Origin: Myxococcota bacterium
Lineage (GTDB): Bacteria; Myxococcota_A; Polyangia; Nannocystales; Nannocystaceae
Length of the DNA: 64,000 nt
Assembly (NCBI GenBank): GCA_039028615.1
Contig: JBCCHT010000001.1
Span: 256,001-320,000 of the forward strand
Reading direction: 5' to 3'
Shown here: positions 1 through 64,000 of the stretch, one piece after another
Layout: each line of letters starts with the position of its first letter
How positions within the stretch are numbered: the stretch's first letter is position 1
The notes under the pieces: model-generated
What the model was told of the DNA's origin: nothing
Databases searched by the model: none
The model's input: only the letters and a program-made list of their open reading frames with translations
Program-made: the position numbers and the translations under genes

Positions 1-580
1 CCAGCCAATCGAAGCGAGCCACCAACGCGTCGCGTTCGAAGGCCGGGTGCAGCCCCGCGAGTCGGAGGGCGCGAAAGAGCAGCCCGGCGACGCCATGGGC
101 GAACCCCAGCGGCACAGGGCGGCCGCTGGCCGTCATGCGGTCCAACGTCTGGACCTCTCGGGCGGTGAACTCCGCCCACGCGGCGAGGGTGCTCGGTTCA
201 CGGCGGCGGCATGCCGCGAAGAACACGGGCGCATCGTTGGCGAACGTGTCGAACCCGACCGGAGCCGGCGGCGGCCGCAGTGACCCCGTCGCGCGGCCAG
301 CGAGCGTGTCCTCGGCCCAGGTCAATCCTCGCTCGCCGTACACGAAGCTCGACGCGTAGCGCGGGGGTATGCGCGGCAACGTGGCCTCGGCGTGACGCCA
401 GCGCAGCGCCAGCTCCGTCACGCTCGGCACCGGGCGGCCCAGCTCACGCTCGATGCACTGCCCGAGCAGGACGAGGCCCGGCCACCCCTGGAAGACACTG
501 GGCCCTCCAATCTCGGCGGGCGCGGCACTCCGATAGCGATCGAGGATGACCGCACGGGCCGCAGCGTTCGCATTCGCCAT
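1..580 (-). CDS. LanC-like lanthionine synthetase family protein (partial, 3' end outside the window)
   Basis: Manual translation (absent from the ORF track): ATG at 580 with GAGG upstream; MANANAAARAVILDRY...SVFQGWPGLVL...SSFVYGERGL...PVPLGFAHGVAGLLFRAL..., open to position 1. The GxxG repeats and GFAHGxAG are LanC-type motifs. Confidence 0.7.
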   Translation of the reverse strand, partial: MANANAAARAVILDRYRSAAPAEIGGPSVFQGWPGLVLLGQCIERELGRPVPSVTELALRWRHAEATLPRIPPRYASSFVYGERGLTWAEDTLAGRATGSLRPPPAPVGFDTFANDAPVFFAACRRREPSTLAAWAEFTAREVQTLDRMTASGRPVPLGFAHGVAGLLFRALRLAGLHPAFERDALVARFDWL

Positions 581-645
581 GGTGATGGCCTCAGGGGATC
601 GAGTGAAGGAAGGGCCGGGGCCGCCATCGACCCCGACCCCAATAG

Positions 646-675
646 CCACGGCGACCCGGATAAGGGCCGCCGTGG
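646..675 (-). other. Stem-loop between precursor gene and LanC-like gene
   Basis: Inverted repeat CCACGGCG(646-653)...CGCCGTGG(668-675), extendable with CCC/GGG, just downstream of the precursor stop. Confidence 0.5.
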
Positions 676-685
676 AACAATGACG

Positions 686-865
686 CTAGTCCCAGTCGCC
701 GGGGGGGTACGTGGCGTCGGTGCAGGTCGACTCGGTGGCCTTGCAGCGGCGAGCGACGGGAGCAGCGGCGGCCGCAGCCGGGGCGACTCCACCAATCACG
801 CTACCGAGGGACTCCTCGGTGATTTCGTCGTTGAGCTGGCGATCGATGTTCTTGTTCTCGGACAT
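686..865 (-). CDS. RiPP (putative lanthipeptide) precursor with double-glycine leader, 59 aa
   Basis: MSENKNIDRQLNDEITEESLGSVIGG|VAPAAAAAAPVARRCKATESTCTDATYPPGDWD; SD-like AAGGAAG upstream; E(I/L)TEE-L--V-GG leader; core has 2 Cys and several Ser/Thr; directly upstream of the LanC-like gene. Confidence 0.8.
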   Translation of the reverse strand: MSENKNIDRQLNDEITEESLGSVIGGVAPAAAAAAPVARRCKATESTCTDATYPPGDWD

Positions 866-1042
866 GGTTTGCTTCCTTGTGGTGGTTGGAAACGAGGTGT
901 TCGTTTCGCATCCGAGAAGCCCTCTCCATCGACCGACCGAGTTCTGACGGGGTGATTGGAATTTTTCTCGACCGAGCACGAACGCTCGACCGAGGGAAAC
1001 CCCGACCCGAGCGAAGGTGCAGCGGATCCCGTCGCGACCGCC

Positions 1043-1729
1043 TCAGCGCCCGAACGCCCAGCCGCCTTGCCCGTGCGCGATGAACCGAATCCCCCGCGCC
1101 CTCAAACGCTCCCCGACACGCTCGATGGCCTCCCAGGAGAGCTGGTTCCTGTAGAGGTTCACGCGCCGCAGCGCGACCAGAGCGTCGGAGTCCGCGATCA
1201 CATCGGCCCCCGCATCGTTGATCGAGTTGCTGTGCAGATTGAGTTCCTCGATCTCACCGAGATTCGGCGACTCGAGCAGGGCCGAGACGCCACCGCCACC
1301 GATGCAGCAGTTCCCCAGCTGCAGCTCCACCAGCCCCTGGACACGCCTCCCGATGTGCGCCAGCCCCGGGTCGCCGAAGGTGCAGTAGCGCAATCGAAAC
1401 GTATGGAGACGTTGCAACCGCCCCTCGTCGAGCAGGCGCACCAACGCGTCGTATTCTCGGATTCGATTGGCGCGCCGGGTCATGTCGAACACGCGCACGA
1501 GGCGAAGCCAGCTGGGATAGGGCGGCGACTCTAGGCGGCGTTTCACGGCCGAGCTCAGCGTGCGAAGTTCGTCGGGCCAGCTGCGCAGGGCCGCCTCGGC
1601 CTCGGTTACGTAACGCTCACGGGCGGGCTCGGCCGACCAATGAAGCAAAACGCCCAGGAGCCGACGCCAGCTCGCCCGCGACGGCGGCTCGTCCGTGAGC
1701 GCCTCGAGAGCCTCGCTTCGTGCGCTCAC
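1043..1729 (-). CDS. Leucine-rich repeat protein (RI-like)
   Basis: Repeats LVELQLGNCCIG, IEELNLHSNSINDAGA, LRRVNLYRNQL. Confidence 0.7.
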   Translation of the reverse strand: MSARSEALEALTDEPPSRASWRRLLGVLLHWSAEPARERYVTEAEAALRSWPDELRTLSSAVKRRLESPPYPSWLRLVRVFDMTRRANRIREYDALVRLLDEGRLQRLHTFRLRYCTFGDPGLAHIGRRVQGLVELQLGNCCIGGGGVSALLESPNLGEIEELNLHSNSINDAGADVIADSDALVALRRVNLYRNQLSWEAIERVGERLRARGIRFIAHGQGGWAFGR

Positions 1730-1849
1730 GGACGCAACGTAGCACGCTGGAACCTAGGACTACTTCGGGTCCCGCATCGTTCGACACGCGGCGGTGCAAC
1801 GCGAGCACGCTGCGATTGGGCTGCCAAAAGTTTGCTACGCTGACGCGCG

Positions 1850-3370
1850 GTGCCCCTGCTCGACGCGCGCGATCTGACCGACGGCCACGTCGTCTCCGGC
1901 CGAGTGTGCGTCGCGGGGGCGGGTGCAGCGGGCATCACCATCGCCCGCGAGCTCGCGGCGGCCGGCGTCGATGTCGTGCTGCTCGAAGGCGGCGGCCTCG
2001 AGCGCGAAGAGTCCTCCCAACAGCTCTACGCGGGGGACAATACCGGCGACTACGACGTGCAGCTCGACACCTGCCGCAGCCGCCATCTGGGTGGCAGCAC
2101 GAACTGTTGGGCGGGCTGGTGTCGACCGCTCGAGGCAGAGGACTTCGAGGCTCGGGACTGGCTCGAAGGCAGCGGCTGGCCCGTCGACGCGCAGCACATG
2201 GCGCCGTACTACGCCCGCGCGCGTCAGACGGTCGAGATCGGGGCCGACGAGTGGGACGCGGACGGCATCGCGACGCGAACCGGCGCGTCGACGTGGGACC
2301 TCGACCCGGCCCGCACCAAGTTCCTCATCTATCAGTACAGCCCTCCCACCCGCTTTTGGTCGTTCTACGGGCCCCAGGTCGAGGCCTCGGACCGCATCAC
2401 CACCATTCATCACGCCAACGTCGTCGACATCCAGCTCACGGCCGATGGCAGCGCGGTGCAGCGCCTCGACTGCGCGACGCTCGAGGGGCTGCGCTTCACG
2501 GCGGAGTGCGACCACTACGTGATCGCGATGGGCGGCATCGACAACGCGCGGATCCTGCTGGCCTCGAACTCCCAGGAACCGGCGGGGGTCGGCAACGCGA
2601 CCGGTCGGGTCGGGACGTGCTTCATGGAGCACCCCCACTTCTACCGCCGGGCGGTGATCGCATTACGGGCGGATGTTGACGCGTCCTTCTACCTCCGCCG
2701 TCGGCAGGCGCTCACCTTCGACGATGCCAACCCCGACGGGCTCGAGGCCGAGTATATCCCCGCCCTCACCCTGCCCCCCGCCGTCCGCGAAACCGAGGGC
2801 TTGGTGGGGATGGCGGCGACCCTGAGCCGAGCCCAACCCGACGAGGTCCTCGGCTCCATCGAGTCGGTGCAAGCCGATCAGCTACGAGCGTTCATCCGCG
2901 GCATGCCCGACGATCTGCAGCTGCTCAAGCTCACCATCCGATCCGAGCAACGGCCCACGACCGACTCCCGCGTGACCCTCGGCGACGAACTCGATCCGCT
3001 GGGAGTGCCGCGGGTGGACGTGCAGTGGAGGCTGACGCAAGCGGACTACGACGACGTCCACCGTACGATCGAGCTGTGGAGTGCCGGCCTCGCGTACGCT
3101 CGGCTGGGTCGCATGTGGATGCCCACCACCGAGGATGGACACTTCGACCCCGGCATCGTCGACGGGGGATGCCATCACATGGGCACGACCCGGATGAGCG
3201 CCGACGCGGCAACCGGAGTGGTCGATCCCGACTGCCGCGTGCACGGGGTGGACAACCTGTACATGGCGGGCAGCTCCATCTTTCCAACCGGCGGATTCGC
3301 GAACCCGACGCTCACCATCATCGCCTTCGCGCATCGCCTCGCCAACCACCTCGCCACACTCTCCGGTTGA
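1850..3370 (+). CDS. GMC family FAD-dependent oxidoreductase
   Basis: GAGAAG dinucleotide motif, LGGSTNCWAG, HHMGTTRM, GVVDPDCRVHGVDNLY, FANPTLTI. Confidence 0.9.
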   Translation: MPLLDARDLTDGHVVSGRVCVAGAGAAGITIARELAAAGVDVVLLEGGGLEREESSQQLYAGDNTGDYDVQLDTCRSRHLGGSTNCWAGWCRPLEAEDFEARDWLEGSGWPVDAQHMAPYYARARQTVEIGADEWDADGIATRTGASTWDLDPARTKFLIYQYSPPTRFWSFYGPQVEASDRITTIHHANVVDIQLTADGSAVQRLDCATLEGLRFTAECDHYVIAMGGIDNARILLASNSQEPAGVGNATGRVGTCFMEHPHFYRRAVIALRADVDASFYLRRRQALTFDDANPDGLEAEYIPALTLPPAVRETEGLVGMAATLSRAQPDEVLGSIESVQADQLRAFIRGMPDDLQLLKLTIRSEQRPTTDSRVTLGDELDPLGVPRVDVQWRLTQADYDDVHRTIELWSAGLAYARLGRMWMPTTEDGHFDPGIVDGGCHHMGTTRMSADAATGVVDPDCRVHGVDNLYMAGSSIFPTGGFANPTLTIIAFAHRLANHLATLSG

Positions 3371-3372
3371 TC

Positions 3373-3783
3373 ATGCGGCGACGACACTTCATCAACAGCG
3401 TGGCCGCGACCACCCTCGTCGGTTGCCAGGGCGGCAACGACTCCGCCACCGACGGCGACGCCAGGCCCGACATCCAACACGGCATCGACCTCGACCTCGC
3501 CGAGGTGCTGCGTGCCTACTTTGGTGAAGGCCAGATTCCCGACGTGCGCCTGGTCGGTAGCGCATACGCCCGCCGCTTCGACACCGACGAGGACTACGCC
3601 GACGATCTGACCGACGTCGTGAGCATCGTGGGCGCATCCGGGACCATCGACGAGGCGGTCGATGCACTGCGCGCCCGAGCCGACGACGACTTCGTCGCGG
3701 CGGACATGGTCGTCGTCGACGGGTGGGCGCTGGGTATTACCGAGGCCCGCCTGAGTGCGACGGCGGACTACGTGGACGCCTAG
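3373..3783 (+). CDS. Small Tat-signal lipoprotein, probable partner of the GMC oxidoreductase
   Basis: MRRRHF twin-Arg signal plus LVGC lipobox; starts 3 nt after the GMC stop. Confidence 0.65.
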   Translation: MRRRHFINSVAATTLVGCQGGNDSATDGDARPDIQHGIDLDLAEVLRAYFGEGQIPDVRLVGSAYARRFDTDEDYADDLTDVVSIVGASGTIDEAVDALRARADDDFVAADMVVVDGWALGITEARLSATADYVDA

Positions 3784-3967
3784 CTCATTCGCTCCGATTT
3801 TTTGTGCGGCGCGGCGGCGATCGGCGCACGGCACAACGCCACGTGGGACGCCGTTTTCCTCGACTCTCTCGCGGAGCCCCCGACAGCGGCTGCGGGTTTC
3901 AACTACGCGAAATTGCTCCGAATCGAGCTTCGAGCCGGAGCACGCTCGGGCTATACAGGAGAGCGAG

Positions 3968-4558
3968 GTGCCCGACCCCGAACCCAGGATTCGCGTGGCG
4001 TTCATGCGCGCACTCGTCTCGTCGACCGAACGTCTCGAAGAGCCCACGCGCACGCTCGCTCGCGACGCCCTCGCCGACGTCACCGAGCGGGTCGAAGCCG
4101 CGCCCCGGCTCGGCTGGATGTCGGGCGATGCCAACTTCGACGCCGTGGATCGGCTCACCGAAGCGCTCGGCAAGGCGGACACTCGACGCTTCTTCCGGGA
4201 GCTGTTCGGACGAGTCTGGGCGGACTCGAGCTTCATGTCGACCTTCGTGCAGGGCTTCGTTCGCATGCACCCCGATCCCGGCGCCTACCTCAAGTACCTC
4301 AATCCCGGCTTTCGCCAGATCTTCCGAGGCTTCGGGCGCTGGACGGTCGGTGAGCGTACGGCCAACACCTCGGTGGCCGTGCTCAGCGAGATGCCCGCGC
4401 GGTGCCTCGACAACGGCGGTGCCTGGATCCACTACACCGCCGCATCCCTGGGCACCATCTACGACCTGGCCGGCGTCGAGGGACACGCGAAGGTCGTGGA
4501 GCTCGACGAGCAACAGCTGCGCGCTACGCTGCGGTTCTTCTGGTCGAGCCCCGACTGA
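3968..4558 (+). CDS. Hypothetical protein (myxobacterial DUF2378-like)
   Basis: Well-formed ORF from GTG 3968 with GAGCGAG upstream; normal codon usage; family call tentative. Confidence 0.55.
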   Translation: MPDPEPRIRVAFMRALVSSTERLEEPTRTLARDALADVTERVEAAPRLGWMSGDANFDAVDRLTEALGKADTRRFFRELFGRVWADSSFMSTFVQGFVRMHPDPGAYLKYLNPGFRQIFRGFGRWTVGERTANTSVAVLSEMPARCLDNGGAWIHYTAASLGTIYDLAGVEGHAKVVELDEQQLRATLRFFWSSPD

Positions 4559-4637
4559 GTTCGCGACTGGCAAGCGCCCCCACGACCGCCGCAGGAGCGA
4601 TTGGAGTTCGAACGTCGACGACGACGGTGAACACCCC

Positions 4638-5891
4638 TCATGGCTTGGACGAGCGGAGGCTCGTTCCTCGACGAGCCCCTTCGAACGCCGCCTTCGGAAT
4701 GAACAGCACGACCACCCCCGCCGCGATGAACAGCAGCGCGAAGAGCCCCAGCATCACGGGCATATAGGCCACGTGGGATTCCCCGAGCACGCCCGCGAGC
4801 GCAGCAAAACACGCGAAGACCAAGATCGAGGCGACGTTACCGAGGTTGTTGTAGCGGCTGAGCATCCCATCGCGCCCGACGGCTCCGGTCCACGAGGACG
4901 CGATCAGGCGGCTGAGCAACAAGAAGCGCCCCCCGGAGACACCGGCCAATACCCCGACGAGGACGAGACCAGGCACGGAGGGTCGAGTCACCATCACTCC
5001 GACCATCGCGAGCCCGCACAGCGCGGCGATCACCAGCGAGCGACGCACACAGCGAGAGGGCTCGAGGCGAGACGAGACGACGACCGTGGCCAGTGAGCAC
5101 AGCCCGACCCCCGCGATGAGGATCCCCCCCACGCGCTCGGGGCCCTCGACCTCGAGCCAGTCCGACACCAGGTAGATGAGCTGCGCGAACATCCCGAGCG
5201 AGGCCATGTAGCTGAGCACGCAGTGGGCGACGAACAAACGGCCTGGGCCCGACAGCGTCGCCCCTGTCCGGCGCTGAACGAGCTCGGAGTCCGAGTTCTC
5301 CTGCTCGGGCTCGCTCTTGCCTGCCACCCCCGACACCGTGAGCACGGTCAGAACCACCACCGCCACCGCCACCCCCAAGGTGATCGCCGTCTGACCAGAC
5401 CACAGCGCGAAAGCGAGCGGGCCCATCATCATCCCGACGACCTGAAAGCCGACCGCGGCCGACGTGTGCGTGCCGAGCCCCTCCGCCCCGGCCGCGTCGA
5501 CCAGGGTGTTGTCCGAGATGTTGAACAGCCAGTTGCTCGCGAAACGAAACACCACGTAGGCACCGCAGTAGGCCCAGACCGGCTCGAGCTGCGCGACGAC
5601 GGCGAGCAGCGGCGCCGCGTAGGCGATGGTCCCTAGGAGCAGACGCACCCGACTCAGTCGCAGGCCCCGCGCGACATGACGACGCGACAGCGAGACTCCA
5701 ACCGCGGCCCCGAGCGTCCCGAGCAGCAAGATCATGCTCAGGTACAGGCCCTTGCGCTCGGGCGCGACCTCGAGCAGGTAGGCCTGAGGCGCGACGTTGG
5801 CCACCGCCATCCACAGGAAGGTGAAACCGAAGAACATGCCCGCGCGCCAGACGAGCGCGGCCTTCGGCGGATCGGCAGGAGATTCGTTCAC
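4638..5891 (-). CDS. MFS-type transporter
   Basis: About 12 hydrophobic segments in two halves joined by a polar linker. Confidence 0.75.
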   Translation of the reverse strand: MNESPADPPKAALVWRAGMFFGFTFLWMAVANVAPQAYLLEVAPERKGLYLSMILLLGTLGAAVGVSLSRRHVARGLRLSRVRLLLGTIAYAAPLLAVVAQLEPVWAYCGAYVVFRFASNWLFNISDNTLVDAAGAEGLGTHTSAAVGFQVVGMMMGPLAFALWSGQTAITLGVAVAVVVLTVLTVSGVAGKSEPEQENSDSELVQRRTGATLSGPGRLFVAHCVLSYMASLGMFAQLIYLVSDWLEVEGPERVGGILIAGVGLCSLATVVVSSRLEPSRCVRRSLVIAALCGLAMVGVMVTRPSVPGLVLVGVLAGVSGGRFLLLSRLIASSWTGAVGRDGMLSRYNNLGNVASILVFACFAALAGVLGESHVAYMPVMLGLFALLFIAAGVVVLFIPKAAFEGARRGTSLRSSKP

Positions 5892-5910
5892 GCCCGGGCT
5901 CGTTCCGTAG

Positions 5911-6771
5911 TCAGTGCGCTGCTCGTTGCAGCAGGCCCCGGGCGCGGACCTTGCGGACCGCCGCGAGGAGCTCGCGATCGGCGAGGATGCGCGACAGGCG
6001 GGGGAACAGGCGCGTCACCGTGCGAACGAAGGTGCTGTCGCGACCGACCAAGCCCTCGAAGCTCCCCGCTCGGACCTGCTCGAGCAACGCGGCGGCGACC
6101 GGCTCGACGTCGTAGGTCTTGGTGATGTTGTTGTCCGACTCGAGCTGCCATAGAAGCTCGGACTTGGTCTCGTTCTCCAGATCGAGCCCCGGGGTTCGCG
6201 TGGTCGGAGGGAAGAAGACACCGACGCTGATGCCGTCCTCCAGCAGGTCCTGGCGTAGCCCCTCGGCGAATCCCACGATCGCGTACTTGCTGGCCGAATA
6301 AGCGCCATAGCCGTACGTGCTGAAGAACCCGAGGATGGAAGAGACCAGCGTGATATGGCCCGCCCCCTGTTCGCGGAGCAGTGGAGTCACCGCGCGCACG
6401 ACCCGAACATGACCCATATAGTTCACGTCCATCAAGCTGAGAAAATCGCCCTCTCCGAGTTCCATGCAGTCCCCGGTCAGCGCGAAGCCGCTGCAGCAGA
6501 CCACGATGTCCAGCCCGCCCATGGCCTCGGCCGCGCGGGCACATCCGTCTTCGACCGTCTCCGTCTCGCGGACGTCCATGCACACGCCGCCGTGCCCCTT
6601 GTCGGACACGCGGCGAAGGGCCCGTATCGTCTCCTGGACCGCGTCGGGCTCGTGCCCGGCCACCCATACGATGGCGCCGCGAGCCGCGGCCTCGAGTGCC
6701 GCCGAGCGGCCGATCCCCGACGAGCCTCCGACGATGAGCACCCGTGCATTGTCGAACGTCCTGATTCCCAT
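5911..6771 (-). CDS. SDR oxidoreductase, 3-ketodihydrosphingosine reductase-like
   Basis: GGSSGIG, YSASK catalytic motif, FFPPTTRTPGLDLENETK resembling the KDSR PPDTDTPG..EN..K segment; ATG 6771 chosen as start. Confidence 0.8.
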   Translation of the reverse strand: MGIRTFDNARVLIVGGSSGIGRSAALEAAARGAIVWVAGHEPDAVQETIRALRRVSDKGHGGVCMDVRETETVEDGCARAAEAMGGLDIVVCCSGFALTGDCMELGEGDFLSLMDVNYMGHVRVVRAVTPLLREQGAGHITLVSSILGFFSTYGYGAYSASKYAIVGFAEGLRQDLLEDGISVGVFFPPTTRTPGLDLENETKSELLWQLESDNNITKTYDVEPVAAALLEQVRAGSFEGLVGRDSTFVRTVTRLFPRLSRILADRELLAAVRKVRARGLLQRAAH

Positions 6772-6981
6772 AGTCGCGTCTCCACTGCGGCATGCGGTTC
6801 GTCCGCGGAGCGACACCATTCGTCCGCCCTCACGCCCGTCTCCGCATGCCTTCGTTTCCGTCTGAGTACCGACCGAAGCCGGTTCCACTCAGCCGATCGG
6901 AAAAACTTCCCGAGCGAACCATCACGGCCGTAACGGCGCGAATTGGGGTGCCGATGGGCCAATGGCTTCCACACTGAGGCC

Positions 6982-7767
6982 GTGCCTTCCCTCGAACCAC
7001 AGCGAATCGGAGACCACACCATCCGCGCCATGGAGGCTTCGGATTTCACCTCGACGCTGAAACTCTTCGAGCGCATTTTTCAGCAGTCCGAGCCCGTGGC
7101 CACCCACCTGGGTCTGCGGCCGAGCGCGATGAAGACGATGACGGACTCGTCGTTTTATCGGACGCTGGTCGAGGACGGGCTGACGGCCATCGTCGAGCAC
7201 GAACCAACGAACGAGATCGTGGGTTTTCGGCTCGCGGGAGACCTCGCGCATCAGACCGCGCCCGGGCTGCAGGAGCGCTTCGAGCAAGGCGTCGTCCAGC
7301 TGATGGATCGATTTCCTCGGATGGTCTCCACGCTCACTGCTCCGTTCTACACGGACCTGTTCGAGCTGCTGGCCTACAACCAACTCGACCACATGAACAT
7401 GGATCGGTGGCTCTGCCAGCACCTTCCCTCCGAGCAGGGACCCCTGCAACGAGGCATGGCGGTCAAGATGGCGGGGCTCGGCCTGCTCTCCGAGCACCGC
7501 GGGCGGGGGTTCGGAGGCAAGCTCATCGCCTACGTTCACCAGCTCGCGCTGCGCAAGGGCTACCGATGGTCCGTGGTCCAGTGCACGGGGCGGTACTCGC
7601 AGCAGATCTTCGAGAAGCTGAACTACACGCTCTACCACGAGGTCGAGTACGACGCGTTTCGCTTTGGCGGCCGGAGGCCGCTCGCCGGGTTGAAGAGCGT
7701 CGACGGCAGCCGACGAGAGCGCACCGCCAACGGGTACTACCTCGACCTGCAGTCCCTTCCGGCCTGA
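6982..7767 (+). CDS. GNAT N-acetyltransferase (arylalkylamine N-acetyltransferase-like)
   Basis: FQQSEP, acetyl-CoA motif HRGRGFGGKL, CTGRYSQQIFEKLNY; start uncertain. Confidence 0.7.
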   Translation: MPSLEPQRIGDHTIRAMEASDFTSTLKLFERIFQQSEPVATHLGLRPSAMKTMTDSSFYRTLVEDGLTAIVEHEPTNEIVGFRLAGDLAHQTAPGLQERFEQGVVQLMDRFPRMVSTLTAPFYTDLFELLAYNQLDHMNMDRWLCQHLPSEQGPLQRGMAVKMAGLGLLSEHRGRGFGGKLIAYVHQLALRKGYRWSVVQCTGRYSQQIFEKLNYTLYHEVEYDAFRFGGRRPLAGLKSVDGSRRERTANGYYLDLQSLPA

Positions 7768-7834
7768 CGGGCGCGTCTGCCCCCCTCGACGCTCGGCTCG
7801 GCGTTTCGCGTCGACTTCGACGCGCTGGCGCATT

Positions 7835-8299
7835 ATGGTGAGCAGAGGAGGCAGGCTGATGACAATTGGGCGTTGGATATCGAAGCTCGTGGTGGCGCTA
7901 CCGCTCGGGCTGGCGGTGGGGTGTGTCGTTGAAGAGGGAGCCGAGCCTACGGCGGGCGATCTCATGGATCGAAGCGCGGATCTGGAAGGCGAGTCGGAGG
8001 GGCTCGAGTGCGGATGTCGCTCCATCGCCCCCTCGCCGCAGAACTGGGATGAATGCGATCCAAAGGACGACGGCAAGGTCGTCAAGTCGTCCCAGCTGGT
8101 GGTCGCGAACTGCTCCGAGGTCGAGGCGCCCTACTGCGACGCCCAGTTCGGCTGCGAATTCCAAGAGTCCGAGTGCATATGCCGCGCCGAGCTCGAGGGC
8201 AGCATCTTCGACGGCTACTACTGGGAGGACGATCCCCACTGGGAATGCACCGTCCTCGACGATGGCAAGCTCGATCTGGAGCCCTGCGCGGCCGAGTGA
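7835..8299 (+). CDS. Cys-rich acidic lipoprotein
   Basis: Signal peptide with AVGC lipobox; many Cys; start may be 7859. Confidence 0.65.
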   Translation: MVSRGGRLMTIGRWISKLVVALPLGLAVGCVVEEGAEPTAGDLMDRSADLEGESEGLECGCRSIAPSPQNWDECDPKDDGKVVKSSQLVVANCSEVEAPYCDAQFGCEFQESECICRAELEGSIFDGYYWEDDPHWECTVLDDGKLDLEPCAAE

Positions 8300-8371
8300 C
8301 GCCCTCCGTTTAAGGCGGCATTAAGTCGTCACCGGGCCGCTCCCTGGCTATTCCAAGACCGGGGAGCTCGG

Positions 8372-8755
8372 ATGAACACGGTGATCGACCAGCCTTCTGA
8401 CCACGACCGGTGGCCCGCGAACGAGTGGCGGCCACCACCCGGCGCGCTGCCGATGCGCTGGGCCACCCCGCAACAGTTGCGGTCGGTCGAGCCCGTGGCG
8501 CCGTCACGCGTCGATACGTCGCCCGCTCTCACGGTCGTGCCGCGCACGCGGGCCAACACCGCACCGTTCGTTCCCGCCCCTCCTCCGGCCGATGTACCGC
8601 AGCCCGGGGGTCCCGGACTCGAGCCCACCGAGGCAGATGCGCGCGTCACCGGGGCCGACGCGCGCCCGCCACTGGCGATCGCGTGCATGCTCCTCGTCAC
8701 GTTCGTCATGCTACTCGCGTCGCTGAGCCTGGCCGTGTCGGCCGTCGTGCCTTGA
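8372..8755 (+). CDS. Hypothetical Pro-rich protein with C-terminal membrane anchor
   Basis: GGGGAG SD upstream; single hydrophobic C-terminal helix. Confidence 0.45.
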   Translation: MNTVIDQPSDHDRWPANEWRPPPGALPMRWATPQQLRSVEPVAPSRVDTSPALTVVPRTRANTAPFVPAPPPADVPQPGGPGLEPTEADARVTGADARPPLAIACMLLVTFVMLLASLSLAVSAVVP

Positions 8756-8870
8756 GGCCGAACGCGGTCCCGCGGACGAGGGCGACCGACCAGCCCTCCC
8801 CTGCGAGTTTCTCGACGGCAAAACGCCCCTGGAGCGAAAGCAACGGCCGCGAGGTTCGTTGCTTTCGCGA

Positions 8871-10700
8871 ATGTCCCGCCTCCACGAGTCGCTGACCTCG
8901 GCGGCGTGGTGCGTCGTGGTGGTCGTGGCCCTGATCGCCTCGGGCTGCCTTCCGCCGTTGTCCCGCCAGACCAAGCCCGGACCGGACTGGCCCGACCTCG
9001 CGGACGTTCCCGACGGCTCCAACGAAGGCCGTCGCGACGCGGCCGTGGTCGTGGCCCTGGACGACCCCGAGCTCGGCGGACGCCCGGGAGCACGCGCGGT
9101 CGCGGACGCGTGGGCCCGCGAGCTGGTGCACCGACAAGGAGTCCCCGCGCGACGGGTCTGGCTCGTTCGCAACCGACGAGCCACGCCGACCCGGGTGCTG
9201 CGAATCCTCGAGCGAGCCAAGCGACGCGTCCCCGTGGGAGGCTCGATATGGTTCGTGTTCATCGGCCGCGGCAACACCCCGTCCACCGATGCGGCGGGCC
9301 ACCTGCGGCTGGCCCCCGACCGCAAGGGCGACACCCTCGACATGCTGAAGGTGTGGGCGTCGATCGGCTTCGGCCCCCAGCACAGCGCGTTCGCGGTGCT
9401 CGACGCGTGCGACGACTCCCCCGCCGCCGGGCACCTCGGGGGCCTCCCTGCCCTGCGCATGGAGATGCGAGGCGACGCGGTCGACACGATCACCATCAGC
9501 CAACGAGACCGGGCCGACCTGGCCTTCAGGCTACCCGAAGGCCCGATGAAAGGCGGCCCCGTGAGCCTGGCCGTGCTGATGGAACAGGTGAAGACCTTGG
9601 CGCGGCAAGATGGCATCAAGCAGCGCGTTCGCCCAGCCAGCACCGTCTCGATGAGCGCCGGCATCGGGCCACAGTGCGCCGCGACGCTGCCCGCCGGAGA
9701 CGGTCCTGCCCTCAGCTACGCAATGCTCGGCGCCCTGCGGGGATGGGCCGACGACAACGACGATGCGCTCGTGACCGCCGAAGAGGCCACCCGCTACGCC
9801 GGCACCGTCATTCGCCACGCATGGTCACCCGGGCTCCCCGTCCCCAGTCCCGAGGCGGCGGGGGTGAACATGGTCTTGTCCCGAAGCAGCGGCCTGCCCG
9901 CTCCCGACCTCGACGCCATCATCCCGGCCGCGTCCACGCTCGAGGATCGGGCCGCCCTGCCCCCACTTCGATTCGACTTTACGCCCGAGCGCCACGTCCC
10001 CGCCGGTCGCTTCACCATGGGCTGTGCCGGCCACGGCAACTGTGAAGACGATGCCGAGGGCAAGCGTGAAGTCATGGTCTACGACTTCACCATGGACCAG
10101 ACCGAGGTGACCTGGAACGACTACGCCGACTGCGTCGAAGCGGGCGCCTGCACGGCCCTGCAGCTCGATGACTGCTACGCCTATCAGGAAGGCGAAGGGT
10201 TCGTATTGGGCGGCGGCATCGACCCTGCCACCATCACGGGTGAGCACCCGGTGACCTGCGTCAACTGGGTGCAAGCCAACGCCTACTGCGATTGGCAAGG
10301 CGCCCGACTCCCGCGCGAGGCCGAGTGGGAGAAAGCCGCACGGGGCACCGACGGGCGGCTGTACCCCTGGGGCGACGAGGCACCGACCTGCGAGTTCGCC
10401 AACCACAACGGCTGCGCGGAGGGCCCGACCTCCGTAGGTCAGCACCCGGACGGCGCCAGCCCCTATGGCATGCAAGACATGGCGGGCAACGTGTGGGAGT
10501 GGGTCGAGGACTGGTACCAGGAGGATGCCTACGCCCGCACACCTCGTCGCCGCCCGCCGCCCCTGCCCGATCGAAGCTCGGTCAAGGTCGTGCGAGGTGG
10601 CAGCTTCTACGACGAGGCGACCGACCTACGCGCGTCGTATCGCTACGGCCTCACCCCGACCATGGGCTACAGCACGGTCGGCTTTCGCTGCGCCCGATAG
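8871..10700 (+). CDS. Lipoprotein with caspase-like N-domain and SUMF1/FGE-sulfatase domain
   Basis: ASGC lipobox; FTMGC, HPVTCVNW, RLPREAEWEKAARG, DMAGNVWEW, RGGSF, GFRCAR; N-terminal VFIGRG/VLDAC. Confidence 0.85.
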   Translation: MSRLHESLTSAAWCVVVVVALIASGCLPPLSRQTKPGPDWPDLADVPDGSNEGRRDAAVVVALDDPELGGRPGARAVADAWARELVHRQGVPARRVWLVRNRRATPTRVLRILERAKRRVPVGGSIWFVFIGRGNTPSTDAAGHLRLAPDRKGDTLDMLKVWASIGFGPQHSAFAVLDACDDSPAAGHLGGLPALRMEMRGDAVDTITISQRDRADLAFRLPEGPMKGGPVSLAVLMEQVKTLARQDGIKQRVRPASTVSMSAGIGPQCAATLPAGDGPALSYAMLGALRGWADDNDDALVTAEEATRYAGTVIRHAWSPGLPVPSPEAAGVNMVLSRSSGLPAPDLDAIIPAASTLEDRAALPPLRFDFTPERHVPAGRFTMGCAGHGNCEDDAEGKREVMVYDFTMDQTEVTWNDYADCVEAGACTALQLDDCYAYQEGEGFVLGGGIDPATITGEHPVTCVNWVQANAYCDWQGARLPREAEWEKAARGTDGRLYPWGDEAPTCEFANHNGCAEGPTSVGQHPDGASPYGMQDMAGNVWEWVEDWYQEDAYARTPRRRPPPLPDRSSVKVVRGGSFYDEATDLRASYRYGLTPTMGYSTVGFRCAR

Positions 10701-10851
10701 CGAGCGTGCACTTTCGTCTCCGCGCACGGCCGCTCGCGCCGCTCGTGGCAACGGCCCTCGGGCCCCCGATCGCACGGGTGAAACCAGCGCCCAGCCGCCA
10801 CCGCGCACGCTCGCACCTCGCCGTCGTCCTGTGGCAGACTCGCGGCCACCC

Positions 10852-12405
10852 GTGGCTCTTCGCGTCTACAACACCCGCACCCGTACCCTCGAGACGTTCA
10901 CCCCGCAGACCGAAGGCGTGGTTCGGATCTACACCTGCGGGCTCACCGTCTATGCGCCGATGCATATCGGGCACGCGCGTACGTATTGCTTCTGGGACGT
11001 GTTCCGCCGGTACCTCGAGTATCGCGGGTACCACGTCATGAGCGTCATCAACTACACCGACATCGATGACCGCATCATGAACAATGCCGATGCCACGACC
11101 GGCTGGCTCGACATTGCGGAGGGCACGATCGCGGCGTTTCGACGGGACTGCCGATCCCTACGGATCAAGGACTACGCCGCCTACACGCGGGCCACCGACT
11201 TCATCGACGCTCAGGTCGACATGGTCAAGCAGCTGCTCGACAAGGGTCACGCGTACGTGGTCGACGGAGAGGTGCTCTACGACGTCGAGAGCTTCGAGCG
11301 CTACGGCAAGCTCTCCGGCAACACGCTCGACGGACAGCAAGCGGGCGCCAGCGGACGCGTCGGTGAAGACGTCGGCCGCAAGAAGAACCCGGCCGACTTC
11401 ACGCTGTGGAAACCCAGCGCTCCGGGGCAGCCCGTGTGGCAGACCGGTCAGGAACAATGGCCGACGGGGCGCCCGGGCTGGCACATCGAGTGCTCGGCGA
11501 TGAGCTCCGTCATGCTCGGCGAGCACTTCGACGTGCACGGCGGCGCGGTCGACAACCTGTTCCCGCACCACGAGAACGAGATCGCCCAGTCCGAGCCACT
11601 ATGCGGTCACCCGTGGGTCGGCTACTGGATGCATCCCGAGCACCTCGACCTGCGCGGCATCAAGATGAGCAAGTCGCTCGGCAACGTCATCGGGGTGCCG
11701 AACCTGCTCGAGACCCACCGCTACGACGAGATTCGGTGGTTCTTCGCCGCGACTCACTACCGCACCAAGCTCGCGTTCGCCGACGATCTCGTCGGAGCCT
11801 CCTCTGAGGGGTTCAAGAAGATCACGCGAGCGGTGAAGATCCTCGAGGCCCGCCTCGGCGAGGTCGATGCCGAGGCTCGCACCATCCCGGTCGCGGCCCG
11901 CTACGCGAGCCTACGTGCAGGCGACGAGGCGGTGCCCCGAGAGCGCGAGTCGTTCCTGCACGGCGCCTACGCCCAGCAGTCCGGCACGTTCATCACCCGC
12001 TTCATCGAGAGCATGGACGACGACATGGGATGCCCGCGCGCGACCGCGGCCATCTTCGACTACGTCAACGAGCTGTTCGCCGCCGGCATCGAGCAGTCCA
12101 CCGACTACCCCAGCCTGGCCTCCGCCTATCGCTGCCTCGTTCGGCACCTATACGTGTTGGGCATCGAGCTTCCCAACGCGGCTCTGTACCCGGAGCTCGC
12201 AGCCGACTGCGCTCCAGTGACCGGCAGCGCAGAGGCGGCCGCCCCCTACAAGGCGGTCATCGATCGCCTGCTGGAGGCCCGGGCCGAAGCGCGCCGCTCC
12301 AAGGACTTCGCCAAGTCCGACATGATTCGCGATCTCCTCCAAGCCGCAGGCGTGAAGATCGAGGACACCCCCAAGGGGGCCCGCTGGGAACTCGGCGACG
12401 GGTAG
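10852..12405 (+). CDS. cysS: Cysteine--tRNA ligase
   Basis: [37 protein letters not shown]-terminal AKSDMIRD...IEDTPKG; start GTG 10852 ([10 protein letters not shown]). Confidence 0.93.
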
Positions 12406-12423
12406 GCAGCCGAGGAGTCTCGC

Positions 12424-14613
12424 TCACTGCTCCGCGTGGGCCACGACCACCAGCGCAATCTCGTCGCCTACCTCTTCGCACGCGACATCGAGGCAGCGCT
12501 GCTCACTCTCCGGGTCGAGCGCGGAGAAGCTCTCGTCGAAGACGAGGGCACTGGCATCGTTGCGCATCAACGCGCGAAGCATGGTCAGCCGGTTCCGCTC
12601 GCCGTGGCTCAGCTGCCAGCCGCACTCACCGATCGGCTGGTGGACCCCCGCAGGCATCCGAGCCAGCAGGTCCGACAGGCCCAGCTTTGCGATGAGCTCG
12701 TGCAGCCGCTCCATGTCCTCCTCGCGCGGCGGCCATGGCCGGCCGAGCAGCGCGTTGAAGGCAAAGGTCTGCGTGAGCACATGGCTCTGGTGAAACTGCG
12801 GCACCACGACCACCGCGCGGCGCCACGCTTCGTCACCGACGGTCGCCCGATCGAGGCCGCGGACGGTGACGAGGCCATGCTGTGGGCGAGCGCGTGCGCC
12901 CAAGATCGACAGTAGCGTCGACTTGCCGGACCCCGACGGCCCCTCGAGGAGGATCCGATCACCGCGGCCAATCTCGAGGTCGGCGCCTCTCAGCACGGGG
13001 TTGGTCGCCTGCTCGGGAGAACCCGCCGGGCCGTGCCCCGGGTGGTAGAAGACGATGTCGCGCGCGCTGACGACCGCGTCCTCGGACGAGGGTTCGTCAG
13101 TCTCTACGACGTGTCCGGTTTGCGCAGGCAAGGCCGACCGCGGGGTGCTCGGTCGGGCCTTGGCTCCCGCCCGAACGAGCGGCATCAACTCGCGCATCGA
13201 CGCGAGCCCGCGGGTGAGCTGCTGAATCCCCCCTTGCGCGCTCTCGAGCGCCTGCTGGCACAGCAACACGCCACCGACCGCGACCGCCAAGCTCGTGCCG
13301 CTCGCGGAACCTTCGATGAGCGCAGGGATCGTCGCCATCATGCCGGCCACCAGCCAGGCGCGATCGAGCGTCCATACCGGCAATAGCCGACGATCGAGGG
13401 CTTCGACGGCCGCGTAGTGCCGGGCGAGTTCGTCGTCTTCCGCGACGTGACGGTGCGCTTCGTCAGTCTGCACCAGCCGAGTGCGGTGGCCCTGCATGCG
13501 CTCGATGAGCCCGGCCGTCGTCTGGGCACGCACGACCGCCATCGTCTGCTGGGCCTTCATGAGTCGCCGCAGGATGACGGCCGAGATCACGAGGAACACG
13601 ACGAAGGCCAGCATCAGTACGACGAGTCCGCTGAGCACGAGGATCGCCCCCGCGACGATCAGCTGGATGGCGGCCAAGATTGTCGCGAGCGTCCCCGCGA
13701 TGAGCAGCGAGTCGACCGAGCCCGCTTCCATCACGCGCGCAAAGGCCCGCGACTCGCCATCGGGATCGGGGGCGGCGACGCCCAGCGCCATCGCACCATG
13801 AATGAGGCGCACCTTGAGCGCGCTCGAGGCCTCGAGCGACAGCGCAGCCGCGGCCGTGCTCGCGAGACCGCGGAGCACCACCACGCTGAGCCAGCAGCAC
13901 GCCCACCCCACCAACCATCCGGGCTCGAGCGTCCCGCTGAACGCACCGCTGCCGAGCAAGATCCAGGCGACGATGGCCAGCGCCATGATGGCGATCTGAC
14001 TGACGAGCAGGATCGCCATGGAGCGCAGGCCCCCCGCTCTCGCGATGGTCGCGAGGAGACCATGGCTCGGGTGCGACGAGAGCAACCAGATGCGGGGCGC
14101 GGAGGGATCGGGGCTGGAGCCGCCGTGGGGCAGCGACGTGTCCGTGCGCAGCCGCTTGAGGGTTCGAGTCGCGCGTCCTCGGTGAAGGCTCGGTACGGCC
14201 GCCGAGAGCTTGGCGAGCAATGGATCTTCGGCCGAGCGCGACACGAACCGGGCGAGCGCCCGCGGTGCGACCATGACCACCAGCCCGTCGGGCCCTACGA
14301 CACGCAGCTTCCCGAAGCGTCCGCGCGTGACCGCGAGCCAACCATCCTTGGCCGGGATCTGAACGATCGCAGGCGGAGCAGCGACCCACGCCGCCCGGTC
14401 TTGCTCGCCCTGCCCGTCGCCGACGTCCTCGACCTCGACCGCTCGCAGTCCCACGCCGGCCGCGACCTGCTCGACGGTCGGCGTCAGCCCGAACGTCCTC
14501 GACGGGTCGTCGTGGTTGGACGGCAGCCGGCTTTGGCGATCCCCCGCGAGCGCGCGAACACACGCCCCCATCGCCGACGCGGGCCAGACCGCGGCATCCA
14601 GGTCTACGCTCAT
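12424..14613 (-). CDS. ABC exporter subunit (TMD+NBD, degenerate N-terminal C39-like domain)
   Basis: Walker A GPSGSGKST, LSHGERNR, VFDESFSALD; no catalytic QxxxxDCG; overlaps the upstream transporter stop. Confidence 0.85.
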   Translation of the reverse strand: MSVDLDAAVWPASAMGACVRALAGDRQSRLPSNHDDPSRTFGLTPTVEQVAAGVGLRAVEVEDVGDGQGEQDRAAWVAAPPAIVQIPAKDGWLAVTRGRFGKLRVVGPDGLVVMVAPRALARFVSRSAEDPLLAKLSAAVPSLHRGRATRTLKRLRTDTSLPHGGSSPDPSAPRIWLLSSHPSHGLLATIARAGGLRSMAILLVSQIAIMALAIVAWILLGSGAFSGTLEPGWLVGWACCWLSVVVLRGLASTAAAALSLEASSALKVRLIHGAMALGVAAPDPDGESRAFARVMEAGSVDSLLIAGTLATILAAIQLIVAGAILVLSGLVVLMLAFVVFLVISAVILRRLMKAQQTMAVVRAQTTAGLIERMQGHRTRLVQTDEAHRHVAEDDELARHYAAVEALDRRLLPVWTLDRAWLVAGMMATIPALIEGSASGTSLAVAVGGVLLCQQALESAQGGIQQLTRGLASMRELMPLVRAGAKARPSTPRSALPAQTGHVVETDEPSSEDAVVSARDIVFYHPGHGPAGSPEQATNPVLRGADLEIGRGDRILLEGPSGSGKSTLLSILGARARPQHGLVTVRGLDRATVGDEAWRRAVVVVPQFHQSHVLTQTFAFNALLGRPWPPREEDMERLHELIAKLGLSDLLARMPAGVHQPIGECGWQLSHGERNRLTMLRALMRNDASALVFDESFSALDPESEQRCLDVACEEVGDEIALVVVAHAEQ

Positions 14614-17453
14614 GGCGCCTCCCGTTGTGGCTCGTCGCAGACCTGCCCATCGCGCAACAGCACCCGGCGAAAGCCGCGTCGGGTCCACTGCGATGCGCTC
14701 TTCTGAGCCGCCTCGTGCATGCGGGCAAAGACCCCTTCACTCACGGCCAGCTCCTTCGGATCGCCGTCCTGCACGATCGCCCCGTCGGCGAACACCAGCA
14801 CGCGCTCGAAGTCATCGCACGCGCGCAGGTCATGCGTGACGCACAGCAGCGTCTGTCGACGCGCGGAGGCCCGTCCACGGACCGCGGCCAGCAGCTCCCG
14901 TCGCTCCTCGAACTCGAGGCCGCGAAACGCCTCGTCGAGGATGACGAGGTCTTTGTCCGGGTCCACGAGCGCGCGGGCGAGTCTCAGGCGCTGGCCTTGC
15001 CCCCCCGAAAGCAGGGTGCCGCCCCGCCCCACTCGGGTCTGCATCCCGTCGCGGAAGGTGGTCAGCACTCCAGCGACACCCGACCCGGCGGTTGCATCCA
15101 CCACGCGATCGGGTGTGGCCGCATCCGAGTCGTGCCCGTACGTGATGTTGTCCAGGACCGTGCCTTCCCACAGCTGAACCTGCGGGTCGATCCACGCGCA
15201 CCGTCGACGCAGCGAAGTGATCCTGTCCTTGGTCACCGAGAGCCCATCGATGAGCATGCGACCGGCGCTGGTCTGCAAAAAGCCCAGCAGCACGGCCACG
15301 AAGCTGCTCTTGCCCGCCCCGGAGAGCCCCACGATGGCCACTTGCTCGCCCGCCGCGATGTCGACCGTGATTTCCCGAAGCCGTGGTCGATCCCAGCGGC
15401 CGACCGTGACTCGCTGCATGCTCAAGGCAATCCCACCCTGCGCACCAGCAGCGCGAGGCGAGTCGCCCTGCGCCACGGCCTTCGGGTCGTGCACCGGCTC
15501 CGATTCGCTGGCGTCGGCATCGGCGAAGACCTCGGCTTCCTCGGGAGCGGTCAGCGGCTCGATCAGTCGCGCGACGGTGTTGCGCAGCGGAGGCAGCTGT
15601 CGAAACGCGGTCGCGAGCAGCTGCCCGAACACGGGGATCTGCAGGCTCCAGTAGGCCACCAGCAGCACCCCGGGCGCACTCCCGGCTCCGGTGGCACCAA
15701 GCACCGCCGACTCGACGTAGATCCACACGCACGCGACGGCGGTCGCGGTGCCGAGCCCTGCGGTCAGAACCTCCACGGACAGCGCGATGCGTGCGTAGCG
15801 AGCCAGCGCTCGTCGCCACAGCGCCAGCAGGTGCTCGTGCTCGTCGAGGATCGCCGTCTCGCCGTTCATCGCCCGCAGCGTCGTTCGACCGAGCAGCGCA
15901 TCCAGGTACACCCGAGTGAGCGCGCCGCCCTGCGTCTGGGCCCGAAGCTCTCGCTCGTCCATGGTCGAGCGGAACAGCAGCGGCACGACGATGGTCGCCA
16001 CGCTACCCCCGACCGCCCACGGCCAGGTCTGTGGCGACAACCAATAGAGCCCGATCACGATGGCGACCAGCCCCGCGAAGACCTCGACGAAGGTGCCGAG
16101 CAGGTGCGGGACGGCGCGTAGCGTGGAGATCAAGTGCGCGCGGTAGGCCATGTCCGAGGACAGGCGGCTACGGAAGTGCGTATCGGGAAGACGACCGATC
16201 TTCTCGCGCAGGGCCACGCGAAACCGATGCTCGAGCCGTCGACCGAAGCGCAAGGTCAGCGAACGCGTCCGCACGTCCAGCCCCCACAGCCCCGCGAACA
16301 ACACGGCCGCGAGAGCCGGAGCGGCCACCCGTTGCCACGGCAGCGCCAAGAACGGCTCGATGGTCAACAGCGCCCGAAACAGCAGGCCCTGCACCAAGGT
16401 CGAGAAGGCACCGAGGGCGGTCGCCACCATGGCAAACGCCACGACCAGTCCGCCGCTGCTGACGAGCATGGAGCCGATCCATCGCCACGGCCCGTGCTCC
16501 GGCTCCGCAAAGCGAGCACGCGCCGCATCCTGGTCGACTTGCCCGCTCGCGTCGATGAGCGGTTGTTCCCCGGCGACTGCTTGCGGGGGCGCTTCATCGT
16601 CGTCGTCGTCCTCCTCCTCCTCCTCGGATTCTTCGTACTCCGCGAGTTCTTTGGCGGTGATGCGTCGCACCAAAACCGCTCCGCGAAGCCACGCCGCCGG
16701 GACCCCGAGAATCTGCTCCCCCGGCAGTGTGTCTTCTGCGTCGGTGATGACGGAGAAACACTGGTGCGGGATGACGACCGCGTGGTCACTGAAGATCGTC
16801 GCCAGGGCCGTGGCCGCGGTCCGTCCTCGTCGTAGCGCCCGGGCGTGACACAGCTTGTCGACGAGCCGAAGAGCCCCGTCGAGCCGGCCGATACCCGCGA
16901 TGGTCGGCCGTGACATCGCCTCCCGATGAAGCGGCTCGAACGTGGCCTGGTTGATGCCGAGGGTCCGCGCCCGTCGAAACAAACAACCGCGGAACTCGTC
17001 CCCCTCGAGCCAGTCACGCACGGCGTCGAGCGGCACCGGCATCGTGTGCAGGTAGAGGTTGCGCTCGAGCTCGTCGATCGTCATCCACCGCCGGCCCTCG
17101 GCCGGATCCATGACTTGAACGAAGCGACCCACTCGGCGCCACACCACGACGAAATGGTTCACCCCGCCTGGTAAGGCCACGACGGCCAGCGCGGGCAGGG
17201 CCTCCGCCTCGGGCAGGCACAGGTGGTCGAAGGGCTGCATGACCTGCTCGAGCGGCACGCCGAGTGCACAGCCCACCGCCTCGAGATCGTCGATGGAGGT
17301 CCCGTCGACATCGGTGCGGCACGCCTCGCGCAACCGCCCGTAAGACACGCTGCTACCGAGGCCGTCCAACAACGACTTCAAGGACGCCGGACCGCAGTCC
17401 ATCATCGAGGTCTGCACGACCTCGGGGGCAAAAAACGGCAGACGTCGGCTCAC
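14610..17453 (-). CDS. Peptidase C39-containing ABC transporter (PCAT)
   Basis: QTSMMDCGPASL (Cys), NHFVVV (His), VMDPA (Asp); TMD; GLSGAGKSS, LSGGQGQR, ILDEAF. Confidence 0.9.
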   Translation of the reverse strand: MSRRLPFFAPEVVQTSMMDCGPASLKSLLDGLGSSVSYGRLREACRTDVDGTSIDDLEAVGCALGVPLEQVMQPFDHLCLPEAEALPALAVVALPGGVNHFVVVWRRVGRFVQVMDPAEGRRWMTIDELERNLYLHTMPVPLDAVRDWLEGDEFRGCLFRRARTLGINQATFEPLHREAMSRPTIAGIGRLDGALRLVDKLCHARALRRGRTAATALATIFSDHAVVIPHQCFSVITDAEDTLPGEQILGVPAAWLRGAVLVRRITAKELAEYEESEEEEEDDDDDEAPPQAVAGEQPLIDASGQVDQDAARARFAEPEHGPWRWIGSMLVSSGGLVVAFAMVATALGAFSTLVQGLLFRALLTIEPFLALPWQRVAAPALAAVLFAGLWGLDVRTRSLTLRFGRRLEHRFRVALREKIGRLPDTHFRSRLSSDMAYRAHLISTLRAVPHLLGTFVEVFAGLVAIVIGLYWLSPQTWPWAVGGSVATIVVPLLFRSTMDERELRAQTQGGALTRVYLDALLGRTTLRAMNGETAILDEHEHLLALWRRALARYARIALSVEVLTAGLGTATAVACVWIYVESAVLGATGAGSAPGVLLVAYWSLQIPVFGQLLATAFRQLPPLRNTVARLIEPLTAPEEAEVFADADASESEPVHDPKAVAQGDSPRAAGAQGGIALSMQRVTVGRWDRPRLREITVDIAAGEQVAIVGLSGAGKSSFVAVLLGFLQTSAGRMLIDGLSVTKDRITSLRRRCAWIDPQVQLWEGTVLDNITYGHDSDAATPDRVVDATAGSGVAGVLTTFRDGMQTRVGRGGTLLSGGQGQRLRLARALVDPDKDLVILDEAFRGLEFEERRELLAAVRGRASARRQTLLCVTHDLRACDDFERVLVFADGAIVQDGDPKELAVSEGVFARMHEAAQKSASQWTRRGFRRVLLRDGQVCDEPQREAP

Positions 17454-18631
17454 GGCGAGCGCCCACCGGGTTCGCCGTTGATGGAACGCCCGAGCGCCTG
17501 CAGCATGAGCTCGGCCGGTGTGCTCGTCGCGGTCTCGATCTCGACCTGGCCGGGCAAGCCGTGCACGAGCCGCTCGGCGAGGTCACTCTCCGTGCCATCG
17601 TCCGACACGATCGCGAGTTCGACCCGAACCCCACGTTGTGAGCGCTCACGAGCGACTTCTCTCACTTCGAGTGTCAGCGATCCGTACGACAGCCACGGAA
17701 ACGCATCGAGCCGCATGCGTCCGGTGGCCCCCTCGGCGACTCGACCAAACGCTTGAGACGCGGCCATCCAAGCCACGACGCGAAGCTCTGCACGTCCGAC
17801 CAGGGCGGCCAATGTCTCCCCTTTCCCCACCACGTCTCCGGGGGCATGCCCTTCGAGTGCGGCGACGTAGCCCGACATCGAGGCTCGAACTACGTGGCGT
17901 TCGACGATATCGTTCGCGTCCGCGACATCGGCCTCGAGACCCCGCGCCTCCTCGGTCAAGGCCGCTTCTTCGCCGCGCAGCGTCGCCATGCGCTCCTCGA
18001 CCTCCGCCGCCTTGAGCCTTTGTTCAGCGACGAGTTCTGCCTCTGTATATCGAACGACACCGACTTGAGCAGACAGGGCACGAGAGGTCGCGACTGCGCC
18101 TTCTCGTTCGGCTTGTGCAATCATCCCCGTCAACGCCATTGCCCGGGCGGCCTCCGCTTGTGCACTCTTGGCCCGAGCAACGGCGGCACGGTGCTTTTGC
18201 CGTGTACTCGCTCGGGCACTGTCGTTGACCTGTTCGAGCGCCTCGAGCTGGAGTTCGAGCGCGTCGATACGAGCAACGAGTGCCGTCTTGCGGGTCTGGA
18301 CCGCTCGCAGCTTGCTCTCGCGAGCAACGAGAGTTCGTCGGGCCGCGCTCGCGTCCAACGACACCAACACATCGCCTTCTTCGACCCATTCCCCCAACTC
18401 CACCTCGACCCGCTCCACCACGCCATCCAGGCTCGGTTGAGCGGCAACCGGCAATTCGACGCTCTCGACTCGAGCGTCGGCCGTCGTGGCGTATTGCCTC
18501 ACTTGCGCAAGGACAGCCCAGGCCATCCACCCCGCAAAGACGACCGCGACAATGACGAGAATGAACCGCACATCACCCGCGAACGGGTCGCGACTCATTG
18601 CACGTAAGGTACGAGAAAAGGGTCGAGCCAT
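17450..18631 (-). CDS. HlyD family secretion adaptor
   Basis: N-terminal TM, lipoyl-like GVVERVEVELGEWVEEGDVL, long coiled coil, RLDAFPWLSYG. Confidence 0.85.
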   Translation of the reverse strand: MARPFSRTLRAMSRDPFAGDVRFILVIVAVVFAGWMAWAVLAQVRQYATTADARVESVELPVAAQPSLDGVVERVEVELGEWVEEGDVLVSLDASAARRTLVARESKLRAVQTRKTALVARIDALELQLEALEQVNDSARASTRQKHRAAVARAKSAQAEAARAMALTGMIAQAEREGAVATSRALSAQVGVVRYTEAELVAEQRLKAAEVEERMATLRGEEAALTEEARGLEADVADANDIVERHVVRASMSGYVAALEGHAPGDVVGKGETLAALVGRAELRVVAWMAASQAFGRVAEGATGRMRLDAFPWLSYGSLTLEVREVARERSQRGVRVELAIVSDDGTESDLAERLVHGLPGQVEIETATSTPAELMLQALGRSINGEPGGRSP

Positions 18632-18858
18632 CGAACTCGCAGGACGCTATCAAATCGAGCGACGGTAGTTGTGTTGAAGTGTCGCAAGACAGTGGTGAGA
18701 TGATGCTCACGGGTGTATCGGCCCCTGGGTCGGTGGGATCGTACCGCTTGCTTGGAACCGCGCCATCGTGTGCAAAAAGGCGCTGCCACCCTCTGAACAC
18801 TATTTTTTTGAACTTTGAGTATACCCCCTTGATGCACTGACTGCTACAGTGGTCAGCC
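18632..18858. promoter_or_regulatory. Divergent promoter region (export operon versus peptide/biosynthetic operon)
   Basis: Intergenic between divergent genes; AT-rich tract TATTTTTTTGAACTTTGAGTATAC near 18801-18824. Confidence 0.45.
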
Positions 18859-19014
18859 ATGACTGACAACAAGATCACTGATAGCAAAGCGACCACGAAC
18901 TCCAAGAAGGCGACTTCGAAGGGGATCAAGGTCCGTAGCTCCGTTCGTGCCGCTGCTGCAGCTGCTGCCCCCGCAGGTGCCATCGGTGCTGCGCCTCGTT
19001 GGATGTGCTTCTAA
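18859..19014 (+). CDS. Putative RiPP precursor/scaffold peptide, 51 aa
   Basis: Manual translation: MTDNKITDSKATTNSKKATSKGIKVRSSVRAAAAAAAPAGAIGAAPRWMCF*; too short for the ORF track; lies between the PCAT/HlyD genes and the tailoring operon; followed by a stem-loop. Confidence 0.75.
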   Translation: MTDNKITDSKATTNSKKATSKGIKVRSSVRAAAAAAAPAGAIGAAPRWMCF

Positions 19015-19030
19015 TTAGAAGCTAGCGGCA

Positions 19031-19074
19031 TCAGCCGAGAGGGCGTCGGCTCATGCTGGCGACTTCCCGGCTGA
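19031..19074 (+). other. Stem-loop downstream of the 51-aa peptide gene
   Basis: Outer arms TCAGCCG...CGGCTGA with inner CGTCGGC-tcat-GCTGGCG pairing (G-U allowed); no poly-U tail. Confidence 0.55.
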
Positions 19075-19081
19075 GGCCTTT

Positions 19082-20065
19082 ATGCGGATCCGCGCTCGTA
19101 TGCAATCATCATCACATCCATCGTCGCAGCTCGAACGACTGGTCGAATGTTGGCCCAGGCGTGCGGGCGTGCGACGTGACGAGTTCTACGAGCAGGACTA
19201 TGGGAACACGGACGATACCCGCCCAGATTACCCGATAAACATCGTTCCGTTTGAAGAGCACCCCAACTTCCAGGCGGCTTCGCCTGAGCAGAGAGCTTCG
19301 GTATTGACCGGAGCATGGTTGGCCTACAACGAGCGAGTGATCGAAATCGAGCATCTCGTCACGAACCCTGCAATTGATCTACTGCTAAGGGGAACCCTTC
19401 CTGGCGCAAGTAATCCAGTGGTGCGGCAGGCCCTGCAGCAGACACTCATCGATGAGCAATTTCATTTGATGATGCACGAGCAGGCGATTCGCGAGACACG
19501 GCTGAAAAATCCGTGGACCAGCGAACTCGAACTCCCGCATTCGATCGTATTTCGGAAACTGCACGTCTTGCGTGCCGAATGCCCCGAACAATGGCAAAAG
19601 GATCTATTGATGCTGTTGTGGGCAATCGTCTCCGAGATGACGATCAACGCCTACCTCAATCTATTGTCGCGCTCGGACAACATCCGTGAAGTGAATCGCC
19701 GACTGAACTGGCTCCACAATCGTGACGAACTCGCCCACAACGAGATATTCGTAGAGATCAGCAAGGCCGTATTCAGGGCCCTCAACCCTCATCAACGAGA
19801 CTTTTTCCTGCAGATGCTCCCCCGCACGGTGGAAGCCTTCACGTCGCACGACTTCTCCTCCTGGGAGGCGGTCCTGCGGGCTACGAAGCTCCCCGGCACG
19901 GCGACCATCATCGGAGACTGCAAGGATAAGTCCGGGAAATTACTAAGCGACGTGTCTTACGCCTATCGCCTCCTCGAGCACTTGGAGATCGTTGGATCGA
20001 CGGACGTCGACCAGCGGGTAGCGGCGAATTCCCGTCAATCCTCCGAGTCTCAGGTGCTCGTGTGA
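19082..20065 (+). CDS. AurF/CmlI-like diiron N-oxygenase
   Basis: Ferritin-like ligand pattern: EIEH, LIDEQFHLMMH, VSEMTINAY, HNRDELAH. Confidence 0.8.
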   Translation: MRIRARMQSSSHPSSQLERLVECWPRRAGVRRDEFYEQDYGNTDDTRPDYPINIVPFEEHPNFQAASPEQRASVLTGAWLAYNERVIEIEHLVTNPAIDLLLRGTLPGASNPVVRQALQQTLIDEQFHLMMHEQAIRETRLKNPWTSELELPHSIVFRKLHVLRAECPEQWQKDLLMLLWAIVSEMTINAYLNLLSRSDNIREVNRRLNWLHNRDELAHNEIFVEISKAVFRALNPHQRDFFLQMLPRTVEAFTSHDFSSWEAVLRATKLPGTATIIGDCKDKSGKLLSDVSYAYRLLEHLEIVGSTDVDQRVAANSRQSSESQVLV

Positions 20066-20874
20066 TCCAGCAGCCGCGAATCCTACCATTCAGCGAGCTT
20101 CAGCACTGGACTGCGAGGACTTGCGAATTTCTCGGCAGGCCGCTCGTCGTCTCATTCGACGAGCAACCTCGCGAGACGATCCTGAAGCCGGATGAAGCCG
20201 GTGTCAGTAAGTCGCAGGCATACATCCAGCACAGTGAGGCAATCTGGGACAAGCACGTGGCGCGACACGGGGGAAACCTCTGGAACGGTCGTGTTTGTAC
20301 GATTCAGAGCATCGAGGTCGCCGACGGACGGCTCACGCTCGGAACCGGCACTTGTGGCTACAAGGACATTATCTTTAAGCAAGAGCTGGGCATCGAAGCA
20401 TTCGTGAAATCCTACGGCCCCGAGACCTTCGACGTGCACGGCGTGACCGGTATCGTCCCCATCACCGAGACCCACGAGGTGATTCTCGGCGAAGTCGGCA
20501 AAGGTACAATTCAAACTCCAGGGTGTCTCGACATCATCGGGGGAACCCTCAACCGGGACGAGCATTCGGTGGAGTCCTTCACCGATATCGCCCAATTGGC
20601 CGCCGCGGAACTCCGCGAAGAGACGAGTGTGAGCCTCGAGCCAGGGCAACTTCGGCTCGCGTCACTCGGCTTCTACGACGGTCGCTGCTACGTCTTGTTC
20701 CTCGCGCAAACCCACTCACGGGAGTTCGAGGTCGACGCGACGCTCAATGACGAACTCGCCGCTGTTCATCGACTCTCGCTGAGCAGCATTTCCCAAACAA
20801 AAATGCCCACGACCCGTGACGTCGCATACTTGCAGACGTATGCCGACAGCATCCTGCCCTCACGGGCATCATGA
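20062..20874 (+). CDS. Nudix hydrolase-like protein
   Basis: GGTLNRDE...AAAELREETSV Nudix box variant; GTGA overlap with the upstream stop. Confidence 0.65.
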   Translation: MIQQPRILPFSELQHWTARTCEFLGRPLVVSFDEQPRETILKPDEAGVSKSQAYIQHSEAIWDKHVARHGGNLWNGRVCTIQSIEVADGRLTLGTGTCGYKDIIFKQELGIEAFVKSYGPETFDVHGVTGIVPITETHEVILGEVGKGTIQTPGCLDIIGGTLNRDEHSVESFTDIAQLAAAELREETSVSLEPGQLRLASLGFYDGRCYVLFLAQTHSREFEVDATLNDELAAVHRLSLSSISQTKMPTTRDVAYLQTYADSILPSRAS

Positions 20875-22007
20875 GAACGAAAATGACCAAAGTAACGGTA
20901 GTTGGTGGAGCAGGCTATCTCGGTAGTTCCCTGTGCACGCACTTGCTCGAGATGGGCCACGAGGTGACGGCAATCGACGCACAGTGGTTCGGAGAGCAAT
21001 CGCTGGAGCACCTGCGTCAATCTCCTCGATTCCATAGCCACTGTGTCGACGTGCGTCGTATCGACGAGGTGATGCCACTGCTCCATGGGCAGGACGCAAT
21101 CATCTGTATCAGTGGGCTCGTGGGCGATCCTGCGTGCAAGATCGATACGGCATTCACTTACAGCTGCAACTATCTAGCCAGTGTCACTCTGGCCATGATG
21201 GCCAAGCGCCTGGGGATCGGCCGCTTCATCTTCGCGTCGAGCTGCAGCGTCTATGGACGCTCGGCGTTGGGCCCCGACCTGTTGTCGGAGACCTCCGCGA
21301 CCAATCCGCTCTCCTATTACGCGCAAGACAAGCTCGATACCGAGCATGCGCTATATGAGCTCGCGGACGAGTCGTTCCACCCCACGATCCTGCGCCTGCC
21401 CACGTTGTTCGGCTGGTCGTACCGAATGAGGTTCGATCTCGTCGTCAACCTGTTCGCCGCCCAGGCGTGCCGTGGCAATAAGATTCAAGTCATCGGCGGA
21501 ACGCAACGACGACCATTCCTGCACGTTCGTGATGCCGCCGCTGCGTTCGCTCAGGTGCTCGAGACGGATGTCGATCTCGTGTCCGGCGAAGTCTTCAATG
21601 TCGGAGACGAGCAGCACAACCTCCGCATCGTCGACTTGGTCGACGTGATTCGCGAGGTCATTCCCGAGGTCCGCGCGGAAGTGGTGACGAGCGCGGTCGA
21701 TCCGCGCGACTACCAGGTGGACTTTCAGAAGATCAAATCCGCCATGGGGTACACGTGCAGCGTCTCCATGACGGACGGAATTGCCGAGATCACGAAGATG
21801 CTCCGAAACTCGGCGATTGCGGACATCAAGTCCCCGAGCTTCGTCAACGAGGCCCGTACGCGAGAACTCATCGAGGGGTCGAACAGCGAGTCTGTATCTC
21901 GTACCAGCCCCGCCGAGGAGGAGCTGGCGCGAGAGCCCGTCATCAAGTCTCGGCCGATGCGAGGATCGGTCAAGCGCGCGGTGAATGAGCCCCGGTATGA
22001 ATCCTAG
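20871..22007 (+). CDS. NAD-dependent NDP-sugar epimerase/dehydratase
   Basis: GGAGYLG, ASSCSVYG, YAQDK, RMRFDLVVN, RPFLHVRD; ATGA overlap with the upstream stop. Confidence 0.88.
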   Translation: MRTKMTKVTVVGGAGYLGSSLCTHLLEMGHEVTAIDAQWFGEQSLEHLRQSPRFHSHCVDVRRIDEVMPLLHGQDAIICISGLVGDPACKIDTAFTYSCNYLASVTLAMMAKRLGIGRFIFASSCSVYGRSALGPDLLSETSATNPLSYYAQDKLDTEHALYELADESFHPTILRLPTLFGWSYRMRFDLVVNLFAAQACRGNKIQVIGGTQRRPFLHVRDAAAAFAQVLETDVDLVSGEVFNVGDEQHNLRIVDLVDVIREVIPEVRAEVVTSAVDPRDYQVDFQKIKSAMGYTCSVSMTDGIAEITKMLRNSAIADIKSPSFVNEARTRELIEGSNSESVSRTSPAEEELAREPVIKSRPMRGSVKRAVNEPRYES

Positions 22008-22524
22008 GGTCACGTCACTGCGCAATGCCGAGCGAGACTTCTCGCTCCACGCCCCGACCCACGTCATCTCGATGATGGACCCGTCGGTCGATCCTGCGCG
22101 TGTTCCCAAGTTCGGAACCTCCGCCAGCGTCCTCCAACTCTTCTTCTATGACGACGATGATCTGGACCAGCAAACCGAGCCGGTCATCGTGTCACTTCGT
22201 CGGATCTTGGCATTCTTGCGAGAGTTCATCGCGACCCCCGGGGACACGAGCCTGCTCTTGCACTGCCACGCGGGGGCAAGCCGCAGTCCAGGCGTCGCGT
22301 ACATCTATCTCGCGATGCGGCTCGGTCCCGGAAACGAGGACCGTGCATTTGCCGAGTTGTTCGAGTTCACGAACAAACCATGGCCGAGCCGACACCTGGT
22401 CGAGCTCGCCGATGAAGAACTCGGACTCGAAGGCAGGCTGCTCCGTCCCCTCGACGCCTATCGAGCTCGATTCCCACGACGCTATGACGCGTACATGAGG
22501 CTCAATCGACGACGATCGTTATAA
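21985..22524 (+). CDS. Protein-tyrosine-phosphatase-like (CX5R) phosphatase
   Basis: LLHCHAGASRS P-loop; THVIS N-terminal motif. Confidence 0.75.
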   Translation: MSPGMNPRVTSLRNAERDFSLHAPTHVISMMDPSVDPARVPKFGTSASVLQLFFYDDDDLDQQTEPVIVSLRRILAFLREFIATPGDTSLLLHCHAGASRSPGVAYIYLAMRLGPGNEDRAFAELFEFTNKPWPSRHLVELADEELGLEGRLLRPLDAYRARFPRRYDAYMRLNRRRSL

Positions 22525-22528
22525 ACCC

Positions 22529-25500
22529 ATGCCAGGCTCATCCAACACGGTCGCGGCTCGGCTGCCCTTCCACCGCGTAGTCTCGACGGCAGACACGTCG
22601 GACGAATCCGCCGATCGGATCGTCGACACCACTCTGTCGACCCGAATTGCAGAATTCTCGGCCACCGTCGGGGTCGAGCCGGTGCATATCTACGCCGCAG
22701 CCCACTTGCTCACTCTCGGGGTCCTGACACAGGAACGGAGCCTCGACACGGTCGTCATATCGAATGACCGAGCTCGAGCCCTTTCCCATCAGTCGTCGAC
22801 GAGGTCGAAGAGAGAGGTCGTCGAGGATGTCGCGCGTCAGCTGGCGCAGACCAACCCCGTCGCGCTCGACGACCTCGCCGAGTTCGAGACGGCGCTCATC
22901 TATGGGTCCGAGTCCCGCTCCAGCCTCGCCCCCGGGCTGCTCTTCGGCTTTTCCGCCGCGGAGACGGCTCGTGGGACCCGGCTCGGCGTCAGCACTCGTA
23001 GTCTTCGTATCTCGCCCGAGCTTGCACGGTATGCCCTGAATATCTACACCGAGGTCCTGGGGGCGATCGTATGCACCCCCGATGAGCCCCTGACCTATCG
23101 AGACTATCTCGCGCAGGACGAATTCGAGAGCATCGTCCTCGACTTCAACGACACCATCACTCCGTATGACGAGTCGGCGCTGCTGCACACCGGTTTCGAT
23201 CGGCAAGCACAGACCTGCCCATCCCGAGTCGCCCTCGTCTGGGGAGAGACGTCGGTGAGCTATGGAGAGCTGCAGCGCAACGCCAACCAGCTCGCCAACC
23301 TGTGGCTCTCGTCCGGGCTCCTCGAGCCGGGCGATCGAGTCGCCCTGCTCTCGGAACGCTCGCCCTTCGCGATCGCGGCGATGCTCGCAGCGCTGAAGGC
23401 CGGCTGCACGTACATCCCGATTGATCCCGAGTTCCCACCGGAGCGCCAGCGCTACATCATCGAGAACTCCGAAGCCCGCTTCATCGCGGCCGACCGCAGC
23501 TACGACATCGTGGATGAGCTCGGCGTGCCCGCGTTCGTGAGCGGCGACGAGCGCCTCGCGAACCAGCCCACGACAGGCCCAACCGCGGCGGCCTCTCCCG
23601 AGGACCTCGCGTACGTCATCTACACCTCCGGGTCCACGGGCAGGCCCAAGGGCGTGATGGTCGAGCACCGCTCGGCGGTGAACCTCGTAGAGACCATCAA
23701 CCGCGAGTACACGGTCGACGCATCCGATCGACTCATCCTGCTCTCGTCGCTGTGCTTCGATCTGTCCGTCTACGACGTCTTCGGCGCGCTGTCGGTCGGG
23801 GCGAGCCTGCTGCTGATCACGCCCGATCAGATCGTCGACGGGTTCAAGCTCGCCGAACAGCTCGAGCGGCACCACGTCACGCTGTGGAACTCGGTGCCGT
23901 CGACCATGTCGCTGCTCCTCGAGGTCCTCTCGAGCCCTTCGGCTCGCTACACCCTCCCCGACCTGCGCTTGGTCCTGCTCAGCGGCGACTGGATCCCGCT
24001 ACGGCTGCCCAGCGTGCTCGCAGACAAGTGTCCGAGCGCTCGGCTCATCAGCTTGGGTGGTGCGACCGAAGGAACCGTCTGGTCGAACCACTATCCGGTC
24101 GGCCAAGTGGCGTCGCACTGGGCCAGCATTCCCTACGGCTACCCTCTCGCGAACAACTTCTTCTACGTGCTCGACGACGACGGCCAGCCTCTGCCGCGTG
24201 AAGTCGTGGGAGAGTTGTGCATCGGCGGTCTCGGTGTCGCCCGCGGGTACATGAACGACGAGGAGCGGACCGCTCGAGCGTTCGTCGACAACCCCTTCAC
24301 TCAGGCACACGAGGGCCGCCTGTATCGCACGGGCGATCTAGGCCGTCTCACCCTCGAGGGTCACCTCGAGATCATCGGGCGGAAGGACGCCCAGGTCAAA
24401 ATCAACGGCTACCGGATCGAGCTCGGTGAAGTCGAGCACGCGCTCGAGCGCAACGACCAGGTCGAGCGGGCGGTCGCAGTCGCTCGCAGCGTGAACCAAG
24501 CCGGCGATCGTCAGCTGGTGGCGTACGTCGTGGGACGCTCGGGGATCGACCTCGATCCCGGCGAGCTTCGAGATCACCTCGCGGGGATCGTGCCGTCGTA
24601 CATGGTGCCGTCTCTGTTCGTGTTCGTGGACGAGCTGCCGCAGAACGACAACGGCAAGATCGATCGGAGCAAGCTCCCCGCACCCGATCTCGCGTCCATC
24701 AAGATCGGACCGAAGGCAGCCCCGCCGTCTCGAGGTGGTGCCTCGCCGGTCCATCGTCATCTTCACGCGTTCTGCTCCGAAGAGCTCGGGCTGGAGCTTT
24801 CGACCACGACCGCGACGCTGGTCGATCTGGGCCTGACGTCGCTCGGTGCGGTGCGCCTGCTGACCGAGGTCCACCGCGAGTTCGGCATCGAGCTGTCCGT
24901 CGCGTTGCTGATGAGCTTGGCGACGCTGGATGGCCTGGTCAGCTATGTCGAAGAGCACGCTTCGGCCTCGGGCGAAGGGTCGAGTGCCGTCGTTGCGGCC
25001 GAGGCCCTCGATGCTCCAGAGACTCCGATCCCCCTGACGGGCCTGCAGCGCTCGTACTGGTTCGGCGAAGGCTCGTTCTTCCCGCTCGGCCAGAGCATCG
25101 CGCATACGTACCGGGAGCATCAGATCTCGTCCGATGCGGCCGCCCGCCTCGACGACGCGATCAATGCCCTCATCGCGGCGCACCCGGTGCTTCGAGCGTT
25201 CGTCACTCGCGACGGTCACTGGAAGATCCTTCCCGAGGCGAAGTACCGCTGCACACGAACCGAGTTCACGGCCGACTCCGATGTCGACAAAGAACTCGAG
25301 GCGCTACGGACCGAGCATCGGGAGCACGGGGTCGAGACCTCGAGCTGGCCGCTCTTCGAATTCCACGCCGTGAAGCTCCCGGACGAGTCGTTCCGGTTGT
25401 TGTCGAGAATCGATCTGATCCTCCTGGATGGCGTCAGCATCGACAATCTGTTTCGGCAGCTCTCCGATCTGCTCGCGACCGAGGTGTGCGACGTCGCTCC

Positions 25501-27763
25501 GCCGCGCTCGACCTACGAGGAGTACCGTCGCACGTGGATGTCGGCGTTCGTGAATACCGATCGTTTCCGAGAGGCGGAGCGCTACTGGAAGGCGGCCGTT
25601 CCGTCGCTGCCGGACGCCCCTCGGTTGCCGCAGCTTCGCCCGATCGACGACGCACCGCGCTCGAGCCTGACGACGAAGTCGTTCACGGTCGATGCCGACC
25701 CCTGGTCGCGCCTGCAACGCGAAGCTGAAGCGATCCAGGTCAGCCCGAGTCTGCTGCTCTACGCCGCGTTCGCGCTGGTCCTTCGCCGCTGGAACGAAGC
25801 ACCTCGCTTCACCGTCAACGTCCTCTACTACAACCGCGAGCCCCTGGTCGAAGAGGTCGGCCAAGTGTTCGGCAACTTCTCGTCCACGGTCCTGTCGGCG
25901 GTCGATGTGCGTCGAGGCGAGAGCTTCGTGGCGTTCTTGCGACGCCTCTCCGAACAACGGAACCGCGAGCTGAAGCACGCGATCTACGATGGCGTCGATG
26001 TCTTGACCGAGCTCAATCGTCGTCGTAGCGACGACCACCGCGGCATGCCGGTCGTCTTCACCAGCCTGCTCGGCGTCGAAAACTCCGGCAAACGAGACGT
26101 GCTCTCGGAAGCGGCGTTCGGCGTTCAGACTCCGCAGGTCTACCTCGACATGCTCGTCCGGGAATCCGGCGAAAAACTCGTCGTCACGTGGTCCGTGCAA
26201 GAGGACCTCTTCGAGCCCGGGCTCTTCGATGACATGCAGTGGTCACTGCAGCACGTGCTCGGGCGCATCGCTCGAGAGGGCATCCCCGACGAACGACTCG
26301 ACGTTGCGCTCCCTCCCCAGCAAGCGAAACTCGTCAGCGAATCGTCCGCGAGCGGCTCGCTACGCGGCCGACATGGGATCCATGTCTTGAACGACGAAGG
26401 GCAATTCTGTCCCGTCGGCGTCGTCGGACACGCGTTCACGAAGGTCCTGCCGGGAGGCAAAGACAACACCTTCACCGTCCCCTGCCCCGGCTCGGGCGCC
26501 TTGCTACACGGTGCCGGGCAGCGATGCCGATACCTCGGCGATGGAAGCGTCGAGTTTCTCGATGAGCCCGACGTCGCGGTCGACCTTCAGACCTCGGAGT
26601 CGGACGACACCTCCGTCCCCCAGCGTGAACGAGCGATCGCCCAAATGGCGGTCGAGCTCGAGCAAGCGTGGGGGGAGCTGCTCGGTCTGTCGAACATCGG
26701 GGTCGATGCCAACTTCTTCGAGCTCGGCGGGAGCTCGCTCTCCGCCGTCCGACTGCTGAGCAAGATCGAGCAACGGTTCGGACACAAGCTCCCGGTCGCG
26801 GAACTCTACCGACGGTCGACGCCCCAGGCCCTAGCGGCATACCTCGTCGATCGCCCGCAGAACGCTCCGGCTCTCACCGCGGCCGACGACAACTTTCTAC
26901 TCCTGCAGCCCGACGGAGATCGCAGCCCGTTCTTCTGCATTCACGCGATCAGTGGTCACGCTCTCGGATACCGAGCGCTGGCTCAGCAGCTACGCGGATC
27001 CGATCGCCCGTTCTACGGCATTCAGGCCTTCGGGATCGAGTCGGGTCAGCAGCCGATCTCCAGCATTCCAGAGATCGCGAAGCGATACGTCGCGGCGCTG
27101 CGAAAAATCGACCCCCAAGGTCCATACTCCTTGGGCGGATGGTCCTTCGGTGGGTTGGTTGCGTACGAAGCTGGGCGGCAGCTGATCGCAGCTGGGCAGC
27201 GCGTCGACCAAGTGATCATGCTCGACACCGTGGTGCCTTCGCTCGAGCCGCACAGCGACCTGCACGACGCCCCGGAACTCTATCAACTGTTCCTGGCCGA
27301 CGTCGAAGCGAGTCAGAGCATCCATCCCGATACGAGCGGAGACAAGGGTCGCGCTAGCATCCAGACCCTCGCGGCACAGCCCTTGGAGAAACTGTTCCGC
27401 GTGTACTCGGCACACAGCCGAGCGATGGCCGACTACACGGTCGAGCCGATCGATGCCCCCGTCACCTTGCTACGCGCGACCGAGCGACGCCCCTCCGAGT
27501 TCGATGCTCATCTGCAGATTACAGATGACGCGCTCGGATGGTCCGTGTTCCCCAATGTGCGCGTCGTCGATGTTCCGGGCGATCACTTCTCGATCTTCGC
27601 CGAGCAGAACCTCCCCCGGCTCGTCGATGTGTTGACTTCGGCGCTCGAGCCCGCGAGCGGTGATGCCTACATGTTGAACTTGTCCGCACGAGCGAACGCT
27701 TCGGTCGATGACGGGGCACCCGCTGCCACCGAGCCCGCGAAGCGGGCCTCGGGTCACGAATAG
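22529..27763 (+). CDS. Non-ribosomal peptide synthetase, (partial C)-A(Cys)-T-Cy-(A remnant)-T-TE
   Basis: YTSGSTGRPKG, FDLSVY, SGDWIP, SLGGATE, YRTGD; T1 GLTSL; Cy DLILLDGVS and QTPQVYLD; T2 FFELGGSSL; TE GWSFGG...GDHF. Confidence 0.92.
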   Translation: MPGSSNTVAARLPFHRVVSTADTSDESADRIVDTTLSTRIAEFSATVGVEPVHIYAAAHLLTLGVLTQERSLDTVVISNDRARALSHQSSTRSKREVVEDVARQLAQTNPVALDDLAEFETALIYGSESRSSLAPGLLFGFSAAETARGTRLGVSTRSLRISPELARYALNIYTEVLGAIVCTPDEPLTYRDYLAQDEFESIVLDFNDTITPYDESALLHTGFDRQAQTCPSRVALVWGETSVSYGELQRNANQLANLWLSSGLLEPGDRVALLSERSPFAIAAMLAALKAGCTYIPIDPEFPPERQRYIIENSEARFIAADRSYDIVDELGVPAFVSGDERLANQPTTGPTAAASPEDLAYVIYTSGSTGRPKGVMVEHRSAVNLVETINREYTVDASDRLILLSSLCFDLSVYDVFGALSVGASLLLITPDQIVDGFKLAEQLERHHVTLWNSVPSTMSLLLEVLSSPSARYTLPDLRLVLLSGDWIPLRLPSVLADKCPSARLISLGGATEGTVWSNHYPVGQVASHWASIPYGYPLANNFFYVLDDDGQPLPREVVGELCIGGLGVARGYMNDEERTARAFVDNPFTQAHEGRLYRTGDLGRLTLEGHLEIIGRKDAQVKINGYRIELGEVEHALERNDQVERAVAVARSVNQAGDRQLVAYVVGRSGIDLDPGELRDHLAGIVPSYMVPSLFVFVDELPQNDNGKIDRSKLPAPDLASIKIGPKAAPPSRGGASPVHRHLHAFCSEELGLELSTTTATLVDLGLTSLGAVRLLTEVHREFGIELSVALLMSLATLDGLVSYVEEHASASGEGSSAVVAAEALDAPETPIPLTGLQRSYWFGEGSFFPLGQSIAHTYREHQISSDAAARLDDAINALIAAHPVLRAFVTRDGHWKILPEAKYRCTRTEFTADSDVDKELEALRTEHREHGVETSSWPLFEFHAVKLPDESFRLLSRIDLILLDGVSIDNLFRQLSDLLATEVCDVAPPRSTYEEYRRTWMSAFVNTDRFREAERYWKAAVPSLPDAPRLPQLRPIDDAPRSSLTTKSFTVDADPWSRLQREAEAIQVSPSLLLYAAFALVLRRWNEAPRFTVNVLYYNREPLVEEVGQVFGNFSSTVLSAVDVRRGESFVAFLRRLSEQRNRELKHAIYDGVDVLTELNRRRSDDHRGMPVVFTSLLGVENSGKRDVLSEAAFGVQTPQVYLDMLVRESGEKLVVTWSVQEDLFEPGLFDDMQWSLQHVLGRIAREGIPDERLDVALPPQQAKLVSESSASGSLRGRHGIHVLNDEGQFCPVGVVGHAFTKVLPGGKDNTFTVPCPGSGALLHGAGQRCRYLGDGSVEFLDEPDVAVDLQTSESDDTSVPQRERAIAQMAVELEQAWGELLGLSNIGVDANFFELGGSSLSAVRLLSKIEQRFGHKLPVAELYRRSTPQALAAYLVDRPQNAPALTAADDNFLLLQPDGDRSPFFCIHAISGHALGYRALAQQLRGSDRPFYGIQAFGIESGQQPISSIPEIAKRYVAALRKIDPQGPYSLGGWSFGGLVAYEAGRQLIAAGQRVDQVIMLDTVVPSLEPHSDLHDAPELYQLFLADVEASQSIHPDTSGDKGRASIQTLAAQPLEKLFRVYSAHSRAMADYTVEPIDAPVTLLRATERRPSEFDAHLQITDDALGWSVFPNVRVVDVPGDHFSIFAEQNLPRLVDVLTSALEPASGDAYMLNLSARANASVDDGAPAATEPAKRASGHE

Positions 27764-27794
27764 GGCTGCTTCGTAGCCCGACCTCGGGCGCCGC

Positions 27795-28850
27795 TCATAC
27801 AAAGACGGCGCACGAAGGTCGGGCCATCGGGATCGGATCTCCGACCCGCGAGAGACGACCGGTCTCATCGTCGATCCGATAGACGACGATGGTATCGCCC
27901 GGCATGTTCGAGCAGAGCAAGTACGACCCATCGGGCGACATGGCCAGGTGCTGCGGTCCCCGCCCCACGCCCTCGGTGATGTCGACGAGGGCGAGTTCGC
28001 CGGAATCTCCGATCTGAAACACGGCGATGCTGTCGTGCCCTCGATTCGTTCCGTAGAGAAAACGACCCGAGGGGGTGATCTTGATGTCGGCGGTATCGGT
28101 GACCTCGTCGTATCCCGGCGGCAGAGTCGAGAGGGTCTTCCGTTCGTGCAAGGCCCCGGACGCGGAATCGTAGTCGTAGTGGGTGATGGTGTCCGAGATT
28201 TCGTTGATGACGTAGACCCACGGCGCCGACGGATGGAACTCCATGTGGCGAGGGCCCGCGGCGGGAGCCGTGCGCACGATCGGTGGTTCGGACTGCGTCA
28301 GGGCTCCACGCTCGGCGTCGAAGCGGTAGCCGTGAATGACGTCCATGCCCAAGTCCACGACGTAGACATGGCGGTTGTCTGGGCTGGGCACGATCGCATG
28401 CGGGTGCGAGGCCGCCTGCCGCTCGGGGGTCACGCTCGAGCCTTGGTGGTGAACGAACACCCCGGCTGCGCCGAGGGAACCGTCGGGTCGAACCGGGTAG
28501 CCGAAGATGTCTCCCGCGGCGTACGTCGCGGTGAACACCATCGTTCCGGCGACATCGACCGAGAGATAGCAAGCGCTGTCGCTCGCCGGCTGGCGGTTGA
28601 GCCTGACGAGTCCACCGTCGTCGTCGACCCGCTCGAACGCGGCCACGCCCCCCTGCTCGTATTCATCGATCGCGTACAGAAATCGTCGACAAGACGAAAG
28701 CGCCAAGAAGAAGGGGGTCGTCGTGTCGGTGGTACGTCGAAGCAGCTCGAGCCGCCCCGTTTGCGCGTCCATGCGCGCCGCTTGAATCCCCGGGTCTTCT
28801 TCCGAGAAAGAACTGATGTAGACCAGAAAGGAGCGAGGCGTACCGGGCAT
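27795..28850 (-). CDS. 6-phosphogluconolactonase (YbhE/cycloisomerase) family lactonase
   Basis: HPHAI, DLGMD, GPRHMEFHP, TNRGHDSIAVF beta-propeller motifs. Confidence 0.88.
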   Translation of the reverse strand: MPGTPRSFLVYISSFSEEDPGIQAARMDAQTGRLELLRRTTDTTTPFFLALSSCRRFLYAIDEYEQGGVAAFERVDDDGGLVRLNRQPASDSACYLSVDVAGTMVFTATYAAGDIFGYPVRPDGSLGAAGVFVHHQGSSVTPERQAASHPHAIVPSPDNRHVYVVDLGMDVIHGYRFDAERGALTQSEPPIVRTAPAAGPRHMEFHPSAPWVYVINEISDTITHYDYDSASGALHERKTLSTLPPGYDEVTDTADIKITPSGRFLYGTNRGHDSIAVFQIGDSGELALVDITEGVGRGPQHLAMSPDGSYLLCSNMPGDTIVVYRIDDETGRLSRVGDPIPMARPSCAVFV

Positions 28851-28977
28851 GGGACGAGGCCGGGAACTCTAGCGCATCGAGATCTCGCGCTCCAGCCTCC
28901 GGGGCGTCGTCGAGCGGCGCCGACCGGAAGGGCCGCTGCCGCTCGACACCATCACCTACGACCGGCGAGACACGCCG

Positions 28978-30195
28978 CTACGCCGTCGCAGCCGACAGGA
29001 CCTTCTCCACCGCATCGCACAGCGACCGCATGTCCGCCTCCTCCAGGGTAGGGTGAACCGGGAACAGCAGGCTCGTGTCTCCGAGTTCGCTGGAGTTGGG
29101 TAGCTCTTCCTTCGGAGTCCAATCCGCGGGAAACACCTTCTCCCGATACATCGGCAAGTAACCGGACGAGCACGGCACGCCCTCGGCCCCAATGGCGTCC
29201 TGCACCTTGTGCCGATCCCAGCCGGGCTTGAGCCGCTCCGGCCGGACACACACCGAGTACTTGTAATACGAGTGCTCGACGTCGGCGGGCGGATGCACCA
29301 CTCGCAGCGCGGGGAGCTGCTGAAACGACTCGGTGAGAATGGCCGCGTTGCGGCGCCGCAGCGCCACCTGCTTGGGCAGCTCCCTGAGCTGGATGCGCCC
29401 CATCGCCGCTTGCATCTCCGTCATGCGGAAGTTGGTGCCGAACGCCTCGTGCAGCAGCCGATAGCCCGGGGGATGCTTCTTCCGATAGACGGTGTCGTAG
29501 GACTTCCCGTGGTCCTTCAGGCTCCACGCCGTATTCCAGATGGACTCGTCGTCGGTGGTGAGCAGGCCGCCCTCTCCTCCCGTCGTGATGATCTTGTCCT
29601 GACAAAATGAAAACGCATTCACATGTCCGATCGACCCGACCAGACGGCCCTTGTACGTCGCACCGTGGGCCTGCGCACAGTCTTCGATGACCTTGATGTC
29701 ATGACGTGCAGCCAACTCCATGATCGAGTCGAGATCGGCCGGCCAACCGTAGAGGTGCACGACGATGATGGCGCGCGTCTGTGGCGTCAACGCCTGCTCG
29801 ATGGTCGCAGCCGTGACGTTTTGACTATCGAGGTCGACGTCGGCGAAGACGGGCCGCGCGCCGCGAGCAGCCACACAGCTCGCGGATGCGACGAAGCTGC
29901 GGCTCGTGACGACGACATCGTCTCCGGGCCCGATCCCGAGCGCCCACAGGCATAGTTCGAGGGCGACCGTACCGTTGGCCAGGGCGATGCCGTGTCCGAC
30001 GTTCAACGATTCTGCGTACTCTCGTTCGAACGAGCGGCCGTTGTCACCGGTCCAATAGTTCACCCGACCCGAGCGCAGGACAGCGGAAGCCGCTTCGATC
30101 TGTTCCTCATCATAAGCCGGCCAACGAGGCCAAGGCGCGGAACGAACCGGGGCGCCGCCATCGACTGCGAGTCGCGCTTCACGAGGTGAATCCAT
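28978..30195 (-). CDS. DegT/DnrJ/EryC1/StrS PLP aminotransferase
   Basis: ANGTVALE, IEDCAQAHGA, FSFCQDKIITTGGEGG, GTNFRMTEMQAAMG. Confidence 0.92.
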   Translation of the reverse strand: MDSPREARLAVDGGAPVRSAPWPRWPAYDEEQIEAASAVLRSGRVNYWTGDNGRSFEREYAESLNVGHGIALANGTVALELCLWALGIGPGDDVVVTSRSFVASASCVAARGARPVFADVDLDSQNVTAATIEQALTPQTRAIIVVHLYGWPADLDSIMELAARHDIKVIEDCAQAHGATYKGRLVGSIGHVNAFSFCQDKIITTGGEGGLLTTDDESIWNTAWSLKDHGKSYDTVYRKKHPPGYRLLHEAFGTNFRMTEMQAAMGRIQLRELPKQVALRRRNAAILTESFQQLPALRVVHPPADVEHSYYKYSVCVRPERLKPGWDRHKVQDAIGAEGVPCSSGYLPMYREKVFPADWTPKEELPNSSELGDTSLLFPVHPTLEEADMRSLCDAVEKVLSAATA

Positions 30196-30489
30196 GTCGA
30201 GAAGCATAGGAGAGCATGGGCCTTGCGTCATGGCCGTTTTGTGCTCGGGGCCGCACACCGAGCGCTCGAACAGTCACATCGCCGACCGCCCCACAGGCGC
30301 GCCGACGGAGCGCGACGACAGCCGGTGAACTCACCACCTTCATCGCAAAGATCGAGCGCGAACCGGAGCCTCTCAGGCCCGCTCACGCGGTCGGTTACGC
30401 CCGGCTTCGTGCCGTGTGGAGCCATTGCACGCACCGCCTTTTTCGTTGTAAATCACGTCTCCGGCCGACGTGTCGTGGAGGCTCGCTCG

Positions 30490-32493
30490 ATGGAAAAAGT
30501 ACAGGGTTCGGATGGCTCTGCGACCGCAGAGTCCGTGACGGTGATCGGCTGGGGGACGGCCGCCTCCCCCGCGGCTCGAATGCTCGCCAAAGAGCGCGAG
30601 GCACAGCTCGCGCTGCTCGATGATGGCGACGCGGTGAAGCAGACCCTGGGCCAGACGAACGGGCCAGTCCTCGTGGTGACGACGACCCGCGACATCGATG
30701 AATTCCTGGACCTCGTGCACGGGGCCGCCGATACGCCAAACCGATGCCTGGGCTTCATCCTCGGCGACGACGAGGCCCAATGCCTACGACGCGCGGAACG
30801 TTTGTGCGAGGTCAGTGGCCCCGGCGCACGAGGAGACCAACCCTACTGGTCCGTCGAGCCCTGCCGACTCCACGGGGCGAGCTTGGCCACCTACGACGAT
30901 GCGGAAGAGGCCGCGCGAAGCATCGAGGAGCCCAGCGAGGTCGCCTTCATCGTCGGGCACTCCAACGGCTTCGACATGCTGGCGGGGCATGTGTTCATGT
31001 GCATGAACGACGAGGCGAGCGAGGACGAGCCCTCGCTCGCCCTGCTGCCGTGTTTCCACGGTGCCGAGTGCACCCGCATCGGACCGAACCAGCTACGCCT
31101 GAACCCTCGACGCATTCGCGCCACCCGGATCATCAGCGTGGCGTGTTGGGGCGTGAACTTGTCGGGGGCGCTGTACGACACGCCGCTGTCGGTCTCCACC
31201 GGTTTTCTCGACAACGGCAACATCGAGGCGATGATCACCACGGTTCGCATCGCCTGCTCCCACCCGGCGGCCGTCGCACTGCTGTACTACTACGCGAACC
31301 TCGGCTTGCCCTTCGGCCAGGTCGCCAACCGGGTGAACGCGGAGCTTCGGGGGCTCGGCTACGAGATGGACTACGCGTGCTTCGGCGAGCCGACGTCGCG
31401 CCTCGAGCCCTCGGTCGAAGAGCACCCGATGCGGATCGAGGGTCGAAGCATCACGGTGCAGCTCGAGCCCCGCGACGAACCCCGAGACATCTGGCTTCGC
31501 GTCGACCCCCAGGTCGTGCCGGACGAGCCCCTGATCGTCGAAACCAGCGAGGCGTGTAGCACCGGCGTCATCACCCCGACGGGCGACCTGTTCCTCACGG
31601 TCGAGCCCGAGGGTGAGACGGTCTCGATCACGCTGGCATCGAAGACCGAGCTGCGCCGTGACGAAGCGGCCGCGGCCGTCCTGAGGGACATCGAAGCGCT
31701 GGGCCGACTCCTCCGCTCCATCTCCCCCACCGACGACGAGACCCAGGAGCTCGCCAACGAGGCGCATGCGTGCTGGAGGCAAGCGATCGACTATCTGGAG
31801 CGGTGGCCCTTCGGCCTACTCGGGGTCGGCGAGCTCACCCATGAGTTCGTGCTCGACGACATGTGGTCCGGCGTCGAGCAGCGAGTCTCCACCCTGGCCG
31901 TGGCCACCGCGAAGCTCTACTCACGATACGTCGACTCCCACTCGTGCATCTTCCCATTCTATGGCGGCCTGAGCCGCTACGAAGGGTCCACGCTGCACAC
32001 GAGCCAGGGGCAATGTGTGCAGTGCGGCAACACCAACGACCAAACCCGCTACCGGGCGCGCCTCGGCGACCTCGAGCGGGTCGTGTTCGCATGCCGGGTG
32101 TGCGGCTTGACGTACTCCGGCGATCCCTCGCTCGTCAGCGAGCTCAGGGGTCCAAAGCTCCTGCGTGAGCGCGACCAGAGCGTCGCCCACGTCACGGTGA
32201 CCAACCCGTACGACTTCCCCGTCAAGGTGTGCGCCGTCGTGGTATTCGCGGAGTTTCGTCGCGACAAGAGGCCCCACGCAGACCCCATCGTCGTGGACCT
32301 GGACGCCAACGCCGAAGCCCAGCTCGAGATCCCGTTCGAAATCCCGCCAGAGACGATACCCGGCCGCCACAACCTCGGTGCATGCGTGCTGGTCGGAGCT
32401 CGTTCTCACTTCATGAGGGCCCCCCTCACCATCGGCGCCCCGCTTCAGCGTATCCGTACGCGACCACCGACCGAGACCGAAGCGAAGGCCTGA
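30490..32493 (+). CDS. Hypothetical protein, possible clan-CD (C25/CHAT-like) cysteine protease domain plus zinc ribbon and Ig-like tail
   Basis: FIVGHSNG, IISVACWG, YACFGEP; CVQCG...CRVCG; beta-rich C-terminus. The ORF is clear; the function is tentative. Confidence 0.6.
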   Translation: MEKVQGSDGSATAESVTVIGWGTAASPAARMLAKEREAQLALLDDGDAVKQTLGQTNGPVLVVTTTRDIDEFLDLVHGAADTPNRCLGFILGDDEAQCLRRAERLCEVSGPGARGDQPYWSVEPCRLHGASLATYDDAEEAARSIEEPSEVAFIVGHSNGFDMLAGHVFMCMNDEASEDEPSLALLPCFHGAECTRIGPNQLRLNPRRIRATRIISVACWGVNLSGALYDTPLSVSTGFLDNGNIEAMITTVRIACSHPAAVALLYYYANLGLPFGQVANRVNAELRGLGYEMDYACFGEPTSRLEPSVEEHPMRIEGRSITVQLEPRDEPRDIWLRVDPQVVPDEPLIVETSEACSTGVITPTGDLFLTVEPEGETVSITLASKTELRRDEAAAAVLRDIEALGRLLRSISPTDDETQELANEAHACWRQAIDYLERWPFGLLGVGELTHEFVLDDMWSGVEQRVSTLAVATAKLYSRYVDSHSCIFPFYGGLSRYEGSTLHTSQGQCVQCGNTNDQTRYRARLGDLERVVFACRVCGLTYSGDPSLVSELRGPKLLRERDQSVAHVTVTNPYDFPVKVCAVVVFAEFRRDKRPHADPIVVDLDANAEAQLEIPFEIPPETIPGRHNLGACVLVGARSHFMRAPLTIGAPLQRIRTRPPTETEAKA

Positions 32494-32505
32494 AGCCCGC
32501 TGGCT

Positions 32506-33189
32506 CTACGACGGGTCGGTAGCACCGGGCGACACCGCGGCATGACGCAGCGCGGGTGCCCTGACCACGGGCCGCTGCTCGGCGTCTCTGATGGCGCCGT
32601 CGTGACCGTAGAGGCGCATGTAGTCTTCGGGTCGGTCGACGTCGAAGGCGATGCGCGGGTTGTCGTGCACGACAACCCTCGACAGCACTCGCCGTGCCGC
32701 CTGCAGGTGCTGGTCGAAGCTGGTGGGATGGCCGAACGCCGTCGCAAAGCGGCGCGGCAACGACATCCCGAGCGCATTCGTGTGCCGATGATCGTGCGCC
32801 CGCACGAGTACGGCCTCATGTTCGGCGAGCGCCTCGACGAGTTCCTCGACATCGGGTGCAGTCAGCCGGGGCAGGTCGGGCATCAGCACGAGCGCTGACG
32901 TCACCCCCCGCGTCGCGAGATGGGCGAGCCCCGCGTCGACGACCGCGGCCAAGTCGGCGGGTTCCGAGGGGTCGCGCAACGTCGAGGCACGATGGCCTTC
33001 GGCCACGGCCTCGACCTCGACCGAATCGGTGCAGACGACGATCCCATCCACGGCGCCGGCCAGCTGCGTCACCGCATTTTCGAAGAGCGCCTGGGCAAAA
33101 CCCCAGCGAGCCCGGTCAGCCAGCACCGGCTCGAGGCGGGTCTTGCTGTGGCGGAACGACTTCTGCGGGATGAGCCCCCAGACGCTCAC
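32506..33189 (-). CDS. cofC: 2-phospho-L-lactate/PEP guanylyltransferase
   Basis: IPQKSFRHSKTRL, LMPDLP, TNAL, FGHPTSF, FDVDRPED; GTG start overlaps the cofD stop. Confidence 0.85.
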   Translation of the reverse strand: MSVWGLIPQKSFRHSKTRLEPVLADRARWGFAQALFENAVTQLAGAVDGIVVCTDSVEVEAVAEGHRASTLRDPSEPADLAAVVDAGLAHLATRGVTSALVLMPDLPRLTAPDVEELVEALAEHEAVLVRAHDHRHTNALGMSLPRRFATAFGHPTSFDQHLQAARRVLSRVVVHDNPRIAFDVDRPEDYMRLYGHDGAIRDAEQRPVVRAPALRHAAVSPGATDPS

Positions 33190-34091
33190 CGCAATCGCTC
33201 CGCTGCGAACGCGAGGACTCGCTGGGCGAGGGCCACACGCTCGTTCCGAGATTTCATGATCGTCTCCGTCGCGAGAACGGGCAGTCCGGTAACGGAGTCG
33301 CCATGCTCGACCACCATACCCGACAACAGCGAGCCGTAGTGCCTCGCGATTGCGTCCGCGGACGCGGGGACTCCGGCCAGCTGCGGGATCATCGTCGCCA
33401 GCGGTCCCTTGATCGCGCGGCCACCGACGATCGGGCTGACGGCGACCACGACCTTCTCCTGCAGTGCCTGACGGACGCCCTCGAGTCGCAGGATCGGATC
33501 GATCGATACATAGGGATTCGACGGACCGATGATGACCACATCCGCACCTTCGATGGCCCTCAGCAGACCGGGAGCGGGCGGCGGTCGGTGCTCGAAACGA
33601 ATCGCCTGGACCTCTGGCTCCCCGCGGCGACGAACGAGCCAGTGCTGAAACGACAAGGTCCCCTCGCCGACGGTATCGACCAGCGTCGGGCAGGGCTCGT
33701 CGCTCATCGGGACGATGCGGGCCGTGATCCCGAGGGCACCGCACAGCCGGGAGGTGACCGCGCTGAGAGACTCCCCTCGGCGCATGGCGTCCGTGCGCAG
33801 CAGGTGAGTGGCCAGGTCTCGATCACCGAGCGCGAACCAGTCCGGCCCGCCGAAGGCTCGGATCTGCTCGAGCGCGCCGAAGGTCTCGTCCTTCAAGCCC
33901 CAACCGCGCGTCTCGTCGGCGAGCCCGGACAGCGTGTACATCACGGTGTCGAGGTCGGGACAGACGGACAGCCCGCAGTGGACGAAGTCGTCTCCCGTGT
34001 TCACGACCGCCGTCATCGACGGCGACAGCTCGTAGAGACCGTCGAGCAGGCGAGCGCCGCCTACCCCCCCGGACAGAGCGAGCACCTTCAT
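33186..34091 (-). CDS. cofD: 2-phospho-L-lactate transferase
   Basis: [56 protein letters not shown]. Confidence 0.95.
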
Positions 34092-34870
34092 GCGTAGAGG
34101 TCCTCGTGCGGGCGGCGGTTGATCTGCTGGGCCGTGTCGGCCGACGCGGGAAAGTGAAGGCCACGCACGACGACGAGCGCCCGCCCTTCCGCCGCCTGGC
34201 CCGCCACGAGATCGGCGGTGGCCGCCACTTGGTCCGCGAGCGCGGTGGTCGTGTGCTCCAAGGGCCGTCCCTGCATGTCACGCTGGTTGCGTTGATCCCA
34301 AAGTGGAGGCAACCCGGCGCAACCGATTGCCACCCCCACCGTACCCAGGCGAAACGGTCGCCCGAACGAGTCGCTGACGACGACTCCGATCCGCGGCGAG
34401 AAGACCTCTCGGAGCGCCTGCGCCGAGCGATCGGGATCCACTGGGAGCAACACTGCCCATGGACCCACGCTCGGTGTCGCATTACCGCCCGGCGCGGCAT
34501 TGCTCAGGTCGATTCCCGCATTGGCCATCACGAAGCCCAAGCGGTGTCGCACGATCAACACGCCCTTTTTTGCCCGGGAGACCATCGTTGATTCACCGAG
34601 GATCAACTCGACCAAGCGAGGGTCCTTGTCGACTTCGGCCGCCAGCGAGTTCGCGCGGGGAGAGGGCGATACCGTGCTCAAATCGACGAATCGTCCCTCG
34701 GCGCGCGAGAGCACTTTCGATGAGAACACGAGGACGTCTTCGTCCTGCAGTTCCAGGCCCGCACGTCGGAGCGCGATGATGGCCAATTGCCCGACATCGT
34801 CTCCAGACTGGACCTCTGGAAACCCGGGTACCGCTGTTACTTCCAACCGAGAATCACACCGTATTTGCAT
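34088..34870 (-). CDS. cofE: Coenzyme F420-0:L-glutamate ligase (single domain)
   Basis: [38 protein letters not shown]; no nitroreductase C-terminal extension. Confidence 0.92.
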
Positions 34871-34907
34871 GTGACTCCGTAGCGGCGGCGACGGTACACT
34901 ACCGGGC

Positions 34908-35543
34908 TTGAAGATCGCAATCGTTGGTGGCACCGGGAAAGAGGGCAGCGGCCTCGCCGTGCGCTGGCTCAACCATGGACACACGGTCATGATCGGCTCT
35001 CGTGATGCCGACAAAGGACGAGCGCACGGTGAAAAACTCGGCGTGCAAGGCATGGGTAACGAGCAAGCCGCCGGCATGGCGGAGGTCGTCGTACTCACCG
35101 TCCCCTATTCCGCTCATGCGTCCACGCTCGAGGCCATTGCGCCACAACTGCGCGGGAAGATCTTGATCGACGTCACCGTGCCGTTGCGCCCTCCGAAGGT
35201 GAGCCGAGTCCAGCTGCCACCTGGCGGCGCCGCGGCACTCGAAGCACAAGCCATCGTCGGACCGGACACCCCCGTCGTCGCAACCCTTCATCACGTGAGC
35301 CACACGCACCTGGCCGGCACGGGAACGATCGAATGCGACGTGCTCGTGGCCACGGACGACGCTCGTGCCCGGGAGGTCACGCTGGAGCTACTCCGCGACC
35401 TCGGGCTGCGCGGACTCGATGCCGGGCCGCTCGCCAACGCGGTGGCCCTCGAGTCTCTCACGCCCGTGTTGATTCACCTCAACCGGCGATACAAGATCAG
35501 CAACGCGGGCGTCGTGTTCTCTGGCATCGGGTCGACGGACTAG
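34908..35543 (+). CDS. npdG: NADPH-dependent F420 reductase
   Basis: [42 protein letters not shown]. Confidence 0.92.
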
Positions 35544-35549
35544 CTCGGC

Positions 35550-36746
35550 TCACTCTTGCACGAAGGGAGCGTCGGTCTCGCATCGGGCGACGACCCGTTC
35601 GACGAAACGCGTCGCGGCGTCGAGCTGCGGAAGCGTGACGAACTCGTCGGGGCGGTGGGCTTGCGTGATCGAGCCGGGCCCGCAGATCAACGTCGGGGTG
35701 CGCAACGACTCTTGGAACAGGCCCGCCTCCGTGCAGTAGTCGACCTGCTGCGCCGAGCAACAGTGCCCCTCGTCGTGCTCCAGCAAGGTGCCGAGGACGG
35801 CGAGAAGACCCTCGCTGCCCTGGGAGCTCAGCGCGGGTAGGCTCGCGATCTCCTCCGTCTCGATCCGCGGCAAGGGGTTCCCTTGGCGATCGCTTCCCTG
35901 GGCGGGCCGCGACTCGCACCACGCCGCGAACTTCTGCAGCAACACCTCGCCGTCGACCCCGGGCAGGTGCCGGTACTCCCACAGCAGCTCCGCGAACTCG
36001 GGCACGATGTTGATCGCCGCGCCCCCGCGGATGACCCCGAGGTTGATGGTCGTGTGCGGGTATTCGAACGTCGTCGCAGGTGGGGGCGCCGTGTTGCGCA
36101 GCTCCTCCCCACGCTTCGAGAGGTAGTCCAGCACCTGCGCCATTTCCGCTATGGCACTGACGGCATGCGTCTGGGAGCTCGAGTGACCCGCACGCCCGTG
36201 GACCGAGGTCTTGAGCAGCTTCATGCCCTTGTGTGCGTTCACGGGCTCCATGTCGGTGGGTTCACCGACGATGCAGGCCGCGGGCGTGCCGAGTCGCTTG
36301 GTCAAAATTCCCACCGCTTCTCGGGCCCCGTGGCAACCGACCTCCTCGTCGTACGTCATCAACAGGTGGATGGGAGTCTGCAACCGAGCGGGGTTCATGC
36401 GAGGCACCGTGGCCAGCACCGCGGCGATGAACCCCTTCATGTCGCAGCTCCCCCGCCCGAACAGGCGGTCTTCGGCCAGCCACGGGTCGAAGGGATCACG
36501 CGACCAATTCTGGCCATCGATGGGGACGACGTCGGTGTGCCCCGAGAGGATGACCCCAGGCCGATCGGTCGGTCCGATGGTCGCGATGAGGTTCGCCTTC
36601 AGCCCGGTGGCGTCCTTCTGAATCTCGAACTCGATGCCGAAGCCACGAAGATACGAAGCCACGAAGTCGATCAGCTCGAGGTTGGAATCGCGGCTGACCG
36701 TTGGGAAGGAAATGAGCTCCCGAGCGAGTTCAACAGTGCTTCGCAT
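35550..36746 (-). CDS. argE: Acetylornithine deacetylase-like M20 amidohydrolase
   Basis: SGHTDVVP, GRGSCDMKG, YDEEVGC, VGEPT, AHKG, QAHRPDE. Confidence 0.85.
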   Translation of the reverse strand: MRSTVELARELISFPTVSRDSNLELIDFVASYLRGFGIEFEIQKDATGLKANLIATIGPTDRPGVILSGHTDVVPIDGQNWSRDPFDPWLAEDRLFGRGSCDMKGFIAAVLATVPRMNPARLQTPIHLLMTYDEEVGCHGAREAVGILTKRLGTPAACIVGEPTDMEPVNAHKGMKLLKTSVHGRAGHSSSQTHAVSAIAEMAQVLDYLSKRGEELRNTAPPPATTFEYPHTTINLGVIRGGAAINIVPEFAELLWEYRHLPGVDGEVLLQKFAAWCESRPAQGSDRQGNPLPRIETEEIASLPALSSQGSEGLLAVLGTLLEHDEGHCCSAQQVDYCTEAGLFQESLRTPTLICGPGSITQAHRPDEFVTLPQLDAATRFVERVVARCETDAPFVQE

Positions 36747-37053
36747 CACGAGGATCTTAGCGCACACCCAAGTGCCTGGCCCGCGAGGTCTGACGCTTCA
36801 TTTCCGCCCCGCGCGGGTGTGAACTCGAGCCGTGAGAGACCCGACCTCGACGTCGCGAATTCGCGTTGGCTCGAGGTCATGGGACACCCGACTTCGCGGC
36901 TGCTGCGCAACCTCGATTCGGCCGCCGAGACCAGCACAAAGAGCCGAAATTCGATTTTTTCGACGTGAGCGAAGAGTCTTGCCAGCGGCTGAGGCTATGC
37001 CACTATCCCTTGCACGGCGCCGGCCATACTGACGCCGACAACGAGGTTTGAGC

Positions 37054-38007
37054 ATGCCCCAAAAGCGCGTCGGACTCTGGTTTTACACCAACGAACACGG
37101 ACACGTCATTCGCCAGGAAATCGTGGACCGACTCGAGGCAGCGGGACTGGATGTCACCTACGACTTCGACATGAGGGAGTGCTACTGCCTCAACGGCCAG
37201 GTCTTTACTCGCGACGGCATCAACCTGTCCGAGATGGACGTGTTCCACTACATGAATGCAGAGGAACGCAACGACCACCAACACGACATGCTTCGTTTGA
37301 TCGAAGAGTCGGGGGTCGAGATGTTCAACTCCTACGCGTCCTATACCTACGCGAACGACAAGTTCCTCGCGAACTGCAAGCTCCGCCAAGCAGGTGTCAA
37401 TGTCGCGGACTCGATGCTGATCCCCGTCAACTTCGACGAGGACCGGATCCGGCGCATCTTCGACGAGTGGAAGAGCTTCATCATCAAGCCCCGGGACAAG
37501 ATCTGTGCAACCGGGATCATGAAGATCGACAGCTACGAGAAGTTTTACGACTTCTACTTGTTCGCCAAAGAGTTCGTCGGGAACCTGTACATCGAGCGCT
37601 ATATCCCCTTCGAGAAGCGTGACATTCGGGTCGAGATCTTCGACGACGAAGTCGTGGGCGATGGCTTCTCTCGGGTGATGGGCCACTCGTTCAAGACCAA
37701 CGTCAGGTCCGGCGGCCGCGCGACGTTCATTCCCGCCGAAGACGACGCCAAGCAGACTGCATTGGATGCTGCGCGTGCGCTCGGCATCACCACCACCATC
37801 GTCGACATGGTCCGCAACACGGAGACCGGCGAGCCGTACGTGCTCGAGGTCAACCCGCTGCTCGGCGTGTTCTACGGAGCCCACTACGCGTCGCTCGGGC
37901 AGCCGGTCCCCGAGTACTTCGCAGAGATCGACAAGGTGAAGATCGAGTACATCGTCCGTCACATCATCCGGCTCGCCGATCCTTCTGCTGCCCTTCCCAA
38001 GCAATGA
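37054..38007 (+). CDS. RimK-family ATP-grasp ligase
   Basis: ANDKF, IIKP, YIERYIP, DIRV, FKTNVRSGG, VDMV, LEVN. Confidence 0.85.
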   Translation: MPQKRVGLWFYTNEHGHVIRQEIVDRLEAAGLDVTYDFDMRECYCLNGQVFTRDGINLSEMDVFHYMNAEERNDHQHDMLRLIEESGVEMFNSYASYTYANDKFLANCKLRQAGVNVADSMLIPVNFDEDRIRRIFDEWKSFIIKPRDKICATGIMKIDSYEKFYDFYLFAKEFVGNLYIERYIPFEKRDIRVEIFDDEVVGDGFSRVMGHSFKTNVRSGGRATFIPAEDDAKQTALDAARALGITTTIVDMVRNTETGEPYVLEVNPLLGVFYGAHYASLGQPVPEYFAEIDKVKIEYIVRHIIRLADPSAALPKQ

Positions 38008-38795
38008 ACAACCGCACCTTGCCCGGTCGCATCACGCTGTGCACCGGTGCGGCCGGTAGCATCGGTCGCGCCATCTGCCGTCGTCTGCTCGACGAGGGAG
38101 ACATCATCGTCGCCGTCGACAAGAACGAGGACGGCCTCGGTCGGCTGCGAGAAACACTGGCCGTCGCGGACGAGCGCCTTCACCTTCTGGGGGTCGACGT
38201 CACCGACGCAGAGGCGCTCGCCCGGGGGCTCGAGCCCATCACCCGCACGACGGGACCGGTGCAGCTGCTGATCAACAACGCCGGGGGCAATCGCACGACC
38301 CTGCTCGAGGAGACCTCGATTCACGACTGGAAGGCCGACATCGAGCTCAACCTCAACGCGGCGTTCTACGTCTTTCAGCAGGTGCTCCCGGGCATGCTCG
38401 CCGCAGGTCGAGGCTGCGTCCTCAACATCGGGTCGGTCAACGGCCTGTCCACCTACGGCGACCCGGCCTATAGCGCGGCCAAGGCCGGTCTCATCAGCTT
38501 CACCCGATCCATCGCCACCGAGTACGGGCGGCGGGGTATTCGGGCCAACATCATCTGTCCCGGCACGGTGAAGACCGAAGCATGGGACGAGATGCTGCGA
38601 CAGAAACCGGAGCTATTCGAACGGCTCTCGGCCATGTGCTCCCTGGGCGACATCGCTACGCCCGAAGACGTCGCCGCCTGTGTCAGGTTCCTGGCCTCCG
38701 ACGAAGCCCGTCTCATTCACGGGAGCACGTTGGTCATCGACGGAGGGCTCACCGCGGGTGTCCCGACGGTCATGAACGAGTTTACCAACGACTAG
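38004..38795 (+). CDS. SDR family oxidoreductase
   Basis: TGAAGSIG, NNAG, YSAAK, IRANIICPG. Confidence 0.9.
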   Translation: MNNRTLPGRITLCTGAAGSIGRAICRRLLDEGDIIVAVDKNEDGLGRLRETLAVADERLHLLGVDVTDAEALARGLEPITRTTGPVQLLINNAGGNRTTLLEETSIHDWKADIELNLNAAFYVFQQVLPGMLAAGRGCVLNIGSVNGLSTYGDPAYSAAKAGLISFTRSIATEYGRRGIRANIICPGTVKTEAWDEMLRQKPELFERLSAMCSLGDIATPEDVAACVRFLASDEARLIHGSTLVIDGGLTAGVPTVMNEFTND

Positions 38796-38828
38796 GACAC
38801 CTAGCCGCTGGTTGTGTGTGGAGAGAAA

Positions 38829-39971
38829 ATGTCAGCCATCATCGAGAAGTTTCATTTTGACGAGGTCGTAGTCCCGTGCCATCCGGGTTCCATCAACTCG
38901 GAGGGGCTCGACAAAGCCCTGCACCGGCAGCCCGTCGCCGGCAAGAAGGCCTGGGGCATTCAGTTCTTCGAGCTTCGCAAGCTCATCCTGCGGGTGGAGC
39001 TCAGCAACGGTGTCGTGGGTGTGGGCGAGTTCTACCGCGACCACAACTGGGGCAAGGTCAAGGGCATGGCCGAGATCCTCATCGGCCGAGACATCAACGA
39101 GTTGTCCCTGCAGGCTCTACCGATCGGCGAGTGCAGGGAGTACTTCGGCTTCGAATGCGCGCTCTACGATACGGTCGCGAAGCACCGCGGCATGCGGGTC
39201 GTCGACCTGATCGGAGGCCCCGTTCGTGAGCACGTCGCCGTCAGTGCGTGGTCGAGCCACCGAACCGTCGAGGACATCGGACCCCTCGCCGGCCGTTATC
39301 ACGAGATGGGCTACGACGTCATCAAGCTGAAGTCCGACCTCGAAGACGACGTGGTGCGCTGGTGTGAAGAGATCAAGAAGCACGCCCCCGGCATGCGCGT
39401 GATCTTCGACCCCAATGCTCGCTGGAAGAACGCGGGCTATGTTCGCGAGCGACTGCGGGGCCTCGAGCGTGTCGGCAACGTGATGCTGCTCGAAGATCCG
39501 CTGCCGCACTGGATGTATCACGAGTACGCGGAACTGCGTCGATTCAGCTCCATCCCCATCGTGCTCCACGTCTCCCCTCCATATACCGAGGAAGGCCAGT
39601 CGGTGCATGACGCGATCAATGCGATCAAGCATGGCTCGATCGACGGGTTCAACTTCAACGCAGGTGTCGACAGCTTCAAGCAACTCACGGGTGTTGCGTC
39701 CGCGGCCGGGGTCAACTGCTGGCACGGATCCGAGATCGACCTCGGCGTCCTCGAGGCGATGTTCATTCACAACGCGATCGCGGCCAAGTGCTGCGTGTGG
39801 CCCAGCGACATCTTCGGCCGCCTGCTGCGTGAACACGATCTTCTCAAGACCCCGCTTCGCATCGAGGCCCCGTACGCCTATCTTCCCGAGGGCCCGGGAC
39901 TCGGGGTCGAAGTCGATCGAGACGCGATCGAGCGCTACAAGACCGGAGAGTGGTCGCTGTCCATGTCCTGA
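38829..39971 (+). CDS. Mandelate racemase/muconate lactonizing (enolase superfamily) enzyme
   Basis: GVGE, KLK, DPN, EDP, PEGPGLGVEVD. Confidence 0.85.
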   Translation: MSAIIEKFHFDEVVVPCHPGSINSEGLDKALHRQPVAGKKAWGIQFFELRKLILRVELSNGVVGVGEFYRDHNWGKVKGMAEILIGRDINELSLQALPIGECREYFGFECALYDTVAKHRGMRVVDLIGGPVREHVAVSAWSSHRTVEDIGPLAGRYHEMGYDVIKLKSDLEDDVVRWCEEIKKHAPGMRVIFDPNARWKNAGYVRERLRGLERVGNVMLLEDPLPHWMYHEYAELRRFSSIPIVLHVSPPYTEEGQSVHDAINAIKHGSIDGFNFNAGVDSFKQLTGVASAAGVNCWHGSEIDLGVLEAMFIHNAIAAKCCVWPSDIFGRLLREHDLLKTPLRIEAPYAYLPEGPGLGVEVDRDAIERYKTGEWSLSMS

Positions 39972-40138
39972 GACCGAAGACTCCTTCTGCGCGGCGATGC
40001 TCGGTCATCTGCATCGCCGCAGGAGGTGTCTCGACGCCCGGCCTGCCTGCTGTACGAACCCGGCTCGGCGTGGTCGCGAGGGTGAACCGAGGGTCGGGCT
40101 GACGACACTCGGTCCACTCGACGCGTACGGGTAGTCGG

Positions 40139-41047
40139 CTACGCCCGAGCCACGAGCAGCTGGATCGGCGTCTCGAACACGACGCTCCCCTGGCTGTCTG
40201 CGTGGACTGCCGCAAGCTCGGTGATGGCCTCGCGAAGCTCTTGCTTCTGCGACGTATCGAGTAAGTCGACGAGATAGCTGTCGCGCCACTGCTCCCACGC
40301 CTTCTCGACGGCGAAGCGCTTTCGAATGACGAGCCCGTCGTTCACGTCGGCCTCCACGAAGCCGCGCTCGCGGGAGAACACCGAGCGAAGGCCATCGGGG
40401 TTTCGAGTGGCGGGGTCTCCCATTTGCAGGCCCTCGATCTCGAAGCCTTTGTCGAGGAAGAAACGCCGAATGAGCGGCCCGAACTTGGTGATCGCTCCCG
40501 CTGGCGGGCGCGAGCTGGAAATCATAGCGACGAAGACCCCGCCCGTCTTCAGCACCCGACGAATCTCGGACGCGACCGGCTCGAGCGGGCGCATCAACAT
40601 GAGCGCAGCATGACAGACGATGGCATCGACGGAGCCCGTCGTCAGTGACATGGAGTGCGCCTGTTCGCAGATGAAGCGAACATTGGGCTGCGCCTCCCAC
40701 TTGCTCCGTGCGAGTTCGATCTCGTCGGGAGACATGTCGACACCAATGAACTGTGCGTCGCGGCAGCGCGTCTTCATGAGGCGCCCGATGAGATGCCCGT
40801 CGCCGCAGGCGAGGTCGACGATGGTGCCGAGCTCTTCCTTCGAATCGAGGAGTCCTCGAACGACGAGCTGATAGGAGTCGACGCCGTCGAGGACATCGTG
40901 ACCGGCGAACACCTCGGGGCTCGCCCCCGCCAGTCGGCCGTGTGCACTCCGGAGGTAGGCATTCCAGTCCTCGTCGCCGAGGGTCTCGCCTCTGAGCATT
41001 CGCGCCGCGTGATCGGAGCCGCCGTCCTTACCCTCGTCGAATTTCAT
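40139..41047 (-). CDS. Class I SAM-dependent methyltransferase
   Basis: VDLACGDG, GVDMS, RRVLKTGG. Confidence 0.85.
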   Translation of the reverse strand: MKFDEGKDGGSDHAARMLRGETLGDEDWNAYLRSAHGRLAGASPEVFAGHDVLDGVDSYQLVVRGLLDSKEELGTIVDLACGDGHLIGRLMKTRCRDAQFIGVDMSPDEIELARSKWEAQPNVRFICEQAHSMSLTTGSVDAIVCHAALMLMRPLEPVASEIRRVLKTGGVFVAMISSSRPPAGAITKFGPLIRRFFLDKGFEIEGLQMGDPATRNPDGLRSVFSRERGFVEADVNDGLVIRKRFAVEKAWEQWRDSYLVDLLDTSQKQELREAITELAAVHADSQGSVVFETPIQLLVARA

Positions 41048-41082
41048 CTGAACCTCGTCGTCTCGCCGTCACCGACAGCCAG

Positions 41083-42447
41083 CTATGCATCCGGGGCTTT
41101 GCCCCGTGCCTCTCTCATGAACGCCTCGATGTCCGCAGGAAGCCGGGGAATCTTCTCCGACATCACCGTGACGCCGTCCTCGGTCACGAGGATGTTGTCT
41201 TCGATGCGCGCCCCGATGTTCCACCAGTCTGGGTTCACGTCGGGCGTGCCGCTTCGGACGTAGATGCCGGGCTCGAGCGTCATGACCATATTCGGGAGCA
41301 GCTGTCGCCAGCGGTTTTCGTCGATGGCGTAGGTGGCTTCATCGTGGATGTCGAGCCCCAGCCAGTGCCCCATGTTGTGCATGAAGAACCGCCGCCACGT
41401 CTCCTTCTCCAGGTGCTCGTCGTAGCTGCCCGAGATGACCCCGAGGTCGAGGAGACCCGAGATGACGCGGTCGGGCACGATGCCCTGCGGGACGTCCAGA
41501 GTCACTCCGGGGCTGACCAGCGACATCAGCTCGCGCTCGATCGACAGCACGAGCTCGTACAGCGCCCGCTGCCGCCCCGAGAACCGACCGTTGGCGGGAT
41601 AGGTCACGGTGAGGTCCGACGTATAGAACTCGTACTCCGCCCCGGTATCGATCAGCACGAGGTCACCGTCTCGTACCGGCCCCGCGTTGCGCTCGCGATA
41701 GTGCGACAGGCAACCATCCACGCCCGAGATCACGGTGGGCGCGAACGATGGCTCCGCGCCTCGTCGCAGGTACTCCCGGGTGAGCTCGGCCTCCAGCTCG
41801 TACTCGTGCATGCCGGGACGCGTCGCGCTCATCACGTGCAGCAGGCCATCGACGGTGATGTCGACGGCGTGCTGCAGCAGCGCAATCTCGGCCGCCGACT
41901 TGTATAGCCGGAGTTCGGAGACCAGGGTCTCGAGCTGAGACAGGTTGGTCGGGGCCACCACGCCGCGGCGAACTTTGTACTGCACCGAGCGCAGCCACTG
42001 GGGCAGCCTCGCATGTACGACGTCGTCACGACCGAAGAGGTAGTAGACCGTGTTGATGCCGTCGAGCAGCGGGGGACCGATGTCGTCGAGTTGTTCGACG
42101 AGATATCCACGGTCCGCCCCGAAGACCTCCACCGCTTCGGTGGGTCCGCTCCGCTTGCCGAGCCACGCCTCGCGCTCCGGGACGGGGCGGCGAGTGAACA
42201 GGAGGTACTCGCAGTCGGACGCCGAGCGCCGAACGAAGACGGCCCACGCCTCCGGCTCGATGAACCCGGTGACATGGTAGAAGTGGCTTCGCGGCCTGAA
42301 CCGGTAGCAGGTGTCGAAGGTCCGCTCGACTTGGTCGGCGGTCCGCAAGATGGCCACGCTCCCGTCACACATGCGCTCGAACAGCGCTCGTCGTCGCGCG
42401 GCGAACTCGGCCGCGCCCACGGGCTCGGGTGACGGTGCGTCGGTCAC
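41083..42447 (-). CDS. pepP: Xaa-Pro aminopeptidase (aminopeptidase P, M24)
   Basis: LIDTGAE..YTSDLT, HNMGHWLGLDIHD, TLEPGIY, RIEDNI. Confidence 0.9.
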   Translation of the reverse strand: MTDAPSPEPVGAAEFAARRRALFERMCDGSVAILRTADQVERTFDTCYRFRPRSHFYHVTGFIEPEAWAVFVRRSASDCEYLLFTRRPVPEREAWLGKRSGPTEAVEVFGADRGYLVEQLDDIGPPLLDGINTVYYLFGRDDVVHARLPQWLRSVQYKVRRGVVAPTNLSQLETLVSELRLYKSAAEIALLQHAVDITVDGLLHVMSATRPGMHEYELEAELTREYLRRGAEPSFAPTVISGVDGCLSHYRERNAGPVRDGDLVLIDTGAEYEFYTSDLTVTYPANGRFSGRQRALYELVLSIERELMSLVSPGVTLDVPQGIVPDRVISGLLDLGVISGSYDEHLEKETWRRFFMHNMGHWLGLDIHDEATYAIDENRWRQLLPNMVMTLEPGIYVRSGTPDVNPDWWNIGARIEDNILVTEDGVTVMSEKIPRLPADIEAFMREARGKAPDA

Positions 42448-42451
42448 GGGC

Positions 42452-43831
42452 TCAGAACTCCGCGTAGGCCTCGACGATGGAGCGCATGCTCGACCCCGAG
42501 CGCAATAGGCGGAGCGCGTGGCCTCCCGGGCACTCGAGCTGCTCTGCGCGTCGATACAGCGGCTTGAGGAAGACCTCTTCTCCTCGGCCGCGCTCTTGCA
42601 GACCGCGATGAGAGAGTTCGACGAGGCGCTCGAGGACCTTGCGCATCTCCGCCGCCGGGGCGATTTCTTCCTGGCGGCCGACGTTCACCAGCCGTCGGAG
42701 CTCGGAGTTCGACAGAGACGTGCCGAGCGCGTCGAGCACTTCCTCCACCTCGAGGAGATGCTCGCGACATCCGAGCACGAACGCGGCCGGAGCGAACGCG
42801 TCTCGCAGCGGCTGCTCGCAGAACGAGCGAATCTCCACCGTCTTGTGCTTCGTGAGCGTGATGTTCTTGAAGCCCTTGAACCCCTCGAGGTGCTCGAGGC
42901 TCGGATGGACGACCGTCTCGCGGGGCTTGGTCCAGTCCTCCATGAACCACCCGGGGAGGGTCTCCGTCTCGGGCATCAGCAAGTAGTCGCGGAGCGGGAG
43001 CGGACGGAAGCAGATGAGCCCCGGGTCGGGCGTCTTCCACATCGCGAGGTCGGCCATGGCCTCGCAGACGTCCGTGACGCTGCGAAAGTCCCGGTCGTGT
43101 GGACCGAGGTTGCCCTCGAGCGTCCCGTAGACGCTGTCCGCATAGAACAGGTCTCGGCTTCCCACCCACGGCCCGACCGCCTCCCCCTCGCGCGGAGGCA
43201 CGATGGAGTTGGAGAACAGTAGAGCGAAGATCCAGTCGAGCTTCGAGTAGACGCGGAACACATCGGGCAGCTCGTCGACACTACAGTCGACGTGCACCTG
43301 CGAGGCGTTGACGAACGCGAAGAAGTCTCGATGATAAAACTGTGACTGTTTCGGGTGCACCTGCGCGAAGTGACGAAGCAGTCGATAGTTCGAGACCTCC
43401 AGGGGGTCGGTGTTCATCGTCTGGAAGTTGGGGTGGAGCCCCAACCCAGACAAGACCACGCCCTCGGGGGCCAAGGCCTGCTGCATGCAACGAAGGTAGT
43501 CGTAGCTGCGCTCGGCGACCTCGTTCAGGTCCTGCCCCGGTGCGAGCGCCAGCTCGATCATGTGGAAGCAGTACTCGAACGCGATGAAGTCACCGTTGCG
43601 GGTATTCGTGGCCGCGACGAGTCGGCCCGACGCGTCGCGCTTCCCGGGCTCGAGGGCAAAGGTCTCGACGAGACGCTCCAGCGCCGCGACGGCCACGTCG
43701 GGTTCGACGGAGCCGCCATCGAGCGCGACCAGAGGGATCTCGAGCTCGATACCGAAATCAGAGCCGGACTTTCGAACCATCGGCTCGACGTAACGTTCAA
43801 AGAGAATTTCGGCCGCGTGCATGGGAATCAA
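42452..43831 (-). CDS. Glutamate--cysteine ligase-like (gamma-glutamyl ligase) protein
   Basis: FGIELEIPL, IELA, ASQVHVD, ALLFSNS, VEIRSFCEQP. Confidence 0.75.
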   Translation of the reverse strand: MIPMHAAEILFERYVEPMVRKSGSDFGIELEIPLVALDGGSVEPDVAVAALERLVETFALEPGKRDASGRLVAATNTRNGDFIAFEYCFHMIELALAPGQDLNEVAERSYDYLRCMQQALAPEGVVLSGLGLHPNFQTMNTDPLEVSNYRLLRHFAQVHPKQSQFYHRDFFAFVNASQVHVDCSVDELPDVFRVYSKLDWIFALLFSNSIVPPREGEAVGPWVGSRDLFYADSVYGTLEGNLGPHDRDFRSVTDVCEAMADLAMWKTPDPGLICFRPLPLRDYLLMPETETLPGWFMEDWTKPRETVVHPSLEHLEGFKGFKNITLTKHKTVEIRSFCEQPLRDAFAPAAFVLGCREHLLEVEEVLDALGTSLSNSELRRLVNVGRQEEIAPAAEMRKVLERLVELSHRGLQERGRGEEVFLKPLYRRAEQLECPGGHALRLLRSGSSMRSIVEAYAEF

Positions 43832-46371
43832 CCGTGACGGGATGCAGAGCGCGGAGTCGAAGTCTCGGCTTCGACATCATCACCGCGGCGGGCGGTCGCA
43901 TCGACCGCGCACACGCGAAGCTCACACGTGTAAGAGCGCCCGGAGGCGTCGGGAAGCCAGGTCTCGTGGGGCCCGGGCAGCATCTCGGAGACGTCGACGT
44001 ACTCGACCTTCGACGTGATGTAGAGCAGCGCCTCCACGAGGAAGGGGTTGTCGAAGTCGATCATGATCGGCTTCCGCTCGCTCGGGCTCTTGACGAAGAC
44101 GCGACGGGGAAGACCGTGGGTCTGCGCCCAGCGACGCACGGAGAGAAAGCTCGCCGCATCTCCCCCCGCGGCCTTCGTGGGACAAGGCAGGCGCCACCGT
44201 TCGCGGGAGATGACGACCCCATCGACGGTGACCCGGGGCAGGCGCTCGCTGTCGAGGAGCTGAAACGACTCCGGCGCAGCGTTGACCAGGTAGTTGTCGA
44301 GCACCACGCGAAAGTCCAGCGTCAGGCGCCCATCTCGTGTCGCCACCACGAGCGTGCCCTCGGCGTCACGAGTGACGACGAGGTCTCCGATCGCGAGGGT
44401 CCGCGCCACCGCCGGATCCGGGGGAGGCCACGAAGTGTCCAGCACCGTGAGGGACGGGCAGTTGGGCGGCACGTGATGCCGCGCGCGTTGAAACTCTTCT
44501 CCCGGCGGAGCGGGGCGAACGACCTGCGGCAGGTCCTGCGCGTAGGCCTGCGTCGCGACGGCGAGCACGTCTGGGGAGAGCTTCAGGATGCATGGGAACA
44601 GCACCGTGTTCGCGCAGGGGTGAATCTCACCGAGCACGGGCAGGAAGTCGCCGCTCGCCATGGCTTCCGCGCTCGATGCCGCGAACATCAGGTCGGGAGA
44701 CTGAAAGCAGGCGTTCGGCCACCCCGGCTCGCTCGCCTCGAGCAGCGGCCCCAGGCGCTTCCTCATCTCGGTCACCGTCAGCTCGACGGGCGCGTAGTCG
44801 GCATCGACATTGAGCGAGTCCAGCCACGCCCGCTGGAAGTCGACGAGCAAGACCTCACCGCGAGCTTGGTTGAGGAATCGTTCGGACGCCGTCGCGAGAA
44901 AGCGCGGGAAGTCGGCCCTTCCCGTGGCGTCCGCGAGCTCGGTCTGCAGCGCATCGAACTCGGGGAGCAGGTCCTCCCACAGCCGGGCCGTGTAAGCACG
45001 GATCGTGTCGTAGACGAGCTCGAGCGGCTCGAGGCGCGGCAAGACGTCTTCGCTGACGTTCATGCCGACATCTCGAGCGCATTCGAGGTACGCGATGCTT
45101 CGCGCTTCGTAGGTCTTGCCTCCGCCGCGGCGTGCCGACCATCCCGTGACCTCCTCGAAGAAACGCTCGAGTTCGGTCAACGCCGCCTTCACCTCCGCGA
45201 CGCCTCGAGACTCTTCGAGGGCGGTCCGCAGCTGCTCGAGCCGCTCGAGTCGCGCCTCCCACGGCGCATGGGCATCCGGGGGGAGAATGTTGGCGAGCTC
45301 CGTCCGTAGGGTCAGGTTCGGACGCGTGTCGAGCACGGGCACGATGGGCACGCGGGTGATGGCTCCACGCTCCTCGATCGAACTCAGGGCGGATTCGAGG
45401 TCGGCCGGGCTGTCGAAGACCGACTCGGCCTTGCACAGCAGTTTCTCGAGTTTGTGGATTGCACGGGTCCCATCACACAACCCCACGAGGCGTACCCAGG
45501 CCGGAGGAAGCTCCTCCGTCCGCCCATCGGCATGACGGAGCGTGTGCCCCTCCACGTAGACCGTGGGCATCTTGCGGGGTCGCAGATGCGGCTTTGCCTG
45601 GGGATCGCGTGCGACGGCCTGCGCGATCTGGACCATCGCCCAGTGCTCCAGGAACACCTCGCGCTTTCGCAGCAACGAGGCACCCGGCTCGAAGCTCGAG
45701 GGCCCATCGACGAACTCGCCGACCGAAGCCGCACCGAAGTAGCCAATCGTGTCGTTCTTGGCCAAGAAGCGCTGCAGGTACATCATGGCGAGCCGCTCGC
45801 CCGTACGCACCGAGTGATTCCGCTCGACGGGAAGACCATCGCCGATGAGGGCCTCGACCCGCGTGGAGGCGGTGGGGCTCTGCCAGTGCACCGCTTCGCG
45901 CACCGCGTCGTCGGAGACGAGCTCCCGCAAGGTCTGCCGCACTCGGGGCAGCTCTTCGCCCCACGCGGACATGAAGCTGTCGAACGCGGCCTCTCTCGAT
46001 TCTTCCGCGACGACCCATTGTCCGAGTTGCGGAATTCGGCCGCCCAACGCCGCGAGATCCTCCTCGCGCAAACGCTTGCTCGCCCGAAGCTTGGTTCGGG
46101 CCCGCCGTGCCCGGATCTTGAGGGCACGACGCTCCGCTTCGTCGACCTCCTCGTAGGCATACTGCTGCAGGGCCTTCAGCGCCTGCTGTCGGGCGAGTGC
46201 GGCTTCGTGGGTCCGAGAGGCAAGCTCGTCTGCCGCAGCGGAAGCGGCATCGACACAAAGGCGCCCGAGCCCCTCGATGGGAAAGCCCGCCGAGCGTACG
46301 AGGAACCACTGCCAATACCGCCATCGCGATGCTGAGGAGCCGCGGTGATGGGACAGTGAAGGAGTCTGCAT
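43828..46371 (-). CDS. Stand-alone LanB glutamylation-domain protein (peptide aminoacyl-tRNA ligase, PEARL-like)
   Basis: LVRSAGFP, VREAVHWQ, YLQRFLAKNDTIGYFG, QSPDLM, VLGEIH, PRVTVDGVVISRERW, FVKSPSERKP, SEMLPGP..W...G..YTCELR; ends without an elimination domain. Confidence 0.85.
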   Translation of the reverse strand: MQTPSLSHHRGSSASRWRYWQWFLVRSAGFPIEGLGRLCVDAASAAADELASRTHEAALARQQALKALQQYAYEEVDEAERRALKIRARRARTKLRASKRLREEDLAALGGRIPQLGQWVVAEESREAAFDSFMSAWGEELPRVRQTLRELVSDDAVREAVHWQSPTASTRVEALIGDGLPVERNHSVRTGERLAMMYLQRFLAKNDTIGYFGAASVGEFVDGPSSFEPGASLLRKREVFLEHWAMVQIAQAVARDPQAKPHLRPRKMPTVYVEGHTLRHADGRTEELPPAWVRLVGLCDGTRAIHKLEKLLCKAESVFDSPADLESALSSIEERGAITRVPIVPVLDTRPNLTLRTELANILPPDAHAPWEARLERLEQLRTALEESRGVAEVKAALTELERFFEEVTGWSARRGGGKTYEARSIAYLECARDVGMNVSEDVLPRLEPLELVYDTIRAYTARLWEDLLPEFDALQTELADATGRADFPRFLATASERFLNQARGEVLLVDFQRAWLDSLNVDADYAPVELTVTEMRKRLGPLLEASEPGWPNACFQSPDLMFAASSAEAMASGDFLPVLGEIHPCANTVLFPCILKLSPDVLAVATQAYAQDLPQVVRPAPPGEEFQRARHHVPPNCPSLTVLDTSWPPPDPAVARTLAIGDLVVTRDAEGTLVVATRDGRLTLDFRVVLDNYLVNAAPESFQLLDSERLPRVTVDGVVISRERWRLPCPTKAAGGDAASFLSVRRWAQTHGLPRRVFVKSPSERKPIMIDFDNPFLVEALLYITSKVEYVDVSEMLPGPHETWLPDASGRSYTCELRVCAVDATARRGDDVEAETSTPRSASRHG

Positions 46372-46583
46372 GTAGTTACCCAAGATGTACGCACGCTCAG
46401 CGACACACCCAGACGACGGTGGCTTAGCATGGACTCGGCCTACGTTCAAACGGTAGAACGGCCCCCAGAGTTCCCCTGGTGACGTTCTGAGGGCAAACGG
46501 CCCGGTGTCCGCTCGGCCCCGCGCAACGCCCAGCGCCTATGAAAACCGCGCCCTCGGATCACGACCGAATTCGAGGGTGTGGC

Positions 46584-47828
46584 TCAGCCTTTGGTGGCGA
46601 CCGGGAGGTGAAAGCGAAAGCGGTTGTCTTCAATGAGACGGGAGTAGCTGCCGAATGTCGCATCTGGATTACTCACGCGATCCAGACTGGTTTCTTCGTC
46701 CGGCACGTGATCCCCGGAAAAGCGGCGAAGTGTTCGATAACGAGTATCGCGCTCGACCGGCACACGGCCGGCCTCGCGAATGATCCGTCGAAGACTCGCG
46801 GGAGATTGGAATTGCCCATGCCGAGCCCCCGCGGAAGTGGAGATACTCTCATTGATGAGTGTGCCCCCTAGATCATTGGCACCACAGCTCAGCATTGCTT
46901 GCGCCATATTGACCCCTTCTTTGACCCAGGACACCTGAATATTGCGGAAGGTGGCACCGAGCATGAGTCGCGCAATCGCGTACAGCCGCGTCACTTCATT
47001 CGCCGTCGGGCCGGGGCGGAGCGAGGGCAGAAGCCGTCGCATGTGCATCGGTGCTTCTTCGTGGACGAACGACAGCGGCACGAACTCCGTGAACCCTCCC
47101 GTTTCACTCTGTAGCCGCCGCAGATAGTCGAGATGCCGCATCCGCTGCAGGTCGTTCTCGATGTGGCCATGCATCAACGTCGCGGTCGTGGGCACCCCCG
47201 CGGCGTGCGCGGCCCGAATCACCTCGGTCCACTCTGCCGTCGTGATCCGACCCGGAGCGATTTTGTCGCGCACGCCGTCGTCGAACACCTCCGCTGCGGT
47301 CCCAGGCAAGCTGTCGACACCGGCCTCTTTGAGTTCGACGATGAACTCTGCGATTGACACCCCTCGGAGCTCGGCGCCGAACTTCACCTCTTCTGGGGAG
47401 AACGCATGCACATGCAGCGCGGGCACGGCCGCCTTCACCGCCTGCACGAGATCGACGTAGTAGTCGGGGTCCTGGCCCGGAGCGAGCCCGCCTTGAATGC
47501 AGACTTCGGTCGCCCCGTAGTCGTGGGCCTCCTTGGCGCGACGCACAATCTCGTCGGTATCGAGAAAGTAGCCCTCTTCGCTGCGGCGTGTTCGCGAAAA
47601 GGCGCAGAACCGACAGCCCTTGATGCAGACGTTGGTGAAGTTGATGTTCCGATTGATGACGTAGCCGACGTCGTCGCCCACCTGCTGCCGTCGAAGCTCG
47701 TCCGCCGTCTGCATCAGGGCATGAAGCTCGGGGCCGTTGACCGTGCACAGCCGGACGGCGTCGTCGACCGCGAGTTCACGGCCGTTCAGCACGCCGTCGA
47801 GGATGGTCCTGATTTCTCGATCAGACAT
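46584..47828 (-). CDS. cofH: FO synthase subunit 2 (radical SAM)
   Basis: NRNINFTNVCIKGCRFCAF, SLPGTAAE, GGFTEFVPL, NIQVSWVK, NDLGGTL. Confidence 0.93.
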   Translation of the reverse strand: MSDREIRTILDGVLNGRELAVDDAVRLCTVNGPELHALMQTADELRRQQVGDDVGYVINRNINFTNVCIKGCRFCAFSRTRRSEEGYFLDTDEIVRRAKEAHDYGATEVCIQGGLAPGQDPDYYVDLVQAVKAAVPALHVHAFSPEEVKFGAELRGVSIAEFIVELKEAGVDSLPGTAAEVFDDGVRDKIAPGRITTAEWTEVIRAAHAAGVPTTATLMHGHIENDLQRMRHLDYLRRLQSETGGFTEFVPLSFVHEEAPMHMRRLLPSLRPGPTANEVTRLYAIARLMLGATFRNIQVSWVKEGVNMAQAMLSCGANDLGGTLINESISTSAGARHGQFQSPASLRRIIREAGRVPVERDTRYRTLRRFSGDHVPDEETSLDRVSNPDATFGSYSRLIEDNRFRFHLPVATKG

Positions 47829-48975
47829 GGGAGATTTCCTCGGACGCCAGGCGTGACCGCGCGGCATGGACCTGCTCGTGCAGCTGCGGATCCAGCCACA
47901 CCTCGTCGATGTAGCGATCGTAGATCGGCAGCCGGGGTTGGAGCGTGAAGCCCTGCTCTTCGCATCGTTGCGCCATCCGCTTCAGGTGCGGCCAAGGATG
48001 CCTCGGGTTGATGTAGTCGGGTGTGACCGGCGAAATGCCCCCGAAGTCGTTGATGCCCGCGCCGAGGAGCGCTCGAATCGAAGACGGGTTGAGGTTCGGC
48101 GGCGCTTGGATCGAGATCTCGGGGTCGAGGATCAGGCGCGCCAGCGCGACCGTGTCGAGGATGACGTCCTCGTCGGGTTCGGGAGCGTCCGCCATGCGGG
48201 TCCCGGCCACCGCCCGAAAGTTCTGCACGATGACCTCTTGGATGTGCCCGTGTTCGCGATGGCTGCGACGAATCGCGAGCAGACTCTGCACCCGCTCGCG
48301 CCGCGTCTCGCCGATGCCGACCAGGATTCCCGTGGTCATCGGGATGCGCAACGCTCCCGCCTGGTCGATCATGCGCATGCGCTTGGCGGGGCGCTTGTCC
48401 GGGGCGCGGTGATGCGGCATGCCCCGTTCGCACAGCCGAGGGCTGATGTTCTCGAGCATGATGCCGAGGCTCACGTTGACTTCTCGCAGCCGTCGCATCG
48501 CCTCGACATCGAGGATGCCCGCGTTGGTATGCGGCAACAGGCCGAGGCTCAGCGCACGCTGGCCGGCCCAGACCAGATAGTCGACCGTACTCCCCTGCCC
48601 CAGTTGCTGGAGGGTCTTGCGGTACGAGCCGAACGCGGTCTCCGGTGTGTCGCCGAGGCAGAGCAGAGCCTCTGCGCAGCCCTCGCCACGGGCGCGATTC
48701 AGGGCTTGCTCGACCTGCTCGGGCGTCATCGTCCACTCCCCCGGGTCACCCGGTGAGCGACGGAACGAACAGTAGTCGCAGCGATTGCGGCACAAGTTCG
48801 TCAGCGGCAAAAAGACCTTGGGCGAAAACGTGACCGTGTTGCCGAAGTAGCGGTCTCGCAAGGCCGCCGCCTCGGCGCGCAACTCGGCCGCTGGCACCCC
48901 GGTCTCGACCAGGGCCAGCGCCTCCCCTTCGAGGAGTAACGGTGGTGATTGCACGCGGGGCGCTTGGAGCTGCAT
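47821..48975 (-). CDS. cofG: FO synthase subunit 1 (radical SAM)
   Basis: FLPLTNLCRNRCDYC, PHTNAG, TTGILVGIGE, QEVIVQNF, QAPPNL, GGISPVTPDYINP. Confidence 0.93.
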   Translation of the reverse strand: MQLQAPRVQSPPLLLEGEALALVETGVPAAELRAEAAALRDRYFGNTVTFSPKVFLPLTNLCRNRCDYCSFRRSPGDPGEWTMTPEQVEQALNRARGEGCAEALLCLGDTPETAFGSYRKTLQQLGQGSTVDYLVWAGQRALSLGLLPHTNAGILDVEAMRRLREVNVSLGIMLENISPRLCERGMPHHRAPDKRPAKRMRMIDQAGALRIPMTTGILVGIGETRRERVQSLLAIRRSHREHGHIQEVIVQNFRAVAGTRMADAPEPDEDVILDTVALARLILDPEISIQAPPNLNPSSIRALLGAGINDFGGISPVTPDYINPRHPWPHLKRMAQRCEEQGFTLQPRLPIYDRYIDEVWLDPQLHEQVHAARSRLASEEISHV

Positions 48976-48996
48976 GGCTTCGTGCGAACTCGCGAC

Positions 48997-49785
48997 TCAG
49001 TCGCGCTTCGCTGCGCAGGCGGACACGAATGCCTCGTACACGCGAGTGAACCCCACGTGGTTTCGCCCGGAGCGTTCGATGTCGCCCTGAATGCCCACGA
49101 TGAAGTGGTCGGGGTCTGCCGACTCGATGCACTCCACCACGCCGTCGGGCGAGCGCCCGGAGACGATCAGCCCTTCACCGATCGTGTCGACCGCCTGGTG
49201 ATGCATCGAGGGCATGATTCCGCTCTTGCTCTGGAACGCCGCGTGCACTCGAGTGCCCTCGACGATCTCGAACGGGTGGTGATGGATGTACCCGTTGTTG
49301 TCGAGCTCGTGCATGAGGGTCGCGACGTCGGAGACTTCCTGATGGAGCGTGCCTCCGTGCGCGACGTTGAGCAGCTGCATGCCGCGGCACAGCCCCATGA
49401 TCGGCAGGCCCCGGCTCTTCGCCTCGCGGAAAATCGCCAGCTCGAAGTGGTCCCGCACCTTGTTGGGGCCCATCATCGGGGGACGCAGGTAGGGCTTGCC
49501 GAAGACGATGGCCTCGCCGCTGTAGTTGACCTTTTGCTCCTGGCCGTAGTTGGACGGGTCGACGTCCTGGCCCCCGGGGAAGAGCACCCCGTCCAAAGCG
49601 GCCACCAGGTCGGGAACGTGCTCGATCGGCGAAACGTCGGTGAGCAGCACCGGATTGCCTCCTGCGGCCGCGATCGGCTCGAGCATCGCCGTGGTGAGTA
49701 TGGTGACTTGGCGACGCAGCGCGCCGTGGACGTTCACCCAGGTGGTGAGCCCTGGAACTCCGATGAGCGGTTTTCTTGAAGGCAT
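48997..49785 (-). CDS. Gamma-glutamyl-GABA hydrolase (PuuD/C26, GATase1) family protein
   Basis: PGGQDVDP, RDHFE, GLCRGMQLLNVAHGGTL, SMHHQAV; QGDIE in place of QWHPE. Confidence 0.85.
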   Translation of the reverse strand: MPSRKPLIGVPGLTTWVNVHGALRRQVTILTTAMLEPIAAAGGNPVLLTDVSPIEHVPDLVAALDGVLFPGGQDVDPSNYGQEQKVNYSGEAIVFGKPYLRPPMMGPNKVRDHFELAIFREAKSRGLPIMGLCRGMQLLNVAHGGTLHQEVSDVATLMHELDNNGYIHHHPFEIVEGTRVHAAFQSKSGIMPSMHHQAVDTIGEGLIVSGRSPDGVVECIESADPDHFIVGIQGDIERSGRNHVGFTRVYEAFVSACAAKRD

Positions 49786-50149
49786 TCTCTTGCTTTGGCT
49801 TTCAGGCGAGCGACCAGTCCCAGCCGGCCGGCGAACGGCCGCCAGCGGCCTCCCGCTCGGAAACGTCCGCCCTGGCGTTCGGCAATGCACAAAGACCGAG
49901 AGCGGAGCGACGAACGACGACGAGTCTGGTTTCGCTCGCGGGTACTGTGCGCTGTGCAGCCAGGCACCGAGTAACCTAGCAGGGCGACAGAGCCCCCTCA
50001 ACGAAAGTCATGGTGAAGATCTGTGGAGTCTCTTCACCTACCAATCGAGTCGTGCGAGAGGTCACGCTCGGCGCTGCCGCGGCGCATCACGTCTGGAGCG
50101 TGTCCGGGCGGTCTGCCTGCTATGGTCCGCGGGCGTTCAAGCGAGCTCA

Positions 50150-51052
50150 ATGATGTCGAAAAAACGTATCGGACTGTACATCGACCTGTGGGATCAAGGC
50201 GTCGACGGCAAGGAATATGGCTGGAAAGACGTCAAGGGAATGGCGCAGATTGCCGAGCAGAACAATTTCGACACCTTCTCGCTTCCCGATCGCTTGCACA
50301 TCTGGGGACATGGTCAATGGGAGTCGACCACCATGCTCGCCGCCGTTGCGGCAGTGACGTCCACCATCAAGTTGGAAATTGGGGTTATGCGATCGATTTA
50401 TCGCAACCCCACACTCGTCGGAAAGATCGTCGACAGTATTCAGGAGATCAGCGGAGGTCGCCTGATCTTGGGACTGGGCGCGGGCAGCGACGTCGGCGAG
50501 AACAAAGAGTACGGCTACCCCGAGAACTACCGCTATTCGCGATTCGAGGAATCTCTGCAGATTCTCCTCTCGCTCCTGCACACTGGCAAGGCGGACTTTC
50601 AGGGTCGGTTCTACCAAGCCAACAATTGCATGCTCACGCATCGCGAGTCGAAGCACCCGGTGCCGCCCCTGTTCATCGCGGCGAAGGGCCCGAAGATGCT
50701 GCGACTCGCTGCTCGCCACGCCGACATCTGGAACATTCCCATCGTCCCGGACTCCCCGGACGGGTGGAAGACCCACCTGAAGGACCTCGAAGAAGCGTGC
50801 GAGGAAGTCGGGCGAGATCCCGCGACGCTCGAGAAGCACGCCATCGTGGCGATTCCGTCCCCGAACAAGGACATCAAGCACCCCGGCGAGGGCTTCGACG
50901 GAACGCCGCTGAGCCGAGACGCCCGACAGGCCGCCGATCAGGTGGAGGTGTTCTTCGAGGCCGGGTTCAAGGAAATCCTGCTTTGGCCCGCGGTGTGCTC
51001 GGCTCAGGCCGTCGAAGAGATGGTCCCGCTCGTCGAGCTGCTGAAGAGCTAG
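50150..51052 (+). CDS. LLM-class (probably F420-dependent) oxidoreductase
   Basis: WESTTMLAAVAAVTSTI, RNPTL, SGGRLILGLGAG, GPKMLRLAARHADIWN; F420 dependence inferred from context. Confidence 0.85.
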   Translation: MMSKKRIGLYIDLWDQGVDGKEYGWKDVKGMAQIAEQNNFDTFSLPDRLHIWGHGQWESTTMLAAVAAVTSTIKLEIGVMRSIYRNPTLVGKIVDSIQEISGGRLILGLGAGSDVGENKEYGYPENYRYSRFEESLQILLSLLHTGKADFQGRFYQANNCMLTHRESKHPVPPLFIAAKGPKMLRLAARHADIWNIPIVPDSPDGWKTHLKDLEEACEEVGRDPATLEKHAIVAIPSPNKDIKHPGEGFDGTPLSRDARQAADQVEVFFEAGFKEILLWPAVCSAQAVEEMVPLVELLKS

Positions 51053-51086
51053 CGACTCGCGACGCCACAGGCTCCGCCATTCGGCT

Positions 51087-51113
51087 CAGAACCCCCGGTC
51101 ACCGGGGGTTCTG
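51087..51113. terminator. Perfect GC-rich hairpin after the LLM gene (terminator-like)
   Basis: CAGAACCCCCGG-TCA-CCGGGGGTTCTG; no poly-T tail. Confidence 0.55.
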
Positions 51114-51436
51114 CGATCTGGCCCTACGCACGTCGTCGGCCCCCCATCGACAGTCAGGGTACGATCTCATTGACCTTGTGGCAGTTGCCGTTGTGTTGCC
51201 GCCATTCGCCGCTCGTCTGGGGGAAGAAAGTAGTTCTCGCAGGGGAGGAAATCTCCCACTTTGTAGTTGTGGGTCTCGGAAGTAGCCCTGTTGTTTCACG
51301 GAGACCGAGCCCGTCCAGGGCGCGCCAGCCTCTGCACATCCCCGTTTCGCGTGCTAGCTTGAAAAGGCGCCCGTATGTCGCGAGCGCTTCTGCCAACGAC
51401 GTCTCGCCGAACTGACGCGACGAAAGGTCTGCAGCG

Positions 51437-51922
51437 ATGAAATATCGTTGTCTTTGTCTCGCGATCCTTCTCCTCCCCCTCGCAGGCTGCGGCCGAACGG
51501 AGCTACGGCCGAGTGACGCACCGACGATGGAAGCGCATGAGGGGCTCGTGGCCTTCGTCGTGGACACCGACCGCCCGGTCGTGGCGGTGCACTACGTGTC
51601 GCCGGACAATGACAACCAGTTCAGCTTGCTGTCGGCGGAACAGGGCACGTCGATTCAGGTCCATCGTGTCCCCGCGGACCGCTACTGCATCCGCGCCGTG
51701 AAGTGGCCCGTTGGCAACTTCAACGCAGACTACCGCGGCAAAGGTCCGATCCTTTGCATGGAGGTGAAACCCGGCGTGCTCAACTACCCGGGGCACCTGC
51801 AGCTCGCCGACGGCAAGAACACCCTCTCACGCTCGGGGTTCAAGGGTCGCTATCTTCCGGCCGTCGAAGACTTCGAGGAGCGACTGCGCGGGGAGTATCC
51901 AGAGCTTGTGCCGCTGCTTTGA
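51437..51922 (+). CDS. Hypothetical lipoprotein
   Basis: LAGC lipobox; VKPGVLNYPG. Confidence 0.7.
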   Translation: MKYRCLCLAILLLPLAGCGRTELRPSDAPTMEAHEGLVAFVVDTDRPVVAVHYVSPDNDNQFSLLSAEQGTSIQVHRVPADRYCIRAVKWPVGNFNADYRGKGPILCMEVKPGVLNYPGHLQLADGKNTLSRSGFKGRYLPAVEDFEERLRGEYPELVPLL

Positions 51923-51951
51923 GGTCAGGCCCCCCAGTCCACCCTATCGGT

Positions 51952-53628
51952 TCAGCGCGCTACGGCCCTCGCGGCCTCGGCACGAACCGACGCAGGCTCT
52001 TGCTCGGAAGCAGCAATGACCTCCAGGTGCTCCAGGGCTACCGCGTTCCCCGTATTGGCGAGCGCGCGAACCATGACCGTACGACGCACGGCGTCGTCCT
52101 CGGCGGACATGCGACCGAGGAGTGCTCGAGTGAGCAGCTCGGACTGCAGCGGAGCACGCTCTTCGAGGTTGTTGGCGAGGTTGCCCACCGCGTACGCTGC
52201 GGTCTCCTCGACGGCCCCCTGCGAGTCGTCCAGCACGTGAAGGACGGCCTCTACCAACCGCGTCGACGGTCGAAGGGCCAGGCCGGCCGCCGCGAGGGCA
52301 CCGATCCGCGACTCGTCGTCCAGGCGTGAATCCTCGGCCAATGCAGCGAGCACATCGAGGCTCTGCTCCGTGCTCACCGCTCCGAGCACACTGGTGAGGG
52401 GCGGCAGGCAGCTCGGCCCTCGCCCATTGCGACATGCCTCGGCCAACTCGGGCCCCAGCGAAGGCTCCTCGAGCAGTCGTGACTGCAGCTCCACGAGCCA
52501 TTGCACCCGCGGATGCGCGTTGGAGCGCCCCGGCGGCAGCAAGGCCAGCGATTCCGCGATTTCCAGCGCCGACGCGCTCGTGGGATCGCCCAGGTCGACG
52601 GTCGACATCGGTCGCGGAGGCCAGTCGCTCCGCTCGGCCGCGCCACACTCACTGGTGCCCGCAGAGACTTGGACCGCGCCGCTACCTTCGGCGATCACGG
52701 TGGAGCTCGAGTAGCCCTCCCAGTCCGCCAAGGTCTCGCTCAGTCGTCGATCGGTGATGCGTTCATCGACTTCGATCGAGACGTCGATCATCCCCTCGAG
52801 CCAGTGCGCGTCGAGGTCGGCCGTCGCCGCCCACCCGAACACGATGCCTTCCTCGGCTCCCGGCGACACGGTGAACGCGACGTTGATGGGCACGCCGATC
52901 TGCAGCAGCTCGACGGTGCCGGTCGCCGCCGCACGTAGAATCTTGGGGCCGATGCTGGCCCGCACCGTCCCCACCGTGGCCAAGTAGGGCTCGAGCCGCG
53001 CTCCGATGCCGTTGGTGAGCAGCTGACCGGACACCGTGTACCCCAGCACCGCCCAAATCTCGATATCGAGATTCACGGGGATTCCCCCCATCACGTAGCG
53101 CACGGGGACCTGCAGCACCAGGTGCGTGTACTCCCGCATGTCGGAGAACGAGCCCTCGTAGGAAAACAAGGGATAGGTGAAGCGACCGAGAAAGACCAAG
53201 TCGGCGCCGAGCCGCGCGTCGCCGTTCTGCCGCGAGTAGCCCTCGAGCACCGCGGAGACGACATCGCGTTGCACCTCGAACGCGGTTGCGCTGCCCGTGA
53301 CTTCGCCGTGGATCCTCGTCTCGTTGCCGTAGGGTCCGCCGTCGACGGCCTCCAGGGTGAGACCGATGGAGTATCCGCCGCCCCACCGCTCGTTGCCGAA
53401 GCTGTCCTCGCGGCGCACGACCTCGTTGTAGGGCTGCCCCCACGGCTCTCCCCCATCGGGTGGCAACGCGGGGCCTTCGACTCGCTCGATGCACAGCCCC
53501 ACCTGGTCCCAGGCCGACTCGGCGTCCTTGCCTTCTGACGCCAAGGGATCGGCCGGTATGCGTGACACCTCGACCCCACCGCAACCCGCGAGGCAGACAC
53601 ACGCCACCAATAAACTCGAAGCTCGCAT
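51952..53628 (-). CDS. Lipoprotein with beta-rich N-domain and C-terminal HEAT-like repeats
   Basis: LAGC lipobox; helical repeats AAYAVGNL, VRALANTG, VRAEAARA. Confidence 0.7.
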   Translation of the reverse strand: MRASSLLVACVCLAGCGGVEVSRIPADPLASEGKDAESAWDQVGLCIERVEGPALPPDGGEPWGQPYNEVVRREDSFGNERWGGGYSIGLTLEAVDGGPYGNETRIHGEVTGSATAFEVQRDVVSAVLEGYSRQNGDARLGADLVFLGRFTYPLFSYEGSFSDMREYTHLVLQVPVRYVMGGIPVNLDIEIWAVLGYTVSGQLLTNGIGARLEPYLATVGTVRASIGPKILRAAATGTVELLQIGVPINVAFTVSPGAEEGIVFGWAATADLDAHWLEGMIDVSIEVDERITDRRLSETLADWEGYSSSTVIAEGSGAVQVSAGTSECGAAERSDWPPRPMSTVDLGDPTSASALEIAESLALLPPGRSNAHPRVQWLVELQSRLLEEPSLGPELAEACRNGRGPSCLPPLTSVLGAVSTEQSLDVLAALAEDSRLDDESRIGALAAAGLALRPSTRLVEAVLHVLDDSQGAVEETAAYAVGNLANNLEERAPLQSELLTRALLGRMSAEDDAVRRTVMVRALANTGNAVALEHLEVIAASEQEPASVRAEAARAVAR

Positions 53629-53753
53629 CGGTCGCGACCTGTCGACGATAGCACGCTGATGCCGTCCCGATGATGGCCGTCCCGTGGGCCTGTTCACCGA
53701 TGGCGTGCTCAGTTGGTTGTGGGGACCGCAATGCTCCGGTAGCGTTTTGAGCG

Positions 53754-54575
53754 GTGGGTCGCAACACGTTCATGGGTTCGCTCTTCGTGCTGTCGCTCGT
53801 ACCGTTGTCGTGGGCCTGCGAGGGCGCAGGGCCGGGACTCGAGGCCGAGCCCACGTTCGCATGCACCTACGAGGTTCGTTTCTCCAGCTGCTTCGATCCA
53901 CAGGGCAGCCCGTGGCGTTCCGAGTGTGTCACTGTCCGGGACGAAGCCGCGTGCCAGACCCTCACCCAAAACCACGTGGAGAACACTGGCGACTGCGAGT
54001 TCTCCACCACCCATCGCTCCGTTCAGGTGCGTGAGGGCGAGTGTGGCGAGGTCGAAGAACCCGACGAAGGCGGCTTCGCCAACGGTGAGAGTTGCGACGC
54101 CCTCGCGCAGTGTGCATCCGGCCTGTGCGTGCCTCAGTACTACTGCACCAGCGCCTGTGGCAGCGACGCGGAGTGTGAGGGCGACTTCGGCGGAGGGTGC
54201 TGTGTCGGCGAAGGGAGCTTGGGCTACTGCCTCGCCGCGGCCGACTGCGACGCCCTGTGCCCCGACAACGCCTACGCCGCGGGGCTCCCGACCCTGTGCT
54301 ACTGCAACGAGGGCTTCCACTGGAACCAGGCCGGAGACGCTTGTGTACCGCCCGCAGACCTCGGCGAGTGGTGCTACTTCCCCGCCGACTGTGCCAGCGG
54401 GTATTGCCTCTCCGGCTTCGACGACGATGGCGAAGGTCGCCGCTGGTGCTCGACGCAGTGCGACGACGATACCGAGTGCGCCGCGCTGGTCGGCGTCGAG
54501 CAGGTCGACGCCGCGTGCTGTGGACCGACCACCGACGGTGCCCCCGCGTGCGTGATCGACACTTGGTGCAGCTAG
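53754..54575 (+). CDS. Cys-rich lipoprotein with repeated C-x5-C-ASG-x-C modules
   Basis: SWAC lipobox; two CASG(L/Y)C...(Y/W)C(T/S)..C..D.EC units. Confidence 0.7.
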   Translation: MGRNTFMGSLFVLSLVPLSWACEGAGPGLEAEPTFACTYEVRFSSCFDPQGSPWRSECVTVRDEAACQTLTQNHVENTGDCEFSTTHRSVQVREGECGEVEEPDEGGFANGESCDALAQCASGLCVPQYYCTSACGSDAECEGDFGGGCCVGEGSLGYCLAAADCDALCPDNAYAAGLPTLCYCNEGFHWNQAGDACVPPADLGEWCYFPADCASGYCLSGFDDDGEGRRWCSTQCDDDTECAALVGVEQVDAACCGPTTDGAPACVIDTWCS

Positions 54576-54617
54576 GGCCCGTGCCTCGATGCGGTGCCGG
54601 GCGTACTCTGTGCGGGC

Positions 54618-55391
54618 ATGACCTCCGACTGGGACCCCGACCGCTACCTTCGCTTTCGCGCGCAGCGGCGCCAGCCCTACGAGGAACTCGTCGCGCTGGT
54701 CGAGGCGCGACCGGGCATGCACATCGTCGATCTCGGCTGCGGGCCCGGGGAGCTCACGGTGGACCTCGCCGAGCGACTCGCGGCTCGGTCCGTGCTCGGA
54801 CTCGACGTCAGCGACGCCATGCTCGCGAAAGCCAAGCCGCGGTCGAACGAGCGCGTGCGCTTCGAGAAGGCCGACATCGCGACGCATCCGCTCGGCGAAG
54901 GACTCGACTTGGTGTTCTCGAACGCAGCGTTGCACTGGCTGCCGGACCACGCATCGCTCTTCGCCCGGCTTCACGCCGCGTTGGGCCCGGCCGGGCAGCT
55001 CGCGGTGCAGATGCCCGCGAACTTCGGGCAGGCCACGCACACCACCGCCTCCGAGCTCGCGGGCGAGGAGCCCTACGCCACCGCGCTCGAGGGCCGTCGT
55101 GCTGGGGCGGCGGTGGACGAGCCCGAGGCGTACGCCACCCTGCTGCACGACCTCGGGTTCACCCGCCAAATCGTGCGTCAGGTCGTCTACGTGCACGAGC
55201 TTCCCGGCCCCGAGGCGGTGATCGAATGGGTGAAGGGCTCGATGCTGCGGTGGTACGCCAAACAGCTCGGCCCAGAGCTCTACGCGCGCTTCGCCGACGC
55301 CTACGAGCAGCGCCTGCTCGCCCGCCTCCCCGGCCGTCGCCCGTTTCCCTTCACGTACCGCCGCATCCTGCTGTGGGGCGCCCTCGACTGA
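54618..55391 (+). CDS. tam: Trans-aconitate 2-methyltransferase-like
   Basis: WDPDRYLRF, VDLGCGPG, FSNAALHWLPDH, LAVQMPANF. Confidence 0.85.
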   Translation: MTSDWDPDRYLRFRAQRRQPYEELVALVEARPGMHIVDLGCGPGELTVDLAERLAARSVLGLDVSDAMLAKAKPRSNERVRFEKADIATHPLGEGLDLVFSNAALHWLPDHASLFARLHAALGPAGQLAVQMPANFGQATHTTASELAGEEPYATALEGRRAGAAVDEPEAYATLLHDLGFTRQIVRQVVYVHELPGPEAVIEWVKGSMLRWYAKQLGPELYARFADAYEQRLLARLPGRRPFPFTYRRILLWGALD

Positions 55392-55401
55392 CGGGCGGCA
55401 C

Positions 55402-55680
55402 TCACGTGGGGTCTCGTGGTTGGCGCAGGGCCGCCGCCCACAGCTCGAGGAACCGCTCCCGGGTGATCTCTGCGTCGTACTCGGACCGGTCGAACTCGGG
55501 CTGGTCGGTGAAGCCGTAGACCTCGTCGAACTCGGCATCCGGGGTTGCCCAGTACATCGTGCCGCCAAAGACGCTGATGTGCCGAAGGATCTGGCCGTCA
55601 CCGACCTCGCAGTAGAAGGTCCCCTCGTCCTCGTCCCCGTCCATCGAATCGACCTGGGCACTGAAGTATCGTGTGGACAT
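55402..55680 (-). CDS. Small acidic hypothetical protein
   Basis: ORF with GGAG SD; EITRERFLELW C-terminal motif. Confidence 0.55.
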   Translation of the reverse strand: MSTRYFSAQVDSMDGDEDEGTFYCEVGDGQILRHISVFGGTMYWATPDAEFDEVYGFTDQPEFDRSEYDAEITRERFLELWAAALRQPRDPT

Positions 55681-55796
55681 CCGAGGCTCCTGTGCTCGAC
55701 GATACATGAACCTCCCCAGTGAACTATCCTCAGCGACACCGTTCGACGGGCTGACACGCTTGCTCGGTGACCTGGGTTCGCGAACGACGGCACATC

Positions 55797-56180
55797 ATGG
55801 CTCAGGCTGAGTGGATCTTGCTCGCGCGACAACTCGCCGAACTCCCGGAAGACCAGCGGCTGGCGAGAATCAAGCGCTACGCCGAGGAGGACAGCTACGC
55901 CGCAGCGAAGGTCGTCGTGCGGTGCTCGCTGAGCCGCAAAGACCTTCAGGAGCTGACGTCGTTTGCCCTTCGTCAAGACGACCTCCAACGCCTTGGGTAC
56001 TGGCTCGAGAGCATCGCGCACAGAGCGGGCTTCAGGCGGCTGCTCCGTTGGATTGACCAAGACTCTGCGCTCCCGGCCGATGTCGTCGACTTTGCTGCAT
56101 ACCACCTGCGTCGACTCGTCCCCGACACGGATGCCGATCGTCTTGCATTGGCTCAGTTCTGCCGCACTCGCGGGCTTTGA
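55797..56180 (+). CDS. Hypothetical protein
   Basis: Helical ORF, closely followed by the next gene. Confidence 0.5.
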   Translation: MAQAEWILLARQLAELPEDQRLARIKRYAEEDSYAAAKVVVRCSLSRKDLQELTSFALRQDDLQRLGYWLESIAHRAGFRRLLRWIDQDSALPADVVDFAAYHLRRLVPDTDADRLALAQFCRTRGL

Positions 56181-56182
56181 CA

Positions 56183-57001
56183 ATGAATCACCCGGCACGG
56201 CGCAGGGCTGAAGCGAGCGGCGTGCTCACGCTCCTGCTCTCGCTCGTGGTCGGTTCCGCATGCCAACGACCACCCACTGTGCCGGCATTGGTGGATGACG
56301 AGCACCAGGACGTGGTCATCGCGGAGGGGCTGATCGCCCAGCGCTCCTTTCGAGCCGTGGATCCACGCGTCCCCGATCGAGATCCGCTGCACACCGTGAC
56401 GTTGACCATCCAGGTCGAACGCGTGGAGCCCTTGGAGGCCGCCCCATGGCTCGGCGAATCGGTGGTGTTCGAGCGGCGCACCACCAGGCAGGATGCGGAC
56501 CTGTTCGCCGGGACTCGCGTCCGCGTCTCGCTCGATCCCCGGCGGCGTCGCGACGGGCCTTGGCGGGGCCTGCACGTCGAGATGGTCGAGCCCTCGGCTC
56601 GCCCTCCGTGCCCCGACGGGGCGCCAAGCGGCACGATTCCCGTCACCGCCCCTCTGGACAACTCACCGCCGCCGAAGCTGCACATGCTCGAAGGGCGGGT
56701 CGTCGCTCGCCACTTCGAGAGCGTCCAGAAGGTGAACTCCGCTCACCCCGGCTATGAACCACTGCAGCGCGTCATCTTCGAGCTCGACGTGCGGAGCTCC
56801 GCTCCCCCGGGACTCGAGCAAACGATCGCTCCGCCGCTCCGGGTCACGCGGACCAGCCGCGCGAGCGAACTCGAGATCCGAGCGGGCGACATCATCCGGG
56901 TCGCCTTCGAACCGCGGCCTGGGGTGCTCGACAATCCCGCCAAGCTCCTGTGGGGTCAGGAGATCACGCTGCTCGAGCGAGCGTGTGGCACCGCCGAGTG
57001 A
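56183..57001 (+). CDS. Lipoprotein with two internal repeat (OB-fold-like) domains
   Basis: GSAC lipobox; EGLIAQRSF..DPLHTV..LFAGTRVRV versus EGRVVARHF..EPLQRV..IRAGDIIRV. Confidence 0.6.
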   Translation: MNHPARRRAEASGVLTLLLSLVVGSACQRPPTVPALVDDEHQDVVIAEGLIAQRSFRAVDPRVPDRDPLHTVTLTIQVERVEPLEAAPWLGESVVFERRTTRQDADLFAGTRVRVSLDPRRRRDGPWRGLHVEMVEPSARPPCPDGAPSGTIPVTAPLDNSPPPKLHMLEGRVVARHFESVQKVNSAHPGYEPLQRVIFELDVRSSAPPGLEQTIAPPLRVTRTSRASELEIRAGDIIRVAFEPRPGVLDNPAKLLWGQEITLLERACGTAE

Positions 57002-57319
57002 TGGCGAGTGCCAACGACGCCGGGCCAGCATCGGGATAGACCGAGGTCGAGCTCATGGCGAGTCCGCGACCGAATGCCGCCGGTCATTCCGACCGATGCA
57101 CGGGCCGAAAAGCCGCCCTATGGCCGACTGGTCGTCGACTCGCGCCCGTGAAGGCTGACCATGCAGGGTGGCGAGCAGCGGCCCCGCCGTACGGCCAAGA
57201 CCAGCGGACACCGCTCCGCCGCGCGCGTGACCCGGTCGAGGCCCCGAACTGGGCCGCGCTCGAGGGCGATGTACGCCCTGCACCTTGTGCGGTTGACCGC
57301 GCGCGGTCGACAATGAGGA

Positions 57320-57601
57320 GTGTCGGCCGAGGATGCCCCCTACAGCTTCGTCCGTGGCGTGCTCTGGGCGTTGGCGGCAGGGGCCGCAGCGGTCTACATG
57401 TCGTCGTTGCCTGCACTGCTGATCGCGTACGCGCCTGCGTTGGCCATCGGGCTGCTGGGTGTCGCCGCAGTGACTGGTGCCGTGCTCGGATCCAAGCTCG
57501 GCCGACGAGGGGACGCTCCATGTTGGGCGCAACGTCTCGCCGCGTCCGCGATCGCACTGACGCTCGTCGTCGTGGCGGCGATCTGGCTCACGCACGCGTA
57601 G
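57320..57601 (+). CDS. Small membrane protein (3 TM)
   Basis: Three hydrophobic segments; GAGGA upstream. Confidence 0.5.
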   Translation: MSAEDAPYSFVRGVLWALAAGAAAVYMSSLPALLIAYAPALAIGLLGVAAVTGAVLGSKLGRRGDAPCWAQRLAASAIALTLVVVAAIWLTHA

Positions 57602-57643
57602 CACCACTGCCGGCGCTGATGAGCGGGCGACCGAGTGGCCCCC

Positions 57644-57690
57644 TGACTCGCACGCCGTTCCTCCGTGGCCTCCATCATTCGTACGGCCAT
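57644..57690 (+). repeat. Degenerate copy of an integrase/transposase 3' end
   Basis: Encodes TRTPFLRGLHHSY; 18-nt GGCCTCCATCATTCGTAC (57667-57684) is identical to 59661-59678. Confidence 0.6.
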
Positions 57691-57845
57691 CGTGCGCCCG
57701 CTCGAAGCCGTCGCCACGGGGCTGGCCGCCGTTGGGCACCGTCGGTGACATCGTCCCCCCGAATCGGTCGCCAAACAGACCTCTCCGCTCGAGGGGGCCG
57801 CGGCTGCGCACTACGAGGTTCCACAGGTCGTGACGCCGAGCAGCG

Positions 57846-58307
57846 CTAAAGTCCTTCGGCGGCCGCCTCGAGGCGCTGCAGCAGTGCGACGAGCTGGTCG
57901 AAGTCTTCGGCACCGAGCTGCTCCCGCAGATCCGCTTCGACCCCCTCGAAGACTCGAAAGCCGTCGAGGATGTCCTTTCTCCCTCGGCGAGTGAAGCGGA
58001 CCAAACGCGCGCGGCCGTCATCGGGGTCGGGAACGCGTTCCACCAGGCCCATCTCGGCGAGCTCCCGCACCAGTTGGGCAACCGCTTGGGGCGTGATCCC
58101 GAGTTTTTCGGCCAGCACCGTGGGCCGCGTTCCCTTCAGGGAGATGTGGGCATAGAGCGCTGCATGGGCGGCCCGGGGTTGGGGACCGCTATGGGTACGA
58201 GATTTTCGATCGACCGCGATGTCTCGCAGGAGCCGAGACGAACGAAACAGCGCCTGGAGCAGGCTGTTCGCCTTCGCTTGGGCGAGACGCTCCTCGAAGT
58301 CGCTCAC
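57846..58307 (-). CDS. MarR family transcriptional regulator
   Basis: LAEKLGITPQAVAQLVREL, GLVERVPDPDDGRARLVRFT. Confidence 0.92.
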   Translation of the reverse strand: MSDFEERLAQAKANSLLQALFRSSRLLRDIAVDRKSRTHSGPQPRAAHAALYAHISLKGTRPTVLAEKLGITPQAVAQLVRELAEMGLVERVPDPDDGRARLVRFTRRGRKDILDGFRVFEGVEADLREQLGAEDFDQLVALLQRLEAAAEGL

Positions 58308-58340
58308 GGGACCAGCATAGGCGAGGGAAGGAAAATACTA

Positions 58341-58373
58341 AAGCATGCTTGAATAAAATATAAAGCATGCTTT
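58341..58373. promoter_or_regulatory. Tandem palindromic operators (probable MarR sites)
   Basis: AAGCATGCTT (58341-58350) and AAAGCATGCTTT (58362-58373) in an AT-rich divergent spacer. Confidence 0.75.
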
Positions 58374-58382
58374 GGTAAATCT

Positions 58383-58868
58383 GTGGATGCCCAGCAACGC
58401 CAATCCAAGCGCAACCTTGCCCATCGCCTCGCAGTACTCGGTCTGGGGCTCTACTCCGGGGTGATGCTCACGATTGGACTGGGCCTTGGCCGCTACTGGC
58501 TGAGCCTGCCCCCGGCCGAGTTCGTTGCGTGGTTCACGCCGAACTTCTGGTTCCTGCTTCCGACGATCGCGGCCACGTTGCCGGTCGCTTTGGTTGGAAC
58601 GGTTTGGTCGATCCGGCTGGCCGATCCCGGTGATGGTACGTGGCGGAAGGTACTGCTCTTGCTCGTCGTCACACTCGTGGTGACCGCCGCCTATCACCTG
58701 CCGGCGAACATACGGATCTGGTCGGGCGAGCTCTCCGACGGTCGCGTCGCGAACGAGCTGACGTGGTGGCTCTGCGCTCACGTCGTTCGCGTCGTCGCTG
58801 CCATCGCGGCCGCCTGGATCGGGCTAGGAGCCATGGGCGCCCAAGCTCCGGCAAGACCCGCTTCGTAG
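58383..58868 (+). CDS. DUF1772/anthrone oxygenase-like membrane protein
   Basis: Four TM helices; HLPAN and W...HVVR motifs. Confidence 0.7.
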   Translation: MDAQQRQSKRNLAHRLAVLGLGLYSGVMLTIGLGLGRYWLSLPPAEFVAWFTPNFWFLLPTIAATLPVALVGTVWSIRLADPGDGTWRKVLLLLVVTLVVTAAYHLPANIRIWSGELSDGRVANELTWWLCAHVVRVVAAIAAAWIGLGAMGAQAPARPAS

Positions 58869-59054
58869 GCCGAGCAAAGCCCACCCCCCCCGACACGAAC
58901 CGGAAACACGCGCGTCGATCGAGCATACCTGACGCCAGCCATCGATTTCCGCGGCCAGGCCGAACGTCGCGCCAGATGAACGAGGAGCCAGCACGGCATG
59001 AAGCTGCGAGCCCGGCGGTCGACGTAGTTCGTGATCGCGCGATAGCTTCGGACC

Positions 59055-59444
59055 GTGAGCGACGCCCCGTATCGATACTGCGTGAGCCTCGGACCGGAAC
59101 GGCCGACTCTCGAAGAACTACGAGACCTCGTCGCCGCCGCGGTGGACGACTCGAGTGCCTACTGGCCGTGGACCGTGAGCCTCGACGACGACCTCATCGA
59201 GATCCTGGAGGACGATCCCTTCTCCTTTCTCTTGCAGGAGATGAGAGGCGACATGGCCGAGCAGTTCTCCGAGGAGAGCGAGGGGGCCGCGCGAGTTCTC
59301 TACACATGGGGAAATACCGACACGGGAAACGCGGATGAGCACGAGGCGTTGGTGCGACTCGTGCTCGCGGCCATTTCGACCGCCTTGCCTGCCTCCCGGA
59401 TTTTCGATCTCAACGGTCAGAGTGTCTTTGTCGCGGGCGAATGA
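59055..59444 (+). CDS. Hypothetical acidic protein
   Basis: 129-aa ORF with plausible composition. Confidence 0.5.
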   Translation: MSDAPYRYCVSLGPERPTLEELRDLVAAAVDDSSAYWPWTVSLDDDLIEILEDDPFSFLLQEMRGDMAEQFSEESEGAARVLYTWGNTDTGNADEHEALVRLVLAAISTALPASRIFDLNGQSVFVAGE

Positions 59445-59509
59445 ACGCGGACCGTTCAGAAGTGCATGCAGATGGCGGGCTCCGCCCGATGTGCGCGCTC
59501 TTCATGGTC

Positions 59510-59690
59510 GAGGAGGTCGCCAACGGCTGCGGGTGCTCCGCGAGTTGGTCGCGACCTTCAACGAACTGCGCCCGCACCACGGGCCCGGCCAGGGCGTGCC
59601 TGCATCTGGCGCGACTGGCCCACCCCGGGAGGCGCAGTGACACGTACCCCAGTCCTCGGAGGCCTCCATCATTCGTACCGGGGGCTGCCT
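59510..59690 (+). pseudogene. Frameshifted C-terminal remnant of an rve (integrase core) transposase
   Basis: LRVLRELVATFNELRPHHGPGQ in one frame, then VTRTPVLGGLHHSYR in another; boundaries approximate. Confidence 0.65.
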
Positions 59691-59764
59691 GACGGCATGG
59701 ATGAGCCGAGTCGCCAGCACGGTACGGAACGCTCTAAAGCTCCCTCCGACCCGATCGCCAAAAC

Positions 59765-59795
59765 GAAAAAAGGCCCCGCAGGAACCTGCGAGGCC
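59765..59795 (-). terminator. Rho-independent terminator of tRNA-Ile
   Basis: Minus strand GGCCTCGCAG-GTTC-CTGCGGGGCC-TTTTTT. Confidence 0.85.
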
Positions 59796-59803
59796 GTTTC
59801 GGG

Positions 59804-59877
59804 TGGGCGTGGGAGGACTTGAACCTCCGACCTCTGCCTTATCAGGGCAGCGCTCTAACCAGCTGAGCTACACGCCC
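59804..59877 (-). tRNA. tRNA-Ile (GAT)
   Basis: GGGCGTGTAGCTCAGCTGGTTAGAGCGCTGCCCT-GAT-AAGGCAGAGGTCGGAGGTTCAAGTCCTCCCACGCCCA; cloverleaf; CCA not encoded. Confidence 0.95.
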
Positions 59878-60296
59878 GAACGGACGCGCTTTCTATCCAC
59901 CCCGAGCCCCGTCGTCAAGCCGATTTCCTCCCGACGGAGCACGGCCCCGCTCGGCCGGCACGGACGGCCAAAACTCCCCCAAACGGCCGTGAGCCCCGGC
60001 TCCCAAGTCACCTCCAAAACCCGTGAGCATTCCTACACATCTGCACCCGCAACCTGCCGACGACCGAACGACCTAGTCCCCAGCCGCCTCCCCTCATCCG
60101 CGATCTCTCGGGCCCCAGCGCACTGCCCCAACGACCACCACCGGGCGCAGCACCACCAAACCCCAGCCACGCGCCGGCCAATCACGACCCCCGCAGGCCC
60201 GACCGGAACCGAATCCCAGGCCACGGCCGCGCACCGCTCCGAGCGTCCACCCACGGACACCAAGCCGGCTCCAACTCCGGCCCTGGCCGTTTCGCC

Positions 60297-60968
60297 CTAC
60301 TGGTCGACCCGAGCCTGCGCCTCGCCGCCCTTGTCCTTCTTCCGCTTCTTCTTCCTCTTCTTCCGCTTCTGCGTCTCCGTCGGCACCCCTTCCCCATCCA
60401 GCACCCCGGCCTCCTTCGCGTGCTCGATGCGAGCGGCCATGAACCCAATGGACTCCGAGTCCATCGGCATGAGGTGGTGGTGGTAGGGCGGCTGATCGCC
60501 GGGTGCCCAGCGCAGGAAGAACACCAAGGACTGCCCTTGCAACGAACCGGGCAACTCGTCCTCGGATGCAACGTGAATGAGCTGGCGCTCGGAGGTCCCC
60601 TTGAGGGGCTGACCGATCAAGTACTGGACGACCTCGACCTCGAGGTATTGCTCCTGGCTGCCCTGGTAGCGCCCACGCCCCCAGACCTGCAGCACCCGAA
60701 CCTCGGCGACGAGGTCGGAGTAGCCCATGCGCTGGGCGAGCAAGCGTTGGTCACGGACGTCGTGCGGGGCACGGCCCTGGAGGTTGACGGGCTCGGCGGT
60801 GTAGTCGTCGTCGAAGGCGGGACGCCACTTGCTGGACCAGGCGGTGGCCTTGGCGGGCGGGGTGAGCTCGCCTTGGGACTTCTTGCTGGCGCATGCACCT
60901 GGGCCCAAGCACAGGCCGAGGGCGAAGACGGTGGCGATACCCCACGGAAGATGCCGAACCTGGGCCAT
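60297..60968 (-). CDS. Hypothetical lipoprotein with Lys-rich C-terminus
   Basis: PGAC lipobox; KRKKRKKKRKK tail. Confidence 0.65.
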   Translation of the reverse strand: MAQVRHLPWGIATVFALGLCLGPGACASKKSQGELTPPAKATAWSSKWRPAFDDDYTAEPVNLQGRAPHDVRDQRLLAQRMGYSDLVAEVRVLQVWGRGRYQGSQEQYLEVEVVQYLIGQPLKGTSERQLIHVASEDELPGSLQGQSLVFFLRWAPGDQPPYHHHLMPMDSESIGFMAARIEHAKEAGVLDGEGVPTETQKRKKRKKKRKKDKGGEAQARVDQ

Positions 60969-61017
60969 TGGCGCGCAGACTAGCACGGGGATCGCGACGG
61001 GCCCGTCGTGGATCGCT

Positions 61018-61710
61018 ATGCTCCACGAGGTGTCGATCCCTTCGTGGCAAGCGTCGCTGGTGATGAGCTCGTGCCTGGTGGGATGTGCAGCCGCGGGGGC
61101 TCCGCCGAGCTTGCCTCCGCAGGTGCCGGACCTGGTCGCAGCGAACGAAGCGTTGGGTGATCCGTACGGGGGACGGTTTCCGATCGAGGAGGCACTGGCC
61201 GGGTTGCCCACCGAGGGTCAGCTCCGCGCGCAGCTGGTGACGGACGAGGGACCCATCGACTGCACGCTGGACCTGAAGCACGCCCCGCTGACGGTGGCGA
61301 ACTTCGTGGGGCTGGCCCGAGGACTGCGGCCGTTCCTGTCGGACGACGGGAGCTGGAAGACGGAGCCCTACTTCGTGGACCTGGTGTGGCACCGAGCGGA
61401 AGAGGGACAGTTCGTGCAGACGGGCCGCCGCGGGCTCCAGGCGACGGGCGGCTTCCTGCTCCAGGACGAGGTGGGGTACGGCGACTCGTTCGATCGGGCG
61501 GGCGTGTTGGCGATGGCGAACACGGGCATCGAGCACAGCGGGTCGACGCAGTTTTTCGTGACGACGGGACCGACGTCACACCTGGAGGGCGGCCACACGA
61601 TCTTCGGACAGTGTGATGGCGAGGCGGTGGTGCGCAGCCTGGAGCGTCGGGTGGCGCGCGGCGACGGGCCCAAGCCTCGGCTGCTCGAGGTGGTCATCTC
61701 GCGGGGGTGA
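61018..61710 (+). CDS. Cyclophilin-type peptidyl-prolyl isomerase
   Basis: APLTVANFVGLARG, WHR, LAMAN, STQFFVT, HTIFG; start uncertain. Confidence 0.88.
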   Translation: MLHEVSIPSWQASLVMSSCLVGCAAAGAPPSLPPQVPDLVAANEALGDPYGGRFPIEEALAGLPTEGQLRAQLVTDEGPIDCTLDLKHAPLTVANFVGLARGLRPFLSDDGSWKTEPYFVDLVWHRAEEGQFVQTGRRGLQATGGFLLQDEVGYGDSFDRAGVLAMANTGIEHSGSTQFFVTTGPTSHLEGGHTIFGQCDGEAVVRSLERRVARGDGPKPRLLEVVISRG

Positions 61711-61823
61711 GCGACGGAGGACGGAATTGGGCCCTACGGGGCCACGGGTGGCCAAATGTGCCCATTTCGGGTAAACCGGCGCCACGCTTTTCGGGCCCCG
61801 CGGGGCCGCGTCAGGAGGCCGAA

Positions 61824-62681
61824 GTGAACGTTCCCCATCTCTGTGCTCGGACCCCCCTACTCGCTCTCTGCCTGCTGACGCTGGCCTGTGACAGCGGCGG
61901 CAAGAAGGAAGACGCGGCCAAGAAAGACGAGAAGAAGGCCGAGGCCAAGGACGAAAAGGCCGAGAAGAAAGAAGCGAAGAAGGCCAAGCCGAGCAACCTC
62001 CGCGCGGACGGGACGCCCAAGAAGTACCGCCGCGGGCAACGTGCGCCCGAGGGCATGGACGCGCAGGAGATGAAGAACTTCGCCGAGGACGTGGGCGACC
62101 CGACGCTGGGCGACTTCACGCTCGAAAAAGCGTTCGAGGGCGACGCGACGCTGGCCGACAAATCCAAGGGCACGCTCACCGCGACGCTGGATACGGACAA
62201 GGGCAGCTTCGAGTGCACGCTGCTCGAGGACGAGGCCCCGATCTCGGTGGCGAACTTCGTGGGGCTGGCCCGAGGCACGCGTCCGACGTGGAGCAAGGAC
62301 AAGAACGAGTGGGTCAAGGTCAAGCTCTACGACGGGGTCATCTTCCATCGCGTGATGGCGGGCTTCATGGTGCAGACCGGTGACGGCAGCACCGCGGGAC
62401 ACGGCAACAACCCCGGCTACGTGATCCCCGACGAGTTCGGACAGAAGCACGGCAAGGCGGGGGCGCTGTCGATGGCCAACCGCGAGAAGCCGGGCACGGG
62501 CGCGACGCAGTTCTTCGTGACGGTGAAGCCGACGCCCCACCTCGACGGCAAGCACTCGGTGTTCGGCCGCTGCGATCCGAAGGTGGCGATCGAGATCAGC
62601 AAGGTGAAGGTCAACAAGAGCCGCAACAACCGGCCCTACGAGCAGGTCAAGCTCAACTCGGTGACCATCTCCCGCAAGTAG
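61824..62681 (+). CDS. Cyclophilin-type peptidyl-prolyl isomerase lipoprotein
   Basis: AGGAGG SD; TLAC lipobox; FHRVMAGFMVQTGD, LSMAN, TQFFVT, LDGKHSVFG. Confidence 0.92.
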   Translation: MNVPHLCARTPLLALCLLTLACDSGGKKEDAAKKDEKKAEAKDEKAEKKEAKKAKPSNLRADGTPKKYRRGQRAPEGMDAQEMKNFAEDVGDPTLGDFTLEKAFEGDATLADKSKGTLTATLDTDKGSFECTLLEDEAPISVANFVGLARGTRPTWSKDKNEWVKVKLYDGVIFHRVMAGFMVQTGDGSTAGHGNNPGYVIPDEFGQKHGKAGALSMANREKPGTGATQFFVTVKPTPHLDGKHSVFGRCDPKVAIEISKVKVNKSRNNRPYEQVKLNSVTISRK

Positions 62682-62741
62682 CCGTCGCGGCCATCCGCAC
62701 CCGCTCGGGCACGGGCGGGCGCACCATCGACTCGCGCCGAC

Positions 62742-64000
62742 TCAGCGGGCGATGCCGACGACGCGCCAGCGTCCGAACTTCTTCTCGAGGATGAGCACCA
62801 TGTACTCTCCTCCGATCTTGCTGAGCCCGTAGACCCGCGCGTCGCCTTCCTGCACGCCCGCGGGTACGCTGCCGAAGACCTTCCGCAGGCCCGACGCAGT
62901 GTGAATCTTGGCGGGCGTGGGCTTGCCCGTGCCCTTGGCCTCGTCGGCCATGACCTGGAGGATCTCGGCGAGCTCGGCCCGGGTGCGGGCGACGATGCGC
63001 TCGCCGGAGAAGAAGGGCAGCGAGGAGCGAGCGGCGAGCTTGTCGGCCTTGCCCTCGTGCAGCAGCTTCATCCACTCGCGGGCGGCTCGGCGGGCCAAGG
63101 GATCCTTGGCGAGGTCTTCGGCGGCCGGCTGCAGCTCGACGGGCGGTGGCTCGGGCTGCACGACCTTGTGCTCCGGCTCTTTGCCCGTGTGCGGCCGTGG
63201 CGTGCCCCCTCGCGGGTTTGTGGGCACGGCGGAGGGCGGCACCTTCTTGCCGCTGGTGGGCGGCGGAGAGGGGCCGTCAGGCACGTCGGGCGCAGGGTTG
63301 CGCTTGGCCGCGGGTGGCGAGCCGGAGGGCGGTCGGCGGGCGAGCCGCTGGCCATCGCCGCGGCCTCCCCCCCCGCGCGGTCGAACCGCAATGCCCGGAT
63401 CGGGTCGCTCGCCGTGCCCGGCGTTGTCGAGAATGAAGGGCCGCGCGCCGTAGGTGCCACACGCTCGCTCGTCGCGGTGGAAGGCCCAGTGCATGTAGAT
63501 CTTGCCGTTGCCGCTACGAATCTCTCGTGGCGGGTTCGGGAAGGGCCCGGTGGAGTGCACGATTTCGCGAGCGGCCCCGTCGAAGGCGGTATTGCCCGAG
63601 TAGCGAACGGTGGTGACCTTGTCGATGCGCCCGTCGGAGTCGAGCACGATCTCGACCCGGGTCCATAGCTCGTAGTTGTTGAGCGCGTGGTTGCGGCCCC
63701 GCGTGTCGAGCTGCTCCAAAAAGCCCCACGCCCACGCCTCGTGGATCTTGCGGTGCATCTTGGCGATGTAGCGAGCAAAGGGGTGCTTGCGAGAGCGCAG
63801 GGCGGTCTGGTTGCCGACCTTGACCTCGGGGACCATGTTCTCGAGCGGCGATTGCCAGGCCGCCCGGGCGTCCTCCCAGACGCCCTTCTTCTTGCTCTGC
63901 TTTTGCGCCTCGAGACGCTTTTGCGCGTCGACGGTCTTGCCGAAGACGGCGTCGAGGTCTTTGTGGCTCAGCTTGAAGCGATAGACCTTGTCGCGACTCT
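62742..64000 (-). CDS. TonB C-terminal domain protein (partial, 5' end outside the window)
   Basis: Frame open to the window end; VEIVLDSDGRI...SGNTAFDGAA...GPFPNPP; Pro-rich linker. Confidence 0.75.
   Translation of the reverse strand, partial: SRDKVYRFKLSHKDLDAVFGKTVDAQKRLEAQKQSKKKGVWEDARAAWQSPLENMVPEVKVGNQTALRSRKHPFARYIAKMHRKIHEAWAWGFLEQLDTRGRNHALNNYELWTRVEIVLDSDGRIDKVTTVRYSGNTAFDGAAREIVHSTGPFPNPPREIRSGNGKIYMHWAFHRDERACGTYGARPFILDNAGHGERPDPGIAVRPRGGGGRGDGQRLARRPPSGSPPAAKRNPAPDVPDGPSPPPTSGKKVPPSAVPTNPRGGTPRPHTGKEPEHKVVQPEPPPVELQPAAEDLAKDPLARRAAREWMKLLHEGKADKLAARSSLPFFSGERIVARTRAELAEILQVMADEAKGTGKPTPAKIHTASGLRKVFGSVPAGVQEGDARVYGLSKIGGEYMVLILEKKFGRWRVVGIAR

Follow-up and report, generated by a model that had tools for sequence, protein, structure and literature searches.

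The window, meaning here the whole 64,000-nucleotide stretch that was analysed, comes from a Myxococcota genome of 12.3 Mb. Profile searches of the window recovered every gene family that an earlier note on this DNA had named, each in its place, and the tight packing described there was borne out: 8 of 28 junctions overlap and another 11 have gaps below 40 bp. The genes form about ten transcription units running in both directions and are not a single operon. In the list below, core genes or functions are those shared with a second genome, and add-ons are genes that look like additions interleaved with the core.

10852–12405, plus: second full-length cysteinyl-tRNA synthetase (CysRS), core function (TIGR00435, 411 bits, cut-off 340; start codon approximate)
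12424–18631, minus: C39-ABC, second ABC and HlyD genes, as the next three lines
12424–14613, minus: ABC exporter second subunit, add-on (profile searches)
14610–17453, minus: C39 peptidase-ABC exporter, add-on (PF03412 and ABC)
17450–18631, minus: HlyD adaptor, add-on (profile search; GC3 0.69)
18859–19014, plus: 51-aa precursor-like peptide, add-on (ORF 67 bp before AurF)
19082–20065, plus: AurF/CmlI-type diiron N-oxygenase, core (E 6e-70 to AurF 3chh)
20062–20874, plus: Nudix-fold hydrolase, NUDT22-like, core (Atlas Nudix clusters; TM 0.80 to a NUDT22-like cluster)
20871–22007, plus: NAD-dependent NDP-sugar dehydrogenase/epimerase, core (PF01370)
21985–22524, plus: Cys-type (CX5R) phosphatase, core (weak DSPc match)
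22529–27763, plus: NRPS, add-on (4 bp 3' of the phosphatase)
27795–28850, minus: lactonase, 7-bladed propeller (PF10282)
28978–30207, minus: DegT-type PLP aminotransferase, core function, non-orthologous (profile search)
30490–32493, plus: C25 (gingipain/caspase-fold)-like protein with two CxxC motifs, add-on (Atlas feature score 0.97)
32506–34870, minus: cofE-cofD-cofC, add-on (TIGR01916, TIGR01819, TIGR03552, over cut-off)
34908–35543, plus: npdG F420:NADPH oxidoreductase, add-on (TIGR01915, over cut-off)
35550–36746, minus: ArgE-type M20 deacylase, core (TIGR01892, over cut-off)
37054–38007, plus: RimK-type ATP-grasp ligase, core (profile search)
38004–38795, plus: SDR, core (nearest family PRK07074, 295 bits, cut-off 361)
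38829–39971, plus: enolase-superfamily (MR/MLE) enzyme, core (profile search)
40139–41047, minus: SAM methyltransferase, add-on (profile search)
41083–42447, minus: Xaa-Pro aminopeptidase (aminopeptidase P, PepP), core (profile searches)
42452–43822, minus: GCS2-like gamma-glutamyl ligase, add-on (weak match, E 2e-4)
43828–46371, minus: stand-alone LanB glutamylation-domain protein, PEARL type, add-on (PF04738 only)
46584–48975, minus: cofG-cofH, add-on (TIGR03550, TIGR03551, over cut-off; 21 bp after C26)
48997–49782, minus: C26 amidohydrolase-like protein without the catalytic His, core (PF07722; start approximate)
50153–51052, plus: LLM oxidoreductase, add-on (F420 LLM families top, all under cut-off)
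51087–51113, no strand: hairpin with a perfect 12-bp stem, 3' of the LLM gene

The hairpin was proposed earlier as the right border; its perfect stem is confirmed, and it occurs only once genome-wide. The matching proposal for the left, that cysS (10852–12405) is a housekeeping border, was rejected, as the family census shows it to be a second copy, a CysRS that is part of the system. A search for terminal repeats of the kind that would mark an island found none. Nor is an assembly chimera supported: an assembly of the probable source run covers 12000–31900 at an even depth of 16.5–23 with zero letter differences, although as the same run this is not independent evidence.

A core shared with a Legionellales genome

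A contig of 35% GC in a Legionellales MAG carries counterparts of 12 window genes. For 10 of its 17 proteins the best match in the 12.3-Mb genome falls inside the window, at 24–74% identity, and these orthologues are the AurF-type N-oxygenase, Nudix protein, NDP-sugar dehydrogenase, phosphatase, ArgE, aminopeptidase P, RimK-type ATP-grasp ligase, SDR, enolase-family enzyme and C26 protein. Each cluster also has a DegT aminotransferase and a CysRS, but these are non-orthologous (26–32%), which suggests that their functions were retained while the genes were exchanged. Two runs of gene order are common to both, AurF-Nudix-(DegT)-dehydrogenase-phosphatase and grasp-SDR-enolase. Genes dispersed over 10.8–49.8 kb of the window are gathered into a single 12.6-kb block in the Legionellales MAG; they are therefore not a chance pile-up, and the earlier claim of an undescribed specialised-metabolism system gains support. 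The title given to that claim leaves out most of the conserved core genes, including the Nudix gene (20062–20874).

The centre of the system is this conserved core, defined from two copies, both in uncultured MAGs, and not the PEARL, the NRPS or F420. Four amide-forming chemistries with an embedded F420 supply had been put forward as its defining features, a view left unsupported by the Legionellales copy, where PEARL, GCS2, Cys-Cy NRPS and cof were not seen. Searches of that genome, a MAG that may be incomplete, detected no PEARL, GCS2 or orthologous Cys-Cy NRPS, and its contig has no cof, LLM, exporter, peptide or lactonase genes; the lactonase is in the window copy only. Only 88 bp lie between the end of the contig and its radical SAM gene, and absent genes may therefore sit on another contig. 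The contig adds tailoring-type enzymes of its own (B12 radical SAM, flavin monooxygenase, hydroxylase).

Searches with the enolase and ATP-grasp ligase found neither orthologue, and no further core copy, in the 72 other family genomes, so that the window genome alone among 73 has both. There were no copies in 2 other genomes of the Legionellales MAG's order or 399 others of its class, none in 7 inspected plasmid regions matching AurF, ATP-grasp, enolase or PEARL, and no matches on viral contigs. The core gene set was present at 1 of 66 AurF loci and at none of the 77 PEARL loci listed.

The window AurF is 48% identical to its Legionellales counterpart; the seven diiron ligands (E90, E125, H128, E185, H212, E216, H219) align with AurF and are invariant in 8 relatives. 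It falls below the equivalog threshold (NF045603, 263 bits against 620), and the family had matches in 39 of 301 phylum genomes. AurF and CmlI act on aryl amines. Aryl-amine supply genes (pabAB) were found in neither cluster, and pabB accompanied AurF at both of the annotated plasmid loci inspected. Because pabAB and aminophenylalanine genes are absent in both copies, the amine substrate of the window enzyme probably differs from that in known AurF/CmlI clusters.

The Nudix protein has no Pfam match and only 24–29% identity between copies. The dehydrogenase (49–51%) is nearest in structure to 6vo6 (E 2e-32), a Campylobacter capsule enzyme, and the phosphatase (45%) has an identical active-site motif in the Legionellales copy. 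For the window DegT, identity is 53% with a paralogue on another contig of its genome (C56) and 26.5% with the DegT of the Legionellales operon. Values for the ArgE-type deacylase, SDR and ATP-grasp ligase are 44%, 52% and 66%. The enolase-family enzyme is the best-conserved core member at 74%; the next-closest seen, from Embleya (49.5%), lies among sugar-transport genes with an SDR, and the structure model (pLDDT 42) was too low for fold search. The Xaa-Pro aminopeptidase is 48% identical between copies, against 32% for the next genomic paralogue. In the C26 protein (48%) the Cys-His-Glu triad is broken in both copies, with Cys retained and His replaced by Asp, whereas the other C26 protein of the window genome retains the catalytic His.

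Modules recruited in the window copy

The NRPS comprises an unassigned N-terminal piece, a Cys-type A domain, T, Cy, an A remnant, T and TE. The first A domain, a single AMP-binding match, is the only complete one, the short A-like remnant lying before the second T; the Cy module thus has no complete A domain, and Cys loading must come from the first A or in trans. The A-domain pocket agrees with the Cys code at 9 of 10 places and the best single-domain structure match is BmdB, so that Cys is the candidate substrate. The Cy domain has the DxxxxD and downstream Thr/Asp motifs and is nearest to those of BmdB, EpoB and HMWP2.

The C39 domain retains its catalytic Cys, His and Asp motifs, and two congeners have counterparts of the second ABC subunit at 32–37%. 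The 51-aa peptide is the sole leader-pattern match in the genome and ends in Cys-Phe. At the C39 loci of congeners G002 and G004 similar small ORFs have a leader ending in Ala-Gly; the window leader ends in Ala-Ala, not Gly, with another Ala-Gly nine residues on. Composition and motif gave no convincing second precursor ORF in 15 intergenic stretches. The C25-like protein matches an Atlas cluster named 'C25 family cysteine peptidase' and has His and Cys motifs; a search for sequence homologues found none, and its structure model (pLDDT 39) was too low for fold search.

The PEARL (847 aa) has no elimination domain, and its best homologue is 38% identical. Residues R26, Y198, R201, K205-T208, E582, H584, E817 and R819 are invariant in an alignment of 13 relatives; they fit positions described in PMC11962472 and are candidates for binding tRNA and the C terminus. 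The only candidate scaffold is the 51-aa ORF, 25 kb off and with an exporter-type leader. As a core member the PEARL was rejected: 60 relatives gave no full-length match and three weak partial ones. Among the matches listed, 77 metagenome PEARL loci showed no GCS2, PepP, methyltransferase, AurF or cof, the loci being short (median 9.2 kb; 19 of 77 at least 15 kb). The nearest relatives of the GCS2-like ligase (31–39%) include fusions to GshA or a class II amidotransferase, and no GCS2 loci were found in the metagenomes, GTDB genomes or plasmids searched.

The cofC, D, E, G and H genes and npdG are the sole set in the genome, each above its NCBIfam cut-off. The LLM oxidoreductase is probably F420-dependent by its family ranks, the top ten being all F420 families, with TIGR03560 best at 140 against a cut-off of 231. 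A DDN-type F420 reductase, queried from congener G002, had no match in the window genome.

We propose, at a little under even confidence, that a biosynthetic system with a 12-function core has moved horizontally and that modules were recruited to it in the window genome. It is also possible, though we doubt it, that the core is one pathway and that peptide/C39, PEARL-GCS2-methyltransferase, NRPS and F420 cassette are passengers in a variable region by tRNA-Ile; this would concern the add-ons only and is compatible with either role for the CysRS discussed below. In five congeners conservation with the window resumes only at that tRNA-Ile, at 59.8 kb; the C39 exporter has 36–39% counterparts in G002 and G004, where they and similar leader peptides belong to other clusters; and two other LLM genes of the window genome are candidate F420 users. 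The add-ons are also unseen on the Legionellales contig. The cof cassette stands alone, and contiguous, in 3 of the 72 other family genomes, those with cofG, whereas here core genes split it into two parts, each of the six genes remaining intact. Against passengers, too, add-ons run co-directionally with core genes across short gaps of 4–21 bp at three separate junctions: NRPS 4 bp after the phosphatase, cofG 21 bp after C26, and GCS2 4 bp before PepP, with PEARL 5 bp before GCS2. Near the peptide, moreover, the PEARL and C25-like protein are the only recognised candidates for its modification. The earlier note had named, as one case that would undo its reading, sub-blocks that occur independently and are not co-regulated: the cof cassette and C39 exporter do stand alone in relatives, which makes up half of that case. 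Outside the window genome, the PEARL and AurF loci compared show no ties of add-ons to the core.

The extra synthetase and a proposed pathway

The window CysRS lies 18 bp from the last exporter gene and is 34% identical to the housekeeping copy on another contig (C10). Among 73 family genomes two copies occur in one, the window genome, one copy in 67 and none in 5. The Legionellales CysRS sits inside the operon, is likewise a second copy in its genome and is unrelated to the window's, so that a second aaRS lies in or beside the cluster in both copies examined. Both retain all visible catalytic motifs and the C-terminal anticodon domain. Nothing in the window enzyme marks it as a special resistance form, and it shares 73% identity with the housekeeping CysRS of a sister genus, the only one there. 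The extra CysRS, overlooked earlier, is to us the most telling feature. On the best reading of the sequences it would serve as self-protection against the product. AcmD and SbzA are described as precedents for a second aaRS in self-resistance (PMC12945691; PMC13518217); the open literature searched yielded no cluster whose product targets CysRS. A counter-point is that resistance genes usually travel with their cluster, whereas the two CysRSs are unrelated to each other and the window's is so close to the housekeeping enzyme of the sister genus.

We hypothesize the following pathway. The dehydrogenase would oxidise an NDP-sugar, which DegT would then aminate; Nudix and phosphatase would remove nucleotide and phosphate to leave a free amino sugar. 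The SDR, helped in the window copy by the lactonase, would oxidise this to an aldonic acid, and the enolase-family enzyme would dehydrate or epimerise it to a sugar-derived non-proteinogenic amino acid. The AurF-type enzyme may convert an amine to an N-O group, a step to which the unseen aryl-amine supply is a counter-point, and the ATP-grasp ligase may couple the amino-acid-like unit to an amino acid. Acyl groups could be taken off or passed on by ArgE, aminopeptidase P and the C26 protein, in the manner of pro-drug ('Trojan horse') peptides. In this proposal each host would keep its divergent second CysRS because the released compound impairs cysteinyl-tRNA synthesis. In the window alone, the scaffold might be decorated further: the NRPS would contribute a Cys-derived thiazoline and the PEARL a residue taken from tRNA, gamma-glutamyl and methyl groups would be attached, and a C=N bond would be reduced with F420H2 supplied through the embedded cof genes.

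The product would then be an amino-sugar-acid-derived, N-oxidised, peptide-linked small molecule with CysRS as self-protection, a reading we hold tentatively and just short of evenly balanced. All of its chemistry is inferred; what the sequences themselves show is the gene families, that these occur together in two unrelated genomes, and that each of the two has an extra CysRS. Enzymes of the SDR, enolase, lactonase and ArgE types are found in sugar-acid breakdown too. No small-molecule exporter was seen inside either cluster.

An unlikely alternative keeps the same core and gives the CysRS a biosynthetic role, either placing cysteine onto a scaffold (compare SbzA for Ile and MshC for Cys) or making more Cys-tRNA, for example for the PEARL. 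SbzA, a full-length IleRS, is described as both conferring resistance and transferring Ile from tRNA (PMC12945691), and in the window the Cys-type A and Cy domains and the PEARL are possible cysteine users, as the Cys-Phe end of the peptide may also hint. However, two unrelated housekeeping-type CysRSs would need the same non-tRNA acceptor, their MshC family scores are 224 and 177 against a cut-off of 485, and PEARL feeding does not explain the Legionellales CysRS because no PEARL was found in that genome.

That the core is catabolic or detoxifying seems improbable. Its Nudix, phosphatase, peptidases, deacylase, SDR, lactonase and dehydratase would dismantle a foreign nucleotide-sugar or peptidyl amino-sugar compound against which the CysRS protects; hydrolases do make up 5 of the 12 core functions, and the Embleya enolase adjoins sugar-transport genes. 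Yet neither cluster shows an uptake system or a regulator, both copies have tailoring-type enzymes (those of the Legionellales contig; NRPS and PEARL in the window), and an ATP-grasp ligase, an AurF-type oxygenase and DegT are typical of synthesis. A role in surface glycans is most improbable. The core would then supply an unusual NDP-sugar or substituent, as the similarity of the dehydrogenase to 6vo6 and of the window DegT to its C56 paralogue might suggest, but glycosyltransferase, flippase and polymerase were found in neither cluster, and Nudix and phosphatase would break down the activated donor.

Genes for self-resistance can reveal what a drug acts on, and two independent recruitments of a second CysRS to the same core make the idea that self-protection marks CysRS as the target directly testable. 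A core without a standard scaffold enzyme may be missed by rule-based mining. Three of its enzymes are unusual: an AurF with no accompanying aryl-amine supply, a C26 protein lacking the catalytic His, and an enolase-family enzyme that is strongly conserved. The window illustrates such a core gaining NRPS, PEARL and F420 modules. As an unlikely but bolder extension, this may be a new class of antibiotic pathway, spread between marine myxobacteria and Legionellales, in which an N-oxidised amino acid made from a sugar nucleotide would be delivered in a peptide pro-drug and inhibit CysRS, perhaps by binding the zinc of the enzyme, the window version adding a thiazoline NRPS, a small-molecule PEARL and private F420.

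Comparison with known systems

The sbz cluster for altemicidin and SB-203207/8 in Streptomyces sp. NCIMB 40513 resembles the window, in the accounts available, in having no standard core enzyme (PMC12945691; PMC13518217), a second full-length class I aaRS (the IleRS SbzA) besides the housekeeping copy (PMC12945691), an F420-dependent reductase (SbzF), a methyltransferase and removal of a nucleotide part in the pathway. Its central enzyme is the PLP-dependent SbzP, whose substrates are NAD and SAM, whereas the set shared here is dehydrogenase, DegT, Nudix, phosphatase, SDR, enolase, AurF and RimK-type ligase, with CysRS as the synthetase. The only PLP enzyme in the window cluster is DegT-type, and profile searches detected no GNAT inside the cluster. 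Unlike the window, the sbz gene table, as given for sbzA–I, has no cof gene. The ascamycin acm cluster is also described with an additional aaRS for self-resistance (the AlaRS AcmD) and a hydrolase-released aminoacyl pro-drug, but with nucleoside sulfamate chemistry and a dedicated AlaRS-like transferase, AcmF (PMC12945691); a transferase of that kind is not seen in the window core.

In the sinefungin sin cluster, as in the window, PEARLs adjoin a precursor-like peptide with a double-glycine-like motif, and there is a phosphatase; the PEARLs, two in number, are reported to add amino acids to a small molecule, the peptide being dispensable (10.64898/2026.05.21.726688). That account gives a core of B12 radical SAM, kinase and arginase and, in the text available, describes no AurF, NRPS or extra aaRS, unlike the window. 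Pearlin systems (TglB/TmoB 3-thia-amino acids, ammosamide) share the stand-alone LanB domain of about 850 aa and its family motifs (PMC9303977, PMC11962472, PMC12945691). The window differs in that a DUF692 enzyme and an RRE partner were not detected and the PEARL lies outside the shared core, and the C terminus of its 51-aa peptide is not of the PLALA type that PMC11962472 names.

The obafluorin, aureothin and chloramphenicol clusters resemble the window in their close AurF-type enzyme (AurF and CmlI structures), and the window and Legionellales copies differ from them in lacking pabAB or aminophenylalanine genes. In obafluorin the AurF-type enzyme is paired with an NRPS and a resistant ThrRS. 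The puromycin/A201A aminonucleoside module and the kanosamine pathways reach a free amino sugar or amino nucleoside by the similar logic of dehydrogenase, DegT aminotransferase, Nudix and phosphatase. The window set differs in its extended SDR dehydrogenase, NUDT22-like Nudix and CX5R-type phosphatase, and in that sugar-acid oxidation and N-oxygenation appear to follow.

A core shared with an uncultured Legionellales bacterium

Using an alignment of AurF's nearest relatives as query, a scan of GTDB genomes found 66 loci. Of these, 65 matched at most three window genes, through generic domains; the other, contig CAYGTS010000034.1 of an uncultured Legionellales MAG (G353, 35% GC), matched ten further window genes beside AurF. 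Its 19,126 bp were read whole, and its two gene runs are listed with two features of the window.

Window 18859-19014, AurF's strand: 51-aa ORF ending 67 bp 5' of AurF
Window 51087-51113: 12-bp hairpin, occurring once in the window's genome (G000)
Legionellales contig, co-directional run: AurF, Nudix, DegT, NDP-sugar dehydrogenase, phosphatase, ArgE, aminopeptidase P, CysRS, ATP-grasp, SDR, enolase, small ORF
Legionellales contig, facing run: B12 radical SAM, flavin monooxygenase, Asp-hydroxylase-like protein, C26

Searched against G000, ten of the 17 contig proteins found their best match inside the window. Identities to the window are 48% for AurF, 29% for Nudix, 51% for the dehydrogenase, 45% for the phosphatase, 44% for ArgE, 48% for the Xaa-Pro aminopeptidase (PepP), 66% for ATP-grasp, 52% for SDR, 74% for enolase and 48% for C26. 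For DegT the window gave the third-best G000 match (26.5%) and for CysRS the second-best (28%); five proteins had no window counterpart. Genes scattered over 39 kb in G000 thus form a single block in G353, and two sub-orders of genes are kept. We regard it as very likely that these 12 common functions are one conserved system, and as quite likely that this core is biosynthetic. Within the family, the enolase-family and ATP-grasp genes occur in G000, with no match in the other 72 of 73 genomes. The Legionellales locus also holds a tailoring set (89-4697; KedN5-like B12 radical SAM, flavin monooxygenase, Asp-hydroxylase-like protein) and a second, divergently read ATP-grasp gene (17686-19056).

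The spare cysteinyl-tRNA synthetase

The window cysS is 34% identical to the other G000 copy, on contig C10, which shares 75-81% identity with the single copies of four congeners. Two CysRS matches occur in just one of the 73 family genomes, G000; 67 have one and five have none. The window CysRS is 73% identical to the sole CysRS of a sister genus, and is thus an unremarkable enzyme from a different lineage. In G353, too, there are two: the operon contains a divergent CysRS, and the housekeeping one is on another contig. In a 12-sequence tree the two extra CysRSs fall apart, the G353 branch being long and its placement unsure. Both retain HIGH and KMSKS-type motifs, the anticodon domain and what we take to be the zinc ligands; both score far under the MshC cut-off, and no resistance-type change is visible in either.

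The strongest functional clue is that a spare CysRS was gained twice, independently, next to one and the same rare core. Most simply, by analogy, the spare enzyme would protect the host against the pathway product; AcmD (ascamycin) and SbzA (SB-203208) are precedents for a protective extra synthetase (PMC12945691). Since SbzA, according to that paper, both protects and passes on its amino acid, a role as cysteine donor in the pathway is a plausible alternative.

To the left of the second cysS (1850-7767) lie a GMC oxidoreductase, an MFS transporter, an SDR and a GNAT acetyltransferase; transport and acetylation are activities that the core is without, and these neighbours are at most candidates for a link to it.

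Add-on modules in the window

The 12.3-Mb G000 (68% GC, rated 96.7% complete) has its window (contig C1, 256001-320000) in one sequencing run, a marine metagenome. Its size, GC content and kinds of protein suggest a marine myxobacterium as host. Every gene family named in the earlier note is borne out by Pfam and NCBIfam, and its gene observation holds overall. The cluster comprises about ten transcription units, with overlaps at 8 of 28 gene junctions and gaps under 40 bp at another 11. Contigs of the probable source run span 12000-31900 at depth 16.5-23 with zero differences, and one 30,498-bp contig of its assembly carries both AurF and the GCS2-like gamma-glutamyl ligase (GCS2); because the sample is the same one, this coverage speaks against a mis-join and nothing more. 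The C39 exporter's linker contains a long acidic Glu/Asp run (16585-16634), at which the Logan assembly breaks. The HlyD, peptide, AurF, Nudix, dehydrogenase and phosphatase genes (17450-22524) have GC3 of 0.63-0.75, under the genome's 5th percentile of 0.77; they are the least adapted stretch, probably gained most recently.

The reading of the whole as one undescribed system is partly supported: it stands for the core, kept as a block in G353, but that the stand-alone LanB glutamylation-domain protein (PEARL), GCS2 and the cof genes define the system is not supported. PEARL and GCS2 were not found in G353, and control genomes likewise lacked a PEARL match. The Legionellales contig has no cof, LLM, exporter, peptide, methyltransferase, lactonase or C25-like gene, and the G353 NRPS reaches only 27-31% identity with a different architecture. 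As G353 is a MAG that may be incomplete, and its core contig stops beside the radical SAM gene, these negatives mean "not found" rather than "absent".

Five congeners, searched at the DNA level, matched only single genes here and there (exporter, NRPS, cof, DegT; 63-72%), strong conservation beginning again at tRNA-Ile, 59.8 kb. This tRNA gene (59802-59877) is the conservation edge among the five, and the variable genes that two congeners carry on this side are unrelated.

The cofG gene is present in four of 73 family genomes. The remaining three keep their cof genes together as a single cassette, and the sequence read there contains none of the core genes. Such a cassette normally runs cofG-H-npdG-E-D-C; in the window 11 kb separate cofH from npdG, and cofG sits 21 bp after the core C26 gene. 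In one congener (G002, L036 7810-16928) a methyltransferase gene lies inside the cassette, and after the cassette come an SDR and a DDN-like reductase, assigned by eye.

In two congeners, C39 exporter pairs (32-39% identity) adjoin other peptide clusters, where small ORFs have a similar leader ending Ala-Gly (Ala-Ala in the window). Tiny ORFs with an exporter-type leader lie by the C39 loci of G004 (L037, about 19640) and G002 (L038, about 12750-13210). In three of the G002 ORFs, which neighbour an asparagine-synthetase-like gene, the core is just 2-5 residues long; a PGM1-type ATP-grasp and a PhyH dioxygenase are encoded at the G004 locus.

The nearest relative of the window PEARL is 38% identical, and a search of 60 related genomes turned up none of full length. 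An NRPS adenylation domain lies nearby in 32 of the 77 metagenome PEARL loci listed (L066-L142), so a PEARL beside an NRPS is common, not special; none of the 77 has GCS2, PepP, AurF or cof. On Streptomyces plasmids, two PEARLs lie amid genes for NRPSs or carrier proteins. Together these make up a large group of PEARLs, whose substrates may be small or carrier-bound. Four GCS2 relatives (P0049, P0058, P0060, P0061) are fused to GshA-type ligases or a class II amidotransferase.

The add-ons abut core genes with gaps of 4-21 bp at three separate junctions, and we lean towards most of them acting on the same product as the core.

A proposed route and its known relatives

The window AurF matches the AurF structure at E 6e-70 with all seven ligand positions conserved, and scores under the equivalog cut-off. 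No pabAB accompanies it; both annotated plasmid homologue loci have pabAB. The Nudix protein has no Pfam match; its nearest structures are Nudix clusters, including NUDT22-like proteins, which we take to be UDP-sugar pyrophosphatases. The NDP-sugar dehydrogenase is closest to 6vo6, presumably the GDP-heptose 4-dehydrogenase Cj1427, and the RimK-type ATP-grasp enzyme to an alpha-L-glutamate ligase. Both C26 copies retain the catalytic Cys with His replaced by Asp, so the protein may serve to carry an acyl group instead of hydrolysing it. As read by eye, the enolase-family enzyme (38829-39971) has a His at the usual place of the third acidic metal ligand and lacks a Lys where strand 6 ends, two features retained in each of the three aligned sequences. 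Outside the core, the NRPS reads A-T-Cy-(A remnant)-T-TE with an intact Cy domain and a pocket that we take to be Cys-type; F420 families rank top for the LLM, all under cut-off, and G000 has two other LLMs; a 667-aa protein resembles C25 peptidases.

We infer the whole of the following route. An NDP-sugar would be oxidised, transaminated, stripped of nucleotide and phosphate, and oxidised to an aldonic acid, the same logic as in the puromycin and kanosamine pathways; dehydration or epimerisation, N-oxidation, ligation by the ATP-grasp enzyme and release via ArgE, PepP or C26 would follow. The full explanation, a sugar-derived N-oxidised product with a protective CysRS and add-ons as decoration, is tentative, and we hold it slightly short of even. 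Against it, the core is known from two copies, as genes alone; the extra CysRSs show no resistance-type change; the scheme does not account for AurF's amine substrate; neither cluster contains a small-molecule exporter; the sugar-acid enzymes have catabolic relatives; and nothing ties add-ons to core beyond G000.

Open-access literature yielded no CysRS-bearing self-resistance cluster with an N-oxygenase, no natural product with CysRS-based self-resistance, no myxobacterial cluster with F420/cofG and, in titles and abstract starts, no cluster product inhibiting CysRS. AurF-type N-oxygenase with ATP-grasp and amino sugar, and N-oxygenase with Nudix, aminotransferase, ATP-grasp and tRNA synthetase, each matched one phosphonate survey. 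With subscription journals and MIBiG outside this scope, an already described product is possible.

The sbz cluster also employs an F420-dependent reductase (PMC13518217). For the window PEARL and peptide, sinefungin is a fitting model: in its pathway (bioRxiv 10.64898/2026.05.21.726688), PEARLs aminoacylate a small molecule and a precursor-like peptide is dispensable. PEARLs' amino-acid specificity is so far not predictable, according to PMC9303977. What sets the system apart is the core gene set and the proposed use of CysRS in this role, both unmatched in open-access literature; the cluster itself is of a known kind, bearing an aminoacyl-tRNA synthetase and having no standard core enzyme.

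Follow-up and report, generated by a model that had tools for sequence, protein, structure and literature searches.

We consider a gene on the reverse strand of a 64,000-nucleotide stretch of DNA (the window) from a probable myxobacterium. Its product (43828-46371) is almost certainly a PEARL, judging from sequence motifs and a modeled fold. Because no carrier peptide lies nearby, the enzyme may well add its amino acid to a small molecule; we tentatively predict an amide ligation that uses ATP and aminoacyl-tRNA, with a small-molecule or NRPS-derived carboxylate as acceptor, at slightly less than an even chance. The gene, its key regions and its three partners are:

43828..46371, reverse strand: predicted PEARL (LanB_C-type peptide aminoacyl-tRNA ligase), 847 aa, PF04738 only
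45733..45780, reverse strand: tRNA-binding helix motif YLQRFLAKNDTIGYFG, PEARL residues 198-213, with Y198, R201 and K205-N-D
45367..45588, reverse strand: RRE/PqqD-like subdomain, about residues 262-335, modeled as three strands and three helices
43915..44694, reverse strand: ATP-grasp-like residues D560, E582/H584, R723, F759, K767, E817 and R819, conserved in 40/40 sequences of alignment A1
42452..43831, reverse strand: GCS2-family gamma-glutamyl ligase with the plant-GCL fold (Pfam E 2e-4; 2gwc, TM 0.77)
41083..42447, reverse strand: Xaa-Pro aminopeptidase (M24B), AMP_N and Peptidase_M24; PRK10879 at 349 bits, below the cut-off of 465
40139..41047, reverse strand: class I SAM methyltransferase (domain matches)

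The open frame covers 43828-46449, and the ATG at 46371 gives 847 residues, in agreement with the glutamylation-domain-only protein of about 850 residues proposed in the preliminary description. A Pfam scan finds Lant_dehydr_N as the sole domain (E 1.2e-19) and no match to Lant_dehydr_C, and the two motifs pointed out earlier, the helix motif and the C-terminal EMLP...YTCELR, are both present. PEARL chemistry begins with phosphorylation of a carboxylate by ATP; the acyl-phosphate is then attacked by the amine of an aminoacyl-tRNA, after which hydrolysis removes the tRNA. The residues for these steps appear to be in place. The helix motif follows the PEARL-type KN[DE]T pattern and differs from the RxTPFGLF pattern of dehydratases, and the phosphorylation residues that dehydratases miss (TglB 542, 801 and 803) are kept as D560, E817 and R819, each in 40/40 sequences of A1. 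By motif and spacing, counterparts exist for BhaB7 D558, E575/H577, R715, F755, K763, E813 and R815, and the residues binding the tRNA 3'-end (BhaB7 Y205, R208 and R429) correspond to Y198, R201 and R424, a mapping made by eye on published excerpts instead of a full alignment. Every catalytic and tRNA-binding residue that PMC11962472 and PMC12945691 name for TglB, BhaB1/5/7 and AmmB2 has its counterpart here, and the RRE is present too, with weak PqqD profile matches (E 0.0065-0.1); the motifs also agree with Fig. S12 of PMC11212132. The AF2 model (pLDDT 91) has TbtB as its top fold match (TM 0.65), a default match because our search of the PDB found no PEARL structure. The enzyme is thus predicted, from residues and model, to be catalytically intact; the ATP- and tRNA-binding residues are kept rather than lost, and the earlier PEARL call is upheld. 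One Logan contig covers 27001-47000 with 2 differences; it is not independent, since its run may be the source of the window DNA.

The PEARL leads the run, followed by GCS2, aminopeptidase P and the methyltransferase, with junctions of 4-35 nt or overlapping. All three neighbors named in the preliminary description are confirmed by domain matches. The overlap it reported between the PEARL stop (43830-43828) and the GCS2 start requires the TTG at 43831 as start codon; with the ATG at 43822, equally plausible and lying 5 nt beyond the stop, there is none. The junction is tight either way. The GCS2 protein resembles plant-type glutamate-cysteine ligase in its predicted fold (TM 0.77 to 2gwc), its profile match (E 1e-30) and its glutamates for metal and ATP, which alignment A3 shows as conserved, and fold and catalytic residues would fit that activity; it differs in having 18% identity, and the candidate acceptor amine may be cysteine or another. 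Its closest database relative is 37% identical, another relative (P0142) carries a class II amidotransferase as a fusion, and no close relative was found in 400 genomes of the phylum (best E 1e-28). A word search with GCS2 returned only GCS2 itself, and plasmids gave no match to it or to the C25-like protein listed below. The genome has a strong GCS2 match elsewhere (contig C2), making the present gene an extra copy, as well as a GshB-type gene (contig C7).

We turn to the surroundings. The PEARL run belongs to a low-GC island, about 33 kb long, that also holds a full F420 pathway, an NRPS, an AurF-like protein, a PuuD-like protein and a 51-aa peptide, an unusual gene set of antibiotic type. 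The region from 18.6 to 51.5 kb is a contiguous atypical block, whose four 8-kb segments rank at 0.7-5.7% in GC and 89-99% in tetranucleotides among 1485 genome windows; its flanks are host-like in composition, as is 10.4-18.4 kb. The genes are:

46584..48975, reverse strand: cofG and cofH (FO synthase subunits), TIGR03550 and TIGR03551 above cut-off
48997..49782, reverse strand: Peptidase C26/PuuD-like glutamine amidotransferase, retaining the catalytic Cys, with Asp where HxE normally has its His
49550..51052, forward strand: LLM-class oxidoreductase, best matches to F420-dependent families, below cut-offs; start probably near 50140
37048..39971, forward strand: RimK-like ATP-grasp ligase, SDR and enolase-superfamily enzyme (domain matches)
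35550..36767, reverse strand: ArgE-like M20 deacylase (domain matches)
32506..35543, mixed strands: cofC, cofD and cofE (reverse) and F420:NADP oxidoreductase (forward) (domain matches)
30490..32493, forward strand: unnamed protein with C25-peptidase-like look-alikes (a lead only), no Pfam or NCBIfam match
27795..30258, reverse strand: lactonase and DegT-type aminotransferase (domain matches)
22529..27763, forward strand: NRPS, A(Cys-type)-T-Cy-T-TE (Pfam), with the DxxxxD motif and no ureido motif
19082..22524, forward strand: AurF-like diiron oxygenase, unnamed 270-aa protein, NAD epimerase and phosphatase-like protein (domain matches)
18859..19014, forward strand: 51-aa basic precursor-like peptide (ORF; 9 K/R, 2 D/E) with a PCAT-type leader, candidate substrate
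12424..18631, reverse strand: ABC, C39 peptidase-ABC and HlyD export genes (domain matches), candidate pathway members
10858..12405, forward strand: second cysteinyl-tRNA synthetase (profile match), candidate pathway link

The preliminary description missed the F420 genes that flank the PEARL run, as well as the PuuD-like gene on the same strand. Rfam returns a tRNA-Ile only, and promoter and terminator counts are no more than chance. The best single-module PDB match of the NRPS is BmdB. Plasmid matches to the AurF-like protein have only generic adenylation domains and LLM matches in common with this cluster. A Photobacterium record with an ArgE/ATP-grasp pair was ruled out as a related cluster, being a different one, and a literature search gave no matching cluster for AurF with RiPP, for F420 with myxobacteria, or for the organism of the best GCS2 match.

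The acceptor of the PEARL would be a small-molecule or NRPS-derived carboxylate from this island rather than a recycled scaffold peptide. Two candidates are at hand: the thiazoline-carboxylate that the Cys-type NRPS would release, and a gamma-glutamylated intermediate that the co-transcribed GCS2 ligase would make. Less firmly, GCS2 may attach a gamma-glutamyl protecting or handle group, the PuuD-like protein may remove or transfer that group, and the methyltransferase, the F420-dependent reductase and aminopeptidase P may complete the product. The extra CysRS suggests cysteine as the added amino acid, though only as a guess; the tgl cluster presumably carries a CysRS gene as well, a likeness to which we give no weight.

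Several observations favor a small-molecule acceptor besides the motifs and fold of the PEARL. All ORFs of 10-100 aa in the gaps between 10 and 52 kb were checked and none is scaffold-like or convincing near the PEARL, as the earlier reading of no adjacent scaffold had it. Genome-wide, our own filter turned up no acidic F[ND]LD-type small ORF. Small-molecule enzyme types are the majority of the enzymes in the atypical block. The apparent redundancy of GCS2 and the fusion of P0142 to an amidotransferase also point this way. Precedents add to the analogy. The literature yielded two scaffold-free PEARL systems: SnaE of the Stackebrandtia nassauensis threopeptin cluster, which acts on an NRPS intermediate (PMC11212132), and SinB1/B2 of sinefungin, which act on a nucleoside (bioRxiv 10.64898/2026.05.21.726688). 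The preliminary description's account of these enzymes, acting on peptide C-termini, holds for the family call and under-states these precedents, whose publication makes the present case less surprising. An NRPS match occurs in 42/65 homologue loci of at least 15 kb, among the matches listed.

SnaE and our PEARL are alike in length (845 vs 847 aa), in the KNDTIG, SPD and ELR regions of Fig. S12, in a cluster without scaffold peptide, and in an NRPS, within the cluster there and within the island here. They differ in that the ureido C domain, whose motif creates the free carboxylate of SnaE (PMC11212132), is absent here (EHHxxHDG is not in the window, where the Cy motif alone is found), with a Cys-type Cy-module NRPS at 16 kb instead, and in the direct neighbors, here GCS2, aminopeptidase P, methyltransferase and F420 genes. 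SinB1/SinB2 are likened by description: they use a free small-molecule carboxylate, and the precursor-like peptide of their cluster is not the substrate; that system, however, has two PEARLs with a B12 radical SAM enzyme, a kinase and a phosphatase, whereas here one PEARL has other partners. The pearlin enzymes TglB, BhaB1/5/7 and AmmB2 differ by their adjoining scaffold peptide, and no MNIO or flavin tailoring genes were seen among the annotated neighbors of our PEARL.

Against a small-molecule acceptor, the NRPS of this compositional island is 16 kb from the PEARL, versus a median distance of 3.1 kb in the homologue loci, and it lacks the ureido motif. Trees (FastTree on 68 rows, IQ-TREE on 24 hand-picked rows, both of uncharacterised PEARLs and unrooted by outgroup) place our PEARL in an 8-member clade (100/100) that appears separate from the NRPS-neighbored homologues; an early reading, which had it in an NRPS-associated clade (73/152 loci listed), was dropped after the trees. 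By its sequences this clade is divergent, and no characterised member was found in it. GCS2, peptidase, methyltransferase or cof genes occur in 0/152 homologue loci listed. These loci come from the profile-search matches listed, at 27-35% identity, with the closest homologues (P0002-P0010, 35-43%) outside the count. The four-gene arrangement is a singleton among them; the functional coupling proposed earlier, suggested by gene order in one genome, has no parallel in these loci. The C26 protein lacks the usual catalytic His. Finally, the parts of the block resemble each other in composition (r 0.49-0.68) no more than low-GC windows without any relation can do (median 0.48, 95th percentile 0.70), so that composition does not establish one pathway.

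The main rival substrate, possible though doubtful, is the 51-aa peptide. The PEARL would extend its C-terminal Phe, the C39 transporter or the C25-like protein would cut the leader, and aminopeptidase P would trim the Ala-rich spacer at its Ala-Pro junctions, leaving a short modified core. As first described, this ORF is real, basic and ends in Phe, 24.8 kb from the PEARL. Its PCAT-type leader is the only one on such a small ORF genome-wide (by our own pattern), it sits at the island edge (GC 0.58), its two Ala-Pro junctions may suit aminopeptidase P, the PEARL keeps an RRE in the model, and short precursors are easily overlooked (FzmZ). The Phe, counted against it earlier, is indeed there, but is weak evidence because BhaB7 accepts changes of the C-terminal residue (PMC11962472). 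The peptide, however, belongs to a separate operon beside its own transporter, similar leaders adjoin a PCAT in a same-genus genome without PEARL, its charge is basic, a kept RRE does not discriminate, and the precursor-like SinA is dispensable in the sinefungin cluster (bioRxiv 10.64898/2026.05.21.726688).

It is unlikely that the four-gene run is a recent mosaic, formed when a PEARL of some other system arrived among F420 and housekeeping-like genes, its true partner being lost or elsewhere. Only one genome shows the arrangement, a same-genus genome has contiguous cof genes and no PEARL, and other Myxococcota homologues are tandem PEARLs with an intramembrane protease-HlyD fusion, which is missing from the source genome. 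No close PEARL homologue was found in 72 other genomes of the order, and a single-protein locus search gave no relative. Yet the key residues are all intact, the junctions are tight, and the genes of the run share the composition of the island.

Still less probable is a reading in which coenzyme F420 or a deazaflavin product receives a peptidyl tail, or has it edited, through the PEARL, GCS2, the ATP-grasp ligase and the peptidases. Cof genes lie on either side of the run, three amide ligases and three amide hydrolases stand among them, the ATP-grasp ligase has weak MptN/CofF matches, and PEARLs can accept small nucleoside carboxylates (bioRxiv 10.64898/2026.05.21.726688). CofE already makes the tail, however, the LLM reductase and F420:NADP oxidoreductase account for the cof genes as cofactor supply, and the homologue loci listed have no cof genes.

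A split class I dehydratase, with the PEARL glutamylating Ser/Thr and elimination in trans (e.g., by the compact LanB just left of the window, on its 59-aa precursor), is hardly credible. In its favor, TbtB is the top structural match, with TbtB/GodF sharing fold (TM 0.62-0.66), size and a chain without elimination domain, and Lant_dehydr_N is matched only weakly and in part by the nearby LanB (874 aa). But the TbtB match is a default, the PEARL has an Asp and an Arg that are missing in TbtB, no partner elimination gene is present, and the nearby LanB combines the two domains and has cyclase-like, HExxH and P450 neighbors of its own. PF14028 matches twice genome-wide, once on C8 and once at C1:252980-253696, a site about 46 kb from the PEARL and about 2.3 kb to the left of the window; each match shares an open frame with a Lant_dehydr_N match. 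These are the genome's only elimination domains, and both belong to full LanBs as fused parts, so the PEARL is not a split dehydratase; as noted earlier the PEARL and window have no elimination domain, and a stand-alone gene was not found with PF14028 in the whole genome (96.7% complete).

Returning to the small-molecule acceptor, it could extend to one hybrid island pathway, which we consider rather improbable as a whole: the PEARL, with an aminoacyl-tRNA (possibly Cys-tRNA from a horizontally acquired second CysRS), would act on a small molecule (a thiazoline or one carried by gamma-glutamyl) or even on the F420 tail, extending it, with GCS2 supplying a handle that replaces the scaffold peptide. 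Nothing established is overturned on present evidence, the gene coupling coming from one genome only. Use on small molecules is already known for a few PEARLs; here it would be part of an orphan cluster. PEARLs are wanted as tools for template-free amide formation, for which their acceptor range matters, and this one is directly testable because the compact orphan cluster, with its divergent PEARL clade, offers two clear candidate substrates. If true, the hybrid pathway would mean a new PEARL carrier logic and, in a probable myxobacterium, a natural product whose making depends on F420.

We begin with the 847-aa PEARL, a LanB_C-type peptide aminoacyl-tRNA ligase, whose reading frame at 43828-46371 is confirmed on the minus strand, with the motif quoted in the preliminary description lying at 45733-45780. 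Lant_dehydr_N is its only Pfam domain, in line with that description, and an NCBIfam scan of the protein gives no match. Compared by eye with the three excerpts of Fig. S12 of PMC11212132, it agrees with the PEARL rows in 3/3 (YLQR..KNDT, SPD and C-E-L-R); the dehydratase rows there have RxTPFGLF and lack SPD and an Arg after the Glu. Starting from the BhaB7 residues listed in PMC11962472 and PMC12945691, we find counterparts with local spacing kept at R26, Y198, R201, Y421, R424, D560, E582, H584, R723, F759, K767, E817 and R819, so the ATP/tRNA-binding residues, whose loss would have spoken against the assignment, are retained. Across an alignment of the PEARL and its homologues (40 rows), ten of these thirteen are present in 40/40, R26 in 39, Y421 in 38 and Y198 in 36 of 40; TbtB, according to PMC11117183, is without the Asp and the Arg. 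The active site, judged from these residues, is intact, and the protein works like a PEARL, showing every testable feature of membership. The AlphaFold2 model, built on 40 sequences (pLDDT 91, pTM 0.89), retrieves TbtB first in a structure search (TM 0.65), then GodF, NisB, MadB and MibB; because, according to PMC12945691, PEARL structures are yet to be reported, this fold match fits a PEARL and a split LanB alike.

We turn to the gene order, which on the PEARL strand is C26, cofG, cofH, PEARL, GCS2 (a gamma-glutamyl ligase gene), aminopeptidase P and methyltransferase; the last two directly follow PEARL-GCS2. The overlap proposed between the PEARL stop and the GCS2 start exists if GCS2 uses a TTG start, but the alternative ATG begins 5 nt past the stop. 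The GCS2-peptidase gap is 4 nt and the peptidase-methyltransferase gap 35 nt. Beyond the methyltransferase lie an ATP-grasp/SDR/enolase operon, ArgE, F420:NADP oxidoreductase, cofE, cofD and cofC, and after cofC a C25-like protein, DegT, lactonase, NRPS, a phosphatase-like gene, epimerase, AurF and a 51-aa peptide. The region 18.6-51.5 kb is one island: its four 8-kb segments have GC among the lowest 0.7-5.7% of 1485 genome windows, with host-like flanks. Since the segments are no more alike in composition than other low-GC windows, one island is supported but one pathway is not. A tRNA-Ile (59802-59877, minus strand), 8 kb right of the island, is a possible integration site.

The predicted fold of this GCS2 is that of plant GCL. 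It is an additional copy, a strong GCS2 being also present on contig C2. A search at E 0.001 finds 395 relatives, the closest 37% identical; nine longer ones were scanned, with a GshA fusion in 3 and a class II amidotransferase fusion in 1. The PuuD-like C26 protein (48997-49782) carries an Asp where the catalytic His would be expected, and may be inactive or a transferase. An unnamed 667-aa protein (30490-32493) has look-alikes in Actinomycetota clusters, which bear the automatic name C25 cysteine peptidase, and, by eye, His-Gly-like and Cys motifs. A 270-aa protein (20062-20874) has a Nudix-box-like motif by eye and no Pfam or NCBIfam match.

The next question is what the PEARL acts on. The claim that no scaffold peptide adjoins it stands: among ORFs of 10-100 aa lying mostly within gaps, 10-52 kb, none near it is precursor-like, and screening the whole genome strictly for small acidic ORFs of the F[ND]LD type returns 0. 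In this the locus departs from pearlin clusters, which encode a scaffold peptide beside the PEARL. Precursors of 22 residues have been missed before (FzmZ, PMC13622209). The absence is unsurprising, as roughly two thousand NRPS/PKS clusters that encode an enzyme of this kind but no precursor are counted in PMC11212132. We infer, tentatively, that the acceptor is a small-molecule or NRPS-derived carboxylate; this reading is favoured by the lack of an adjacent scaffold, by neighbouring small-molecule enzymes and by the precedents of SnaE and SinB1/B2, as described in PMC11212132 and bioRxiv 10.64898/2026.05.21.726688. From family knowledge, the carboxylate would be converted to an acyl-phosphate with ATP, aminoacyl-tRNA would attack it, and the tRNA would then be hydrolysed.

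The NRPS carries a DxxxxD motif of the cyclisation type; among single modules, BmdB is closest to its A domain. The pocket letters match at 9/10 positions what we take to be the Cys code. No ureido motif is found in it, and in this the locus differs from SnaE-type clusters. The NRPS (22529-27763) has a single Cys-type A domain serving two T domains, and by eye a remnant C-lobe N-terminally and a remnant A segment ahead of T2. One further gene concerns cysteine:

10858-12405: second CysRS, in host-like DNA at a distance of 31 kb from the PEARL

Of the 41 genomes searched, this one alone has two copies, the 40 others of the family having one match (38) or none (2). In another genus, the single CysRS matches the second copy at 86-87% identity, with 83% identity at the DNA level confined to the gene. 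Given the distance and the host-like DNA, a link to the PEARL is a guess; supply, resistance or an unrelated role are all conceivable.

As a competing substrate the 51-aa peptide deserves serious weight, though it is a rather unlikely one. It is the sole small ORF genome-wide matching our PCAT-leader pattern, its Ala-Pro junctions fit aminopeptidase P, and its C-terminal Phe, earlier held against it, is no bar. A same-genus genome carries tandem peptides with a similar leader and an adjacent PCAT, and has no PEARL. At 12629-13209 of locus L199, from a same-genus genome, short basic precursors in tandem have a GVKAG-type leader end and cores of 3-5 residues, and adjoin an asparagine-synthetase-like gene and a PCAT. 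The 51-aa peptide shares an Ala-run-Pro stretch with the precursor of a separate, class I lanthipeptide-like cluster where the window begins on the left (window 686-865 and G000:C1:250274-256430):

686-865, minus strand: precursor with GG leader, 59 aa
just left of the window: compact LanB, 874 aa, weak N-domain match; neighbours are a cyclase-like gene, an HExxH protein and a P450

A mosaic or orphaned PEARL gene is improbable. A PEARL profile (cut-off E 1e-20) finds no match when 72 further genomes from the order are searched, and a same-genus genome has its cof genes grouped and no PEARL, both of which would suit a mosaic; the tight run around the gene speaks against it. A role in the F420 tail, suggested by the cof genes on either side of the run, is very improbable. 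A split class I dehydratase is scarcely credible given the PEARL-type motifs and residues and the absence of a free-standing elimination domain, the two Lant_dehydr_C matches in the genome (96.7% complete) both being fused to Lant_dehydr_N frames, one of them in the compact LanB just described.

We finally consider the relatives, the closest of which are 35-43% identical. Among 152 homologue loci (27-35% identity, best 80 per collection), GCS2, peptidase, methyltransferase, cof genes, AurF and CysRS occur in 0/152, so the proposed coupling of the PEARL to the first three holds as a tight run here but is unreplicated. Genome size, GC and genomes of the same class make it probable that the host is a myxobacterium; the single sequencing run in which this DNA occurs is a marine metagenome, which may be where it comes from. 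Our searches of the open-access literature turned up no paper that pairs a PEARL with F420 genes or a gamma-glutamyl ligase, or places one in a myxobacterium. An NRPS match is present in 73 of the 152 loci; in the 65 of at least 15 kb it occurs in 42 (median distance to the PEARL 3.1 kb), a protease-HlyD cassette in 10, both in 1 and neither in 14. Trees, midpoint-rooted and without characterised members, group the query with homologues P0002-P0008 (100/100), outside the NRPS-neighboured and cassette groups; because its clade stands apart, the NRPS frequency is not transferable to it. A Kitasatospora plasmid (L195, 19593-37348) has seven PEARL-like genes in tandem and TldD/E. The cassette recurs in Myxococcota, with 1-5 PEARL-like genes, a fusion of about 820 aa of a daptide-type intramembrane metalloprotease with HlyD, HlyD too and often TolC, while NRPS and obvious scaffold peptide are mostly absent. 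It is found in 12 of the 152 loci (L016, L020, L021/L082, L022, L026, L029, L040, L071, L076, L080, L095 and L097) and additionally in L224-L227, and may represent an undescribed PEARL system.
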